From contig JAIVFI010000004.1 in assembly GCA_025558095.1 (NCBI GenBank), positions 558,001 to 622,000 on the forward strand: a stretch of 64,000 nt of DNA, written 5' to 3'. This document shows, one piece after another, positions 1 through 64,000 of the stretch (within the stretch, counting starts at the first letter, position 1; every line of letters begins with the position of its first letter). The notes beneath the pieces were generated by a model. That model did not search any database. It was not told the DNA's origin and worked only from the letters and a program-made list of their open reading frames with translations. The translations under genes and the position numbers were made by a program. The stretch comes from Hyaloraphidium curvatum SAG 235-1 (Eukaryota; Fungi; Monoblepharomycota).

Positions 1-1073
1 TGCGTTTCTGCTCGGGGCCGTCCCTTCCCCCTCGCCGATATCTCGGCGGCGCCCTTCCCTGGACCTTTCGACCGGTGGATTTTGGATGTTAATTCTCGGG
101 AATGGACAACAGGTTCGTGCTCGTGCAGATGGAGTCGTCGGAGCGCCGCCGCCGCCGAGAGACCGGACCGGGCCTTCCAAGGAGACGGTAAGTCGGGAGT
201 TTGCGGTCCTCCCACCGGGCTTCGGCCCACGGCCCGCGCCTGCCTCAGTGCGCGGCCAAGTTCGCTTTTGGAGTGCGCTGACCCGGCGTACGCGAACGTG
301 CGGTGCCTGCGTCGCAAGCTTGATTTTGCCACAGAAACCGAAGGAGTTCCTCAAGGAGCGTATCACGGCTCTGCTCCGCCAGATCGACGAGGGGACCATG
401 ACTCAGGGCGACATCAACCAGATCAGCACGCGGGTCTTGGAAGTCTACGTACTATTCTGCGCGCGTAATGCGTTGCTCCTTTAGTGCAGATGGCCGCGCA
501 GAAGCTGCTCCCAGACGGGGGCACGGGGAACCAAGGCGTGCAGTCCGTCCGCCGGCGGTTGCCGTCCCCTCCCCTTCCCTCCCCGGGCGCCGACCCCGCC
601 CCGCCACACCGGCACCGCTTCCGGCGCCTCCCCCCGCACCTCGCCGGGCCGCTCCCTCCCCCGCCGCGCAGCCCGCGGACGGCGTGCGCGTGTTTGCTTC
701 GGGGCCGCATTGGGGGCTGGTGACCGCGGGCGGTCCGCGGGTCTTCCGATCCAAACCAAGCGTTCGCCGCCCGGGTCAGGACGGACGGGAGCGGATGGGT
801 GCGAATGGGGAGCACGGATGGTGGATGGATGCTCCGAAGGAAGTGGATGGGAGGGATTGGGGCTGGATGGTGGGGACGGGGAGGGAAGGGGACCGGAGGG
901 AGACGGTGGCGGGGTGGGGAGTAGATCGAGGGACCGGGTGGCCGTTTGGGGCCAGCGGGACGGCAGATGAAATCGATCTCGATACGCAGGAAAGAATCCG
1001 GCACCTCGGCCACGGGTTGAGCGGCGGCACCCTGGATTTCGAGGGTCGGGATACCGTTGCCCAGTTTCGATGA
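1..1073 (+). CDS. Probable 3' part of a spliced gene of unknown function (5' end unclear)
   Basis: Protein-like segments (KPKEFLKERITALLRQIDEG..., MAAQKLLPDGG..., ...DEIDLDTQERIRHLGHGLSGGTLDFEGRDTVAQFR*) separated by GT..AG stretches (e.g. gtaagt at ~188 to cacag ~333; ~449-489). The exon chain is not fully resolved. Confidence 0.35.
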
Positions 1074-1175
1074 TTGGGACCCGCGTACCACGACCGATCC
1101 CATCGGAAACCGTACGGAGGGGCGGGCAGGAGTGGTGCAGCGGCCCGTCCCTGTGCGGCCGCGGGACATCCGGCG

Positions 1176-2142
1176 ATGCGGCAGCGCGGCGCGGGGCCCG
1201 CGGGCCCGTCAGTGGAGGGGACGCGGGACGGCGCCGCGCCGGCCGACGACGAGAACTCGCTGCGCGCGCTGACGCGGGCGGTTGTGCGCGTGCTGCAGCG
1301 GGAGGGCGCCGCGCCGTACGGCGACGTCGTGCGGTGCGCGGCGGTCGAGCTGGGAAGGCACGGCGCGCAGGGGCCGCAGGGAGGGCAGCCCGGCCAGCCC
1401 GCACGCGACGACAAGACGCTGCGCCGCCGCGTGTACGACGTGCTGAGCGTGCTGGCTGCCGTCGGCGCGATTTCCCGCGACGGCCGCACGGTCGTCTGGC
1501 GCGGCATGCCCTCCCCGAACCCCGCTCCCCCGCCTCCCCCTCCCCCGGCCCCCTCCCTCCCCACTGCGGACCTCGCCGCCCTCGTCGCCGAGAAGCGCCG
1601 CGCCCTCCAGCGCGCCCGCGAGGCGCACGACCTCCTGCGCTCGCTCGTCACGCGCAACGCGCTGCGCCCCTCGCCCGACGAGCGCGCGCGGGTGCACCTG
1701 CCCTTCGTCCTGCTCGTGTGCGAAAAGGGCACCGAGGTCGACATACAGACCGCGGACAACTCGCACGAGGTGCTGTTCCAGTTCGACGGCGCGTTCGAGG
1801 TCCTCGATGTGGGTTGCTGCCCCGGCACTGTGGAAAACACCTCCCCTGACCACCTCTCCATTGCTTCGCAATGTTTAGGACGCAGCGACCCTCCGCATGC
1901 TCAACCTCCCTCCCCCCATGGACCTCCCCGCCCCGGACCTCCCCCATCCCTCCCCCGCCCCACCGGATCCCGACCCCGCCCCGCTGGACCCCGATCCCGG
2001 CCCGCACGGCTTCGCACACGACCCGGCGGAGCTCGCGGCGCTCGCCGCCGCGCTGGATCTGGACCCGTTCCTGAACTTTGGCGGGCTGCTGGGGGGCGAT
2101 GGGATGCTGTTTGGCGGGGACGAGGGGCTGTGGGCGGGGTGA
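1176..2142 (+). CDS. DP (E2F dimerization partner) family transcription factor
   Basis: Winged-helix signature RRRVYDVLSVLAAVGAISRDGRTVVWRGMP, coiled coil, then marked-box-like LPFVLL..EVDIQTADNSHEVLFQFDGAFEVLD. Intron 1809-1878 (GTGGGT..TTTAG) joins to DAATLRMLNL.., matching the DP FEIHDD..L motif; stop 2142. Confidence 0.85.
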
Positions 2143-2385
2143 GCCGTGCGGTGCGGAGTAGAGGCTCTGGGTTGACCTGTGGCAAATTGTATGTCAGGGA
2201 CTCGCAAGCACTGCTTGCTCTTTTCTGCTGCTTCGCGCAAACTAGATCAGGACCATTCTCGCACGGATGGCGCGCCACCCTATCCTGACGCGGGCCTAAA
2301 CAACATTGTCAGGGGAGCTTCCTCTACTCGGACAACCAAAATGACAGGCCTAGTCCCACAGTCCATGTCTGCCCCAAACAATGGC

Positions 2386-3168
2386 TCATTGTCCCCAGTT
2401 GAGAAATTGCTGCTGGTCAGCAGCATCAAAAAGATCGGGATTCAATGGTGGAAGGCCCCCGCCAGCGAGGAGGTTTTCAAAGTCATCCACGTTGAAGTCT
2501 GCTGCTTCTTGCTGCTGTTCAACCACAGCATCTAAATTGCCAGGAAAGGCGGCCAGCAGGGCCTGGTCTTGCTGTTGCTGTTGATCGATTCCACCCACGT
2601 TGGCTTGCTGGGCTCTCGCCAACTGCACTATGATGACCGTGAGCAGTTTCCGAATGACCCGATGTTCCATTTTTTTCAAATGCAGGATGGTACTTCTGGC
2701 AAGATTGGCTGGATTTTGGGGTGCTGTAAGATTTCCGTGAGGTTTTCAAGGAACAAAAGAATACCCACTGTTGTCACTCCAAGGGGGCCTGATGACTTCG
2801 TCCCACTTCTGTGCAGGTTGGTCAATTCCGCACCATGGGCAGAAAAAGTGCGTCCTGAGACCGTTTCCCACTGCCACCACAAGGTCAGGGAGGTCTTCCA
2901 AACCATCATTGAAATCATGGACCTGGATCACATCGAAGTCCAGCCGAACCACATCGTATGGATTCAAAAAAGCTGGGTTCCAGGCGTCCCCCATCAGACC
3001 AATGTGCCTATAGCCGTTCAGGGTGTACGGTCCAATAGTGAGCCCTTGGGGCCACATATTTGTGAACCAGTCATCAAGATTCGGAAATGCCACGAGTTCA
3101 TGCAACGTTGTCTGCTGGACGAACGTGTTCAGCACCGTAGCGACCGGCGCCGGCGGGACAGCTACCAT
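2386..3168 (-). CDS. Orphan 245-aa protein with CxxC...HxxxxxH zinc-finger-like motif and Q-rich/acidic tail
   Basis: ATG 3168. A 45-bp intron 2724-2768 (GTGGGT..CTCAC..TTACAG) joins ORF 2746-3375 in frame to ORF 2386-2679, giving FFCPWC...ARSTILHLKKMEH...QQQQQ...DDFENLL. Confidence 0.6.
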
Positions 3169-3541
3169 CTTGGCTCGACGACCGACGATCTGGTCGAGCG
3201 CGTCGCCCCGTCCCGCACAACAGAAAAGGTCTAACCAGTGCCGATACGGAAGCACTGCGGATGGCTCGCTGCAGCCCCGCCTGGCTTCAAGTTTGTCGCG
3301 CGTGGCGCTACGGGGCCTGCGTGTATAGTTAGTGTAGATCGATCGATCGAACCCCGCCCATGATCGGAGAAACATGCGCGTTTCTGGGGAGCCAGAACAC
3401 AGCTGTCCGAACTTGGGCAGCTAAAAGAGCAAGGCATCGAAACCGATCTTTCCAGCAGCCAGAATAGGCCCGCGAGGTCGGTGGCGGACATGGTTTCGCG
3501 CGCTCTTCTGACGCGGCTGCTCGGCTCCCAGGAACCCAGCT

Positions 3542-4842
3542 ATGGTCGCCGGACTCATCGCCGGGGCCGCCAAGGCCGTCCTGGGCGGAGGCGGCGGCGG
3601 AGGTCCGAGCGCCGCCCCGACGTCGGTCAGCACGGCCACGCTCATCCACAACTACGTGTACGACGTCGGCAAGGCGACGGTCGAGGCCCGCGTGGCCAAC
3701 GAGGGCGCCGTGACCGGCCAGCAGGACGCCGCACTCTCCAACCGCGAGGCCGCCGACGTCGCGGGCTCGCAGCACGGCTCCGTGATAGGCATGCAGTCGC
3801 AGGCCGCTGACTTCTCGCAGGCGGCCCCGTTCGAGGCCTCGCTGGCCACCACGGCTATCAACATGGCCCACGGCAGCCACGCCATCGCAGATGCGCAGGC
3901 TAAGGCGCAGCAGGCCCTGCACGAGGCTCCACGGTCGGAGGCCAGCCGCGCTCCTGCTCGGGCGGACGGCGTTCTCGGAGCTGCCGACGAGGAAGCCATC
4001 GCGGGCCTGTTCACCGTGGTCAAAGACCTCAGCAACCGGGTGGGTGCTGGGGTGCTTGCACGGTGTCACCTGCGGTGCCGACCGCGCTGATGCAATACCC
4101 GGCCGACAGGTCACGGCCCTTGAGGGCGAGCTCCGGACCAAGGATGGCCTGGTCTGTGCTACTGCACCTACGGCACTGTGCCGCCCTTGATGATAACCTC
4201 CTGTCTTAGATAATGACGTTAATGGAGGAACTCTCTAAACTCAAAGAACAGAACCAGAAAGTCCAGCAGATGGAAGCACATTTTGGACAGGTGTTCACGC
4301 TTGACAGTTCAGGTGAGCAGTGGCCCAGGGCTTGATTCCTTTCACCGCTTTGATTTACTCATAGTTCTCATACAGGCCAGCTCAAGGTCCGCGCCGATTT
4401 GGTCAAGGCACACCAAATTGAAGTCGATTTGGTCAAGGCACACCGAATTGAAGTCGAACGGGTCAACGCACACCTGGTCAAGGCACGCCAAATTGAGGTC
4501 GATTCGGTCGAGGCACACCGAATTAAAGTCGATGAGGTCAAGGCGCACCGCCTCCAGCTGGGCAACTTCACACTTCGGCCTTCCCGCGTCAATCCAACTG
4601 AGCACCTGGAAATCTCCCAGGTCCGCCCTGCTATGGGCGACTTCACCGAGTACCCGATCGCCCTTTTCGGCGGGCTCCTTCCTGGTATGCCGAAGCTCAT
4701 GCTATACCTCAACGGCCGTATTGCTGGTTCAGACAGCACCCTGAGCTTCTTTGAGGTGGCGGCAAACGGGAACACTCGCGTTGTCCTCAAGCCCCGCGAG
4801 AAAACACCGCCCAACCACGAGGTCGGGGGCGTGACGTTTTAG
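3542..4842 (+). CDS. Array gene A, divergent copy A1 (expanded pentapeptide repeats, short coiled coil)
   Basis: Exons 3542-4039, 4110-4151, 4210-4312, 4376-4842 splice in frame with GT-AG introns at the same positions as A2-A5; ends NHEVGGVTF*. Confidence 0.85.
4381..4560 (+). repeat. Coding 15/30-bp tandem repeat (ttggtcaaggcacaccaaattgaagtcgat-like)
   Basis: Translates as VKAHQ IEVDL VKAHR IEVER VNAHL VKARQ IEVDS VEAHR IKVDE VKAHR. Confidence 0.9.
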
Positions 4843-6442
4843 ATGTCGTCTTCCAACCAGCAGCAGCAGCCGAGGACGTGAGCGCCGCGGACTCGCGCAC
4901 GCGTACGACCTGACCCCCCGAGTCCCGCAGGCGCTGCGAGCCAAGGCCGGCGAGACGAGCACCGGTAGCGGGGGTGTGGGCGGGATGGTTGGCCGGCGGA
5001 GGATTGGCCGCACATCCAGGGACTTAAGGACGTTGTTTGGGGGGAACCGGTGGGTGGGGCGTGTCGAAGGATGGCTGGCGCCGCATCCAGGGCTGGGTTT
5101 GTTGAGGGTCGCGAATAAGAGCTCGTCTCGCGAGGTTGAGGCGTTGTTGCGAGTTGACCGCGGCCGGCGGGGACCGGCGTCACCAACGGATCGACTCTCC
5201 GGCCTCCCACTGCTGCCCGGGGCGCTCGTCCGTATTTTTCCGGGCGCCCCGCACCGCGCCCATGGGGCTGCCGGGCACGCCGGGCCGAATGCCGCGTCCA
5301 GCGTCGGCGGCGGGCGGACCGGGCGCGGACTGTTTGCGCGGTGTTCCTCTCGGCCTGTGCGCCCGCAGGGACGCTGCGGTCACGCTGGAAGGCCAATTCT
5401 GCGGCCCGTTTGGCTCGGAGCGTGGACGGGCGGGGGAGACCACGGGCGCCTGCGGATGGTTCCCCTTCTCGGCCGGCGCGGATTGGAAACTGCAACTGAG
5501 GACCGGGCATCCCCCTGCCGGCGCTGCGGGGACCCGCTGCTCGAAAGCAGCCTCCCGTGGTCCTCCGTGCGCCGCGCTCCCTTGCTCGGCGGGTCTTCTG
5601 TTTCCGTGTTCTCTTGCTTCGAAGGCCGAACTCCTCGACAGGCAGAGCTAGGACGAGCTGACCCGCACTCATCCTATCGGACTCAAGGTGGACACGGACT
5701 CGCGCTGGAGCACGCCTGGGCTTTCTTGATGGTGCTGCGGGACAGCAGGAGATGATGTTCTCGTGGTTTTCGCGGCCAGCAAGGATCCCGGCCTGGCTTC
5801 GTCGAGCGCGACCTGGTCCCACCCCTCAACCAGCGCTCCTTCGGCTCGTTGCCGCCGCCCACATTGTTCTGCACTGCGGACGGAGTATTTCATGTGCCGT
5901 ACTTCGAAGGAACGCTATCCTGTGCTGAGTTGGCCGGCTTGCTTGAACTGGCGAGCCGCCGTACCTTCTGGATCACATGCCCGTCCCCTTGTCGGCGCCG
6001 CAACGGGATGGGGACGTACGAGAGTGTTATTGCCCTCGGGCATCGACTCGGACTTGGTTTGCTCGCTTTCCTTGGCGTTGGACGACTCGCGCCGTTTCAA
6101 GGATTGACCTTCGCGTCCCGGCTCACCCCCGAATCGCTCCGGAGCCCCAGCGGATCCCTGTTCTGCTGCTCCGGAACGTATTCGTCGGTGTTTCGATGGC
6201 AGTTTGTTATGCCGGTGCCGGCGGCCGCGTCGGAAACGCGGGTGTGCCGCGTGAGCGACGAACCATTTTGCAGTTCCCGACGGACCGATGCACGATCTAG
6301 CCCTAGGGATGCCGGCCAGCACCGTGGACGGATGACGATGGCGGATGCGGCCTCAGCCTTGCCCTCGTGCGGGGTGTGCAGAAGCTCGATGGGCGGAACC
6401 GGTGGCGGGGTCGGGTCCCGGCCCAGGTTCGGCCCCGGCCGG

Positions 6443-6585
6443 CTGCACCACATTCGAACCGAACCGCCGGACGGGCCCCGTCCGCCCGCCCGACGCCGCA
6501 CCGCCGAGGTGAAGTGCAACGCGGCTCGCGTCGCGCCCGCTGACCGCCCCGCCGCAGCCCCGCACGCACCGCACGCCATGCTCGT
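6443..6585 (+). pseudogene. Empty array unit: promoter-deleted leader plus B-type start (ATGCTCGT) fused directly to spacer
   Basis: About 200 bp of upstream spacer is missing at ~6443. ATG at 6578 is followed by ctcgt|aaggacgttg, which re-enters the 3' spacer. Confidence 0.75.
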
Positions 6586-8338
6586 AAGGACGTTGTTTGG
6601 GGGGAACCGGTGGGCGGGGCGTGTCGAAGGATGGCTGGCGCCGCATCCAGGGCTGGGTTTGTTGAGGGTCGCGAATAAGAGCTCGTCTCGCGAGGTTGAG
6701 GCGTTGTTGCGAGTTGCCCGCGGCCGGCGGGGACCGGCGTCACCCACCGGATCGACTCTCCGGCCTCCCACTGCTGCCCGGGGCGCTCGTCCGTATTTTT
6801 CCGGGCGCCCCGCACCGCGCCCATGGGGCTGCCGGGCACGCCGGGCCGAATGCCGCGTCCAGCGTCGGCGGCGGGCGGACCGGGCGCGGACTGTTTGCGC
6901 GGTGTTCCTCTCGGCCTGTGCGCCCGCAGGGACGCTGCGGTCACGCTGGAAGGCCAATTCTGCGGCCCGTTTGGCTCGGAGCGTGGACGGGCGGGGGAGA
7001 CCACGGGCGCCTGCGGATGGTTCCCCTTCTCGGCCGGCGCGGATTGGAAACTGCAACTGAGGACCGGGCATCCCCCTGCCGGCGCTGCGGGGACCCGCTG
7101 CTCGAAAGCAGCCTCCCGTGGTCCTCCGTGCGCCGCGCTCCCTTGCTCGGCGGGTCTTCTGTTTCCGTGTTCTCTTGCTTCGAAGGCCGAACTCCTCGAC
7201 AGGCAGAGCTAGGACGAGCTGACCCGCACTCATCCTATCGGACTCAAGGTGGACACGGACTCGCGCTGGAGCACGCCTGGGCTTTCTTGATGGTGCTGCG
7301 GGACAGCAGGAGATGATGTTCTCGTGGTTTTCGCGGCCAGCAAGGATCCCGGCCTGGCTTCGTCGAGCGCGACCTGGTCCCACCCCTCAACCAGCGCTCC
7401 TTCGGCTCGTTGCCGCCGCCCACATTGTTCTGCACTGCGGACGGAGTATTTCATGTGCCGTACTTCGAAGGAACGCTATCCTGTGCTGAGTTGGCCGGCT
7501 TGCTTGAACTGGCGAGCCGCCGTACCTTCTGGATCACATGCCCGTCCCCTTGTCGGCGCCGCAACGGGATGGGGACGTACGAGAGTGTTATTGCCCTCGG
7601 GCATCGACTCGGACTTGGTTTGCTCGCTTTCCTTGGCGTTGGACGACTCGCGCCGTTTCAAGGATTGACCTTCGCGTCCCGGCTCACCCCCGAATCGCTC
7701 CGGAGCCCCAGCGGATCCCTGTTCTGCTGCTCCGGAACGTATTCGTCGGTGTTTCGATGGCAGTTTGTTATGCCGGTGCCGGCGGCCGCGTCGGAAACGC
7801 GGGTGTGCCGCGTGCGCGACGAACCATTTTGCAGTTCCCGACGGACCGATGCACGATCTAGCCCTAGGGATGCCGGCCAGCACCGTGGACGGATGACGAT
7901 GGCGGATGCGGCCTCAGCCTTGCCCTCGTGCGGGGTGTGCAGAAGCTCGATGGGCGGAACCGGTGGCGGGGTCGGGTCCCGGCCCAGGTTCGGCCCCGGC
8001 CGGCCGTGCAGCGAATCCGCCGCCGACGACGCGCCGGCCGGCCGGCCGCAGCCTTTGGCGCCTCTGTGGACGGGGATCGAGAGAGATTCGGCGTGATGCG
8101 AGGGGATGTTGGGCCGATCATGTCTCCCCGCCACACAAACACACGCGTTTTCCCGCCGGGCCCGGACATGCGGGGGCCGAGCGGCGCAAGCCGCTCTTGC
8201 GTCTGCCACCACATTCGAACCGAACCGCCGGACGCGCCCCGTCCGCCCGCCCGACGCCGCACCGCCGAGGTGAAGTGCAACGCGGCTCCCGTCGCGCCCG
8301 CTGACCCACCCGCCGCAGCCCCGCACACGTCGCACGCC

Positions 8339-9093
8339 ATGCTCGTCGGAGGAAGCTTTGCTCCCGCTACCGCTCCCGTCGATGGCTCGTCCGCCCCGAC
8401 GCCGGCCCAGCCGACGACGATAAACGTCAACGTCACCTTCCAGGAAGTAGGCACTGGCGTGGACAGCCGCCTGGCAAACGACGGCACGCCGGCCGACCAC
8501 CAGGGGGCAGCCGTGCACGACAGCACACGCTCGCAGAGCGCCGACGCCTCGCAGGCCGCCTCGACCGAGGTCACGCAGGCCACCACGGCGACCAACACCG
8601 CTCAAGGCGGCCGCGCGACCGTCTCCGTCCAGGTTACGGTCCATCTGGGTCAGCCGCAGACCCAGCTGCAGAGCGAGCTGCCGGACCAGTGCCAAGCTCC
8701 GCCGTCGGAGGCTTGCGACGCTGCTTTAAGGGCCGAAGCCGTCCTCTCGGCGGACGATTACGATGCGCTCGTCGATATGATGTACGGCTTGGGCCAGCTC
8801 AAGGACAGGGTGAGTCGTGGTGCTCGAGTGGCGGTGGCATTGGACGGGATGCTGATTTCATTTGCTGCGATAGGTCGACGACGTTGCCGCCGAGAATCTG
8901 GCCAAGCACGCGGAAGCCGCCGCCCGGGTGAGATCCTCGCTCAGAGCCGTGGGCCGCCGTATTCTGACTTCTCGGCCCGCAGATCGAGGATCTTGCTCGT
9001 GAGCTCGAGGCCAAGAAGCTTCGCCTTGCCGAACTCGAGTTCGGGATACAGGACCACGTGGCCCGGTGCGCGTGCGGCGGCGTGAACTTTTAG
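8339..9093 (+). CDS. Array paralog B, short copy B1
   Basis: Exons 8339-8809, 8874-8927, 8983-9093 in frame. Homologous to A (RLANDG, SQAAS, TATNTAxGGxAT, QAPPSE, RAxxVLSAxD, DR| intron); ends ARCACGGVNF*. Confidence 0.75.
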
Positions 9094-11025
9094 GTCTCAT
9101 CTTACAAGCAGCAGCAGCAGCAGCCGAGGACGTGAGCGCCGCGGACTTGCGCACGCGTACGAACTGACCCCCCGAGTCCCGCAGGCGCTGCGAGCCAAGG
9201 CCGGCGAGACGAGCACCGGTAGCGGGGGTGTGGGCGGGATGGTTTGCCGGCGGAGGATTGGCCGAACATCCAGGGACTTAAGGACGTTGTTTGGGGGGAA
9301 CCGGTGGGCGGGGCGTGTCGAAGGATGGCTGGCGCCGCATCCAGGGCTGGGTTTGTTGAGGGTCGCGAATAAGAGCTCGTCTCGCGAGGTTGAGGCGTTG
9401 TTGCGAGTTGCCCGCGGCCGGCGGGGACCGGCGTCACCCACCGGATCGACTCTCCGGCCTCCCACTGCTGCCCGGGGCGCTCGTCCGTATTTTTCCGGGC
9501 GCCCCGCACCGCGCCCATGGGGCTGCCGGGCACGCCGGGCCGAATGCCGCGTCCAGCGTCGGCGGCGGGCGGACCGGGCGCGGACTGTTTGCGCGGTGTT
9601 CCTCTCGGCCTGTGCGCCCGCAGGGACGCTGCGGTCACGCTGGAAGGCCAATTCTGCGGCCCGTTTGGCTCGGAGCGTGGACGGGCGGGGGAGACCACGG
9701 GCGCCTGCGGATGGTTCCCCTTCTCGGCCGGCGCGGATTGGAAACTGCAACTGAGGACCGGGCATCCCCCTGCCGGCGTTGCGGGGACCCGCTGCTCGAA
9801 AGCAGCCTCCCGTGGTCCTCCGTGCGCCGCGCTCCCTTGCTCGGCGGGTCTTCTGTTTCCGTGTTCTCTTGCTTCGAAGGCCGAACTCCTCGACAGGCAG
9901 AGCTAGGACGAGCTGACCCGCACTCATCCTATCGGACTCAAGGTGGACACGGACTCGCGCTGGAGCACGCCTGGGCTTTCTTGATGGTGCTGCGGGACAG
10001 CAGGAGATGATGTTCTCGTGGTTTTCGCGGCCAGCAAGGATCCCGGCCTGGCTTCGTCGAGCGCGACCTGGTCCCACCCCTCAACCAGCGCTCCTTCGGC
10101 TCGTTGCCGCCGCCCACATTGTTCTGCACTGCGGACGGAGTATTTCATGTGCCGTACTTCGAAGGAACGCTATCCTGTGCTGAGTTGGCCGGCTTGCTTG
10201 AACTGGCGAGCCGCCGTACCTTCTGGATCACATGCCCGTCCCCTTGTCGGCGCCGCAACGGGATGGGGACGTACGAGAGTGTTATTGCCCTCGGGCATCG
10301 ACTCGGACTTGGTTTGCTCGCTTTCCTTGGCGTTGGACGACTCGCGCCGTTTCAAGGATTGACCTTCGCGTCCCGGCTCACCCCCGAATCGCTCCGGAGC
10401 CCCAGCGGATCCCTGTTCTGCTGCTCCGGAACGTATTCGTCGGTGTTTCGATGGCAGTTTGTTATGCCGGTGCCGGCGGCCGCGTCGGAAACGCGGGTGT
10501 GCCGCGTGCGCGACGAACCATTTTGCAGTTCCCGACGGACCGATGCACGATCTAGCCCTAGGGATGCCGGCCAGCACCGTGGACGGATGACGATGGCGGA
10601 TGCGGCCTCAGCCTTGCCCTCGTGCGGGGTGTGCAGAAGCTCGATGGGCGGAACCGGTGGCGGGGTCGGGTCCCGGCCCAGGTTCGGCCCCGGCCGGCCG
10701 TGCAGCGAATCCGCCGCCGACGACGCGCCGGCCGGCCGGCCGCAGCCTTTGGCGCCTCTGTGGACGGGGATCGAGAGAGATTCGGCGTGATGCGAGGGGA
10801 TGTTGGGCCGATCATGTCTCCCCGCCACACAAACACACGCGTTTTCCCGCCGGGCCCGGACATGCGGGGGCCGAGCGGCTTGCTTGCGTCTGCCACCACA
10901 TTCGAACCGAACCGCCGGACGCGCCCCGTCCGCCCGCCCGACGCCGCACCGCCGAGGTGAAGTGCAACGCGGCTCGCGTCGCGCCCGCTGACCCACCCGC
11001 CGCAGCCCCGCACGCACCGCACGCC

Positions 11026-12334
11026 ATGGTCGCCGGACTCATCGCCGGGGCCGCCAAGGCCGTCCTGGGCGGAGGCGGCGGCGGAGGCCCGAGCGCCGCC
11101 CCGACGTCGGTCACCACGGCCACGCACATCCACAACTACGTGTACGACGTCGGCAAGTCGACGGCCGAGGTCCGCGTGGCCAACGAGGGCGCCGTGACCG
11201 GCCAGCAGGACGCCGCCGTCTCCAACCGCCAGGCCGCCGACGTCTCGGGCTCGCAGCACGGCTCCGTCTCGGGCTCGCAGTCGCAGGCCGCTGACTTCTC
11301 GCAGGCGGCCTCGGTCGAGGCGTCGCTCGCCAACACGGCCACCAACACGGCCCACGGCGGCCACGCCACCGCAGACGCGCAGGCCAAGGCGCAGCAGAGC
11401 CAGCACCAGGGCCAGCACCAGGTTCAGCAGCAGAGCCAGCGTCAGGCGCAGGCCCAGCACCAGGCCCCGCCGTCCGAGGGCGGCCGCGCCCCTGCTCGGG
11501 CGGACGGTGTGCTCAGCGCCGCCGACGAGGAAGCCATCGCCGGCCTGTTCCCCGCCGTGCAGGGCGTCGGCGACCGGGTGAGTGCGGCGACTCCTTGGCG
11601 CCTTGCCGGCCACGCTGATGCAGTGCTCCGCGCGACAGCTCACCGCCGTCGAGGGCGAGCTCCGGACCAAGGACGCCGTGGTCGGTGCTGCTGCTGCTAC
11701 CGGCGTGTGCGGGCATGCTGATGTCTTCCCGCGGCAGATCGCCACGCTCAGCGAGACGGTTGCGGCCGTCGAGCGCCGCCTCGCCGAACTTGAGGCGCAG
11801 AAGACGGCCGACGCCGCGCTCCAGGCGGCTCTGGAAGCAGGCGCCGCCCAAGCCGACTCCAGGATCGGCGAGCTCTTCGCCAAGCTCCAGCGGATGGAGG
11901 CTCTTCTCGCTCAGGTGTTTGTGACGGACGGGCCCGGTGAGCAGCGCCCCGACTCCCCTGCGACTGCGACTGATGGAGGCATCCCGCTTCGTGCAGGCCG
12001 CCGCGTCAAAGCCATCCTTGTCGACGTGGTCAAGGCCGCCCGCGTCGAGCTCGGGAACTTCGCCATTCAGCCCTCCCGGGTCAACCCCACCGAGCACCTC
12101 GAGATCACGCAGGTCCGTCCCGCCACTGGCAACCACACCGAGTTCCCCATCGCCCTGTTCGGCGGGCTCCTCGGCGGCATGCCCAGGTTCAGGGTCTACC
12201 TCAAGGGCCGCGTCGCGGGTTCGGCCGACACGCTGACCTTTTACGAGGTCGGCGCCGACGGCGAAACCCGCGTCGTAGTCAAGACCCCCGCCCAGACCCC
12301 GCCCAATCACGAGGTCGGGGGCGTGACCTTCTAG
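11026..12334 (+). CDS. Array gene A copy A2, 376-aa orphan fibre/spike-like protein
   Basis: Introns 11578-11638, 11681-11737, 11937-11996, all GT..CTGAT..CAG. Indels between copies fall inside these introns; strong GC3 codon bias. Confidence 0.9.
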
Positions 12335-14074
12335 ATCTCATCTTTCAAGCAGCAGCAGCAGCCGAGGACGTGAGCGCCGCGGACTTGCGCACGCGTACGA
12401 ACTGAAGCCCCGAGTCCCGCAGGCGCTGCGAGCCAAGGCCGGCGAGACGAGCACCGGTAGCGGGGGCGTGGGCGGGATGGTTGGCCGGCGGAGGATTGGC
12501 CGAACATCCAGGGACTTAAGGACGTTGTTTGGGGGGAACCGGTGGGCGGGGCGTGTCGAAGGATGGCTGGCGCCGCATCCAGGGCTGGGTTTGTTGAGGG
12601 TCGCGAATAAGAGCTCGTCTCGCGAGGTTGAGGCGTTGTTGCGAGTTGCCCGCGGCCGGCGGGGACCGGCGTCACCCACCGGATCGACTCTCCGGCCTCC
12701 CACTGCTGCCCGGGGCGCTCGTCCGTATTTTTCCGGGCGCCCCGCACCGCGCCCATGGGGCTGCCGGGCACGCCGGGCCGAATGCCGCGTCCAGCGTCGG
12801 CGGCGGGCGGACCGGGCGCGGACTGTTTGCGCGGTGTTCCTCTCGGCCTGTGCGCCCGCAGGGACGCTGCGGTCACGCTGGAAGGCCAATTCTGCGGCCC
12901 GTTTGGCTCGGAGCGTGGACGGGCGGGGGAGACCACGGGCGCCTGCGGATGGTTCCCCTTCTCGGCCGGCGCGGATTGGAAACTGCAACTGAGGACCGGG
13001 CATCCCCCTGCCGGCGCTGCGGGGACCCGCTGCTCGAAAGCAGCCTCCCGTGGTCCTCCGTGCGCCGCGCTCCCTTGCTCGGCGGGTCTTCTGTTTCCGT
13101 GTTCTCTTGCTTCGAAGGCCGAACTCCTCGACAGGCAGAGCTAGGACGAGCTGACCCGCACTCATCCTATCGGACTCAAGGTGGACACGGACTCGCGCTG
13201 GAGCACGCCTGGGCTTTCTTGATGGTGCTGCGGGACAGCAGGAGATGATGTTCTCGTGGTTTTCGCGGCCAGCAAGGATCCCGGCCTGGCTTCGTCGAGC
13301 GCGACCTGGTCCCACCCCTCAACCAGCGCTCCTTCGGCTCGTTGCCGCCGCCCACATTGTTCTGCACTGCGGACGGAGTATTTCATGTGCCGTACTTCGA
13401 AGGAACGCTATCCTGTGCTGAGTTGGCCGGCTTGCTTGAACTGGCGAGCCGCCGTACCTTCTGGATCACATGCCCGTCCCCTTGTCGGTGCCGCAACGGG
13501 ATGGGGACGTACGAGAGTGTTATTGCCCTCGGGCATCGACTCGGACTTGGTTTGCTCGCTTTCCTTGGCGTTGGACGACTCGCACCGTTTCAAGGATTGA
13601 CCTTCGCGTCCCGGCTCACCCCCGAATCGCTCCGGAGCCCCAGCGGATCCCTGTTCTGCTGCTCCGGAACGTATTCGTCGGTGTTTCGATGGCAGTTTGT
13701 TATGCCGGTGCCGGCGGCCGCGTCGGAAACGCGGGTGTGCCGCGTGCGCGACGAACCATTTTGCAGTTCCCGACGGACCGATGCACGATCTAGCCCTAGG
13801 GATGCCGGCCAGCACCGTGAACGGATGACGATGGCGGATGCGGCCTCAGCCTTGCCCTCGTGCGGGGTGTGCAGAAGCTCGATGGGCGGAACCGGTGGCG
13901 GGGTCGGGTCCCGGCCCAGGTTCGGCCCCGGCCGGCCGTGCAGCGAATCCGCCGCCGACGACGCGCCGGCCGGCCGGCCGCAGCCTTTGGCGCCTCTGTG
14001 GACGGGGATCGAGAGAGATTCGGCGTGATGCGAGGGGATGTTGGGCCGATCATGTCTCCCCGCCACACAAACAC

Positions 14075-14088
14075 ACGCGTTTTCCCGC
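14075..14088 (+). promoter_or_regulatory. Adjacent MCB-like (ACGCGT) and E2F-like (TTTCCCGC) motifs ~190 bp upstream of the ATG, present in each intact unit
   Basis: Sequence acACGCGTTTTCCCGCcg; matches to known consensus only, and could be chance in GC-rich DNA. Confidence 0.3.
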
Positions 14089-14201
14089 CGGGCCCGGACA
14101 TGCGGGGGCCGAGCGGCGCAAGCCGCTCTTGCGTCTGCCACCACATTCGAACCGAACCGCCGGACGCGCCCCGTCCGCCCGCCCGACGCCGCACCGCCGA
14201 G

Positions 14202-14250
14202 GTGAAGTGCAACGCGGCTCGCGTCGCGCCCGCTGACCGCCCCGCCGCAG
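14202..14250 (+). other. 5'-UTR intron of array genes (present in every unit; analogous intron ~3477-3531 before A1)
   Basis: gag|GTGAAG...GCTGAC...CCGCAG|, 20 nt before the ATG. A1 has gag|GTCGGT..CTGAC..CCCAG|gaacccagctATG. Confidence 0.65.
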
Positions 14251-14270
14251 CCCCGCACGCACCGCACGCC

Positions 14271-15579
14271 ATGGTCGCCGGACTCATCGCCGGGGCCGCC
14301 AAGGCCGTCCTGGGCGGAGGCGGCGGCGGAGGCCCGAGCGCCGCCCCGACGTCGGTCACCACGGCCACGCACATCCACAACTACGTGTACGACGTCGGCA
14401 AGTCGACGGCCGAGGTCCGCGTGGCCAACGAGGGCGCCGTGACCGGCCAGCAGGACGCCGCCGTCTCCAACCGCCAGGCCGCCGACGTCTCGGGCTCGCA
14501 GCACGGCTCCGTCTCGGGCTCGCAGTCGCAGGCCGCTGACTTCTCGCAGGCGGCCTCGGTCGAGGCGTCGCTCGCCAACACGGCCACCAACACGGCCCAC
14601 GGCGGCCACGCCACCGCAGACGCGCAGGCCAAGGCGCAGCAGAGCCAGCACCAGGGCCAGCACCAGGTTCAGCAGCAGAGCCAGCGTCAGGCGCAGGCCC
14701 AGCACCAGGCCCCGCCGTCCGAGGGCGGCCGCGCCCCTGCTCGGGCGGACGGTGTGCTCAGCGCCGCCGACGAGGAAGCCATCGCCGGCCTGTTCCCCGC
14801 CGTGCAGGGCGTCGGCGACCGGGTGAGTGCGGCGACTCCTTGGCGCCTTGCCGGCCACGCTGATGCAGTGCTCCGCGCGACAGGTCACCGCCGTCGAGGG
14901 CGAGCTCCGGACCAAGGACGCCGTGGTCGGTGCTGCTGCTGCTACCGGCGTGTGCGGGCATGCTGATGTCTTCCCGCGGCAGATCGCCACGCTCAGCGAG
15001 ACGGTTGCGGCCGTCGAGCGCCGCCTCGCCGAACTTGAGGCGCAGAAGACGGCCGACGCCGCGCTCCAGGCGGCTCTGGAAGCAGGCGCCGCCCAAGCCG
15101 ACTCCAGGATCGGCGAGCTCTTCGCCAAGCTCCAGCGGATGGAGGCTCTTCTCGCTCAGGTGTTTGTGACGGATGGGCCCGGTGAGCAGCGCCCCGACTC
15201 CCCTGCGACTGCGACTGATGGAGGCATCCCGCTTCGTGCAGGCCGCCGCGTCAAAGCCATCCTTGTCGACGTGGTCAAGGCCGCCCGCGTCGAGCTCGGG
15301 AACTTCGCCATTCAGCCCTCCCGGGTCAACCCCACCGAGCACCTCGAGATCACGCAGGTCCGTCCCGCCACTGGCAACCACACCGAGTTCCCCATCGCCC
15401 TGTTCGGCGGGCTCCTCGGCGGCATGCCCAGGTTCAGGGTCTACCTCAAGGGCCGCGTCGCGGGTTCGGCCGACACGCTGACCTTTTACGAGGTTGGCGC
15501 CGACGGCGAAACCCGCGTCGTAGTCAAGACCCCCGCCCAGACCCCGCCCAATCACGAGGTCGGGGGCGTGACCTTCTAG
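14271..15579 (+). CDS. Array gene A copy A3
   Basis: Near-identical to A2 with the same four exons. Confidence 0.9.
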
Positions 15580-17515
15580 ATCTCATCTTTCAAGCAGCAG
15601 CAGCAGCCGAGGACGTGAGCGCCGCGGACTTGCGCACGCATACGAACTGAAGCCCCGAGTCCCGCAGGCGCTGCGAGCCAAGGCCGGCGAGACGAGCACC
15701 GGTAGCGGGGGCGTGGGCGGGATGGTTGGCCGGCGGAGGATTGGCCGAACATCCAGGGACTTAAGGACGTTGTTTGGGGGGAACCGGTGGGCGGGGCGTG
15801 TCGAAGGATGGCTGGCGCCGCATCCAGGGCTGGGTTTGTTGAGGGTCGCGAATAAGAGCTCGTCTCGCGAGGTTGAGGCGTTGTTGCGAGTTGCCCGCGG
15901 CCGGCGGGGACCGGCGTCACCCACCGGATCGACTCTCCGGCCTCCCACTGCTGCCCGGGGCGCTCGTCCGTATTTTTCCGGGCGCCCCGCACCGCGCCCA
16001 TGGGGCTGCCGGGCACGCCGGGCCGAATGCCGCGTCCAGCGTCGGCGGCGGGCGGACCGGGCGCGGACTGTTTGCGCGGTGTTCCTCTCGGCCTGTGCGC
16101 CCGCAGGGACGCTGCGGTCACGCTGGAAGGCCAATTCTGCGGCCCGTTTGGCTCGGAGCGTGGACGGGCGGGGGAGACCACGGGCGCCTGCGGATGGTTC
16201 CCCTTCTCGGCCGGCGCGGATTGGAAACTGCAACTGAGGACCGGGCATCCCCCTGCCGGCGCTGCGGGGACCCGCTGCTCGAAAGCAGCCTCCCGTGGTC
16301 CTCCGTGCGCCGCGCTCCCTTGCTCGGCGGGTCTTCTGTTTCCGTGTTCTCTTGCTTCGAAGGCCGAACTCCTCGACAGGCAGAGCTAGGACGAGCTGAC
16401 CCGCACTCATCCTATCGGACTCAAGGTGGACACGGACTCGCGCTGGAGCACGCCTGGGCTTTCTTGATGGTGCTGCGGGACAGCAGGAGATGATGTTCTC
16501 GTGGTTTTCGCGGCCAGCAAGGATCCCGGCCTGGCTTCGTCGAGCGCGACCTGGTCCCACCCCTCAACCAGCGCTCCTTCGGCTCGTTGCCGCCGCCCAC
16601 ATTGTTCTGCACTGCGGACGGAGTATTTCATGTGCCGTACTTCGAAGGAACGCTATCCTGTGCTGAGTTGGCCGGCTTGCTTGAACTGGCGAGCCGCCGT
16701 ACCTTCTGGATCACATGCCCGTCCCCTTGTCGGTGCCGCAACGGGATGGGGACGTACGAGAGTGTTATTGCCCTCGGGCATCGACTCGGACTTGGTTTGC
16801 TCGCTTTCCTTGGCGTTGGACGACTCGCGCCGTTTCAAGGATTGACCTTCGCGTCCCGGCTCACCCCCGAATCGCTCCGGAGCCCCAGCGGATCCCTGTT
16901 CTGCTGCTCCGGAACGTATTCGTCGGTGTTTCGATGGCAGTTTGTTATGCCGGTGCCGGCGGCCGCGTCGGAAACGCGGGTGTGCCGCGTGCGCGACGAA
17001 CCATTTTGCAGTTCCCGACGGACCGATGCACGATCTAGCCCTAGGGATGCCGGCCAGCACCGTGAACGGATGACGATGGCGGATGCGGCCTCAGCCTTGC
17101 CCTCGTGCGGGGTGTGCAGAAGCTCGATGGGCGGAACCGGTGGCGGGGTCGGGTCCCGGCCCAGGTTCGGCCCCGGCCGGCCGTGCAGCGAATCCGCCGC
17201 CGACGACGCGCCGGCCGGCCGGCCGCAGCCTTTGGCGCCTCTGTGGACGGGGATCGAGAGAGATTCGGCGTGATGCGAGGGGATGTTGGGCCGATCATGT
17301 CTCCCCGCCACACAAACACACGCGTTTTCCCGCCGGGCCCGGACATGCGGGGGCCGAGCGGCGCAAGCCGCTCTTGCGTCTGCCACCACATTCGAACCGA
17401 ACCGCCGGACGCGCCCCGTCCGCCCGCCCGACGCCGCACCGCCGAGGTGAAGTGCAACGCGGCTCGCGTCGCGCCCGCTGACCGCCCCGCCGCAGCCCCG
17501 CACGCACCGCACGCC

Positions 17516-18824
17516 ATGGTCGCCGGACTCATCGCCGGGGCCGCCAAGGCCGTCCTGGGCGGAGGCGGCGGCGGAGGCCCGAGCGCCGCCCCGACGTCGG
17601 TCACCACGGCCACGCACATCCACAACTACGTGTACGACGTCGGCAAGTCGACGGCCGAGGTCCGCGTGGCCAACGAGGGCGCCGTGACCGGCCAGCAGGA
17701 CGCCGCCGTCTCCAACCGCCAGGCCGCCGACGTCTCGGGCTCGCAGCACGGCTCCGTCTCGGGCTCGCAGTCGCAGGCCGCTGACTTCTCGCAGGCGGCC
17801 TCGGTCGAGGCGTCGCTCGCCAACACGGCCACCAACACGGCCCACGGCGGCCACGCCACCGCAGACGCGCAGGCCAAGGCGCAGCAGAGCCAGCACCAGG
17901 GCCAGCACCAGGTTCAGCAGCAGAGCCAGCGTCAGGCGCAGGCCCAGCACCAGGCCCCGCCGTCCGAGGGCGGCCGCGCCCCTGCTCGGGCGGACGGTGT
18001 GCTCAGCGCCGCCGACGAGGAAGCCATCGCCGGCCTGTTCCCCGCCGTGCAGGGCGTCGGCGACCGGGTGAGTGCGGCGACTCCTTGGCGCCTTGCCGGC
18101 CACGCTGATGCAGTGCTCCGCGCGACAGGTCACCGCCGTCGAGGGCGAGCTCCGGACCAAGGACGCCGTGGTCGGTGCTGCTGCTGCTACCGGCGTGTGC
18201 GGGCATGCTGATGTCTTCCCGCGGCAGATCGCCACGCTCAGCGAGACGGTTGCGGCCGTCGAGCGCCGCCTCGCCGAACTTGAGGCGCAGAAGACGGCCG
18301 ACGCCGCGCTCCAGGCGGCTCTGGAAGCAGGCGCCGCCCAAGCCGACTCCAGGATCGGCGAGCTCTTCGCCAAGCTCCAGCGGATGGAGGCTCTTCTCGC
18401 TCAGGTGTTTGTGACGGATGGGCCCGGTGAGCAGCGCCCCGACTCCCCTGCGACTGCGACTGATGGAGGCATCCCGCTTCGTGCAGGCCGCCGCGTCAAA
18501 GCCATCCTTGTCGACGTGGTCAAGGCCGCCCGCGTCGAGCTCGGGAACTTCGCCATTCAGCCCTCCCGGGTCAACCCCACCGAGCACCTCGAGATCACGC
18601 AGGTCCGTCCCGCCACTGGCAACCACACCGAGTTCCCCATCGCCCTGTTCGGCGGGCTCCTCGGCGGCATGCCCAGGTTCAGGGTCTACCTCAAGGGCCG
18701 CGTCGCGGGTTCGGCCGACACGCTGACCTTTTACGAGGTTGGCGCCGACGGCGAAACCCGCGTCGTAGTCAAGACCCCCGCCCAGACCCCGCCCAATCAC
18801 GAGGTCGGGGGCGTGACCTTCTAG
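17516..18824 (+). CDS. Array gene A copy A4
   Basis: Near-identical to A3. Confidence 0.9.
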
Positions 18825-20760
18825 ATCTCATCTTTCAAGCAGCAGCAGCAGCCGAGGACGTGAGCGCCGCGGACTTGCGCACGCATACGAACTGAAGCCC
18901 CGAGTCCCGCAGGCGCTGCGAGCCAAGGCCGGCGAGACGAGCACCGGTAGCGGGGGCGTGGGCGGGATGGTTGGCCGGCGGAGGATTGGCCGAACATCCA
19001 GGGACTTAAGGACGTTGTTTGGGGGGAACCGGTGGGCGGGGCGTGTCGAAGGATGGCTGGCGCCGCATCCAGGGCTGGGTTTGTTGAGGGTCGCGAATAA
19101 GAGCTCGTCTCGCGAGGTTGAGGCGTTGTTGCGAGTTGCCCGCGGCCGGCGGGGACCGGCGTCACCCACCGGATCGACTCTCCGGCCTCTCACTGCTGCC
19201 CGGGGCGCTCGTCCGTATTTTTCCCGGCGCCCCGCACCGCGCCCATGGGGCTGCCGGGCACGCCGGGCCGAATGCCGCGTCCAGCGTCGGCGGCGGGCGG
19301 ACCGGGCGCGGACTGTTTGCGCGGTGTTCCTCTCGGCCTGTGCGCCCGCAGGGACGCTGCGGTCACGCTGGAAGGCCAATTCTGCGGCCCGTTTGGCTCG
19401 GAGCGTGGACGGGCGGGGGAGACCACGGGCGCCTGCGGATGGTTCCCCTTCTCGGCCGGCGCGGATTGGAAACTGCAACTGAGGACCGGGCATCCCCCTG
19501 CCGGCGCTGCGGGGACCCGCTGCTCGAAAGCAGCCTCCCGTGGTCCTCCGTGCGCCGCGCTCCCTTGCTCGGCGGGTCTTCTGTTTCCGTGTTCTCTTGC
19601 TTCGAAGGCCGAACTCCTCGACAGGCAGAGCTAGGACGAGCTGACCCGCACTCATCCTATCGGACTCAAGGTGGACACGGACTCGCGCTGGAGCACGCCT
19701 GGGCTTTCTTGATGGTGCTGCGGGACAGCAGGAGATGATGTTCTCGTGGTTTTCGCGGCCAGCAAGGATCCCGGCCTGGCTTCGTCGAGCGCGACCTGGT
19801 CCCACCCCTCAACCAGCGCTCCTTCGGCTCGTTGCCGCCGCCCACATTGTTCTGCACTGCGGACGGAGTATTTCATGTGCCGTACTTCGAAGGAACGCTA
19901 TCCTGTGCTGAGTTGGCCGGCTTGCTTGAACTGGCGAGCCGCCGTACCTTCTGGATCACATGCCCGTCCCCTTGTCGGTGCCGCAACGGGATGGGGACGT
20001 ACGAGAGTGTTATTGCCCTCGGGCATCGACTCGGACTTGGTTTGCTCGCTTTCCTTGGCGTTGGACGACTCGCGCCGTTTCAAGGATTGACCTTCGCGTC
20101 CCGGCTCACCCCCGAATCGCTCCGGAGCCCCAGCGGATCCCTGTTCTGCTGCTCCGGAACGTATTCGTCGGTGTTTCGATGGCAGTTTGTTATGCCGGTG
20201 CCGGCGGCCGCGTCGGAAACGCGGGTGTGCCGCGTGCGCGACGAACCATTTTGCAGTTCCCGACGGACCGATGCACGATCTAGCCCTAGGGATGCCGGCC
20301 AGCACCGTGAACGGATGACGATGGCGGATGCGGCCTCAGCCTTGCCCTCGTGCGGGGTGTGCAGAAGCTCGATGGGCGGAACCGGTGGCGGGGTCGGGTC
20401 CCGGCCCAGGTTCGGCCCCGGCCGGCCGTGCAGCGAATCCGCCGCCGACGACGCGCCGGCCGGCCGGCCGCAGCCTTTGGCGCCTCTGTGGACGGGGATC
20501 GAGAGAGATTCGGCGTGATGCGAGGGGATGTTGGGCCGATCATGTCTCCCCGCCACACAAACACACGCGTTTTCCCGCCGGGCCCGGACATGCGGGGGCC
20601 GAGCGGCGCAAGCCGCTCTTGCGTCTGCCACCACATTCGAACCGAACCGCCGGACGCGCCCCGTCCGCCCGCCCGACGCCGCACCGCCGAGGTGAAGTGC
20701 AACGCGGCTCGCGTCGCGCCCGCTGACCGCCCCGCCGCAGCCCCGCACGCACCGCACGCC

Positions 20761-22069
20761 ATGGTCGCCGGACTCATCGCCGGGGCCGCCAAGGCCGTCC
20801 TGGGCGGAGGCGGCGGCGGAGGCCCGAGCGCCGCCCCGACGTCGGTCACCACGGCCACGCACATCCACAACTACGTGTACGACGTCGGCAAGTCGACGGC
20901 CGAGGTCCGCGTGGCCAACGAGGGCGCCGTGACCGGCCAGCAGGACGCCGCCGTCTCCAACCGCCAGGCCGCCGACGTCTCGGGCTCGCAGCACGGCTCC
21001 GTCTCGGGCTCGCAGTCGCAGGCCGCTGACTTCTCGCAGGCGGCCTCGGTCGAGGCGTCGCTCGCCAACACGGCCACCAACACGGCCCACGGCGGCCACG
21101 CCACCGCAGACGCGCAGGCCAAGGCGCAGCAGAGCCAGCACCAGGGCCAGCACCAGGTTCAGCAGCAGAGCCAGCGTCAGGCGCAGGCCCAGCACCAGGC
21201 CCCGCCGTCCGAGGGCGGCCGCGCCCCTGCTCGGGCGGACGGTGTGCTCAGCGCCGCCGACGAGGAAGCCATCGCCGGCCTGTTCCCCGCCGTGCAGGGC
21301 GTCGGCGACCGGGTGAGTGCGGCGACTCCTTGGCGCCTTGCCGGCCACGCTGATGCAGTGCTCCGCGCGACAGGTCACCGCCGTCGAGGGCGAGCTCCGG
21401 ACCAAGGACGCCGTGGTCGGTGCTGCTGCTGCTACCGGCGTGTGCGGGCATGCTGATGTCTTCCCGCGGCAGATCGCCACGCTCAGCGAGACGGTTGCGG
21501 CCGTCGAGCGCCGCCTCGCCGAACTTGAGGCGCAGAAGACGGCCGACGCCGCGCTCCAGGCGGCTCTGGAAGCAGGCGCCGCCCAAGCCGACTCCAGGAT
21601 CGGCGAGCTCTTCGCCAAGCTCCAGCGGATGGAGGCTCTTCTCGCTCAGGTGTTTGTGACGGATGGGCCCGGTGAGCAGCGCCCCGACTCCCCTGCGACT
21701 GCGACTGATGGAGGCATCCCGCTTCGTGCAGGCCGCCGCGTCAAAGCCATCCTTGTCGACGTGGTCAAGGCCGCCCGCGTCGAGCTCGGGAACTTCGCCA
21801 TTCAGCCCTCCCGGGTCAACCCCACCGAGCACCTCGAGATCACGCAGGTCCGTCCCGCCACTGGCAACCACACCGAGTTCCCCATCGCCCTGTTCGGCGG
21901 GCTCCTCGGCGGCATGCCCAGGTTCAGGGTCTACCTCAAGGGCCGCGTCGCGGGTTCGGCCGACACGCTGACCTTTTACGAGGTTGGCGCCGACGGCGAA
22001 ACCCGCGTCGTAGTCAAGACCCCCGCCCAGACCCCGCCCAATCACGAGGTCGGGGGCGTGACCTTCTAG
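20761..22069 (+). CDS. Array gene A copy A5
   Basis: Near-identical to A3/A4. Confidence 0.9.
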
Positions 22070-24005
22070 ATCTCATCTTTCAAGCAGCAGCAGCAGCCGA
22101 GGACGTGAGCGCCGCGGACTTGCGCACGCATACGAACTGAAGCCCCGAGTCCCGCAGGCGCTGCGAGCCAAGGCCGGCGAGACGAGCACCGGTAGCGGGG
22201 GCGTGGGCGGGATGGTTGGCCGGCGGAGGATTGGCCGAACATCCAGGGACTTAAGGACGTTGTTTGGGGGGAACCGGTGGGCGGGGCGTGTCGAAGGATG
22301 GCTGGCGCCGCATCCAGGGCTGGGTTTGTTGAGGGTCGCGAATAAGAGCTCGTCTCGCGAGGTTGAGGCGTTGTTGCGAGTTGCCCGCGGCCGGCGGGGA
22401 CCGGCGTCACCCACCGGATCGACTCTCCGGCCTCTCACTGCTGCCCGGGGCGCTCGTCCGTATTTTTCCCGGCGCCCCGCACCGCGCCCATGGGGCTGCC
22501 GGGCACGCCGGGCCGAATGCCGCGTCCAGCGTCGGCGGCGGGCGGACCGGGCGCGGACTGTTTGCGCGGTGTTCCTCTCGGCCTGTGCGCCCGCAGGGAC
22601 GCTGCGGTCACGCTGGAAGGCCAATTCTGCGGCCCGTTTGGCTCGGAGCGTGGACGGGCGGGGGAGACCACGGGCGCCTGCGGATGGTTCCCCTTCTCGG
22701 CCGGCGCGGATTGGAAACTGCAACTGAGGACCGGGCATCCCCCTGCCGGCGCTGCGGGGACCCGCTGCTCGAAAGCAGCCTCCCGTGGTCCTCCGTGCGC
22801 CGCGCTCCCTTGCTCGGCGGGTCTTCTGTTTCCGTGTTCTCTTGCTTCGAAGGCCGAACTCCTCGACAGGCAGAGCTAGGACGAGCTGACCCGCACTCAT
22901 CCTATCGGACTCAAGGTGGACACGGACTCGCGCTGGAGCACGCCTGGGCTTTCTTGATGGTGCTGCGGGACAGCAGGAGATGATGTTCTCGTGGTTTTCG
23001 CGGCCAGCAAGGATCCCGGCCTGGCTTCGTCGAGCGCGACCTGGTCCCACCCCTCAACCAGCGCTCCTTCGGCTCGTTGCCGCCGCCCACATTGTTCTGC
23101 ACTGCGGACGGAGTATTTCATGTGCCGTACTTCGAAGGAACGCTATCCTGTGCTGAGTTGGCCGGCTTGCTTGAACTGGCGAGCCGCCGTACCTTCTGGA
23201 TCACATGCCCGTCCCCTTGTCGGCGCCGCAACGGGATGGGGACGTACGAGAGTGTTATTGCCCTCGGGCATCGACTCGGACTTGGTTTGCTCGCTTTCCT
23301 TGGCGTTGGACGACTCGCACCGTTTCAAGGATTGACCTTCGCGTCCCGGCTCACCCCCGAATCGCTCCGGAGCCCCAGCGGATCCCTGTTCTGCTGCTCC
23401 GGAACGTATTCGTCGGTGTTTCGATGGCAGTTTGTTATGCCGGTGCCGGCGGCCGCGTCGGAAACGCGGGTGTGCCGCGTGAGCGACGAACCATTTTGCA
23501 GTTCCCGACGGACCGATGCACGATCTAGCCCTAGGGATGCCGGCCAGCACCGTGAACGGATGACGATGGCGGATGCGGCCTCAGCCTTGCCCTCGTGCGG
23601 GGTGTGCAGAAGCTCGATGGGCGGAACCGGTGGCGGGGTCGGGTCCCGGCCCAGGTTCGGCCCCGGCCGGCCGTGCAGCGAATCCGCCGCCGACGACGCG
23701 CCGGCCGGCCGGCCGCAGCCTTTGGCGCCTCTGTGGACGGGGATCGAGAGAGATTCGGCGTGATGCGAGGGGATGTTGGGCCGATCATGTCTCCCCGCCA
23801 CACAAACACACGCGTTTTCCCGCCGGGCCCGGACATGCGGGGGCCGAGCGGCGCAAGCCGCTCTTGCGTCTGCCACCACATTCGAACCGAACCGCCGGAC
23901 GCGCCCCGTCCGCCCGCCCGACGCCGCACCGCCGAGGTGAAGTGCAACGCGGCTCGCGTCGCGCCCGCTGACCGCCCCGCCGCAGCCCCGCACGCACCGC
24001 ACGCC

Positions 24006-25292
24006 ATGGTCGCCGGACTCATCGCCGGGGCCGCCAAGGCCGTCCTGGGCGGAGGCGGCGGCGGAGGCCCGAGCGCCGCCCCGACGTCGGTCACCACGGC
24101 CACGCACATCCACAACTACGTGTACGACGTCGGCAAGTCGACGGCCGAGGTCCGCGTGGCCAACGAGGGCGCCGTGACCGGCCAGCAGGACGCCGCCGTC
24201 TCCAACCGCCAGGCCGCCGACGTCTCGGGCTCGCAGCACGGCTCCGTCTCGGGCTCGCAGTCGCAGGCCGCTGACTTCTCGCAGGCGGCCTCGGTCGAGG
24301 CGTCGCTCGCCAACACGGCCACCAACACGGCCCACGGCGGCCACGCCACCGCAGACGCGCAGGCCAAGGCGCAGCAGAGCCAGCACCAGGGCCAGCACCA
24401 GGTTCAGCAGCAGAGCCAGCGTCAGGCGCAGGCCCAGCACCAGGCCCCGCCGTCCGAGGGCGGCCGCGCCCCTGCTCGGGCGGACGGTGTGCTCAGCGCC
24501 GCCGACGAGGAAGCCATCGCCGGCCTGTTCCCCGCCGTGCAGGGCGTCGGCGACCGGGTGAGTGCGGCGACTCCTGGCGCCTTACCGGCCATGCTGATGC
24601 AGTGCTCCGCGCGACAGGTCACCGCCGTCGAGGGCGAGCTCCGGACCAAGGACGCCGTGGTCGGTGCTGCTGCTGCTACCGGCGTGTGCGGGCATGCTGA
24701 TGTCTTTCCCGCGGCAGATCGCCACGCTCAGCGAGACGCTTGCGGCCGTCGAGCGCCGCCTCGCCGAACTTGAGGCGCAGAAGACGGCCGACGCCGCGCT
24801 CCAGGCGGCTCTGGAAGCAGGCGCCGCCCAAGCCGACTCCAGGATCGGCGAGCTCTTCGCCACGCTCCAGCGGATGGAGGCTCTTCTCGCTCAGGTGTTT
24901 GTGACGGACGGGCCCGGTGAGCAGCGCCCCGACTCCCCTGCGACTGCGACTGATGGAAGCATCCCGCTTCGTGCAGGCCGCCGCGTCAAAGCCATCCTCT
25001 TCGACGTGGTCAAGGCCCTCCGCGTCGAGCTCAGGAACTTCGCCATTCAGCCCTCCCGGGTCAACCCCACCGAGCACCTCGAGATCTCGCAGGTCCGCAC
25101 CGCGTCGGGCAACGCCACCGAGTTCCCCATCGTCCTGTTCGGCGGGCTCCTCGGCGGCATGCCTAAGTTCAGGGTCTACCTCAAGGGCCGCGCACCTCGA
25201 GATCTCGCAGGTCCACACCGCGTCGGGCAACCCCACCGAGTTCCCCATCGCCCTGTTCGGCGGGCTCCTCGGCGGCATGCCTAAGTTCAGGG
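24006..25292 (+). pseudogene. Array gene A copy A6, C-terminally disrupted
   Basis: A 118-bp-period duplication (25075 vs 25193) frameshifts the head domain (stop at 25284). The native C-terminus and first part of the spacer are deleted. Confidence 0.8.
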
Positions 25293-27072
25293 CGGGATGG
25301 GCTGCGCATCCAGGGACTTAAGGACGTTCCTTGGGGGGAACCGGCGGGCGGGGCGTGTCGAAGGATGGCTGGCGCCGCATCCAGGGCTGGGTTCGTTGAG
25401 GGTCGCGAATAAGAGCTCGTCTCGCGAGGTTGAGGCGTTGTTGCGAGTTGCCCGCGGCCGGCGGGGACCGGCGTCACCCACCGGATCGACTCTCCGGCCT
25501 CTCACTGCTGCCCGGGGCGCTCGTCCGTATTTTTCCCGGCGCCCCGCACCGCGCCCATGGGGCTGCCGGGCACGCCGGGCCGAATGCCGCGTCCAGCGTC
25601 GGCGGCGGGCGGACCGGGCGCGGACTGTTTGCGCGGTGTTCCTCTCGGCCTGTGCGCCCGCAGGGACGCTGCGGTCACGCTGGAAGGCCAATTCTGCGGC
25701 CCGTTTGGCTCGGAGCGTGGACGGGCGGGGGAGACCACGGGCGCCTGCGGATGGTTCCCCTTCTCGGCCGGCGCGGATTGGAAACTGCAACTGAGGACCG
25801 GGCATCCCCCTGCCGGCGCTGCGGGGACCCGCTGCTCGAAAGCAGCCTCCCGTGGTCCTCCGTGCGCCGCGCTCCCTTGCTCGGCGGGTCTTCTGTTTCC
25901 GTGTTCTCTTGCTTCGAAGGCCGAACTCCTCGACAGGCAGAGCTAGGACGAGCTGACCCGCACTCATCCTATCGGACTCAAGGTGGACACGGACTCGCGC
26001 TGGAGCACGCCTGGGCTTTCTTGATGGTGCTGCGGGACAGCAGGAGATGATGTTCTCGTGGTTTTCGCGGCCAGCAAGGATCCCGGCCTGGCTTCGTCGA
26101 GCGCGACCTGGTCCCACCCCTCAACCAGCGCTCCTTCGGCTCGTTGCCGCCGCCCACATTGTTCTGCACTGCGGACGGAGTATTTCATGTGCCGTACTTC
26201 GAAGGAACGCTATCCTGTGCTGAGTTGGCCGGCTTGCTTGAACTGGCGAGCCGCCGTACCTTCTGGATCACATGCCCGTCCCCTTGTCGGCGCCGCAACG
26301 GGATGGGGACGTACGAGAGTGTTATTGCCCTCGGGCATCGACTCGGACTTGGTTTGCTCGCTTTCCTTGGCGTTGGACGACTCGCGCCGTTTCAAGGATT
26401 GACCTTCGCGTCCCGGCTCACCCCCGAATCGCTCCGGAGCCCCAGCGGATCCCTGTTCTGCTGCTCCGGAACGTATTCGTCGGTGTTTCGATGGCAGTTT
26501 GTTATGCCGGCGCCGGCGGCCGCGTCGGAAACGCGGGTGTGCCGCGTGAGCGACGAACCATTTTGCAGTTCCCGACGGACCGATGCACGATCTAGCCCTA
26601 GGGATGCCGGCCAGCACCGTGGACGGATGACGATGGCGGATGCGGCCTCAGCCTTGCCCTCGTGCGGGGTGTGCAGAAGCTTGATGGGCGGAACCGGTGG
26701 CGGGGTCGGGTCCCGGCCCAGGTTCGGCCCCGGCCGGCCGTGCAGCGAATCCGCCGCCGACGACGCGCCGGCCGGCCGGCCGCAGCCTTTGGCGCCTCTG
26801 TGGACGGGGATCGAGAGAGATTCGGCGTGATGCGAGGGGATGTTGGGCCGATCATGTCTCCCCGCCACACAAACACACGCGTTTTCCCGCCGGGCCCGGA
26901 CATGCGGGGGCCGAGCGGCGCAAGCCGCTCTTGCGTCTGCCACCACATTCGAACCGAACCGCCGGACGCGCCCCGTCCGCCCGCCCGACGCCGCACCGCC
27001 GAGGTGAAGTGCAACGCGGCTCCCGTCGCGCCCGCTGACCCACCCGCCGCAGCCCCGCACACGTCGCACGCC

Positions 27073-28466
27073 ATGCTCGTCGGAGGAAGCTTTGCTCCCG
27101 CTACCGCTCCCGTCGATGGCTCGTCCGCCCCGACGCCGGCCCAGCCGACGACGATAAACGTCAACGTCACCTTCCAGGAAGTAGGCACTGGCGTGGACAG
27201 CCGCCTGGCAAACGACGGCACGCCGACCGACCACCAGGGGGCAGCTGTGGACGACCGCACACGCTTGCAGGTCGCCGACGCCTTTCCGACCGCCTCGACC
27301 GAGGTCACGCAGGCCACCACGGCGACCAACACCGCCCTCGGCGGCCGCGCGACCGTGTCCGTCCAGGTTACGGTCCATCTGGGTCCGCCGCAGGCCCAGC
27401 TGCAGAGCGAGCTGCCGGACCAGTGCCAAGCTCCGCCGTCGGAGGCTCGCGGTGCTGCTTTAAGGGCCGACGCCGTCCTCTCGGCGGACGATTACGATGC
27501 GCTCGTCGATATGATGTACGGCTTGGGCCAGCTCAAGGACAGGGTGAGTCGTGGTGCTCGAGTGGCGGTGGCATTGGACGGGATGCTGATTTCATTTGCT
27601 GCGATAGGTCGACGACGTTGCCGCCGAGAATCTGGCCAAGCACGCGGAAGCCGCCGCCCGGGTGAGATCCTCGCTCAGAGCCGTGGGCCGCCGTATTCTG
27701 ACTTTCTCGGCCCGCAGATCGAGAATCTTGCTCGTGAGCTCGAGGCCAAGAAGCTTCGCCTTGCCGAACTCGAGTCCGAGATGCAGGACCAATTGGCCCG
27801 GTGCGGCGGCTTCCCCATCCAGCCGTCGCAGGTTGACGACAAGTTCGAGCATCTGGAGGCCAATAAGCGCGCCACATTGCGCCGTGATCTGGATCGACAG
27901 CTTGCTCTCTTCGGCCTTCATGTTGTCGGAGACATGGTCGTCGTCGACGACCGTTCAATTCCTCGTGCCAACAACCTGGCCCCTCCAGTGGCCCCGGCCG
28001 TGATTCTGCCTGACTTGTTTGAGCACCTGACGGCCTTGCTGCCCATCCTCCGCGACCAACCTGTACAGCCCTCGCATTTCGATCTGAGGGAAGCTGAAGC
28101 TAGGCGTGATGCCTCGCCCACTCGTTTTGGCGACGTCTCCCTGGATGAGGGGCTGGGCTCATTTGAGCACGCGAAAGCGAAGTGGGACCCATGTCTTGCA
28201 CTCGCGAGATTAGCAATCCTACTCACAAAGCCTTTTCTGGCTTTTCCAACAGCATCGCTACCAAGCCTACTTCTAGCGTACCGACCTGGCTCCTCAAGCG
28301 CAAGTGGCGTGTTGATGACCCCTTGGCCCCTCTCTATGACAGCTTCGCCAAAGCCCTTGCACCTGCACCGGCCGACAGCCCGGAGACTGATGCTCTTAGT
28401 GTCACTTGCATGGGCAACAGCGGGGCACCTGAAGACCACGACCCCGATTCGTTCAGCGATGCCTAA
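27073..28466 (+). CDS. Array paralog B, long copy B2
   Basis: Introns 27544-27607, 27662-27717 and probably 28182-28252 (then stop at 28466; unspliced stop at 28497). Contains FPIQPSQVDDKFEHLE..QLALFG, which aligns to A's FAIQPSRVNPTEHLE..PIALFG. Confidence 0.7.
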
Positions 28467-28935
28467 GGTAGCGACTGACGCTCCACCGGGATTCTAATCT
28501 AACTATTCACCTGCCGGTCTTCGCCCATGCAGGAGTCTAAAGCTGTAAATATGCCCGCATAACGTCAATGCAGTCTTTTTTTGTCCGTCGCTTCTCCGTT
28601 TGTGCGAATTGGTTGGTTTCCTATTGTGGTCGCACTGCATAGTTACCATCGTGTCTGTCCATTTCTTATGCGGAGATCACGCGGATGTCTGGCCTCATTG
28701 GTCTTTTGCCCTACCAAGACGTGTGCCAAGATGCTGTGTGCGCCACTGTTCGACCGCGCGCCCTGGAAGTCGGGGCACGAGGAGGCCTGAAAACCGCAGC
28801 TCCACTTCGTTCCAGGGCATGGCGGGGCACATGAGGGATGGTTAACCTATCTCGCAGATTTGCAATGGCTTCAGCTTTGCGTGGGTTCTTTTGCTCTCCA
28901 CAATTTTTGCGATCTATTTCCGACCCACTCTCTCT

Positions 28936-29394
28936 TCAATCATCCCCCAACGCCTTCACCATCTTCCAGGACTCGTCCATCGTCTCCTCGAACTCCATCG
29001 TCGCCTCGAACCCCGCGAGCCACCACGGCAGCACAGCCGCCCTCAGCTCCCTGAGAAGCCGCCTCACGGCACGCTGCACGTCGTCCGGTCCGCCCGCGGA
29101 AACCAGGTCGCCCAGCGGAAACCGGAGCTTCCTCGTCAAGTCTTCGACGGCAAAGAAGACCCCGTACGGGTCCGAGGCGCGGCGTTCGGCGGCGACGAGG
29201 TCCGCGAGGACTTCGCCGAGGTCGCGGAGCCCACCGTCGCCCGTACTCATCGCCGCCACCAGGACGGGCGATATCGAAATGTTCTGGATGATGACACGCA
29301 TGCCCGCGATGCGGTCGAGGAGGAAGGGATGCGTGCGGTCGAGGAGGGCGAAGCGCGGGCGCGGGGGTGTGGGAGGCGGGGTGAGGGGAGGCAT
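28936..29394 (-). CDS. Hypothetical 152-aa helical protein
   Basis: ATG-initiated ORF with normal amino-acid composition and GC3 bias; no motif recognised. Confidence 0.55.
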   Translation of the reverse strand: MPPLTPPPTPPRPRFALLDRTHPFLLDRIAGMRVIIQNISISPVLVAAMSTGDGGLRDLGEVLADLVAAERRASDPYGVFFAVEDLTRKLRFPLGDLVSAGGPDDVQRAVRRLLRELRAAVLPWWLAGFEATMEFEETMDESWKMVKALGDD

Positions 29395-30842
29395 CGGGGT
29401 GTTGTCGGTAGTTTGAAGCTCGCCGGCGACGTCGGCAGCGTCGGGGATGGAGGCGACCGAGGGGCGGGAGGGCGTCGGGGCCGCGGACGCTGCGACGGCG
29501 ATGCTGGCGAATGCGGGCGGCGCGCCGCCGTCGGCAATTGAGAAAATGTCCTCGATGCTTGCGATGGACTGATGGAGAAAGCGAATTCAGCGAATGCGGG
29601 GCGGGAGGTATCTGCGCAGCGACGCACCTGTCGCATGGCAGCTGTCACCTGCAGCCCGCGGAAACCGAACGTTGCTCCGGGCCACCGCATCGCGGGTGCA
29701 ACTATCTTGAAGTACACGTCCACTTGCGCCCCTTTGCGGCCGGGCTGCGAGCGGCGCGGGACGGTGAGCTCTAGTCGCGGAACCCTGGACAGTCGGGCAC
29801 ACCTTGGCGCCCATCGCGCGGGCAAAGAGCCACTCCGACGCCGCGGGCATCGACAAAACCGCCATGTCTGCTTAGGTCTTGGCGGGCGAAGCGGGGGAAG
29901 CGGAATTGACTGCCGCAGAGGGAGCGGGATTCGAGCGCGGATGGCGTGTCGGTGCAGCGCCCGCAAGGTCGCCACAATCACCGAGGCGCCGTCTGGCTGC
30001 CGTTCCCGGTTTCGCGGCTCAGATGCCGCGACGGTGCCCATGGTTCCAGAAATAGCTCGTGTTCAGTGCCCGCAGGGGCCGCAGAGGGTGGCGGAACGCG
30101 CAGTGGAGCCGCGCCCCCCGGCCCCGTCCCGCACCTCGCTTGCGGCGGCTTGCGCAGTCCTGGAATCCGACAAGCTTGCCGCGTGCGAAATGGGCCTCCT
30201 TCGACCGGGCCGAAACGGGAGGCGACCAGTGGCGTTCGCGGCAGACCGGCACGCCGACCGCGCGCCCTGCCAATGGCGCGGGCCGCTCATGCTTCTCGGG
30301 CGAATGTCACGTGCGGCATCTCCCAGGATCACAAGGTTTGGCGGAGAGACGCGTCTCCCTGGGCCCGGGACGCGCGTTCGACGTCTTCTTTCGGAACGCG
30401 GCGCTTCCCGCTTGGCAGCGCGGTCGAGCGGGGCACACCAAGCTCGATGGTGCCCCTACATTCGAAGGCACGCGAGATGGGATTACCAGCGCGAAACGGT
30501 TTGATCCGAGGGGATATTTGGAGCGCCGGCGCCGCCTTGATCAAGGGCTGGTGAAGGGGACGGTCGACGTGGTCCAACGCCTCGGATGACCGCCGCCCGG
30601 ATGCGAATCTCTGCCGGATCTGCTTCCCAGGAGCGTCCTCGGCGAGTTCTGGACTCGTTGACTCGCTGCCGGTCGGCCCGGTCGGTCCGGGCATTTCAGA
30701 TAGCCCCGGGCACAGCCACCCGGGCGTCCCGGGGTCGGGCTGGGCAGCACCCGGGCCCCTGTCGATTGCCCCGCCGGCACGTCCCTCGAAATCCCCGGAC
30801 AAAGCAGCTTCCACCCCAGTTCGGTATAAATGCCGCGTGCAG

Positions 30843-31365
30843 CCCGTGATCGGCCAGTGCCCGCTGATGGACGGCTTCGGCGCCGTCATCCAGGCCGTCA
30901 AGTACGCCGGCCTGTGGCACGTCATGAAGCTCGGCTGCCACGCCACCCTGGACATCTTCGCGGCGCTGTTCCGCATGGACCCGCACTTCATCCCCGCGGC
31001 GGGCCGGCCCGGCGAGGTCGCCGCCATGACCTCGGCCGACTCCTTCTCGGGCTACGGCGCCCCCCGAAGGCGTCGACACCCGCGTCGCCGCCAGGGTGAT
31101 CGCCCTCCTCCCCTTCCACCGCCCCGTCTCGGACGCCCGCCGCGTGGCATGCCCGGCCTTCCTCCAGATCTGCGACAAGGAGACGGTGGCACCGATCCCC
31201 GCGGCGCTCGAGGCGGCCAAGCGGATGCCTAGGGCCGAGGTGAAGCACTACGACCTCGGGCACTTCGACATCTACCAGGGGGAGGCGAGGGAGGGGTCGA
31301 TCAAGGACCAGCTGGAGTTCCTGGGCCGCCACATGCCCGTGGGAGCCAAGCCGGCCAAGATCTGA
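30843..31365 (+). pseudogene. C-terminal fragment of a bacterial-type alpha/beta hydrolase, frameshifted
   Basis: VIGQCPLMDG...GEVAAMTSADSFSGY / TRVAAR..RPVSDARRVACP..QICDKETVAP..GHFDIY..DQLEFLGRH. Frame changes at ~31060 with no room for an intron; no upstream GxSxG exon found. Confidence 0.65.
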
Positions 31366-31484
31366 GGCCGCGGAGTTGGGGATGCGGGAGCGGACTGTGG
31401 AGGATGGAGCGTTGCAAACTTGTAGCTGAATCCGCAAATGCACCGATTCTGTTTCAGAAGAACTTCGTACAGTCCAGCGAGCCT

Positions 31485-33825
31485 CTACTTGCCGCGGAGC
31501 TGCAGGATCTCTGGTCCGTCGGTCGCCAACGGGAGGGACACGTGGGATAGCAGCCTGTTCAGCAGGTCCCCGAGCATAGGCTCACCCTTCCACGCCCTGG
31601 CCATGTCGTCGAGAAAGTGCCGGTGAAGCTCAACCTTCGCCTTTGCCTCGGCGGCCAACTTTCGCACTGCAGGATCGGCCACCTTGGGCAGCAGATTGCG
31701 CAGGATCAGCAGCTCGATCAGGGCCGCCTGGAACACCAGGAACATGGCCGCCGGGTGCAGACTGACGAGCTTACGATCCGGCTGGGCGAGGAGGGTGGTA
31801 ACGAGACCGGCCATGGTTTCGGCACTCTCGGCGCACCGCACGAAGGACTCGCTCGCGAGCCAGACCGCGTCCCTGGCCATCTCCTCCAGCCTCCGTGGTC
31901 GGTGCAATACGATGCAGATGCCGTGGAAGAACAGGTGTATGAAGACCGTGTGGTAAGAATGGTCGCGGGCGTTCGCGCCCGGCATCCGCTGGGCCCCCAC
32001 TTTGACCCTTTGCACCGAATCGGGATCATTGGATCGGATGAGCACACGTGATCGGAAGACGGCATCTAGAGCGATGATGCGCCACCAATCCGGCAGCGCC
32101 GCCATCCAGTCCATGAGCGCGGCATCGAGCGTGCGCAACCGCGAGCGCGTAGCGTGCGGGGCATCGGGCGCGAAGGGGTTGATGCCGCCCGCGAGGCACT
32201 GCGAGTGGAAGGCGTGCACCTTGCCGTAGATGTTGACCAGGATGATGTAGTGCGTGAAGCTGCGGCAAAGGGGCATCAGTCCCGGCGAGGGCATCCTCGG
32301 ACGCAACCCACGAGTCGAGCCTCGCCCCCTTTCCGCGGATAGGGTTCAACCTGCTGACAAGATTCTCCTCCGGAGCATCCATCCAAGTGAGTGCATTCTC
32401 GGCGAACTCCTGGAGGTCGCTTTCGGGGAAAACGACGTAGGCACCCCCATCGCCGACTGCACCGTTGAGGGACTTGAGCCCAACCACCTTGGCAAGCTCG
32501 TACGCGTCCGGGATCATCTTCACGTATCCCCCGTCGTCCCCCAATGTGCCTTGCCATACTATCTCGCTGATGGGAAGCCGCAGCTGACACTCTCCGTCTT
32601 TGACCGCGGGCGGCCTGTTGCCCGCTACGGTCTGCAGACGGTCCGTGCCGTATATGGTCCAAAACACGCGGCGCCGCGTCTCGCTGGCCAGGAATCCCAT
32701 ATCCCTGGGCGGCTCCTGGTTGAGCCCGAGCTCGAAGCACACGCGCGTCGCCAGGGACGAATAGATGTACGAGAGCGAGCCCAGTCCACCTGAAGCCATG
32801 GAATAGAGCGTCAGGACATGCAGCGCCTGGGCGAGCGCCAAGCTGGGGCCTAATTCCAGCTCGCGGCCCAGCTCGTCTTTTGCTTTCTCGAAGAACTCCG
32901 CCGCGTTGGCCAGGGGGTGCGGCGAGCTCTTGGCTGCCAGGGCCATCATGGCGTACAACACCACGGGGGGCTGGCGATCGACCGAAGAGAGGAAGGTGGT
33001 TGGCTGAAAGATGCCGCATATGCTGTAGCAGTTTTCAAAGAACGTCACGAGGAGCGACTGCACGAGTTCCGGCGGGTAGGATTCCAGCACGGCGTTCCGC
33101 GAATTCAACGGAAGCGAGAACGTCACGGGGAAGCCCGGCGTTACGGTGACGGGCGGAAGGCGAGCCGCAAGATCCTCGCTGCCACCGTCCGAACGTCCGG
33201 ACCAGGAAATCGAGCCCGAAATGTGGTCGTCGAAGCTTTCGGGGGAGTCCTGGGGGAACAGGTCGGCCAGGGCGTCCTCGACGGAGAGAACCGGTTGCTG
33301 CAGCTGGGGAAGAACGACCGGCGTAAACTGAAGCGGCTGCGCTCCCGTTATCGAGCGGGACATTTGCTCGCTGAGGAGCGACCAGTTCGGGCCGGGCTGA
33401 TCGAAGGTGCCCAGGAGGTCGGGAACGAAGGCGAAGTCCGAAACGGGGGAAAACATCGGAGCGGGCGGCGTGACGGGCGGCTCGAATTGCCTGGGCGCGG
33501 CCGAGAACGGCGCCAGGGCCGCCTCGGCGGCCGGCAGGGGGCTGAACTGGCCGCCGAGCCCCCCTGCGAGCAGCGCTTTGTTGGCCTCCATGTTGGCGCG
33601 GGGCATGTCCTCCAGCATCCGCAGCCGCTTGTGGACCGCGCTCTCGGAGCCCTTTGGCACGCCGCGCTTTTTGGCGACGCGGTCGAAGCGGCAGTCGTGG
33701 GGGCTCCTGCGCGCCACGCACGAGGAGCACGGCTGGTTGCCGTCGCACTTGGTGCGCTTCGTATAGCACGCGTTGCAGGCCTTGCCCGCCGGCCGGGCGG
33801 GCCGCGGCTCCTCCGCGTCCGCCAT
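31485..33825 (-). CDS. Zn(II)2Cys6 transcription factor with fungal TF middle homology region
   Basis: ACNACYTKRTKCDGNQPCSSCVARRSPHDC; ETRRRVFWTIYGTDR. Intron 32260-32311 joins the two ORFs in frame. Confidence 0.93.
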
Positions 33826-34220
33826 GAAGGTGGGGATCAGGGCGAGCGCTGCGCCCCGTCAAAGCCCAGGCCCCATTTCGTCGCAACTGATTACCCGCAC
33901 ATGCAGCGCGAATCTAATACGCGGTTTCAAAGTTTGCCTTGGCTCGTGACCTTCCGCTGTACCAGGGGACGATCGATCTTTGGTCATTCATCGCTGGATG
34001 CTGGGGACGCGTGGCCGCCTTGAGACGATTCCGTCGGCATCCCCTGAAATAACAATACGTCGTACATACAGATCAAATGCAAAATGCGGTAGAAAGCGGT
34101 GAATCTATCTATTCGCAGCTGGCATCCAGATGAGCGCCGTCGGGAGCGGGTGGACGAGGCCCGCGGACAAGTCAAGCTTTGTCGCCGCCCCGAATTCACG
34201 CTTGTGTCCCGGCCAAGACC

Positions 34221-35633
34221 ATGCCGCGGCCCGCATTCTCCGTCGCTGCGGACTCCTTCCCCCTGTGGGAGGGCTCCGCCGAGTACCGGTGGCGGCTCCT
34301 GCGGTATCCCCACGAGCCGGTGGAAGTCCAGCGCGGCGCCGGGGCCGCGTCGCGCGTCATGCCGCCGCTGCACTTCGCGGCCAGCATCGGCGACGCGGCA
34401 GCGGTGCGCGAGCTGATGCGCTACGGCGCCGAGGCCGACTTTTGCTTCGAGCACGCGGGCCACGCGTCGACGCCGCTGGGCGAGGCGTTCTCGGCGCTGC
34501 TGGCAACCAGACTCCAAAGCAGGCTGCTGCAGGACGGCAACGACGGGGCGGCCGAGCAGCGGTACCTCGCAGCCGCACGCGCGCTGCTCGAGTGCGGCGC
34601 GGACCCGGAATCGTTCGCGCTCCCGGCCTGCTCCTGCACAACGTGCCGCGCCAACCTCGTCCCGCAGCTCTTCCCGGGCGGCGTGCGGTGCCTCCACGCC
34701 GCCGCCATCGCGGGCAGTCCCGCCGCGGCGGCGCTGCTGCTCGAATTCGGCGCCGACGCGGACCGTAGGGACCCCGGGGGCAAGCTGGCCGCCGAGATAT
34801 TCCGGCCCGCGGCGCGCAGGGCATTCCTCGCGGCCGTGATGAAGTTCCGCGGGCGACCGCGCCCGGAGAAGCTCTGCCCGTGTGCCTCGGGCCTGCCTCA
34901 TGCTTCGTGCCACGCGGAAAGGCGGCCCGAGGGCCACCCGTTCCCGGACGACATGCTGTGTCCGTGCGGGTACCGCTACGGGCAGAGCTACGGGAGCTGT
35001 TGCGGCAAGCGCGGGATCAAGTGGGCGCAGGACGACGTCCTGGCCGTGGGCAGGGTGCAGAAGATCGCCCCATTGTCGGCAGAGCTGCTCACCGCGGTCA
35101 AGGAGGAGCGTGAGCGCGAGCTCGGGCGGCCCCTCCGCCCGGACGACCGTCTTTTTTCGCCGGAAGTCGTCGGCGAAGAACGCGTGGCGCGGACAAAGGC
35201 GCTTCTGGCGGAGATGGGGTGCCATCCGGCCTACGTCCACTGCCAGGCGGTGTGTGATTTTCAGTGGCTACCGGGCAACATGCACCTCGTCGACCGCGGG
35301 GACCTGGCCAAGCGGGTCGGGGAGTGGAACGAAGCTTTGGAGGGCTTCCTGGAAGGACGGAAGCGCGCCGGCGCCTCCATGGCCGATATCGAGGATATCC
35401 GGCGGCGCTTCTCGGTCTCGCTGCAACTCCCCTGCGGCGGCTGCCGGCGGACCGAGCCGAAACCTTGGGCGTTCAAAAAGTGCGGCGGGTGCTGGGTGCG
35501 CTACTGCTCCGCCGAGTGCCAGCGCCGGGATTGGAGCTCGGGACACAAGGATGCGTGCCTGCGTGGCAAACCGATGACGCTCGAGGTTGCCGAGGCATGG
35601 ATGCGGGAGGGGTGGGCGGTGCCGCCTCCGTAG
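34221..35633 (+). CDS. Ankyrin repeat + two SEC-C-like motifs + MYND zinc finger protein
   Basis: PLHFAASIGD, LHAAAIAG..LLLEFGAD; CPCASG..HASCH and CPCG..YGSCC; CGGC..CGGC..YCSAECQRRDW..GHKDAC. Confidence 0.85.
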   Translation: MPRPAFSVAADSFPLWEGSAEYRWRLLRYPHEPVEVQRGAGAASRVMPPLHFAASIGDAAAVRELMRYGAEADFCFEHAGHASTPLGEAFSALLATRLQSRLLQDGNDGAAEQRYLAAARALLECGADPESFALPACSCTTCRANLVPQLFPGGVRCLHAAAIAGSPAAAALLLEFGADADRRDPGGKLAAEIFRPAARRAFLAAVMKFRGRPRPEKLCPCASGLPHASCHAERRPEGHPFPDDMLCPCGYRYGQSYGSCCGKRGIKWAQDDVLAVGRVQKIAPLSAELLTAVKEERERELGRPLRPDDRLFSPEVVGEERVARTKALLAEMGCHPAYVHCQAVCDFQWLPGNMHLVDRGDLAKRVGEWNEALEGFLEGRKRAGASMADIEDIRRRFSVSLQLPCGGCRRTEPKPWAFKKCGGCWVRYCSAECQRRDWSSGHKDACLRGKPMTLEVAEAWMREGWAVPPP

Positions 35634-35713
35634 GAGTTTGATTTCTTCTGCATTGCTCCATGGATGCCACTGCTGTTCAATGTCTACATCCTGCACGAGT
35701 CCGTTCCCGTCCA

Positions 35714-36212
35714 CTACCGCTCGTCGTAAAGCAGCACTGCTTGCCTCGAGGCACAAATGTAGTACCCTTTCCTGGTAAAAAAGCTCAGCGAAATGCCTAA
35801 TTCCTTTGTGCCGAGCTGCTATGTACCTGTTTGGGGGGTTGTGTGTCGCACACAGTGGTACAAGGTAGCACCCATAAATGCCCGACTGAAAGACCACATG
35901 GCCGCCCTGCGAACCCCTGTTGGGGCATCTCTTGCCGGTGTTATTGATGTAGGAGCACCTCTCGTCCGGGATCATCCCCGCATCCATAACGGCATTTCGC
36001 CAATCTCCAATCCACGTAGAACGGCGGTCTTTGCCAGAGTCGGCGAGATTCATGACACAGCTCCCAGAGAGATCGTGAACATTAAGAATCTTCTTGTCGA
36101 TGCGGAAGTGAGCTTCGCCCCATCTGAGCTCCGCTGTGTTGTCGGATGGTCTTCTGTCGATAGAAGAAAACCGTGGCTGCAACAACCTTGCCGACTTGAG
36201 GCTGAGGTCCAT
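35714..36212 (-). CDS. Small HNH/His-Me finger-like protein
   Basis: W..DW...C.......C....GGHV.......YLVPLCATHN. Intron 35772-35826 (GTACAT..GCTGAG..TACCAG) gives NRKGYYICASRQAVLLYDER* and removes the apparent overlap with the neighbouring gene. Confidence 0.6.
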
Positions 36213-36835
36213 AGTAGAGAAAAGAATGGGATGTCTGCGGAGATGTTGTTACTCCAATGTCCCGTCGGTGGAAGCAAGCCTAATACCGACTCCACCTGAC
36301 AAGGTGATATGATATGCGGGATGAAACTCTAAACGGGAGCGCCGGATTCTGCTGAAGACGATGTGTCTTTACAGCGGACGCACTCCCGCTTATATGCCTA
36401 CTACGCGTTCCCACTGCGCCTCGTGTGACTCCGACTGTCCGACCGACTGCGCTATATCACGACTTCGCTAATACTGCGCCACATCGATCCCAATATCGCT
36501 CTCCGCTCTTTTGAGCCACGTGCGCCACGATAGCTATATATCAGAAACAAAAATTGCTTTTACTTTGAAAATCAGCTCATTCCGTCTGGCTCGTGGCGAT
36601 GAGTGAGCCTGAACTTGTTGGCCACCGGTCGTCGCTAATGCTGCACAGGTGCAACCGTTCCTTAGCCATCCAGTCGTCAGTACCATCATCAGCACAATCT
36701 GTAGATGTTACTCACCGACGCGTGGGTGGAAGATGGCAGCGCTGTCTTTTGGTGATCCCTCTCGGTGCTCGCTGGCGCCGCCGCCAGTCGCATCCGCGCT
36801 GTGACCAACGTCCCTTTTCCGGCAGCTCGCGGCCG

Positions 36836-39738
36836 ATGGCACGCCGGTCGCTCCTCTCCGCGTGCTTCCGCACGTGGTTCCTGCCGCCGGCGCGCGACCG
36901 GTGGTGGGCGGCGGCGGTGCGGCAGGCCGTGCTCGTCGCGCTCGCGTACTTCCTGGGGTCGGCTGCGCGCGACTGGCGCGACGCGGGCGGCGGGCTGCCG
37001 GGGCCGCTGCTGGATTTCATAGACTTCATTGGCCTGGGGCCGGACATCTCGATTGCGCCGCGGAGTTATCCGGGCAGCCTGGTGGACCTGCACCCCGTGC
37101 CGCGCGTCGCCCTGACGCCCGAGGAGGACGCGCGCGCCGCCGGCGGGAAGTGGCCGCCGCGCAAGGGCCCCCCGCGCCGCGTGCTGTTCCTCACCTACGA
37201 GGTCGCCGGCCCGCACATGAACGGCGGTATCGGCACCGCCTTCCGCAACCTCGCCGAGGCGCTGGCCGCGCGCGGGCACAACGTCACCGTCGCGCTGCTC
37301 ACAGGAGCGCACGCCAACCGCAACAGCGGCAAGACGTTCGACGGATGGGTCGCCGCGTTCGCCGCGCGCGGCGTGCGGCTGGAGGCGCTGCCGGACCACC
37401 CGGGGCACTGGGCGGCCGCCCGCGTCTCGTACGACGTGGCCAAGGCCCGCCAGGCCTACGAGTGGCTCAGAGACCGCGAGCACGACTACGATTTCGTGCA
37501 CTTCCACGAGTGGCGCGGCGCGGGGTACTACGCCATGGAGGCCAAGCGCCTGGGTCTGCGCTTCCAGAACACACTGCTGGTCGCCGGCGCCCACGGCCCG
37601 GACCTGTGGGCGCAGCTGGCGTCCATGAGCTTTCCTGGCGAGGACTCGCACGAGCCGGCCTACATCGAGGCCAAGACCATCGAGCTGGCAGACGTGCTGG
37701 TGAGCCCGTCGCGGTACATGGTCGAGTGGATGGACAAGCTTAGGTGGCCGCTGCCGGCGCGGATCGTCGCCGTGCCCAACGTGCTGGGCGGCGCGTTCGC
37801 CGCCGCCCGCCCGCGCAAACCAACCACCGTGAGAGCCAAGGAGTTTGTATTTTTCGGTCGGCTCGAGATGCGCAAGGGCCTCATCGTCTTCCGCGACGCC
37901 ATGCTCCGCCTCCAAAAAGACCTCGGCCTCTCGGCCTTCAAGGTCTCGCTGATCGGCAAGGTCGAAAAGCGCTCCCTCGTTGACGACCTCCCCCGCGATT
38001 GGCTCGTCATGACCAACCACTCGATCGAGACCGCGCACGCGTACCTCCTCGGCGGCACCGGCCGTGTGGCCGTCGTCCCCAGCCTGGTCGACAACTCCCC
38101 TTACACGGTGCTCGAGTGCCTCGCGGCGGGGGTGCCGCTGCTGGCCTCGGACTCGGGGGGCACCGCGGAGCTGTTCCGCAAGGACTTTCTGGCGACGAAC
38201 ACGTTCAGGCCCGACGAGGCGGGGCTGTACGAGGTGGCGAAAAGGGCGGTGGAGGAGGGGGTGCCGGTCGCGGCGCCTGCGGCCGAGCCGGGGGAGGTGG
38301 CCGAGGCGTGGGGGCGTTGGCACGAGTCGGTCCCCGTGCGGTCTTCGCCTCCCTCGCGGGACGTCAAAATCTCGGTGGTGGCGAGCGCATGCAGGGTCGG
38401 CGCCGCCGAGGCGGTGGCGGCGATGCGCGGGCCGCTGGCGGGTGCTGGGGAGGTGGTTTTGGCGCACAAGGGGCCGGCGCCAAAGGGGTTGGACCTGCCC
38501 AGGTGGTGGAAGCTGGTGGAGATGGACGCTTGGGACACGGCCAAGGCGTGGAACGCGGGGGCAAAGGCGGCCAAGGGGGAGGTGCTGCTTTTTTATGACA
38601 TCGAGTCGATGCGTGGGTTGGCCTGCCGGCGCGTGGGGCCGACTATATTACTGACCTTGTCTTCTTTGCAGCCGAGATCGACTTTGCCCCGATCAAGAAA
38701 GCGTTCTCGCAGCCCAACGTCGACCTGCTCACCATCGCGAGCTACCCCAAGGGCAACGACACCCTCGCCTTCTCCTCGATCGTCCCGCAGGCCTGCGGCG
38801 CCTCCACCCTCCTCCTCACCGAGCGTCACGTCCGCCGCGGGCGCTCCCTCGCCGTGCGTCGCGCCCTGTTCGACCGCTTCGGCGGCTTCGACCTCGGCCC
38901 GGACGACGCCCAGGCGGTGCTCAACTTCCTCGTGCGGGCCGAGGTCGCACGCCTGCCCTTGCACCTTCTCCCGGACCCCGTGCCGGGGCGCGAACTGCCC
39001 CCGCGGTTCTGGGGCAAGCTGTTGCCCAACGAGATCAAAATGGCGGAAAAGGCTATCGCGTACAACGCACTGGCGAGGTACTTCCCGCAGGATCTGGGGC
39101 TGGCCGTCATCGTGGCGGACCAGAAGGCCAAGCGGGACAAGTACCTCGTCGCCGACTCGCGCAAGGACTTTTCGCAGCACCAGGGGTTCAAATCGTGGTG
39201 GTACGGGTACCGCTCCCGCGACCCGGGCACGGGCGCGATCGGCGAGCTGGAGCTGCTCAACTCGAGCCGCAAGGTGTGCTTCAACGACTGGGACTGCGAG
39301 CTGCGGCACGACATGGGCGAGCGCGCCGAGCTGGGCAACATCTTCATCGGGGACAGGAAGCAGCACCCGATGGTGCACTTCCCCCGGGGCAGGGCGCCGA
39401 CGGCCTACATGGCCGTGCGGGCGTGGGTGGCCACGACGCAGGGGGACAAGGCGGTGCACGTGACGATCAAGCGGGTGCCGGGGAGCAGCTGCGGGGACGG
39501 GGTGGACGTGCGGCTGGTCCGGGAGGGGGAGCTGGTCATGGACAGGCTCATGGCGCTGGATCTCGAGGACAAGGAGATGATCGACGACGTGGCCGAGTTC
39601 CACGTGCGGGTGCCGATGGAGATTGGGCAGCTGCTGGAGCTGCAGGTGGACCCGAGAAAGAACCACGATTGCGACGGGATGCTCGTCGACATTGTGATAC
39701 GGGACATGAAGTGGGACCTCGATGAGGAAGACCAATGA
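36836..39738 (+). CDS. Membrane-anchored glycosyltransferase: GT4 (GT-B) domain + degenerate GT2-like domain + C-terminal beta domain
   Basis: N-terminal hydrophobic segment; NGGIGTA, LAARGHNVTV, FFGRLEMRKG, PSLVDNSPYTVLECLAAGVP..SDSGG; WNAGAKAAKGEVLLFYD, FDRFGGFD. Intron 38613-38671. Confidence 0.85.
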
Positions 39739-39780
39739 ATGATGCGACAAAGCTCTATGTTGCTAGTGCGTCGGGGTTGT

Positions 39781-42197
39781 TCAATGGCCGGCAAAAGCGG
39801 AGAACCAGCGCCGGCCGGAACCGCGGTCCGAAAACCACGAGTCCCCGCCGTCACCTCCGCCCCTCTTGCTTCCGCCCCGGTCGCCGAACCCGCCCCGGTC
39901 GCCGAAACGGCCACGTTCGCCGCGGTCGCCGAACCCGCCGCGGTCGCGGAATCCCCCGCGGTCGCCCCACGAACCTCGATCGCCAAACCCGGCGCTCCGC
40001 CCGAACCTCCCACCGCCGCCGAAGCTGCGCCCGCCGCCGAAGCCGCGCCCGCCGCCGAAGCGGTCAAAGTCCGCCGGCCGTGCTGAACGGAGCTTGCCCG
40101 TGACCTCGTCCACTTCCTCTACGACAAGGTCCTGCAGCTTGTCCATCACGTCGTCAGCCTGGTCCGAAGGCACCTCGAAGATGATGGCGACCTGCTGCTC
40201 GTCGCGGTACTGGGCCACCGCCGAGCTCATGATGGCCGACGTCAGCTCGCTCGAAAGCCCGGCAGCCTCGCACGCCGAACGGAGCTCCCTCGTGCTGTGG
40301 CACTCTGTCACCATGAGCCCAGTGAAACCGTCGCGCCCGGTGAGGACGCCGCGCGTGTGCGCAGCGCCGACCTTGGCGTGCTGGTGCTGGTGGCTGGAAC
40401 CGACGACCGCGGCGAGCGCCATCGAGACGGCGACCACGGGATCGTGCGACGCCTTCCTCTCGAGCAACTTGCGGGCGAACTCTTCGTAGGGCTTGGCCCC
40501 CTGCGGCGAGATTTTGTTGATCTTGTCCAGGGCCTCCTGCGCGACTTCGGCGATGATGTCCTTGGGCTGCACCACCGTTTGCGTGAAGGTGATGCCGGCG
40601 AAATCCGCCAGCGAGTACAGCGCCTTCTCTTCGACGTTCTTGGGCTTGAAGAGGGTGATGGAGGTGCCCGTGGTGTTGGCGCGGCCGGTGCGGCCGGACC
40701 GGTGCACGAAGCTCTCCTGGTTGTTGGGCGGCGTGAAGTGGACCACGAGATTCGTGGCCGGAATGTCCAGTCCCCTGGCCGCCACGTCCGTGGCGACCAT
40801 GATCGGCACGCTGCCGTCGCGGAAGGACCTCAGGATATGCTCGCGGCGCGACTGGTCCACGTCGCCGTGCAGGCCGGCGACGCGCTGACCGACGACGCCC
40901 GCGGCCTTTCCCTGCAGCGCCTCGACGATGAGGTCGACCTCGCGCTTCGTGTTGGCAAAGACCAAGGTGCGATCGCCCTTGGCAAAGGCGCGGATTGCTT
41001 CGGCTAGGGTCTGGCACCGCGCGGTGAGAGGGTCCAGGGAGGAAGACGCCACGGGGATGGCATAGTGGGTGATGGTGTCGGCCATCTTGTTGTCCGAGTC
41101 GCCCACGAGGTCGATCGTCACGTGATCCTTGCGCAGGAACCGCTTCGAGGTCTTCTTGACCCAGTCGGGAAACGTCGCCGAGAAGAGCAGGACCTGCAGA
41201 GGGTCCGTTCCGCTTTCTTCGCCAGACTGCCCCGCAGCCTGCCGGGAATCCTTGACGGCCTTGATCACCTCTTCCATGTCCTCAACGAAGCCCATGTCCA
41301 GCATCATGTCGGCCTCGTCCATGACGAACGAGTCTACGGCATCGAGGCGCAGGGTCCTCCGCTGGAGATGGTCCAGCAAACGGCCGGGAGTTCCAACGAC
41401 GACGTCCACACCCATGCGGAGGGCACCCTCCTGGGGTCCGAATGGGGAGCCCCCGTAGACGGCCAGGACCCGCAGGTTCAAAGGTTGGCAGAGGAAGTTG
41501 AACTCGGAAGCAATCTGCTTCGCAAGCTCGCGCGTCGGACACATGACGAGGACGCGCGGAGCGCGCCCCCGCGCCGGTCCGGCGGCGCGCTCGGTCGAGA
41601 TCATCTTCTCCACGAGCGGGAGGGCAAAGGCGAGCGTCTTGCCCGTTCCGGTCTCTGGAGCGACAAGAAGCGTCAGAAACGACTTCGAACAATCAACAGC
41701 GAGCGCAACCGACTTGCTCGGCCGACGAGATCCTTGCCGTCCAGGACCGTCTCCAAACAGGCGGCCTGGATAGGGAAGAGGCTCACGATGCCCCTCTCCC
41801 GCTTCAGGATGTCCTTGATCCTGTTCGAAAGCTGGAACTGCGAAATAGGGACGGAGCTTTTTGCCGCCGCCTCTGTTGCCGACTCTTCGGCGTCGGCAAG
41901 TTCGGCTGGTCCCGGGACGCGGCCTCGGCGGGCGGTCGTCCTGCCCTTTGCCTCGGCTTCCATGCCGAGCAGGTCGAACTCTGCCTCAAAGTCCTCATCG
42001 TCCTCCTCCGGTTCGCGCAGCCGGGCCTGCTGAAGCTTCGGGGCGGCGTGCGACACTGCGCGGCGCGACTCGGCGAGAGAACGTCCATCGGTGCGCCCCA
42101 GCACGTTGGGAACCGCCGCGACAGCAGCCGCCCTGACTGGCGCCGCCGAAGCAAGGCACAGGCGCGCCGTTGCGGCAACGACTCGCGGTGCGCTCAT
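39781..42197 (-). CDS. DEAD-box RNA helicase (DDX21/RH3-like) with RGG/GGFGDR tail and probable mitochondrial presequence
   Basis: LFPIQ, AKTGTGKT (across intron 41655-41713), PTRELA, DEAD, FSAT, ARGLD, HRSGRTGRA. Confidence 0.93.
39860..40070 (-). repeat. Coding GGFGDR/GGRxF low-complexity repeats
   Basis: Repeated cggtcgccgaa/ccgccgccgaa units in the helicase C-terminus. Confidence 0.75.
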
Positions 42198-42284
42198 GGT
42201 GGAGAGCGGTGGAAGTCTGTGGCGTTTTTGTCGCGTGTGCTTGTTTGACGACTCGGGCCAGCAGCCAGCATCATGTCGCTTCAA

Positions 42285-43520
42285 TCAAGCAAGCTCCACG
42301 CCCAAGCCGATACATTCCACGACGAAGCTATCGGTTCCCGGCACAGCTTCCACCGTCCACTTGACCCCGCATAGGCGCTCGGCGAGCCACATCGCGGTCC
42401 TCGTGTGCGAAGTGATCGGCCCCGTCCGGTACCTGCTGATCCCCTCGGCCAGCGTGGCGAAAATAACGAGCTGGTCCTGGAGGTACTCGTCCACGCAGCC
42501 ACCCTCGGCCCAATTGCGGCACAGCTCGTCCATGGCGCTGTTTGCGACGTCCTCGGGCTTTGTCCGGAACGTGCCCAACGACGACCCGGCGATCCGGCAC
42601 GACGTCGACGTGCGGATGACGATCAAGCAACCGTAAGCGTCGTCTCCCTGTGCGGAATCGGTGACGACCGATGTCTCGCACGGAACGCCCGGGAAACGGA
42701 AAGCCAGCTCGCCCAAAGCCTTCAAAAGGCGAGCCTTGGTGGTGTTTTGCGAGTGCTTTCCCGAGGTGAAGGCGTTTATCGTGATCCCCGTTGCCTCTCC
42801 CCTGTCCAAGATCTCCAAGGCTTGGAGCCGGCGACGGCCCGCGGCGCGGAATGCCGACGGCCTGACCCGCAGCACGCAGTGACCGGCTCCTTTGGGGTAG
42901 TATCCCCGCGAGATCACCTGGAGCTCAATCGCCTCGGCCGGGAAACCTCCAAACCGCCGGAGGACGGGCAAGAGTACGTCCGTGAAATAATCCAAAGGAG
43001 GTGCGAGCGTCGCGTGGGTGCCTCCGCGAAGGGACACCTCGCTGTCGCCGGGAGCAAAGAGGAGGACCGGCAGGGCGCCCTGGATCAGGAGCACGATCGA
43101 TCCCGCGGTGCCGGTGTCCGCCACGAAGCTCCCCGAGGATAGCTTGGTCGGTCGGAACTCGATTTCCGTGCTCCCGACCTCCAGGCCCCGGCAGCCGGCT
43201 CCGGAAATGGATTGCAGGAGCCGGAGCCCCGCCAAATGCTGCGGGCGGAGTCCGATCCTGTCGCGTTTCTTCCGGATGCTGGATACGGCGAGTGGGACGC
43301 CGAGGATCGACCAGTACGACGAGCCGTTCCGGAGAATCTGGCCTCCGCCTTCATCCTGCGAGCCGTCGATGTGAATGGTCTTATTTCGGGCAGAAGGAGG
43401 CGCGGGCCGTCCTTCGCGACGGGGCGAAGCGTCGTTCGTCCCCTCCGCGGAAGACGCGGCCGCCGTTCCTCCTGGCTCCTCAAGTTCCTCATACGACGCC
43501 TTCAGAGTATCAAGGGCCAT
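42285..43520 (-). CDS. RTCA: RNA 3'-terminal phosphate cyclase
   Basis: IDGSQDEGGGQILR, GLRPQH, RGYYPKG, VDEYLQDQL and the catalytic-His motif TSHTRT. Confidence 0.9.
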   Translation of the reverse strand: MALDTLKASYEELEEPGGTAAASSAEGTNDASPRREGRPAPPSARNKTIHIDGSQDEGGGQILRNGSSYWSILGVPLAVSSIRKKRDRIGLRPQHLAGLRLLQSISGAGCRGLEVGSTEIEFRPTKLSSGSFVADTGTAGSIVLLIQGALPVLLFAPGDSEVSLRGGTHATLAPPLDYFTDVLLPVLRRFGGFPAEAIELQVISRGYYPKGAGHCVLRVRPSAFRAAGRRRLQALEILDRGEATGITINAFTSGKHSQNTTKARLLKALGELAFRFPGVPCETSVVTDSAQGDDAYGCLIVIRTSTSCRIAGSSLGTFRTKPEDVANSAMDELCRNWAEGGCVDEYLQDQLVIFATLAEGISRYRTGPITSHTRTAMWLAERLCGVKWTVEAVPGTDSFVVECIGLGVELA

Positions 43521-43652
43521 TGGAGGCCCGCTACCGTCCGCCTTGGGCCGACACGCGACCAAGGAAGTTGGCCGCGTCGCCGCCCCGCCACTTGCCCGCC
43601 ACCCGTCTCAAAAAGTGTCGGGAACGTCGCCGCGCTGTCTCCCTTTCAAACC

Positions 43653-44287
43653 ATGGCCGCCACCGACATCGTCCGCGGAGGTTGCAACTGCGGCCAGATC
43701 ACCTACGAGATCCGCCTGCCCGTGGGGCCGGTGGCCATCTGCCACTGCCGCAACTGCCGGCGCACGGGCGGGTCCTTCTTTTCCGTCAACCTCGTCGTCC
43801 CGAACGTGGGCTCCACAAGCTGCCATGGCACCTCGACGGAGCGCTGATGGTGGTCGTGTCCAGGATCGTATCGACATGAAGGGCGAGCTCGCGAATTACG
43901 ACGACGGCGACACGTACCACGGCCAGGCCGTGCACCGCAAGTTCTGCGCGCGGTGTCACAGCCAGATCGGCAACGTCAACGACAGCATGCCCGGGGTGTG
44001 GATCATCAAAACCGGGGGGATCGAGGACGCGGACAGGGTGGGCTGCCGAACCGCCCCGAGGGCCGGTGTTCAATCGCAAACTCACACCGATCGACGTGCA
44101 GCCCAAGCTGCCGAAACCCAGCGTGGAGCTGTGGACCGATTCGGCGGTGTTCAGCCCGGACTTGCGTGGGTTGCGGGGCCGTTTACTCTGTCTGTTCCCA
44201 GCTGATGCCCCGGGCACAGTCGCCGGCGTCACCAAAATTCCGAGGCAGGAGCTCCCGGCAGGATCGACGGGGAATCCAAGGGCTTGA
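43653..44287 (+). CDS. GFA/CENP-V/Mss4-like zinc-binding protein
   Basis: GGCNCGQI.Y, CHCRNCRR.GG, RKFCARCHS; about three short introns (~43806-43863, ~44038-44101, ~44166-44201). Confidence 0.85.
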
Positions 44288-44785
44288 GCCTGCACAGGCT
44301 TGTTCGCGGTACATGGAGTGAGGGGCCGGGAGGAGAGTGACGGGCATTAGTTGACCGCTATGGAACTAGCCGCCTCTGCCCGAGGAGCTCTCCGACGCTT
44401 GACCGAGCACTGCACTACCAGACGTGGCTTGGGAGAGGCGATGCGCGGGCGGATGGCCGTTCCTGGGCGCGCGGTGGCTGTCGGCTTGGTAATGCTCGAT
44501 CGGGCTGTGGGACCCGTTTTTCCTCCCACTGCCCCTCACGCCCCAGGAGCGACGTTTCCGGCCCCCAAAAGCCGCGGCCTTTCATTAGCATCTTATCTCC
44601 TGTTCCGCGGGGGCATCGTTGTCGTCTCCTCGTTCCCCTTTGTCGCGTCGGGGGTTGTCGACGTCAATCGGCTGCGCCTCGCGGGCGGCTGGCTTTACAA
44701 CCTCGACCTCCGCCCGCTTCGCCCCTTCTAGAAACCGCGGCGGCCGGCCAAAAGGACGCGGCCGCCGAGTCGCCGCGTCATCGAA

Positions 44786-47700
44786 ATGCGCGCCCATCGG
44801 AGCCCCGTGCTGCTCGCGCTCGCCCTCGTCGCCATCGCGGCCACCGCCGACGGCGCGGCCGTCGCGCGCCGCCAGCTGCTCGCCGACCTCTCGCGCGACG
44901 CGCGGCCGCCGCGGCCCGGCACTGCCGAGGAGGCCGCCGCCGCCGCCCTGCCCCCCGCGCGCGCCTGCGCCCTCGCGAAGGACTGCCCGACCGGCTGCTG
45001 CCTCCACGGCCTCTGCCTGCCCGACGCCGCGTGCCGCAACGCCCTCGCGACCCTGACGCCGGCCCAGGGCGCCGCGCTCAACGCCTCGTGCAGCGCGTCG
45101 ACATACCGCCAGTGCACGTCCGGCTGCTGCGTCGGGGGCCGCTGCGCCCCGCACGACGTCTGCTGGGGCGCCCTGGGCACGAACCACCTCGCGAGGGTGA
45201 GTGGAGGTCGTGGGCCTATCCCAGTGGGCCTGAACTGACGTCGATGCTCGATGATCGCGCTCCTCCCCGCAGTGCGAGGCGTCGACCTTTGAAGAGTGCG
45301 ATTCCGGCTGCTGCTTCGAAGGCCGGTGCCATCGCAGCGATGCGTGCTTCCCGCGCGGCCAGGGTGCCCCGGTGGGATCGGCGTGCTCGTCGGCCAACGC
45401 CACCGAGTGCGCGAGCCGCTGCTGCTCCGCCGCCGGGCAGTGCGCGGACCCAACGACCTGCTGGCCGGGTCTCAGGCTCGGTTCCCTCCGCCCATCGACG
45501 TCGACGCCCGTGTCGGCCAGGCAGGTCGGAAGCTGCCAGAACGAGCGCCCGTGCCGCACCTCAGCCGGCGTCGGCTGCCCCTGCGACCACACCTGCGTCT
45601 GCGGGCGCTGCGTGCCCGAGAACAGCGACGTAGCCCGGCGCATCGGCCCCGCGCTTTCCAACGCCACGCAGTGCGCTTCGTACGACCAAGCCGTGTCGGC
45701 CATGATCAACACCTTCCCCGAAGCGGACGGCGACATGATCGAGAAGCTTTTCGACCAGCAGGACGAGCTCAGGAACAAGGCCGTGCAGGACAACAAGATC
45801 GACGCGGCCGAGACCTGCATCTATGCGCTCGGCTCCGCGCCGTTCTACAAGGACTGCTCGGGCGGCAAGGTGTGCGATCCGCGCACTTGGACCTGCGTGG
45901 ACAGGAAGGACTTTGACGTCACCATGAAATACGTGTGGGACGCTTGCCCGACCGGTGAGCTGTACACCGAGACGTGGGAGGTGGACGGCGCGAAGTTCAA
46001 GTCGACCCTGGGCTGGGACCTCCCCAAGTACTCGTGCGTCAAATGCCTGCGGCCGTGGGCCGCCGACAACAGCAAGAGCATCATCGCGTTCGACTGCCCG
46101 CAAGGGACCCTGTGCGACGTGGTTGGCACCGAGTCTACCGTGGCCAGCGGCCTCTGCCTTCCGACCACGCGGGACCAGGACCGCGCGCTGGCGCAGGGAT
46201 CGCTGCCGTGCTCCGGGACGGCGCAGATCGGGGCCCAGGTCGCGTCCCACGCCGAGTGTTCGAGCTGCTACTGGAACTCGAGGGCCAAAACGTGCATCGA
46301 GGCGCCGCCCAAGTTCCCCGAACACATCCGGGACATGGCCAAGGGCCTCGCATCGCCCCTGGTGGACGTCAGCAAGCCCGTCCGCAGCGACGCCGAGCTC
46401 ACGGGTTATCCCGATTACCGGTCGTACCCCAGCAAAGGATCGCAGCTCACCTACGAGTACCTGTCGTGCCTCGCTTCCCGTGGCACCACCGCGGACCTAC
46501 GCGGGGATCGATACGGCAACGACTTTATGCTACAGTCGGACGCCTGGTATCAGCGCTACACTTCGACGATCTGGTCCAAGCCCGCGTCGTGCAACGCGGC
46601 CTGCACCGTGCGGTCGCCGACCGGGCAGACCGTCGCGCCCAACGTGGGCGGGTTGGGCGTGGCGACGGCCTGCCAGCCGTACGTGGACTCGATCGGACAG
46701 CCGCTCCCCGACGCGAGCGGGACCGTGGAGAAGCTCGGCGGCGCCTTCGACTGCAGCGTCTACTGCCACCTCGTCCAGGAGGCGGACTGGATCAGCAACA
46801 GCGCCAAGCCCATGATTGAGACCAACAACGTAGCACTCGTCGCCACCTTCCAAAAGGCCAAGGATGCTCTGCAGGCTGCGCAGGACCTGTTCAAGGACGC
46901 GCCGCTCTTCGTGCCAAAAGAGGAGGAGTCGACCGCCAAGGTCTTCTTTACGACCCTGTTCTCGTTCATCATGGAAATCGTCAGCATTTTCTTCCCCGAG
47001 GAGCTAATTGTCGAGAAGCTCACCGAGGAGTTCATCGAGGCCGCCGCGAAGCTGATCGCCAAGTCCGTCGCGGCTTTCATCGAAACCTCGGCCGCAGTGA
47101 TCCGCTACGGCGGGGAAGTGAACGAGCAGGTCAATCCGGAGATCGAGATCACGAAGGCGTTCGGCTCCGCGGCCGGGACCGACCTCAAGGCAGAGCAGCT
47201 CCGCGATTCCTTCGCCCGGTCGCTGGACAACACGCGCCTGGCCTTCAATGTCGGAGTCTATTCCATGATCAAGGACCGTGCGAAGCTCTTTTACCTGTCC
47301 CGGCTCACGGACGCCAGCGGCGTCAACTTCGATGGCCAGATGCAGAAGGCCATCACGGACAACCTCGCGCCGCTCGACCAGGGGATGAAGATCAGCTTCA
47401 TCAAGCAGCTCATGGTCACCAAGTTCGATCTCTGCGCCGTCGACGAGACGCCGGACTGGCCGCAACCTTATCCGAGCCTGGTGTGCACCAAGGCCTTCAA
47501 CGACGACGATTGCCCGGCGTGGTGCGAATACCTGGATGCTGCGGAGCCGGATAGCTTTGGAAAGGGACAGCCCGAGATCAAGACCCGCAACGCCTTCTTC
47601 AGTTGGCAGACCATGGGGCTTAGAAGCCCGTACCTGAGCGCGCAAGGCAACGACGTCCCGACCAGGTTCGGCGACGTGACCTACGCCAAGGACATGGCGA

Positions 47701-48044
47701 TGGTCCGCACCCGCTTCTGGCTCTGCGACAAGAAGAGCCGGGCGCAGACGCCCGACACGGTGTTCTGGGAGCAGGTGCTCAACTGCACGTGGGTCGGGGC
47801 CGAGGAGGCGGAGGACGGCGAGCCTGCGGGGCGCTACCTGTGCGAAGCCGGAGCCGGAGGCGCCCACGTGCTCGACGGGCCTCAGATGGCCTTCGATGCA
47901 AGTTATTGGCCCAACCTCGAGAACAAGCCCAAACGAGCGGGCGCCACCGCGCTCTTCGGATGGCCGCGGCTTACCGTGCACGACCCCACTGTTGGCCGTC
48001 AGTGCGTCGCCTACAAAAGCGAGAGCAGCTTCCCGATTGGGTGA
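44786..48044 (+). CDS. Large secreted cysteine-rich protein
   Basis: Signal peptide MRAHRSPVLLALALVAIAATADG and dibasic RR; repeated C-x5-7-C-x3-CC-x4-5-C modules. Intron 45197-45272 joins in frame to ORF 45372-48044. Confidence 0.85.
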
Positions 48045-48148
48045 TGAGTGGATAGGCAAGGCAATTGCGCCATGTGTTGCGGGCATAATCTATTGTCTAT
48101 TTCGAATCTGTTGCGGCCGTCGCCAACTGCGTCCGTCGCAGGCATAGT

Positions 48149-48787
48149 CTATTGCAAACAGCCTTCGTGGGGATACACTTCACGAGCGTGCAAGTCCCAC
48201 CAAACCGCAAACTCCGCCCCCCGTGCGCCCCACCACAGGCCCGAGACTTCGATCCACGGTCCGTCGACCCGCACGCCGTACACGCTGGCCTTGCTGGTGG
48301 ACACGCTCGACGTGCCTGTCCGCAGGGAAAAGTCGAAGAGGTGGAGCGGGCAGAGGATCACGGGTTCCGTGCCCGCGGGGGAGCCGTCGTCGCCCAGCGC
48401 GACAATGTCCTCGATGTCCCCGAGCTCCAGCTCGCCCCCCGCATGGGGACAATCGGGATCGAGGGCATGGAAGCGGAACAATCGGCCGTCGATCGTCGTC
48501 AGGTGGTCCGTCCCGGCCGAAAGAGCCCCTCCGCCGACAGCATCGGCGCGCGGTTCGAGTGCCAGCAGCAAGACCTTGGCAGGAAGCCAAGGCGCGTGTT
48601 CGGGCGCGTCCACGGCTCCTGTGGCCTCGGGGTCCCGCAGCGGGGAGGTCCGTTTGGCAAACTGTAGGATGACACGCTGACGCGGGGCACGCGCGATGCG
48701 CGCCGACAGCTCGGGACCTTCAAGAGCGCGGACGCGCAGAGCTTTCGCGGTGAACTCCCCGCTGACGGGAATGCCGTCCATTCCCAT
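48149..48787 (-). CDS. Rieske [2Fe-2S] domain protein
   Basis: CPHAGG..L.LGDIED and CPLHLFDFSLRTG. Confidence 0.85.
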   Translation of the reverse strand: MGMDGIPVSGEFTAKALRVRALEGPELSARIARAPRQRVILQFAKRTSPLRDPEATGAVDAPEHAPWLPAKVLLLALEPRADAVGGGALSAGTDHLTTIDGRLFRFHALDPDCPHAGGELELGDIEDIVALGDDGSPAGTEPVILCPLHLFDFSLRTGTSSVSTSKASVYGVRVDGPWIEVSGLWWGARGAEFAVWWDLHAREVYPHEGCLQ

Positions 48788-48991
48788 TGGTCATCGCGTC
48801 GCGGTCCCCGGAATCAGCACATCAATCTTCGAAACATGAAAGCTATCGAGCGCGCCGGCCGCTGGAGGTCGCAACGCACGGGGAGTCGGCGGGAGGCCGG
48901 AAGCGACGACGCGTGACCGATCAGACCGATCGCCTTGGGCCATCCACGCCCACGCCTCGCAACACCTCGCAGTGCCAGCAGCTCCTCCGCC

Positions 48992-51352
48992 ATGTCGTTC
49001 GTGGCCTCCGTCAACCCCTCCTTTCCCGATCTGAGCACCCCGAACGGCCGTGCCTTCTTCTCGGACCACCTGGCAGTCACCGTCAGACGCGTGCAGTTCC
49101 GCGCGCCGGATACGCCCAAAGCGTTCAAAGTGCGCCTGACTCTTCGCGACGTGCGTCAGACGACGTCGTCGATAGACTCGGCGGCTGGGTCGGTCGATGC
49201 TGCTTTCCACTTTGATGTCCGCTTCTCTCCGCTGCTCTTTGCGCGGATCAAGTTCGACATTCTGGCCAAGAAGCTCCTGATCGAGGACAAGGTGGCTCGC
49301 GGACGCAAGCGCGTGAGGGAAATGGTCGACTCTCTGCTCGCCCGCGAAGCATTTGATCCGGCAAAGGGCATATCGGGGGAGTTCTCGCTTCCCGTGTACC
49401 GCCCGCCCGAGGAGCCCATCTTTCCCCGCCTCGGACTGCAGGCAGAGCCCTACGCGGTGATTCACTTCACCCTCTCCTTGCGGCACAGTGCCTCCGCCAT
49501 CCTCGGGGACCTGAGCCCCGCTTCACCCTTCGCCGATTGCGTGCAGGTCTGCGATTCGTACGCCGACTTCCTGCAGTACGATCCCGCCCTGAAGGAGAGA
49601 ATCATGCGCGCATTCCGCACGACGGAAACTATGGCGGCACGGACTGGAGAGGAAAGGCTGGCTCAGTTTTCCGGCAAGAAGGAGCGCGAGTCCGGGGCCG
49701 GATCGGGGCCCATCGGGTCCATGACCCTCACATTTGACGATGCTTCCGCAACTGAAGTGGAGGGTGATCTAGGCGGAGAGCCGGCCTCGCGGAGCATCTC
49801 GCCGACTCCTTCTGTGGATGTGGACACGGGGCGAAACGGGGAAACGGGGGAGTGGAGTGAAGCTGCGGCGTCGCATGATCATGCTTCGCACGGCGGGATC
49901 GCGATCACTACCAGCACCCGTTTCCGCATGCGCGGCATTACCCGCGCCGGCGACGCCGCGCACGGCATCGTGAACGGGGTCATCTCTGGGCTGCTCAGGG
50001 ACGGGCTACGCGCGGAGATCGGATCGCCGGACTATTTCCGCGCGCGTGCACTGCTGGACGAGGCCTACGAGGATGTGCGGCGGGACCTCACCTACAATGC
50101 GGTGACGTCGAAGGATCTGCCGCTCCTCAAGGTCGCCAACCACTTCCTCCGCTTTGCTTTCGCGGTCTACGGCTCTTTCATCACCAACCTGCTCACGACC
50201 CGGTTCGACAAGCTCTTTCTCGATGCCTTCCAGTTCCGCTCAGACCTTCGCCGCTTCTCCCAGTTCTGCGGTGTCCCGCTAGCAGACATTAAGCTCTGGT
50301 CGCGCGCATCGGGCCCGCTGAATCAGCTTAATGGCGGCGACGACGTCTTTGCCCCTGTCTTTGCCCTGTTCTGGGACGCCAAGTCCGAGTCCGTCGTCAT
50401 TGCCATCAGGGGCACGCACGATCTGAACGCGGCCATGACCGATTTGGCCGCAAACGTCACGTACACGGGTTCGATCGGCGCGCATGACGATCTTGCCTCG
50501 CACTTTGGGTTCGCCGCATCGGCATGGAGGATCCGCTCGAGGTACTATGACATCATCAAGGACTTTGTGAGGGAGAAGCAGGCAGCGAGGCTAGTGCTAA
50601 CGGGCCATTCTCTCGGGGCGGGAGTGGCCAACGTGCTGTTCGTATACCTTCTTCCGCACCTCGAGGATCTCCGGACCGCCTCGGGCCGCGGAGCCGTGTT
50701 CGACATCCGCGTGTTTGGATTCGGCACACCGGCTTGCGTGGAACCTGCTGCCGCAGCACGCCGTCGCGACCGGGTGCTCAATTTCGTCAACCACCGGGAC
50801 GCGGTGCCCTCGATGTGTCTCGGCAGCCTGATGGACAAGATCCGGATCTTCCAGGCCTGCAGCTACCTCGCCAACGACGCCGCGGGCGATCCCAAGTGGG
50901 GCAAGGCGGACAAGCAGGAGAAGCTGCGGGTCGTAGGGGAAGCGATCGTGGCCGCGCGCGCCAAGGGCGAGCCCAAGCTCCATGTGCCCGGTCGGATCGT
51001 CTACCTTTTCCCTGCCGTGGACTATGTCGGCATCAACTCCTGGCACCCGCCAGAGGACAGCCCGTGGCGCCATTACGTTCCAACGGACCCGGAGCTCAGC
51101 CTCGCAGAATGGTCGGAACCGGAGCGCTTTGCCTCGTTCGACATGAGCATCGTGTCGCTGGCGTGGTGGGTGGAATACCACTTGCCGGACCTGTACCGGC
51201 TGCACCTTGTGCGGGCGATCGCAGCGGTGGAAAAGGGCGGGCTGGGCGTCGATGGGAAGGAAGCGGGGTGGGGCGAAGCCAACGCCGAACGGAGGGCACT
51301 ATGGGATCCAGCGGCGGAGGCGGGGCAGTCATTCGATCCGGCGTGTTGGTAA
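48992..51352 (+). CDS. Class 3 lipase (DAG-lipase-like catalytic domain)
   Basis: VIAIRGT, HFGF, LTGHSLGAG, FGTP, VNHRDAVP, YHLP..Y; intronless ORF. Confidence 0.88.
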   Translation: MSFVASVNPSFPDLSTPNGRAFFSDHLAVTVRRVQFRAPDTPKAFKVRLTLRDVRQTTSSIDSAAGSVDAAFHFDVRFSPLLFARIKFDILAKKLLIEDKVARGRKRVREMVDSLLAREAFDPAKGISGEFSLPVYRPPEEPIFPRLGLQAEPYAVIHFTLSLRHSASAILGDLSPASPFADCVQVCDSYADFLQYDPALKERIMRAFRTTETMAARTGEERLAQFSGKKERESGAGSGPIGSMTLTFDDASATEVEGDLGGEPASRSISPTPSVDVDTGRNGETGEWSEAAASHDHASHGGIAITTSTRFRMRGITRAGDAAHGIVNGVISGLLRDGLRAEIGSPDYFRARALLDEAYEDVRRDLTYNAVTSKDLPLLKVANHFLRFAFAVYGSFITNLLTTRFDKLFLDAFQFRSDLRRFSQFCGVPLADIKLWSRASGPLNQLNGGDDVFAPVFALFWDAKSESVVIAIRGTHDLNAAMTDLAANVTYTGSIGAHDDLASHFGFAASAWRIRSRYYDIIKDFVREKQAARLVLTGHSLGAGVANVLFVYLLPHLEDLRTASGRGAVFDIRVFGFGTPACVEPAAAARRRDRVLNFVNHRDAVPSMCLGSLMDKIRIFQACSYLANDAAGDPKWGKADKQEKLRVVGEAIVAARAKGEPKLHVPGRIVYLFPAVDYVGINSWHPPEDSPWRHYVPTDPELSLAEWSEPERFASFDMSIVSLAWWVEYHLPDLYRLHLVRAIAAVEKGGLGVDGKEAGWGEANAERRALWDPAAEAGQSFDPACW

Positions 51353-51445
51353 AAGTGAAAAGCCCGAAAGGGACGCACGGCCACCAGCGGCCGGGCCGGT
51401 GTCAGCTCCGCCGCACGGCCCTTGTGCCAAAGCCGACCGCTCGCT

Positions 51446-53239
51446 ATGGGGCCTCGATGGGGCCTCGTCGGCCCCTTCCTGCTTTTTTATGTGGCCTTTT
51501 TGGCACCCGTACGGGCCCAGATGACGAGTTTTTGCCCCGTCTACGAGCGATGGCGTGCCGACGGAGGGGACCTCAAGCTGGCGCTGCAGGGCCTCTCCCC
51601 GACCATGGCCGTCTTCAGGAGCTCGGGTGCCGCTTACATGAAGGTGACGGAGCAAGGTCCCCAGAGCGGGTTCTTGTACGACAGTGGGTTGGCCTGTCCC
51701 TTCTGCGTTCCTTCCCTCATGAACCTCTGATTCCGTTTCGGCACAGTCCTGGAGAAAATCGCCCGCTCGGGCCGCTTCAGCTGGAACTATACATTGATAC
51801 CCGACCAGCTTCCCGAGCAGACCGACGACCTGTGGTTCGCGAACGTGACCAGGAACTTCGACAGCGTCGCCCGGGTCGGCTGGGATACTTCCATTAGGAG
51901 ATCTCTGGGGCTGGCGTTCACTCCGGGCATCATCGATGCCTCGGTCATAATGATTGCCAATCGGGACACGGATCTTACGGAGCAGACCACCAATTTCGTG
52001 ATTTGGATGTATCCCTTCACGTGGGAGCTCTGGGGTGCGGTGCTCGGTGCGCTCGTGCTCCATGCGCTCGCGCAGCTTGCCATGGAGCACCTGTACTTTG
52101 ATGGGTGGAAGCCCAGGATCCGGCATTGGAACGCGGTCGAGAACTACCTGTACCTTTCCTTCAGCAACTTCACGGGAACGGACGCGCTCCAGGCTAACAA
52201 GCGCACGTCGAGGGCGTTGTTGCTCGTTTTCTCCTTTGTTGTCTTTGTTATCGTTGCATCCTACGCTGCCAATTTGACTTCCGCTCTGCTGTTGGCGAAC
52301 TCGACCTCGCTTAAAATCATTGACATGAGCGACGCCAACATGAAGCGAGCGAGGGTGTGCTTCCGCAAGACCTCGGCGGCCATCGCCATCGTGACTTCTC
52401 GTTTCACCCAGATCCAGCCCGTGATCACGGTGAACTCGAGCAACGCCGAGGTGCTGCAGATGCTCCAGGACGGGCAATGTGACGTGGCCATCCTGGCACA
52501 GAACGATTGGGAGCTTCTCGAGGGTTCGGATGTCAACATCCGCTGCAACCTGGAGCCGCGGGGTCCCCCGGTCCGGCAGCTTGCCGTGACCTTGCCCTTC
52601 CAGAACGACATTGCCGCGCACTGCACCTCCTTCTTCGGTCAGGTCCTTTCTGCCCTTTTGGTGGCCGAGAACGAGCTCCAGCAGACGCAGATGGCTTGGG
52701 CGGCGACCGTCAAGGCCGGACAGCGCGTCGACTGCAAGGTCGTCGCTGCGGCCCAGACGGATCTGTATTCCGGCAGGCTGGGCATCAATTTCCTCTACGG
52801 GCTCTTCGTGCTGTACGCGGCCTCCACGGTCGTCATCCTGGCCGTGCACTTTACGGACTGGGAGTGGATCGGGCGCAAGTGCGCGGGCTGCTGCGGGAAG
52901 CGCGGAGGGAAGGCAGCCAATGGCGGGGCGGACGGGCTTCCTGGCGAGCATGCTGGGTCCAGCAAGGCCGCAGTAGACGGAAATACGGCCGCCGAAGCGG
53001 GGATGGAATCGGGGCTTCCGTCAAGCGAATCACTCGACCGGAAGGACCCGGACGACCGGTCCTCGGGCGCCACGATTCTGACGCCGGGCCAGGAGGTGGA
53101 GGCCGCGAGACGCGCGGTGATGGCTGCCATGCGGGACCTGGAGCTGGCAATGGAGGCCAAGTTTCTGGCGGACCTGGAGAAGGAGGCGCCGGCGGGGGAG
53201 GCGAGCAGGAGGAAGCCGAGGAGGCACCTGAGGATCTGA
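51446..53239 (+). CDS. Ionotropic glutamate receptor-like ligand-gated channel lacking an amino-terminal domain
   Basis: Signal peptide; SGFLYDIL (intron 51684-51746); TSIRR...FT; PFTWELW + M1; pore loop; SYAANLTSAL (SYTANLAAF equivalent); S2; M4 LGINFLYGLFVL. Confidence 0.82.
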
Positions 53240-53579
53240 ACCTGATGCCCATCGGCATGGGCTTGGTCATGACAACTGATAAGTGTTCTTATTTCTTTGA
53301 GATTGCTTGTGCACCGGTTTGTACATGCAGACGACATAATGGAGATGTCAAAGAGGTGGCACGAAGAACAATCCACAGCGAGAGTCTGCATGTGCCACTT
53401 TCCACATTGCAAAGCATTTACCTGCGTGCTATCGCATTCAACTGGCATCGTCCAATCGGCGGATGGTTGATGGGGCGGTTGTGGGGGACCAGTCGCCGCA
53501 GTCAGCCAAACTTCCTTTCCGGTTTCCCGGTCGCGCCCCCGGCCATCGCGCCGGCCATCGCGGCCATCGCGGCACGGCG

Positions 53580-55506
53580 ATGGCGGCGCACCACCGGCAC
53601 GCGCACCCGTTCCGCACGGACAGTGCGACGCCGCCGCCCGAGCCGCCGCTCGTCGCGCCGCTGCCGACGCCGCCGTTCTTCACTGCGCGGGGCGCGGCGT
53701 ACAGCTCGGCGCCGCCGTCGCCGATCGCGCCGTCGCCGTCGGGGCATTTGCTCGCGTCGCTGCCGAACCGCATCGCGTCGGGGTCGCCGGCGATCTCCGA
53801 GGACGACGAGGCCGAGAAGAAGGGCCGCCGCCGCGTGTACCCGGTGCTGGCCCACGCCAACGGCAAGCCGCCCACAGCGAGCCTGTTCGGCGACGCGAAC
53901 TACTCGCCGAAGGGGAAGCGGCGTTCGCGCTTTTTCGGGGAGCGATGGCTGGTCGGCGGCCTCGGGGCGCTGCTGCGGTGGGCGCTCACGCTCTACGTGG
54001 CCGCCGCCGTGCTGGCCTTCACGGCGTGGCTCGTTTCCGGGTTGCTTTGGGGAGGCAGCAATGCCGGTGGGGCCGCACCGCTCGCTGCGGGCAGCTGGTG
54101 GCCGTGGGGCGGCAGGACACGGGTCGACGACGTCAGCGTCGCGGTTGATGGCGGCGCCGGGGGCCGCCACAAGGACAAGGACGGGGCTCCGCAAAATCCG
54201 CTGCCTCCGGCCGGACCGGATGTGCACCCGCCGGTGCCGCAGCTGCCTTCCTCCGTGTTTCACGTTCCCTACGACCCCGCGTACATGTTTGGCCATCTGG
54301 CCGACACTCTCGGCGCCCGGACCGTGGAGCAGAAGCTGTTCCAGTACGCGCTCAAACCGTTCGCGGTCATGGCCTTCTTCACGCGCGCCATGACGGCGCC
54401 TGCAGAGGGCGCGATCAGCATCGCCACGCTGATCGACCCCTCGCGCTACCAGCGCCTCTCCACCCTCGCCCGGGCGTGGAACGGCCACCTGAGCGTGGCG
54501 CTGCACCTGCGGCCGGATGAGGTCGACCGACAGGTCGCCAAGCTCGGCCAGCTGATCCAGTCGGACGCCGCCATCCGCGACAAGTGCGACATCCATCTCG
54601 TCATCACTCCCCACCCGCGCCAGCTGAACCTGATGCGCAACGTCGCCCGCCTCTACTCCCGCACGGACCTCGTGGTGCAGCTCGACGCCGACTTTGTCGC
54701 CACCACCGACGTCGCGCGCCACGTGGACGAGCTCGGCTTCCGGTCCCGGCTCGAGGCCGGCGAAATCGCCCTCGTGATCCCGGCCTTCGAATGGGCCGAC
54801 GATTCCGTGCCTGGCATCTCCCATGATCCCCGTGACCCCGGCCGCACCGACCCTTCCCTCTCGTCGTGGCCGACAACGAAGCGCGAGGTCGTTTCGCACT
54901 TCCAAAACTCTCGCCTCCTCGTCTTCCACCACCAGTGGGCCGTCGGACACGGCGCCACGGACTACCAGCGGTGGCTGGCCGCCGACGAGCCCTACGAGCT
55001 CGATGGGGAGCACCACCACAGCTTCGAGCCGTACCTGGTGATGCGCAGGGACTACGACGGCTCCGGCATGCCGTACTGCGACGAGCGTTTGGTCGGCTAC
55101 GGCGGCAACAAGGTGAGGCGGTTGTGCAGCGTGATTTGTCGCGGCAGCTCATTGTCCGCGCATTGTTCAGGCCGCGTGCGTGTTCGAGGGACACCTGGGC
55201 GGCGTCAAGCTCATTGTCCTGCCCAACGACTGGGTGATCCACCAGAGGTGGGTCGCTTGGCGCGTCGACGCCCTTTCGTCGCTCATTTTGTCGCGCAGGC
55301 ACTCGTATCCCGAGCTCGAGCGCCGATCCGAGCGCTCATACAACCGGCGCCTCTACGAAAACATCCGCGAGGAGATGTGCGTGCGGTACAACCGCATGCA
55401 GACCGTGGACGACGCCGCCGACGGGTCGGTGGGCGAGGAGGACTCGATCGGGTGCACGAGGCACTGCGGGCCGGCGAGGAAGGGCGGAGAGCGGAAGAAG
55501 AAGTGA
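53580..55506 (+). CDS. GT49 (LARGE/B4GAT1-like) glycosyltransferase, type II membrane protein
   Basis: TM segment; NLMRNVAR, LDADF, VIPAFE, GHGATDY..W, FEPY, DERLVGYGGNK; two 3' introns (~55113-55170, ~55248-55298). Confidence 0.88.
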
Positions 55507-55682
55507 GGCGGGAGGTCGCGGGCGGCCTCGGACGGGCGGGACGGGTCGCTGGGCGACGCTAAGGGCCACCGAGTTTCTATGGCTGATTATGCTGGGCTGA
55601 CCCGGGCCGATACCACGTGCATCCCATGTACAGACTGCACGCGAGATGTAGATAGCCACGCTTTCTCCTTTCTGCGTCGTTT

Positions 55683-56990
55683 TCACCCCTGCGAGACCGC
55701 ATCCCCGTGTTCCGATCCCGATCCCGGCATGGCCAGGGAGATGTTCGGCTGGAACAGGCTGGCGAGCTGGGCAAGGAGAACCTGCTGCACGAGGTCGACG
55801 GGCGTTTCGGGCGTAGGCCTGCGGCACACTGCGGAGCGCATGGCACGGCGTCGGCACCGCTTCCTCGGGCCGCCGGTTGAAAGCGGGGCAAGCTCGCCCT
55901 CCAAGGGGTTCAGGGTGGGGAGAGGGGGCAGGAAGGGGATCCCGGGCTGCGATCCGGCGGGAGGCAGGAGCCACAGGTCCGCAGCGAGCGCCGAGTCGGG
56001 CGGCAGAGGTTCCGGCTCTGCAGTCTGCAGGGGTCCGAGGAGCATTCCCGGAAACAGGTTGCCCGCAAAGGGATCCCAGGGTGTGTCCTGGAGGGGCGAC
56101 CAGAGAGTCTCGGAGGAGGAAGCAAGGGAGCTCGACAAGAGATCTTCGGCGGGCTTGGGCGGGAAGTCGGCGAGCAGGTCATGGTCTCCGTCGAGGTCGT
56201 GCAGAGGGTTGTCCGCGGCGGTCTGGGGGATGGAGGGCGAGTGCAGGGAAGACGACGAGGCCGAGTTTTCCCGGGAGATGTTGCCGATGAAGAACTTGGG
56301 AGGGCGGGTCGGGGGAGGAAGCTGCGAGACATCGCCCGAGACACAACGCATCAGCTGGAAGTAGCGCCGGGTACTGACGGTACGACGTCAGCATCCATCG
56401 GGACATCATGCGACGGGCACGGAGCACGTACACAGCTGCGTCCGGGGGCATGTAGTCTGCGTCGTGCTTCTCCCGGATGTGGTGCGTGAGCGAGGTCCGC
56501 CGCGTGTAGTCCTTTTCGCAGTCTGGGTAATCGCACTTGTAGAGGCCGACGTGCTCGTGCGTCCGCCGGTGACGCGCCAAGGAAGAGGACTGCTTGGTGT
56601 CAGCCTCGCTGCAGTACGAGATAGATGGTGCACTCACATCGCCGAACATCCTGGTGCATCCTTCCCAGTCGCATGCGTACGGCCGTTCCCCGGTGTGCTG
56701 CCTCAGGTGGACGGCCAAGGCCGAGTTCTGGATGAAATCGCGTCCACAGACATGACCTGATAGCGAGATGCGTAAGTTTCAGTCTCATAGCGCTGCCGGC
56801 TCTGGTACCAACACTCAAAGGGCCGCGACCCAGTGTGGATCCGGACGTGCCGGGCGAGGTCGCTTCTTCGGCCAAAGACCTTGTTGCACCCTCGGCAACC
56901 GAACTGCCGGCGCCCGTCGACGACTTGAATGTCGTAGAAGTCCTCCTCGGCCAGCTCGGCTCGGTCCGAGGCGGGGTTGGCGGAGGCCAT
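55683..56990 (-). CDS. C2H2 zinc-finger transcription factor (about 4 fingers)
   Basis: CRGCNKVF...[55 protein letters not shown]; several short introns; Pro/acidic tail. Confidence 0.85.
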
Positions 56991-58139
56991 CGAAGTCAAG
57001 CGAAACTGTCGGCAGGCGCAGCGTGCGAGCGCCGCGGTCGGGCAAGGTGAAGACCCGGCTCGCGGGGTTGGAATGGTATCGAGCTGCAGGACAGTTCCCG
57101 CGGCGTTGCGTCGGGGTCCGCTTTCCAGAATTGTCAGGAGACCCGTGAGGTTGGTTGGCTCGAAACCGGGCGTGATCATGAGGACCCTCCACAGCCGAAC
57201 TCCGACGCAAGCGCGGCGGCCGAAATCCAGATGTAAAGAATGCAAAGCAATCTAATGAGCTTGTTCGGATGGATTCGCTTTGATTTCGTGCGCTGCCCTG
57301 CTAGATCATGCATGCTGGAGTTGCATTTTCAAGCACGCACGAGCCAGCGGGCTGCACCCGTTGCCGGCCCCCCGGTCGACGCCAAAAATGGCAAATTCGG
57401 TAGGACGATTGGCGAAGAGGATGTTGCATTGTCGTGGCAGTGCAGTTGGACTGGGAAGCAAGTCTCTTCCGACCACGCTTTCGCTCCTTGTTCTGGCTAG
57501 GTCACGGAGCGCATCCTGCCGAAGATGCTTTCTTCTTGTTCTTTGCTACGGAAACCATGCTGTTTTGCGGTGACAAACATACCTTTCGACGTATTCACAT
57601 GAGAGGGGGGATGTGTCCGGGGCCCCAGCCACTCGCCACTAAAGATCCAAACACAGAGCTCCAAAGACCCACGGGCATCGGTGGGCATCGGCCACCGAGG
57701 ACGCCATAAGCACCGCCGAAAACTCATTAATTGTGACAGCAGATTCGTTCTGCCGCCTTCCGGTCGCACCTGCCCGACGCATCGCGGACTGCCGAACTGC
57801 TCCGCGAGCGCACCGCTGACACCAGTACCACAAGAGGTTAGCATTGCCGCCCGGCACGTCGCGATGCGGCACGGGAGAGCTCTCTTCAACGGGTTTTGGG
57901 AGCGGAGGCACGATCGAAAGGGCTCGGCCGCCGCCACGAGAGCGCGGCGGCCTTGTTTGGATCGTCGCCCGCGCCACCACGGCCACCCCAAACGGGCCGC
58001 CACGACCCGTTCGGCGCCCGTCGGGGTGTTATTTGGACCTGTTTATTGCGGCTCCGGTGTCGGTCTGTCCCAGGAGCCCTTCCTGACCTCTACGCGTATC
58101 TCTGCAGGGGGCCGGCCCGACCTCGACCGAGTCAGCACG

Positions 58140-61100
58140 ATGATGCGCAACGTGACCCTCCTGCACAGGAGGAAAAAGTCGGACTCGCCCGGGAAGCTCA
58201 CCAAGCAGCTCGCGGGCGGCGAACCGACTTCGTCTTCCATGGGCGACCGCTCCACCAACGCGTCGGCCATCTTTCCTTCGAACAACAACTCGACGGCCAA
58301 CCTTTCTCGCGTTCCCACCCTGGTCGGCGCGCATGGCCTTGCAAGGAGCGCTATTTCCGTTCCCGGATTTGAGATGAACCTCATCAAGCCCAGTGCCGGC
58401 GACTTCGAGAACGATTCGGCGAAGGCGTGGTGCGAAGCCCTCACCAACGGCGACATGGCCGCTCTTACTTCGCAGCTGAAGAGCGAGAACGGTTGCGAAG
58501 TCGACCGGATTGTCGACGACGTGAGTGGCCTGGGACTTGGGATGCGACGCTCAGCCTCTCATGTTCCGTCGTCACCGACCAGCAAAACCATACTGGCCTC
58601 ATGTTCGCCGCCCAGGAAGGGCGTGACGATATCGTGCGTCTGCTCCTCAACAACCGGGCGGATTTGAAGAATGTGGACATCGAGGGAAGGAGCCCGCTGA
58701 TTTGGGCTGCAAGCTGGGGCCGCGAGTCCAGTGAGCTGTCGATGAGCTCGGTTTGTTGTCCGCCATCTCACTCCATCATTTTAGCTGTGACCATGCTCCT
58801 TGACCGCGGCGCCATCGTGGATCATGTCGACAAGCGGGGCTGGACCGCCATCATGTACAGTGCCAGCCTCGGGTTCGAGGGCATCGTGGACCGGCTGCTC
58901 GACTCGGGTGCCAAATACCTCACCGCGGATAGGAGGCTGCCGTCTCCCCTGCAGCTGGCTGCGCGCAATGGGTTCACCGCGTACGTGCTTCAACTCAATC
59001 TCCCGCTCTGTGCCTTGTTGACAGATGGTCTTCCATCGCAGCGTCGTACAGACTCTGGTCGATCGCTACCCCCAAGTCGAGCACCTCAACTGGGCCGATT
59101 ATCGCGGGTGGTCCGCACTCACCGAAGCTGCTGCGAACGGCAGGCTCGATGTTCTGCGCCTTCTGCTGGACCGCGGTGCCGACATCCTCACCACGGACGA
59201 GAACCGCCGCACGATCATTCACGTTGCCTCGCTGCGCGGTCACATCGATATCGTGCGCTTCATTCTCAACCTGAAGAAGGAGATGATTGACGCCGTGGAT
59301 GCTTTCGGAGCTACTCCTCTTCTGGTTGCCCTGGATCAGAGCCGCGTGGACGTTGCCGGCCTTCTCATCATCAAGGGTGCCGATCTCAAGAAGCAGGATC
59401 GGGAAGGATTCACCCCCGCCCACGTCGCTACTCTGGCCGGTTCGGTGGAGACCCTCAAGGTCCTCTGCAAGTCGGACAAGAACATTTTGGAAGCATGGGA
59501 CTTCCGTGGGCGGACCCCGCTGCTGCTTGCGGCCGGGCAGGGGAACCTGGAGGTGAGTTGCTTCAAACAATCATGTCGAGGCTACGGCTGACGCGACGTC
59601 CGGAATCAGGTGGTCAAGTTCTTGGTCAACGAGGGCGTGAACACCAAGTGCACGGACCAGCTTGGTCGCAACGCCATCATGCTGGCAGCCATCGCAGGCC
59701 ACAGTGCCATCGTCAAGTACCTGCTTGAAAAGCAGCCAGCCCTGATCAACGTGACGGACAACAACTGCAACCCGCCCGTGGACTTGGCCGGCTCGGAGCA
59801 GGTCCGGACCCTTCTCTCCGCAACCCCTTACAACACCGAGCACTACGTCACGGAGCGCCTGGACAAGATCAACCGGCGGACCAGGGAGCTTGCGTCGTAC
59901 AAGCCCGGAGTCTTCGAAAGCTGCGACGAGGAATTCAGCGTCATCCGTAGCACCATGCGCAAGTCCCGCCCGGACAAGGTCCTCAAGTTCGTGACCAAGG
60001 TCCTGGCCTCCGCCGTCACGAGGCCGCTGTGTGATTTCGACACCGTCGATCCCCCGGCCATGAAGATCCAAGCTCTCGTCAACCGCATCACTGCGGAGGA
60101 GCAGGCGACGGAGCCCTCGATCGAGGAGCAGGTCGACGCCGTGCGGCACAGGGGCAGGCTTCTGATCATGATGAACGAGCGCTGCCACCGCAAGCGCGAA
60201 GTTATGGACGCCGTTGCTGGCCGTATCGAACAGGACTCCATCAAGCCGGTCGTTGCCAGCATCCAGGATTTGGAGGGCCAGATCGCATGGTGGCAGGAGC
60301 AGAAGAAGACCCTTGCTGAGGAGCGCGAGGCATACAGCGAAGGCCTCCAGAACCTGGTTCAGCTCATCGAGCCCATCAAGATCCGCTTCGGATTCCAGAA
60401 CGACGGCGTCGAGCTCAAGTCCCTGGAGCTCTTTGAGAAGGAGTTCAACAGACAGTCCGACATTTTCCACAGCAACTTTTCCGAGAAGACTTCCGACGTA
60501 GGGCCAGGTTGCGCCGCCGTAGACGCCAGCACCTGACACCTCTCCCCCTTGTTCAGCTTTCGGAAGACGTCAACATGCTGCAGATCGTCCTCCGGGTGAT
60601 CGAGACTCAGACGTCGCAAATGGGCGCCAAGTTTGGCGAGGAGCTTTCTGCTAGCATCAAGGAGTTCGACCAGGCCAGGGGATCCTACAACGAAGCGTGG
60701 GTGTCAGACTCCCGCTCCCTTTGGATTTGCTTGACCGTGCATCGCAGCTGGAGCAAGGTCCACGCCCAGGTCGAGGCCGCGTTCAATGCCGTCTCCAAGC
60801 AGCTTGCAGACACGCAAGCCCAATTCGAGCTCATCAGCGCACAGAATCCGCTCGGCGAGATCCGGAAGAGCTATCTTACAGTTCTGAACAGGCTCGACGC
60901 CGAGCGCGCGTTCCACGAGCGTCTTCTCCAGAGGCTCTCGGCTGTCCAGGAGGACGTGGCGCTGCTGGCGCCCCCGGCCATGGCAAACTCCAACGCAGTG
61001 CAACAGCAGGAGGTGGATGGTGCAGAATCGATTGTGGCTGCGGCCGAAGGCACGGAGACGGCGGACAGCGCCCCGCCATCCAACGAGCAGGCCGCCGAGG

Positions 61101-61732
61101 AGGCGCCTGTGCCGCGCGAGACTGCGTTCGACGCCGCCAAGGCAGCCGAGCGCAGCGACAAGTACAAGTCCCTCTTCTTCTTCGAGCAGGACACGCTTAG
61201 GGCAGCCGAGGGCGAGGATTCCCAGGGGTCGGCGTCGTCGAGGATTGCCCCGGTCTTGAAGGCTTCCAGCGTCACCGAGATGGTGGTTCCGCCGGAGCTG
61301 GTGGTGGAAGTTCCGATCGTCACCGCCTCGGATGCTGGTCTCGGTGTCGCCGGCGATTCGATCCCGGTGGTTGCCATCACCCCGTTCTCGAGAGGCTCCT
61401 CGCTCCAGGACATTGTGGTCCCTGATGCTGTCGGAGAATCGCCCGTATCGGAAGCATCGGACGCGACGCTGCTGAAGGGCTCGGCACCGAAGGTGCCCGC
61501 CAGGCCGCGGAAGGCCAGCGCTGGCAAGGGACCCGAGGGTGTCCCTTCCATCATCCCTGCGCGCTTCGTGCAGTCGCTTGCCAACGCGGAGGCCGGGAAG
61601 TCAGCCTCCATCCGGGCCATGCGGGACTCGCATTCGGTTTCGAAGATGTTGAAGCAGTTTGAGCAGGCGTCGGTCGCGGACGAGTCGATCCCGTCTCCCC
61701 GCTCTCGTTCGGTTTCCGGCCAGCGGCCGTAG
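58140..61732 (+). CDS. Multi-ankyrin-repeat protein with C-terminal coiled coil and disordered tail
   Basis: TGLMFAAQEG, SPLIWAASWG, TAIMYSA, TPLLVA, TPAHVA, TPLLLAAGQG across successive exons separated by ~6 short GT-AG introns. Confidence 0.85.
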
Positions 61733-61835
61733 AGTCAGATACCAGATACCACGATACCCCAATGATATTGATTCGGACGTTGTGAACAGATGTAGCAGAC
61801 CTTCAAGATCGAGATCGGAATAGATCGACAAGAGA

Positions 61836-62265
61836 TCACTTCCATTCCTCGCCCATCAGAGGCCCCTTGATGCCCTCGACATCCATGCCCAAGATCCTGT
61901 CCCCATCCATCGGTGCCTTGATTTGGTTGTCGATCTGAGCGTCAGGTGGTCAGCGGTGTCTGGGAGCAGAAAGGGTGCGAAGGCGACCTGGACGTTTTGT
62001 TCTCCGCTCTTGCCATCCCACTCGTATCCAGCAATATCTTCCGCCCGGTGGTTCAAATATGGCCGATGGAGCCTCGAGTGGGGAGGCTTTGAAGTGGTTT
62101 GGATCCGCGATCCTGCGTCAAGTGAGTGAACGACTTTGCGACCGCCAGACACCGCCTACCGCCTTCCGTTTCGGTGATCTTGTTGAGAACTCCACCGGGC
62201 GCGCTCGGCATGCTGGCGGGGGTACCCTTGAAGCCTTTGCCGGCCTCCTCGGGTTCGGTCCCCAT
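61836..62265 (-). CDS. Small orphan 109-aa hydrophilic protein (3 exons; missed by the ORF track)
   Basis: Introns 62113-62159 and 61935-61987, with branch points, splice in frame: MGTEPEEAGKG...ETEGGSRIQ...EQNVQIDNQIK...MGEEWK*. Confidence 0.6.
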
Positions 62266-62878
62266 CTTGGTCTCCTTCCGCTTTCCATCGCTCCCGACAC
62301 GGAAGATCCACGTGAAGTCTCGCTCAGACCTCTGACGGAGGCACAGATCGGAAGTCGGACCCGGCGGAGGGCAAGGAGGCGGCTCATTCCTTTTACGGTG
62401 ATGAGCTGGCACCGCGCCCGGCGGACACCGGTACAACAAGCGAACGCGCTGATCGAGCGTCCACTCCAACGAGCCAACACGCTGATCGAGCGTCCATCCC
62501 CAACGTTGTCTTCCCCGTGTCCGCATTCACTAGCTGGCATCCCACATGGCGAGTTCGTCGCTAGGAAACGCCTACATCCCATGCACCCCGGAAGGGTGAA
62601 AGCAGACAGGATGGAGATGGCACGACCGAGTCAGAACATATGAATAAACAGTTCTCAGTGTTCGATTGCTGGCGAATAGACACCGCTGTGAACCTCCGGA
62701 ATGACGAAATGGCACTGCTATGTGGTGTTCGAAAACGGGCTGAGCAGTATTACCCGCCGCGGATCTTCCACCTGGACCCGGTGCGGCCCCGCCGCAGCAC
62801 GCCGGGCCACATAAAAGCGGTACGGCGACACTGCTCTCCACCGCGCGACACACTCCGCCTCGCTCTCCGCCAACCGCA

Positions 62879-63489
62879 ATGGGTCTCTACGATGATGATA
62901 ACGCTGATATCACGAGCGGCGACCTCGTCGACGTTGGTTACTGGCAGGTGAGCGCGTCGCGTCGCGGCGGAGTTGACCAGCGGACTAAACGGGTGTTCCG
63001 CAGGCCAAATTCGAGGCCGAACGGCTCGAGGCAGCGCTGAAGAGCAAGCAGAACGAGGGCTACATCCGCACCCTCCTCCCATCCGTGATCTCGCTCTCGG
63101 CGGACGTGCTGCGCACCTACCCGAACCACGCCGCCGTCAAGGGCTGGAAGGAGAAGGCGGAGAAGATCCAGCCGAAGATCAACCCCAGTGCTCTTGAGGA
63201 GCCAGTCAAAGATAACTTCAAATATTGGAAAGTTCAATGTCGACCGCTCTCTGTGATCGCGGCCCCTGACACACGCTGCAGGGGTCAGCACAGCTACGAG
63301 GCTGGCTACCGGCACTCCGGCATTGCTCGCTGCGCTGCCGCCGACGGCCAGGGGACCCTGGCAAAGTCGCACGCGCGCGACGCTGTCACCCAGCTCACCC
63401 GCGCCGAGGCCGCCATGGAGAGCTGGCCCGAGGACGTGCAGGCCTGGGTCAAGAGCACGCTGGCGGAGATGCAGAAGATCGTGGGCTGA
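62879..63489 (+). CDS. Hypothetical helical protein
   Basis: MGLYDDDNAD..GYWQ, intron 62948-63003, then AKFEAERLE... in frame with ORF 63085-63489; a possible second intron near 63232-63281 is unresolved. Confidence 0.7.
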
Positions 63490-63567
63490 GAGTGATGGGC
63501 TGGATGCCGCCGAAAAAGCTCGTGATACCTTGTATCCCATCGTTGATCTCCGTAATCTATTGATCCT

Positions 63568-64000
63568 TTACCGCTTCGCCTTGCGGGCAAACTTGACCTT
63601 GGACGACGCCTTCTTCACCCCCCGCTGCGCGGCGCCGACGATCTTCTTGAACGTCGCTGCGGCCTTGACGCCCTTTCGCTTGTTCCCCACGATCGTCCGC
63701 GTCAGCGGGATGTAAGCGTGCGGATCCGGCATCCCCGCGCGCTTCACGTCGCCGCTGGCCTTCTTGGCCTTGTATTGCTTGCCCAGCATCCGCGCGACGT
63801 CGGGATTGTCCAGCAGCTTGGACTTCTTGGCCGCGCGCCTCGCGTCGAACGCGTTCTGTCGCTGCTCGGGCCAGGCTCCCTTGCCGGGCTTTTCAGGGTC
63901 GGCGTCGAAAGTCTCGGCCGCCTTGCCCTTCTTCTTGCCCGTCGAGAACTTGACCCTGCCCTCGCTCGTCCGCGCAAACGACGCCTCGCCCGTCATGGCT
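63568..64000 (-). CDS. RRP12: RRP12 ribosome biogenesis protein, C-terminal end (partial)
   Basis: GRVKF..., YKAKKASGDVKRAGMPDPHAYIPL, FKKIVGAAQRG match the conserved RRP12 C-terminus. Confidence 0.8.
   Translation of the reverse strand, partial: AMTGEASFARTSEGRVKFSTGKKKGKAAETFDADPEKPGKGAWPEQRQNAFDARRAAKKSKLLDNPDVARMLGKQYKAKKASGDVKRAGMPDPHAYIPLTRTIVGNKRKGVKAAATFKKIVGAAQRGVKKASSKVKFARKAKR

Follow-up and report, generated by a model that had tools for sequence, protein, structure and literature searches.

An apparently orphan protein family with a predicted coiled-coil stalk is encoded by a tandem array of Hyaloraphidium curvatum

Viral and phage fibres such as reovirus sigma1, the adenovirus fibre and phage tail fibres share a layout of N-terminal anchor peptide, stalk, beta-type shaft and receptor-binding knob, and class I viral fusion proteins combine an N-terminal fusion peptide with a trimeric heptad repeat and a C-terminal membrane anchor. 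Hyaloraphidium, an aquatic fungus of the Monoblepharidomycetes, is a little-studied, non-flagellated, planktonic relative of the chytrids. Among the shorter building blocks of fibrous proteins, the triple-stranded beta-helix of T4 gp5 follows the motif VxGxxxxx (PMC4576200), and the trimerisation motif R-hxxhE, i.e., Arg(g)-h(a)-x-x-h(d)-Glu(e), is known from the trimeric coiled coils of coronin-1, ccbeta and engineered cortexillin-1, and was also found in some dimers (PMC3653964). Here, a window of 64,000 nt of the H. curvatum genome was analyzed, for which an initial annotation had described eight spliced paralogs (six of type A and two of type B) in an array with a 3245-bp period, read as a dosage-amplified, diversifying fibre or needle system. 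Our analysis makes it fairly probable that the array encodes a real, transcribed, lineage-specific fibrous protein family that underwent a young tandem amplification and forms an elongated coiled-coil homo-oligomer at raised dose.

Tandem comparison revealed eight spacer-framed units of about 3.2 kb with 99-100% identity in addition to the divergent upstream copy A1. The six A-type and two B-type coding cassettes were found as described, of which six genes are intact (A1, A2-A5 and B2), the remainder being the broken A6 and B1 and one unit without a gene. The features are as follows, the first coordinate of each of the six A-type and two B-type genes being its ATG:

3542..4842, plus strand: A1, intact and divergent, preceded by an upstream region of its own; encodes the deposited protein P0002 (369 aa)
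5183..6743, plus strand: gene-less unit, spacer with the coding cassette deleted, matching 1-1261 and 1457-1602 of the spacer as well as the final 159 nt of a complete unit
8339..9093, plus strand: B1, truncated B cassette without the head domain, the B 5' part running into the final 18 nt of an A-type CDS and the A 3' flank
11026..12334, plus strand: A2, intact; deposited protein P0001 (376 aa)
12335..14270, plus strand: example of the homogenised spacer (3' flank, intergenic stretch and 5' leader) that precedes every spacer-framed cassette
14271..15579, plus strand: A3, intact, exon structure as in A2 with an offset of +3245; protein identical to those of A4 and A5 and differing from A2 in one residue (V185L)
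17516..18824, plus strand: A4, intact, protein identical to A3
20761..22069, plus strand: A5, intact, protein identical to A3
24006..25321, plus strand: A6, broken by a 118-bp tandem duplication in the head (25070-25292) that causes a frameshift, with the last part of the head deleted
27073..28466, plus strand: B2, intact; deposited protein P0007 (400 aa)

Full-length analyses were performed with the deposited proteins P0001, P0002 and P0007 and all others exon by exon. The exons of A2 (11026-11577, 11639-11680, 11738-11936 and 11997-12334) are separated by GT..AG introns of 61, 57 and 60 nt (11578-11638, 11681-11737 and 11937-11996); those of A1 lie approximately at 3542-4040, 4111-4152, 4208-4315 and 4377-4842, and those of B2 at 27073-27543, 27608-27661, 27718 to about 28180 and about 28252 to 28466. 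An A2-type transcript contig lacked all three introns and had a word depth of about 190, although contig depth cannot rank expression, and in B2 transcripts (contig of 1722 nt) at least two introns were removed, which correspond to 8810-8873 and 8928-8982 in the coordinates of B1. These joints match those of the deposited models P0001, P0002 and P0007. The sequencing run behind the transcript contigs was guessed to be RNA, for which the spliced joints argue. The initial description of intron-bearing, spliced copies is borne out for the A2 type and B2. GC3 amounts to 0.90-0.94 in the exons as compared to 0.78 in the in-frame leader, and with three spliceosomal introns the A genes carry a host-like coding signature. 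Three further in-frame ATGs lie upstream, but an N-terminal extension from them was rejected, since the sequence there has a non-coding composition and the start MV.G.IAGA is conserved in A1 and in the sole further copy of the family, located on contig 38 of the same genome, where in both cases either a stop codon upstream or the absence of an ATG fixes the start.

The spacer anchors (5183, 6744, 9438, 12676, 15921, 19166, 22411 and 25478) show a mutual identity of 99-100%, in accordance with the near-identical spacers first reported. Their spacings are 1561, 2694, 3238, 3245, 3245, 3245 and 3067 bp, and since 3245 bp was seen at A3-A5 alone, the exact period is valid for those units only. The A3-A5 units are 99.9-100% identical over 3245 bp, the non-coding spacer included, and because A2-A5 encode the same protein except for V185L, this core represents dosage amplification and not diversification; the family had been called both, and the second half of that description is contradicted. 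Module lengths, likewise said to differ between paralogs, vary only among A1, the A2 type, B and the contig-38 copy. As the copy number was read from one assembly and the units at A3-A5 are so nearly identical, their count might be an artefact of an over-expanded or collapsed repeat. This is highly improbable, given that the units hold their own rare differences (three coding ones in A2, three over the unit in A5, and the spacing of 3238 bp at unit 3), that the structurally distinct A6, B1 and empty units are interleaved among the identical ones, and that both the A6 duplication junction (joint 12212>12128, with A6-type letters between both sides) and B2-specific letters are present in independent transcript contigs.

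We propose that the tandem array of ~3.2-kb units arose from recent amplification via unequal crossing-over. A1 and B2 are older, diverged but intact paralogues, and A6, B1 and the empty unit are decay products; B1, in which A-type homology resumes at 9075, is probably such a decaying copy. The decay of three of the nine units is compatible with relaxed selection as well as with dosage selection. Alternatively, the array might have arisen neutrally, by a segmental event of very recent date at an orphan locus in decay, the identity of its copies reflecting youth and gene conversion instead of selection for dose, and the protein being perhaps dispensable. The near-complete identity of units including their spacer, the presence of three units that are already broken or empty, the dN/dS of 1.1 between exon 1 of B1 and of B2, and the absence of the family from all other organisms searched are in line with such an event. 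However, the head displays dN/dS of 0.20 at dS of 0.95 between A1 and A2 and of 0.20-0.47 among the old paralogues A1, A2 and the contig-38 copy, which points to purifying selection; moreover, the frame is intact in four copies and the A-type transcript contig is spliced with high word depth. Neutral amplification is therefore regarded as unlikely. Divergence is mosaic, with dS of 0.17 in exon 1 of A1 as compared to 0.95 in its head.

Relatives outside the own genome were searched for by several routes. When A exons 2-4, residues 1-190 of P0001 and the final long exon of B2 were queried against a word index of 5.8 billion proteins, the deposited proteins of this genome were the only matches. 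The profile search of the head that had been suggested, run exhaustively with HMMER against 1.84 billion protein representatives, yielded no credible relative: besides P0002, four highly repetitive proteins were matched (29, 10, 3 and 5 matched stretches), which we read as chance. No relative was detected in scans of viral and metagenome contigs or by features in the ESM Atlas, neither with the whole protein nor with the head alone, and a contig look-up with P0001 as query returned no encoding contigs. Among PDB sequences, the head had no credible relative; antibody VH chains, which have immunoglobulin V-like domains, were matched weakly (best E 0.034), and these hits represent a single redundant family. 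Pfam gave nothing above cut-offs, including LEA-type or other stress, C-type lectin, C1q and collagen families, and PHROGs gave nothing significant and nothing for the head, its best 'tail' matches (E 0.005-0.09) covering only the low-complexity or coiled-coil part of P0002. As every search beyond this genome was empty or returned chance matches, the family, to judge from these comparisons, is an orphan, as had been assumed from the outset, and restricted to Hyaloraphidium curvatum.

Most of the modular layout first described for the A proteins was recovered, namely an N-terminal hydrophobic peptide, a Gly7 homopolymer, a modest period of 8 residues (lag 8 z=3.5, p=0.001), a long heptad helix and a C-terminal block; the Q/H-rich stretch is present in A2-A6 and missing in A1. 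The repeat that had been called a pentapeptide is instead a decapeptide of the type VKAHxIEVDx (lag 10 z=8.1) with alternating hydrophobic residues, expanded in A1 only as a 75-nt tandem repeat at about 4400-4549. The head, said to be beta-rich and of ~95 aa, comprises about 107 residues and is predicted to be all-beta, at low confidence, on the basis of sequence pattern and of an AlphaFold2 model of the head alone with a pLDDT of 44. In B2, the coiled coil is short and the head motif breaks off after its first third, giving way to a unique C-terminal sequence. Cys and Trp are absent from the A proteins, and the composition includes 18% Ala, 11% Gly and 8% Gln; the N-terminal peptide shows a small-xxx-small pattern (G4, G8, A12, G16), and the highest 19-residue Kyte-Doolittle mean, 1.3, lies at the N-terminus. 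A signal peptide or a transmembrane helix was not evident. When the array flanks were compared in six frames with 26 kb surrounding the paralogue on contig 38, short compositional matches alone were obtained and no neighbour gene was conserved. Neither result is indicative of the suggested needle system.

The AlphaFold2 monomer of P0001 has an overall pLDDT of 48 and reaches confidence only in a helix of some 95 residues (165-261; pLDDT 74-87 at 171-250); elsewhere it falls below 50, the octad region reaching 24-37 and about 160 N-terminal residues being predicted as disordered. These values, together with the Ala-, Gly- and Gln-rich composition and the small-xxx-small pattern, would also suit a low-complexity, condensate- or amyloid-prone protein, e.g., for stress or storage, in which function resides in Gly7 and the Q/H-rich and Ala/Ser/Gln-rich N-terminal half and the coiled coil only multimerises. 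However, constraint is strongest in the C-terminal block, with dN/dS of 0.20 as compared to 0.56-0.71 in exon 1, so that by this measure the beta domain and not the low-complexity arm appears to be the most conserved and constrained part; A1 lacks the Q/H stretch, and the Pfam search gave no match to a stress family. We consider this explanation very unlikely.

With regard to the coiled-coil homo-oligomer that we favor, a three-copy model predicted a parallel, in-register coiled coil with a score of 0.74 as compared to 0.01 for the best control, the copy number being imposed and the calibration made on pairs. Contacts involve every a and d position of 167-258 and continue through 267-321, alternating at 301/303/305/307. 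The presence of K195, D223 and A234/A237 in the core speaks against such a packing. As the coiled coil packs at any copy number offered, the three-copy score does not discriminate between dimer, trimer and tetramer; it does suggest that the stalk self-associates as a parallel coiled coil. Two R-hxxhE motifs, R184-LTAV-E189 and R212-LAEL-E217, lie in the model register (g-a-x-x-d-e), and one such motif is retained by A1, B2 and the contig-38 copy. The array protein resembles in this respect the trimers of coronin-1, ccbeta and cortexillin-1, which are short model coiled coils, unrelated to it in sequence and function; moreover, the motif is not fully trimer-specific. Modeling thus agrees with the coiled-coil part of the fibre architecture initially put forward and gave no confident fold for a beta-helix or the head.

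Like viral and phage fibres, the protein combines an N-terminal peptide, a predicted parallel homo-oligomeric stalk, short beta-type repeats (in A1) and a compact C-terminal domain. It might be a true trimeric spike or attachment fibre, possibly domesticated from a virus, in which an N-terminal anchor, an octad triple beta-helix, a coiled coil and a shaft of beta-repeats lead up to a receptor-binding knob. Besides module order, this is supported by octads in agreement with VxGxxxxx of T4 gp5 (PMC4576200), by the alternating hydrophobic residues of the A1 decapeptide, by the three-copy model, which passes its controls and extends its contacts into neck and head, by the two R-hxxhE motifs in register and by the lack of Cys and Trp. 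Contrarily, no related phage or viral family was found in PHROGs, Pfam, the 1.84 billion representatives or viral contigs; only three to four octads (AVTG.., DVSG.., SVSG..) fit, in a region where the monomer model has a pLDDT of 24-37; the trimer number was imposed on the model; and the gene is cellular, with introns and host codon composition, its neighbors being ordinary cellular genes (ankyrin/MYND and an iGluR-like channel) and virion or tail genes being absent near the array. A true spike or attachment fibre of this kind is accordingly judged unlikely, and the likeness to phage and virus fibres is so far one of architecture only.

The resemblance to T4 gp5 and VgrG extends to three or four successive octads in which V occupies position 2 and G or N position 4, and to the significant 8-residue periodicity. 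Unlike in these proteins, however, the repeats are far fewer, less regular, rich in Ala, Gln and Ser and N-terminal instead of C-terminal, lysozyme, OB-fold and gp27-like parts are absent, and AlphaFold2 shows no structure in the octads. Judging from layout, the protein would also resemble collectins and tetranectin, in which a parallel coiled-coil neck presents several C-terminal domains of about 100 residues; unlike these and C1q, it has no C-type lectin, C1q or collagen Pfam match, no Cys and no evident signal peptide, and its Gly7 is a homopolymer as opposed to collagen-like Gly-X-Y. With pentapeptide-repeat proteins, which form a quadrilateral beta-helix, A1 shares a 5/10-residue periodicity and alternating hydrophobic residues, whereas its decapeptide differs from A(D/N)LxX and the piece of A1 comprising repeat and head matched no Pfam pentapeptide family at E values up to 1. 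A class I viral fusion protein was rejected as a candidate, as the hydropathy maximum is N-terminal, a C-terminal hydrophobic segment is absent and the protein ends in the beta domain.

We propose that the product is an elongated homo-oligomer with a stalk of about 13 heptads (residues ~167-258, ~14 nm), most likely three-stranded. The conserved, Cys-free beta domain would cluster at the C-terminal end as the part that is under functional constraint and probably binds a ligand or partner; the N-terminal 160 residues would form a flexible, low-complexity Ala/Gly/Gln/Ser arm with weak octad periodicity; and the short hydrophobic, Gly-rich N-terminal peptide may mediate docking to a partner or into a membrane or hydrophobic surface. 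We read the protein as a putative fibre, structural or tethering in role, that is abundant and was raised in dose through the amplification; if true, it would be a lineage-specific structure in Hyaloraphidium and a clear case of a young orphan family that dosage amplification has fixed. A more far-reaching version, in which an early-diverging fungus possesses its own trimeric fibre with a Gly-zipper-like membrane-active peptide, a short triple beta-helix, a coiled-coil stalk and a knob, as a convergent or domesticated analogue of viral attachment fibres, and with homogenised promoter and terminator frames around exchangeable cassettes (A1, A2 type and B), appears quite unlikely. As it stands, the locus represents a well-supported orphan family of plausible shape and not the exceptional system first proposed.

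The spacer was considered as a dispersed repeat or transposon and rejected as such, all copies in the genome being confined to the array; within it, spacer homology is absent upstream of 3539, i.e., at A1. None of its frames has coding composition, and Rfam gave empty or chance matches only over the window. The non-coding flanks are 98.5-100% identical up to the start codon and again from 18 nt before the stop codon, whereas the cassettes between them differ, a pattern that would be the expected outcome of gene conversion limited by homology. The array offers a tidy natural case of concerted evolution that halts exactly at the borders of diverged coding cassettes. Part of the spacer is itself transcribed, at 9438-10508 in the unit neighboring the example given above.

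The best-supported reading of the array is that its genes are expressed, restricted to this lineage and encode an elongated homo-oligomer with a coiled coil, probably trimeric, the dose of which was recently raised by tandem amplification. The window belongs to contig 4 (558001-622000) of the 31.9 Mb Hyaloraphidium curvatum assembly, its G+C content varies between 60 and 71%, and the deposited proteins matching the array are named hypothetical proteins of this species. A repeat search of the window detected eight spacer blocks that are 99-100% identical, in line with the near-identical spacers of the initial annotation, at spacings of 1561, 2694, 3238, 3245, 3245, 3245 and 3067 bp; the period of 3245 bp proposed there is exact for the middle units but not for the others. 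The count of six A-type and two B-type copies was correct, as seen from the start positions:

3542, 11026, 14271, 17516, 20761, 24006: A-type start motif
8339, 27073: B-type gene starts
5183-6743: unit 1, coding cassette lost (BLAST against unit 4)
11578-11638, 11681-11737, 11937-11996: introns of A2, all GT..AG

BLAST comparison of every unit with unit 4 revealed full-length identity of 99.4-100% for units 3-6 and a rearranged 3' end in unit 7, while the homology of units 2 and 8 to A-type units was limited to the first 1607 nt and, in unit 2, additionally the last 363 nt. In total, six genes of the array are intact and two are broken, and one unit is empty. A6 carries a 118-bp tandem duplication within the head (the conserved C-terminal domain) that causes a frameshift, and the final third of its head is missing; the duplication junction was also found in a transcript contig. 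B1 consists of the 5' part of B joined to the final 18 nt of an A-type coding sequence, without a head, and its exon 1 dN/dS as compared to B2 was 1.1. A1 (P0002, 369 aa), an old paralogue, has an upstream region of its own. A2 departs from A3-A5 at three coding positions, one of which alters a residue (V185L), and no other differences exist among A2-A5. Apart from these positions the core of the array is four identical copies, which is dose amplification and not the diversification suggested previously.

Transcription and splicing were confirmed for A-type genes and B2 using one public run, its type guessed to be RNA, which is stored as contigs and includes 58% of one unit's words; its contigs were aligned to positions 8300-14299. 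A2 is covered by one contig at a word depth of about 190 that skips three stretches, i.e., the listed introns (contig gaps adjusted for the reported ambiguity), and its four exons total 376 codons and equal the deposited protein P0001. The B2 contig of 1722 nt carries B2-specific letters, skips two GT..AG introns and continues into B2-specific sequence, its 5' end lying in the shared leader, 450 nt or more upstream; B2 is deposited as P0007 (400 aa). From the spliced joints it follows that the run includes cDNA and that these genes are transcribed and processed. All full-length analyses rest on deposited P0001, P0002 and P0007. A-type introns 2 and 3 (11681-11737, 11937-11996, and equivalents; 57 and 60 nt) are stop-free in frame, and ORF 11582-12334 runs through both, so that their retention would add 19 and 20 residues and not break the protein.

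Self-association was predicted with ESMFold2 for three copies of residues 165-376, which scored 0.74 (0.73-0.75 in three runs) as compared to 0.01 for the best of three controls, with partner pLDDT of 71-72 and at least 85% contact agreement between runs. The score mark was calibrated on microbes, where 21 of 30 proteins with one-chain pair structures and 0 of 23 with single-chain structures attained it, counts that are only roughly valid for three copies and for eukaryotes. In the model, contacts at 167, 170/171, 174, 177/178 and onwards to 258 occupy every a/d position, corresponding to ~13 heptads of an in-register parallel coiled coil, and go on via 267-290 up to 321, alternating at 301, 303, 305 and 307. 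Moreover, R184-L-T-A-V-E189 and R212-L-A-E-L-E217 match, in the model register, the motif Arg(g)-h(a)-x-x-h(d)-Glu(e), which occurs mainly in parallel three-stranded coiled coils and also in some dimers (PMC3653964); one such motif is retained in A1, B2 and the contig-38 copy, the family member outside the array. Model and motifs together favour the trimer claimed initially, short of establishing it, since the chain number was fixed at three beforehand.

AlphaFold2, run on the small family alignment, gave a mean pLDDT of 48 for P0001, with helix 165-261 as the only confident part (ten-residue block means of 74-87 across residues 171-250) and values below 50 in the first 118 residues and in the head. 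Modelled alone, the head showed seven short strands at a low-confidence pLDDT of 44, and both models were judged unfit for fold search. Head dN/dS was 0.20 for A1 vs. A2 and 0.27-0.47 for the contig-38 copy vs. A1 or A2, whereas exon 1 was freer (0.56-0.71); the head is under purifying selection and, given its lower ratios, evolves under the strongest constraint within the protein. The oligomer would combine a constrained C-terminal beta domain with a flexible low-complexity N-terminal arm. P0001 indeed begins, as described before, with a hydrophobic peptide (14 residues, small side chains) and then Gly7; by eye, the peptide may at most be a weak signal peptide, and no convincing transmembrane helix was detected (top 19-residue hydropathy mean 1.3). 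Its start MV.G.IAGA is shared with A1 and the contig-38 copy and absent from B, and A proteins contain neither Cys nor Trp.

Considering its repeats, stalk and terminal head, the protein had been likened to phage and viral fibres. An 8-residue periodicity is significant but weak across residues ~45-126 (z 3.5, p 0.001), and only three to four octads match VxGxxxxx, which PMC4576200 reports for the beta-helix of T4 gp5, before the repeats decay. In the A1 stretch between stalk and head, the repeating unit is a decapeptide (lag 10, z 8.1) and not the simple pentapeptide noted initially. The likeness to viral and phage fibres is restricted to module order, beta-helix and knob being putative here, and none of the defining features of fibre families was found in the sequence. 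A structural or tethering fibre in general is a reasonably probable picture, whereas a spike or attachment fibre in the specific sense, which the module order would suit, is improbable. The array genes look fully cellular, based on host-like GC3, three spliceosomal introns, which bear out the intron-bearing genes noted earlier, and their ankyrin/MYND and iGluR-like neighbours. Coding frames noticed in the window outside the array are:

34134-35630, + strand: ankyrin-repeat protein with C-terminal MYND zinc finger
45255-48041, + strand: 929-codon ORF with strong coding composition (GC3 0.88), no Pfam match
51731-53236, + strand: ligand-gated ion channel (Lig_chan) ORF, an iGluR-like gene in a fungus (Pfam E 6e-11)
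59592-60533, + strand: ankyrin-repeat protein

The orphan status of the family was upheld, as neither the head profile nor any database search gave a relative outside this genome. Among 5.8 billion proteins, word-indexed searching retrieved P0001, P0002 and P0007 only, and nothing significant was found in viral/metagenome contigs, ESM Atlas, PDB sequences, Pfam or PHROGs. Run exhaustively against 1.84 billion representatives, the head-alignment profile recovered P0002 and four very repetitive proteins (3-29 matched stretches), which were judged chance matches after reading their sequences. Weak, non-significant matches of the head (P0001 residues 278-356) to VH domains of antibodies (best E 0.034, same region in all matches) are at most a sequence-level hint of a beta-sandwich. 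Within the genome, the sole other member is:

contig 38, ~26275-27297 (L001 2276-3298), - strand: contig-38 copy

This copy shares 55% head identity and the layout of the array proteins (MVLGMIAGA.. start, Q-rich octads, coiled coil, head ending GGVTF). The word-indexed search did not retrieve it among deposited proteins, and it may be unannotated; no resemblance was seen between its neighbours and the array's.

Furthermore, flank identity between A and B cassettes is 98.5-99% and extends to 12 nt beyond the ATG (borders 8350/27084), and in B1 flank identity returns from 18 nt before the stop (9075); in exon 1 the cassettes share 42% of residues (dS 0.72). Since the homogenised flanks end and resume at these points, A and B cassettes occupy the same promoter/terminator frame. 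A1 is a mosaic, with an exon 1 dS of 0.17, a head dS of 0.95 and a 3' flank that matches the array at 99% identity, beginning with the base that follows the stop. The simplest reading of the flank pattern is that ongoing unequal crossing-over and gene conversion would spread via the homologous flanks, conversion halting where cassettes are too diverged for pairing.

In the genome search the spacer was found in the array only, and coding composition was absent from all its frames. Its stretch 9438-10508, which has an equivalent in every unit (e.g., 12676-13746), is transcribed (1101-nt contig, word depth ~197, sequencing-adapter letters at the 9438 end) and may be an independent non-coding RNA or belong to a 1.6-kb leader of the downstream gene. 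The leader segment 13748-14270, the same before each cassette, contains ten upstream ATGs, which lie within the leader given the 5' extent of the B2 contig; three are in frame and open into the coding sequence, and their use as the true start is opposed by composition and the conserved MV.G.IAGA start.
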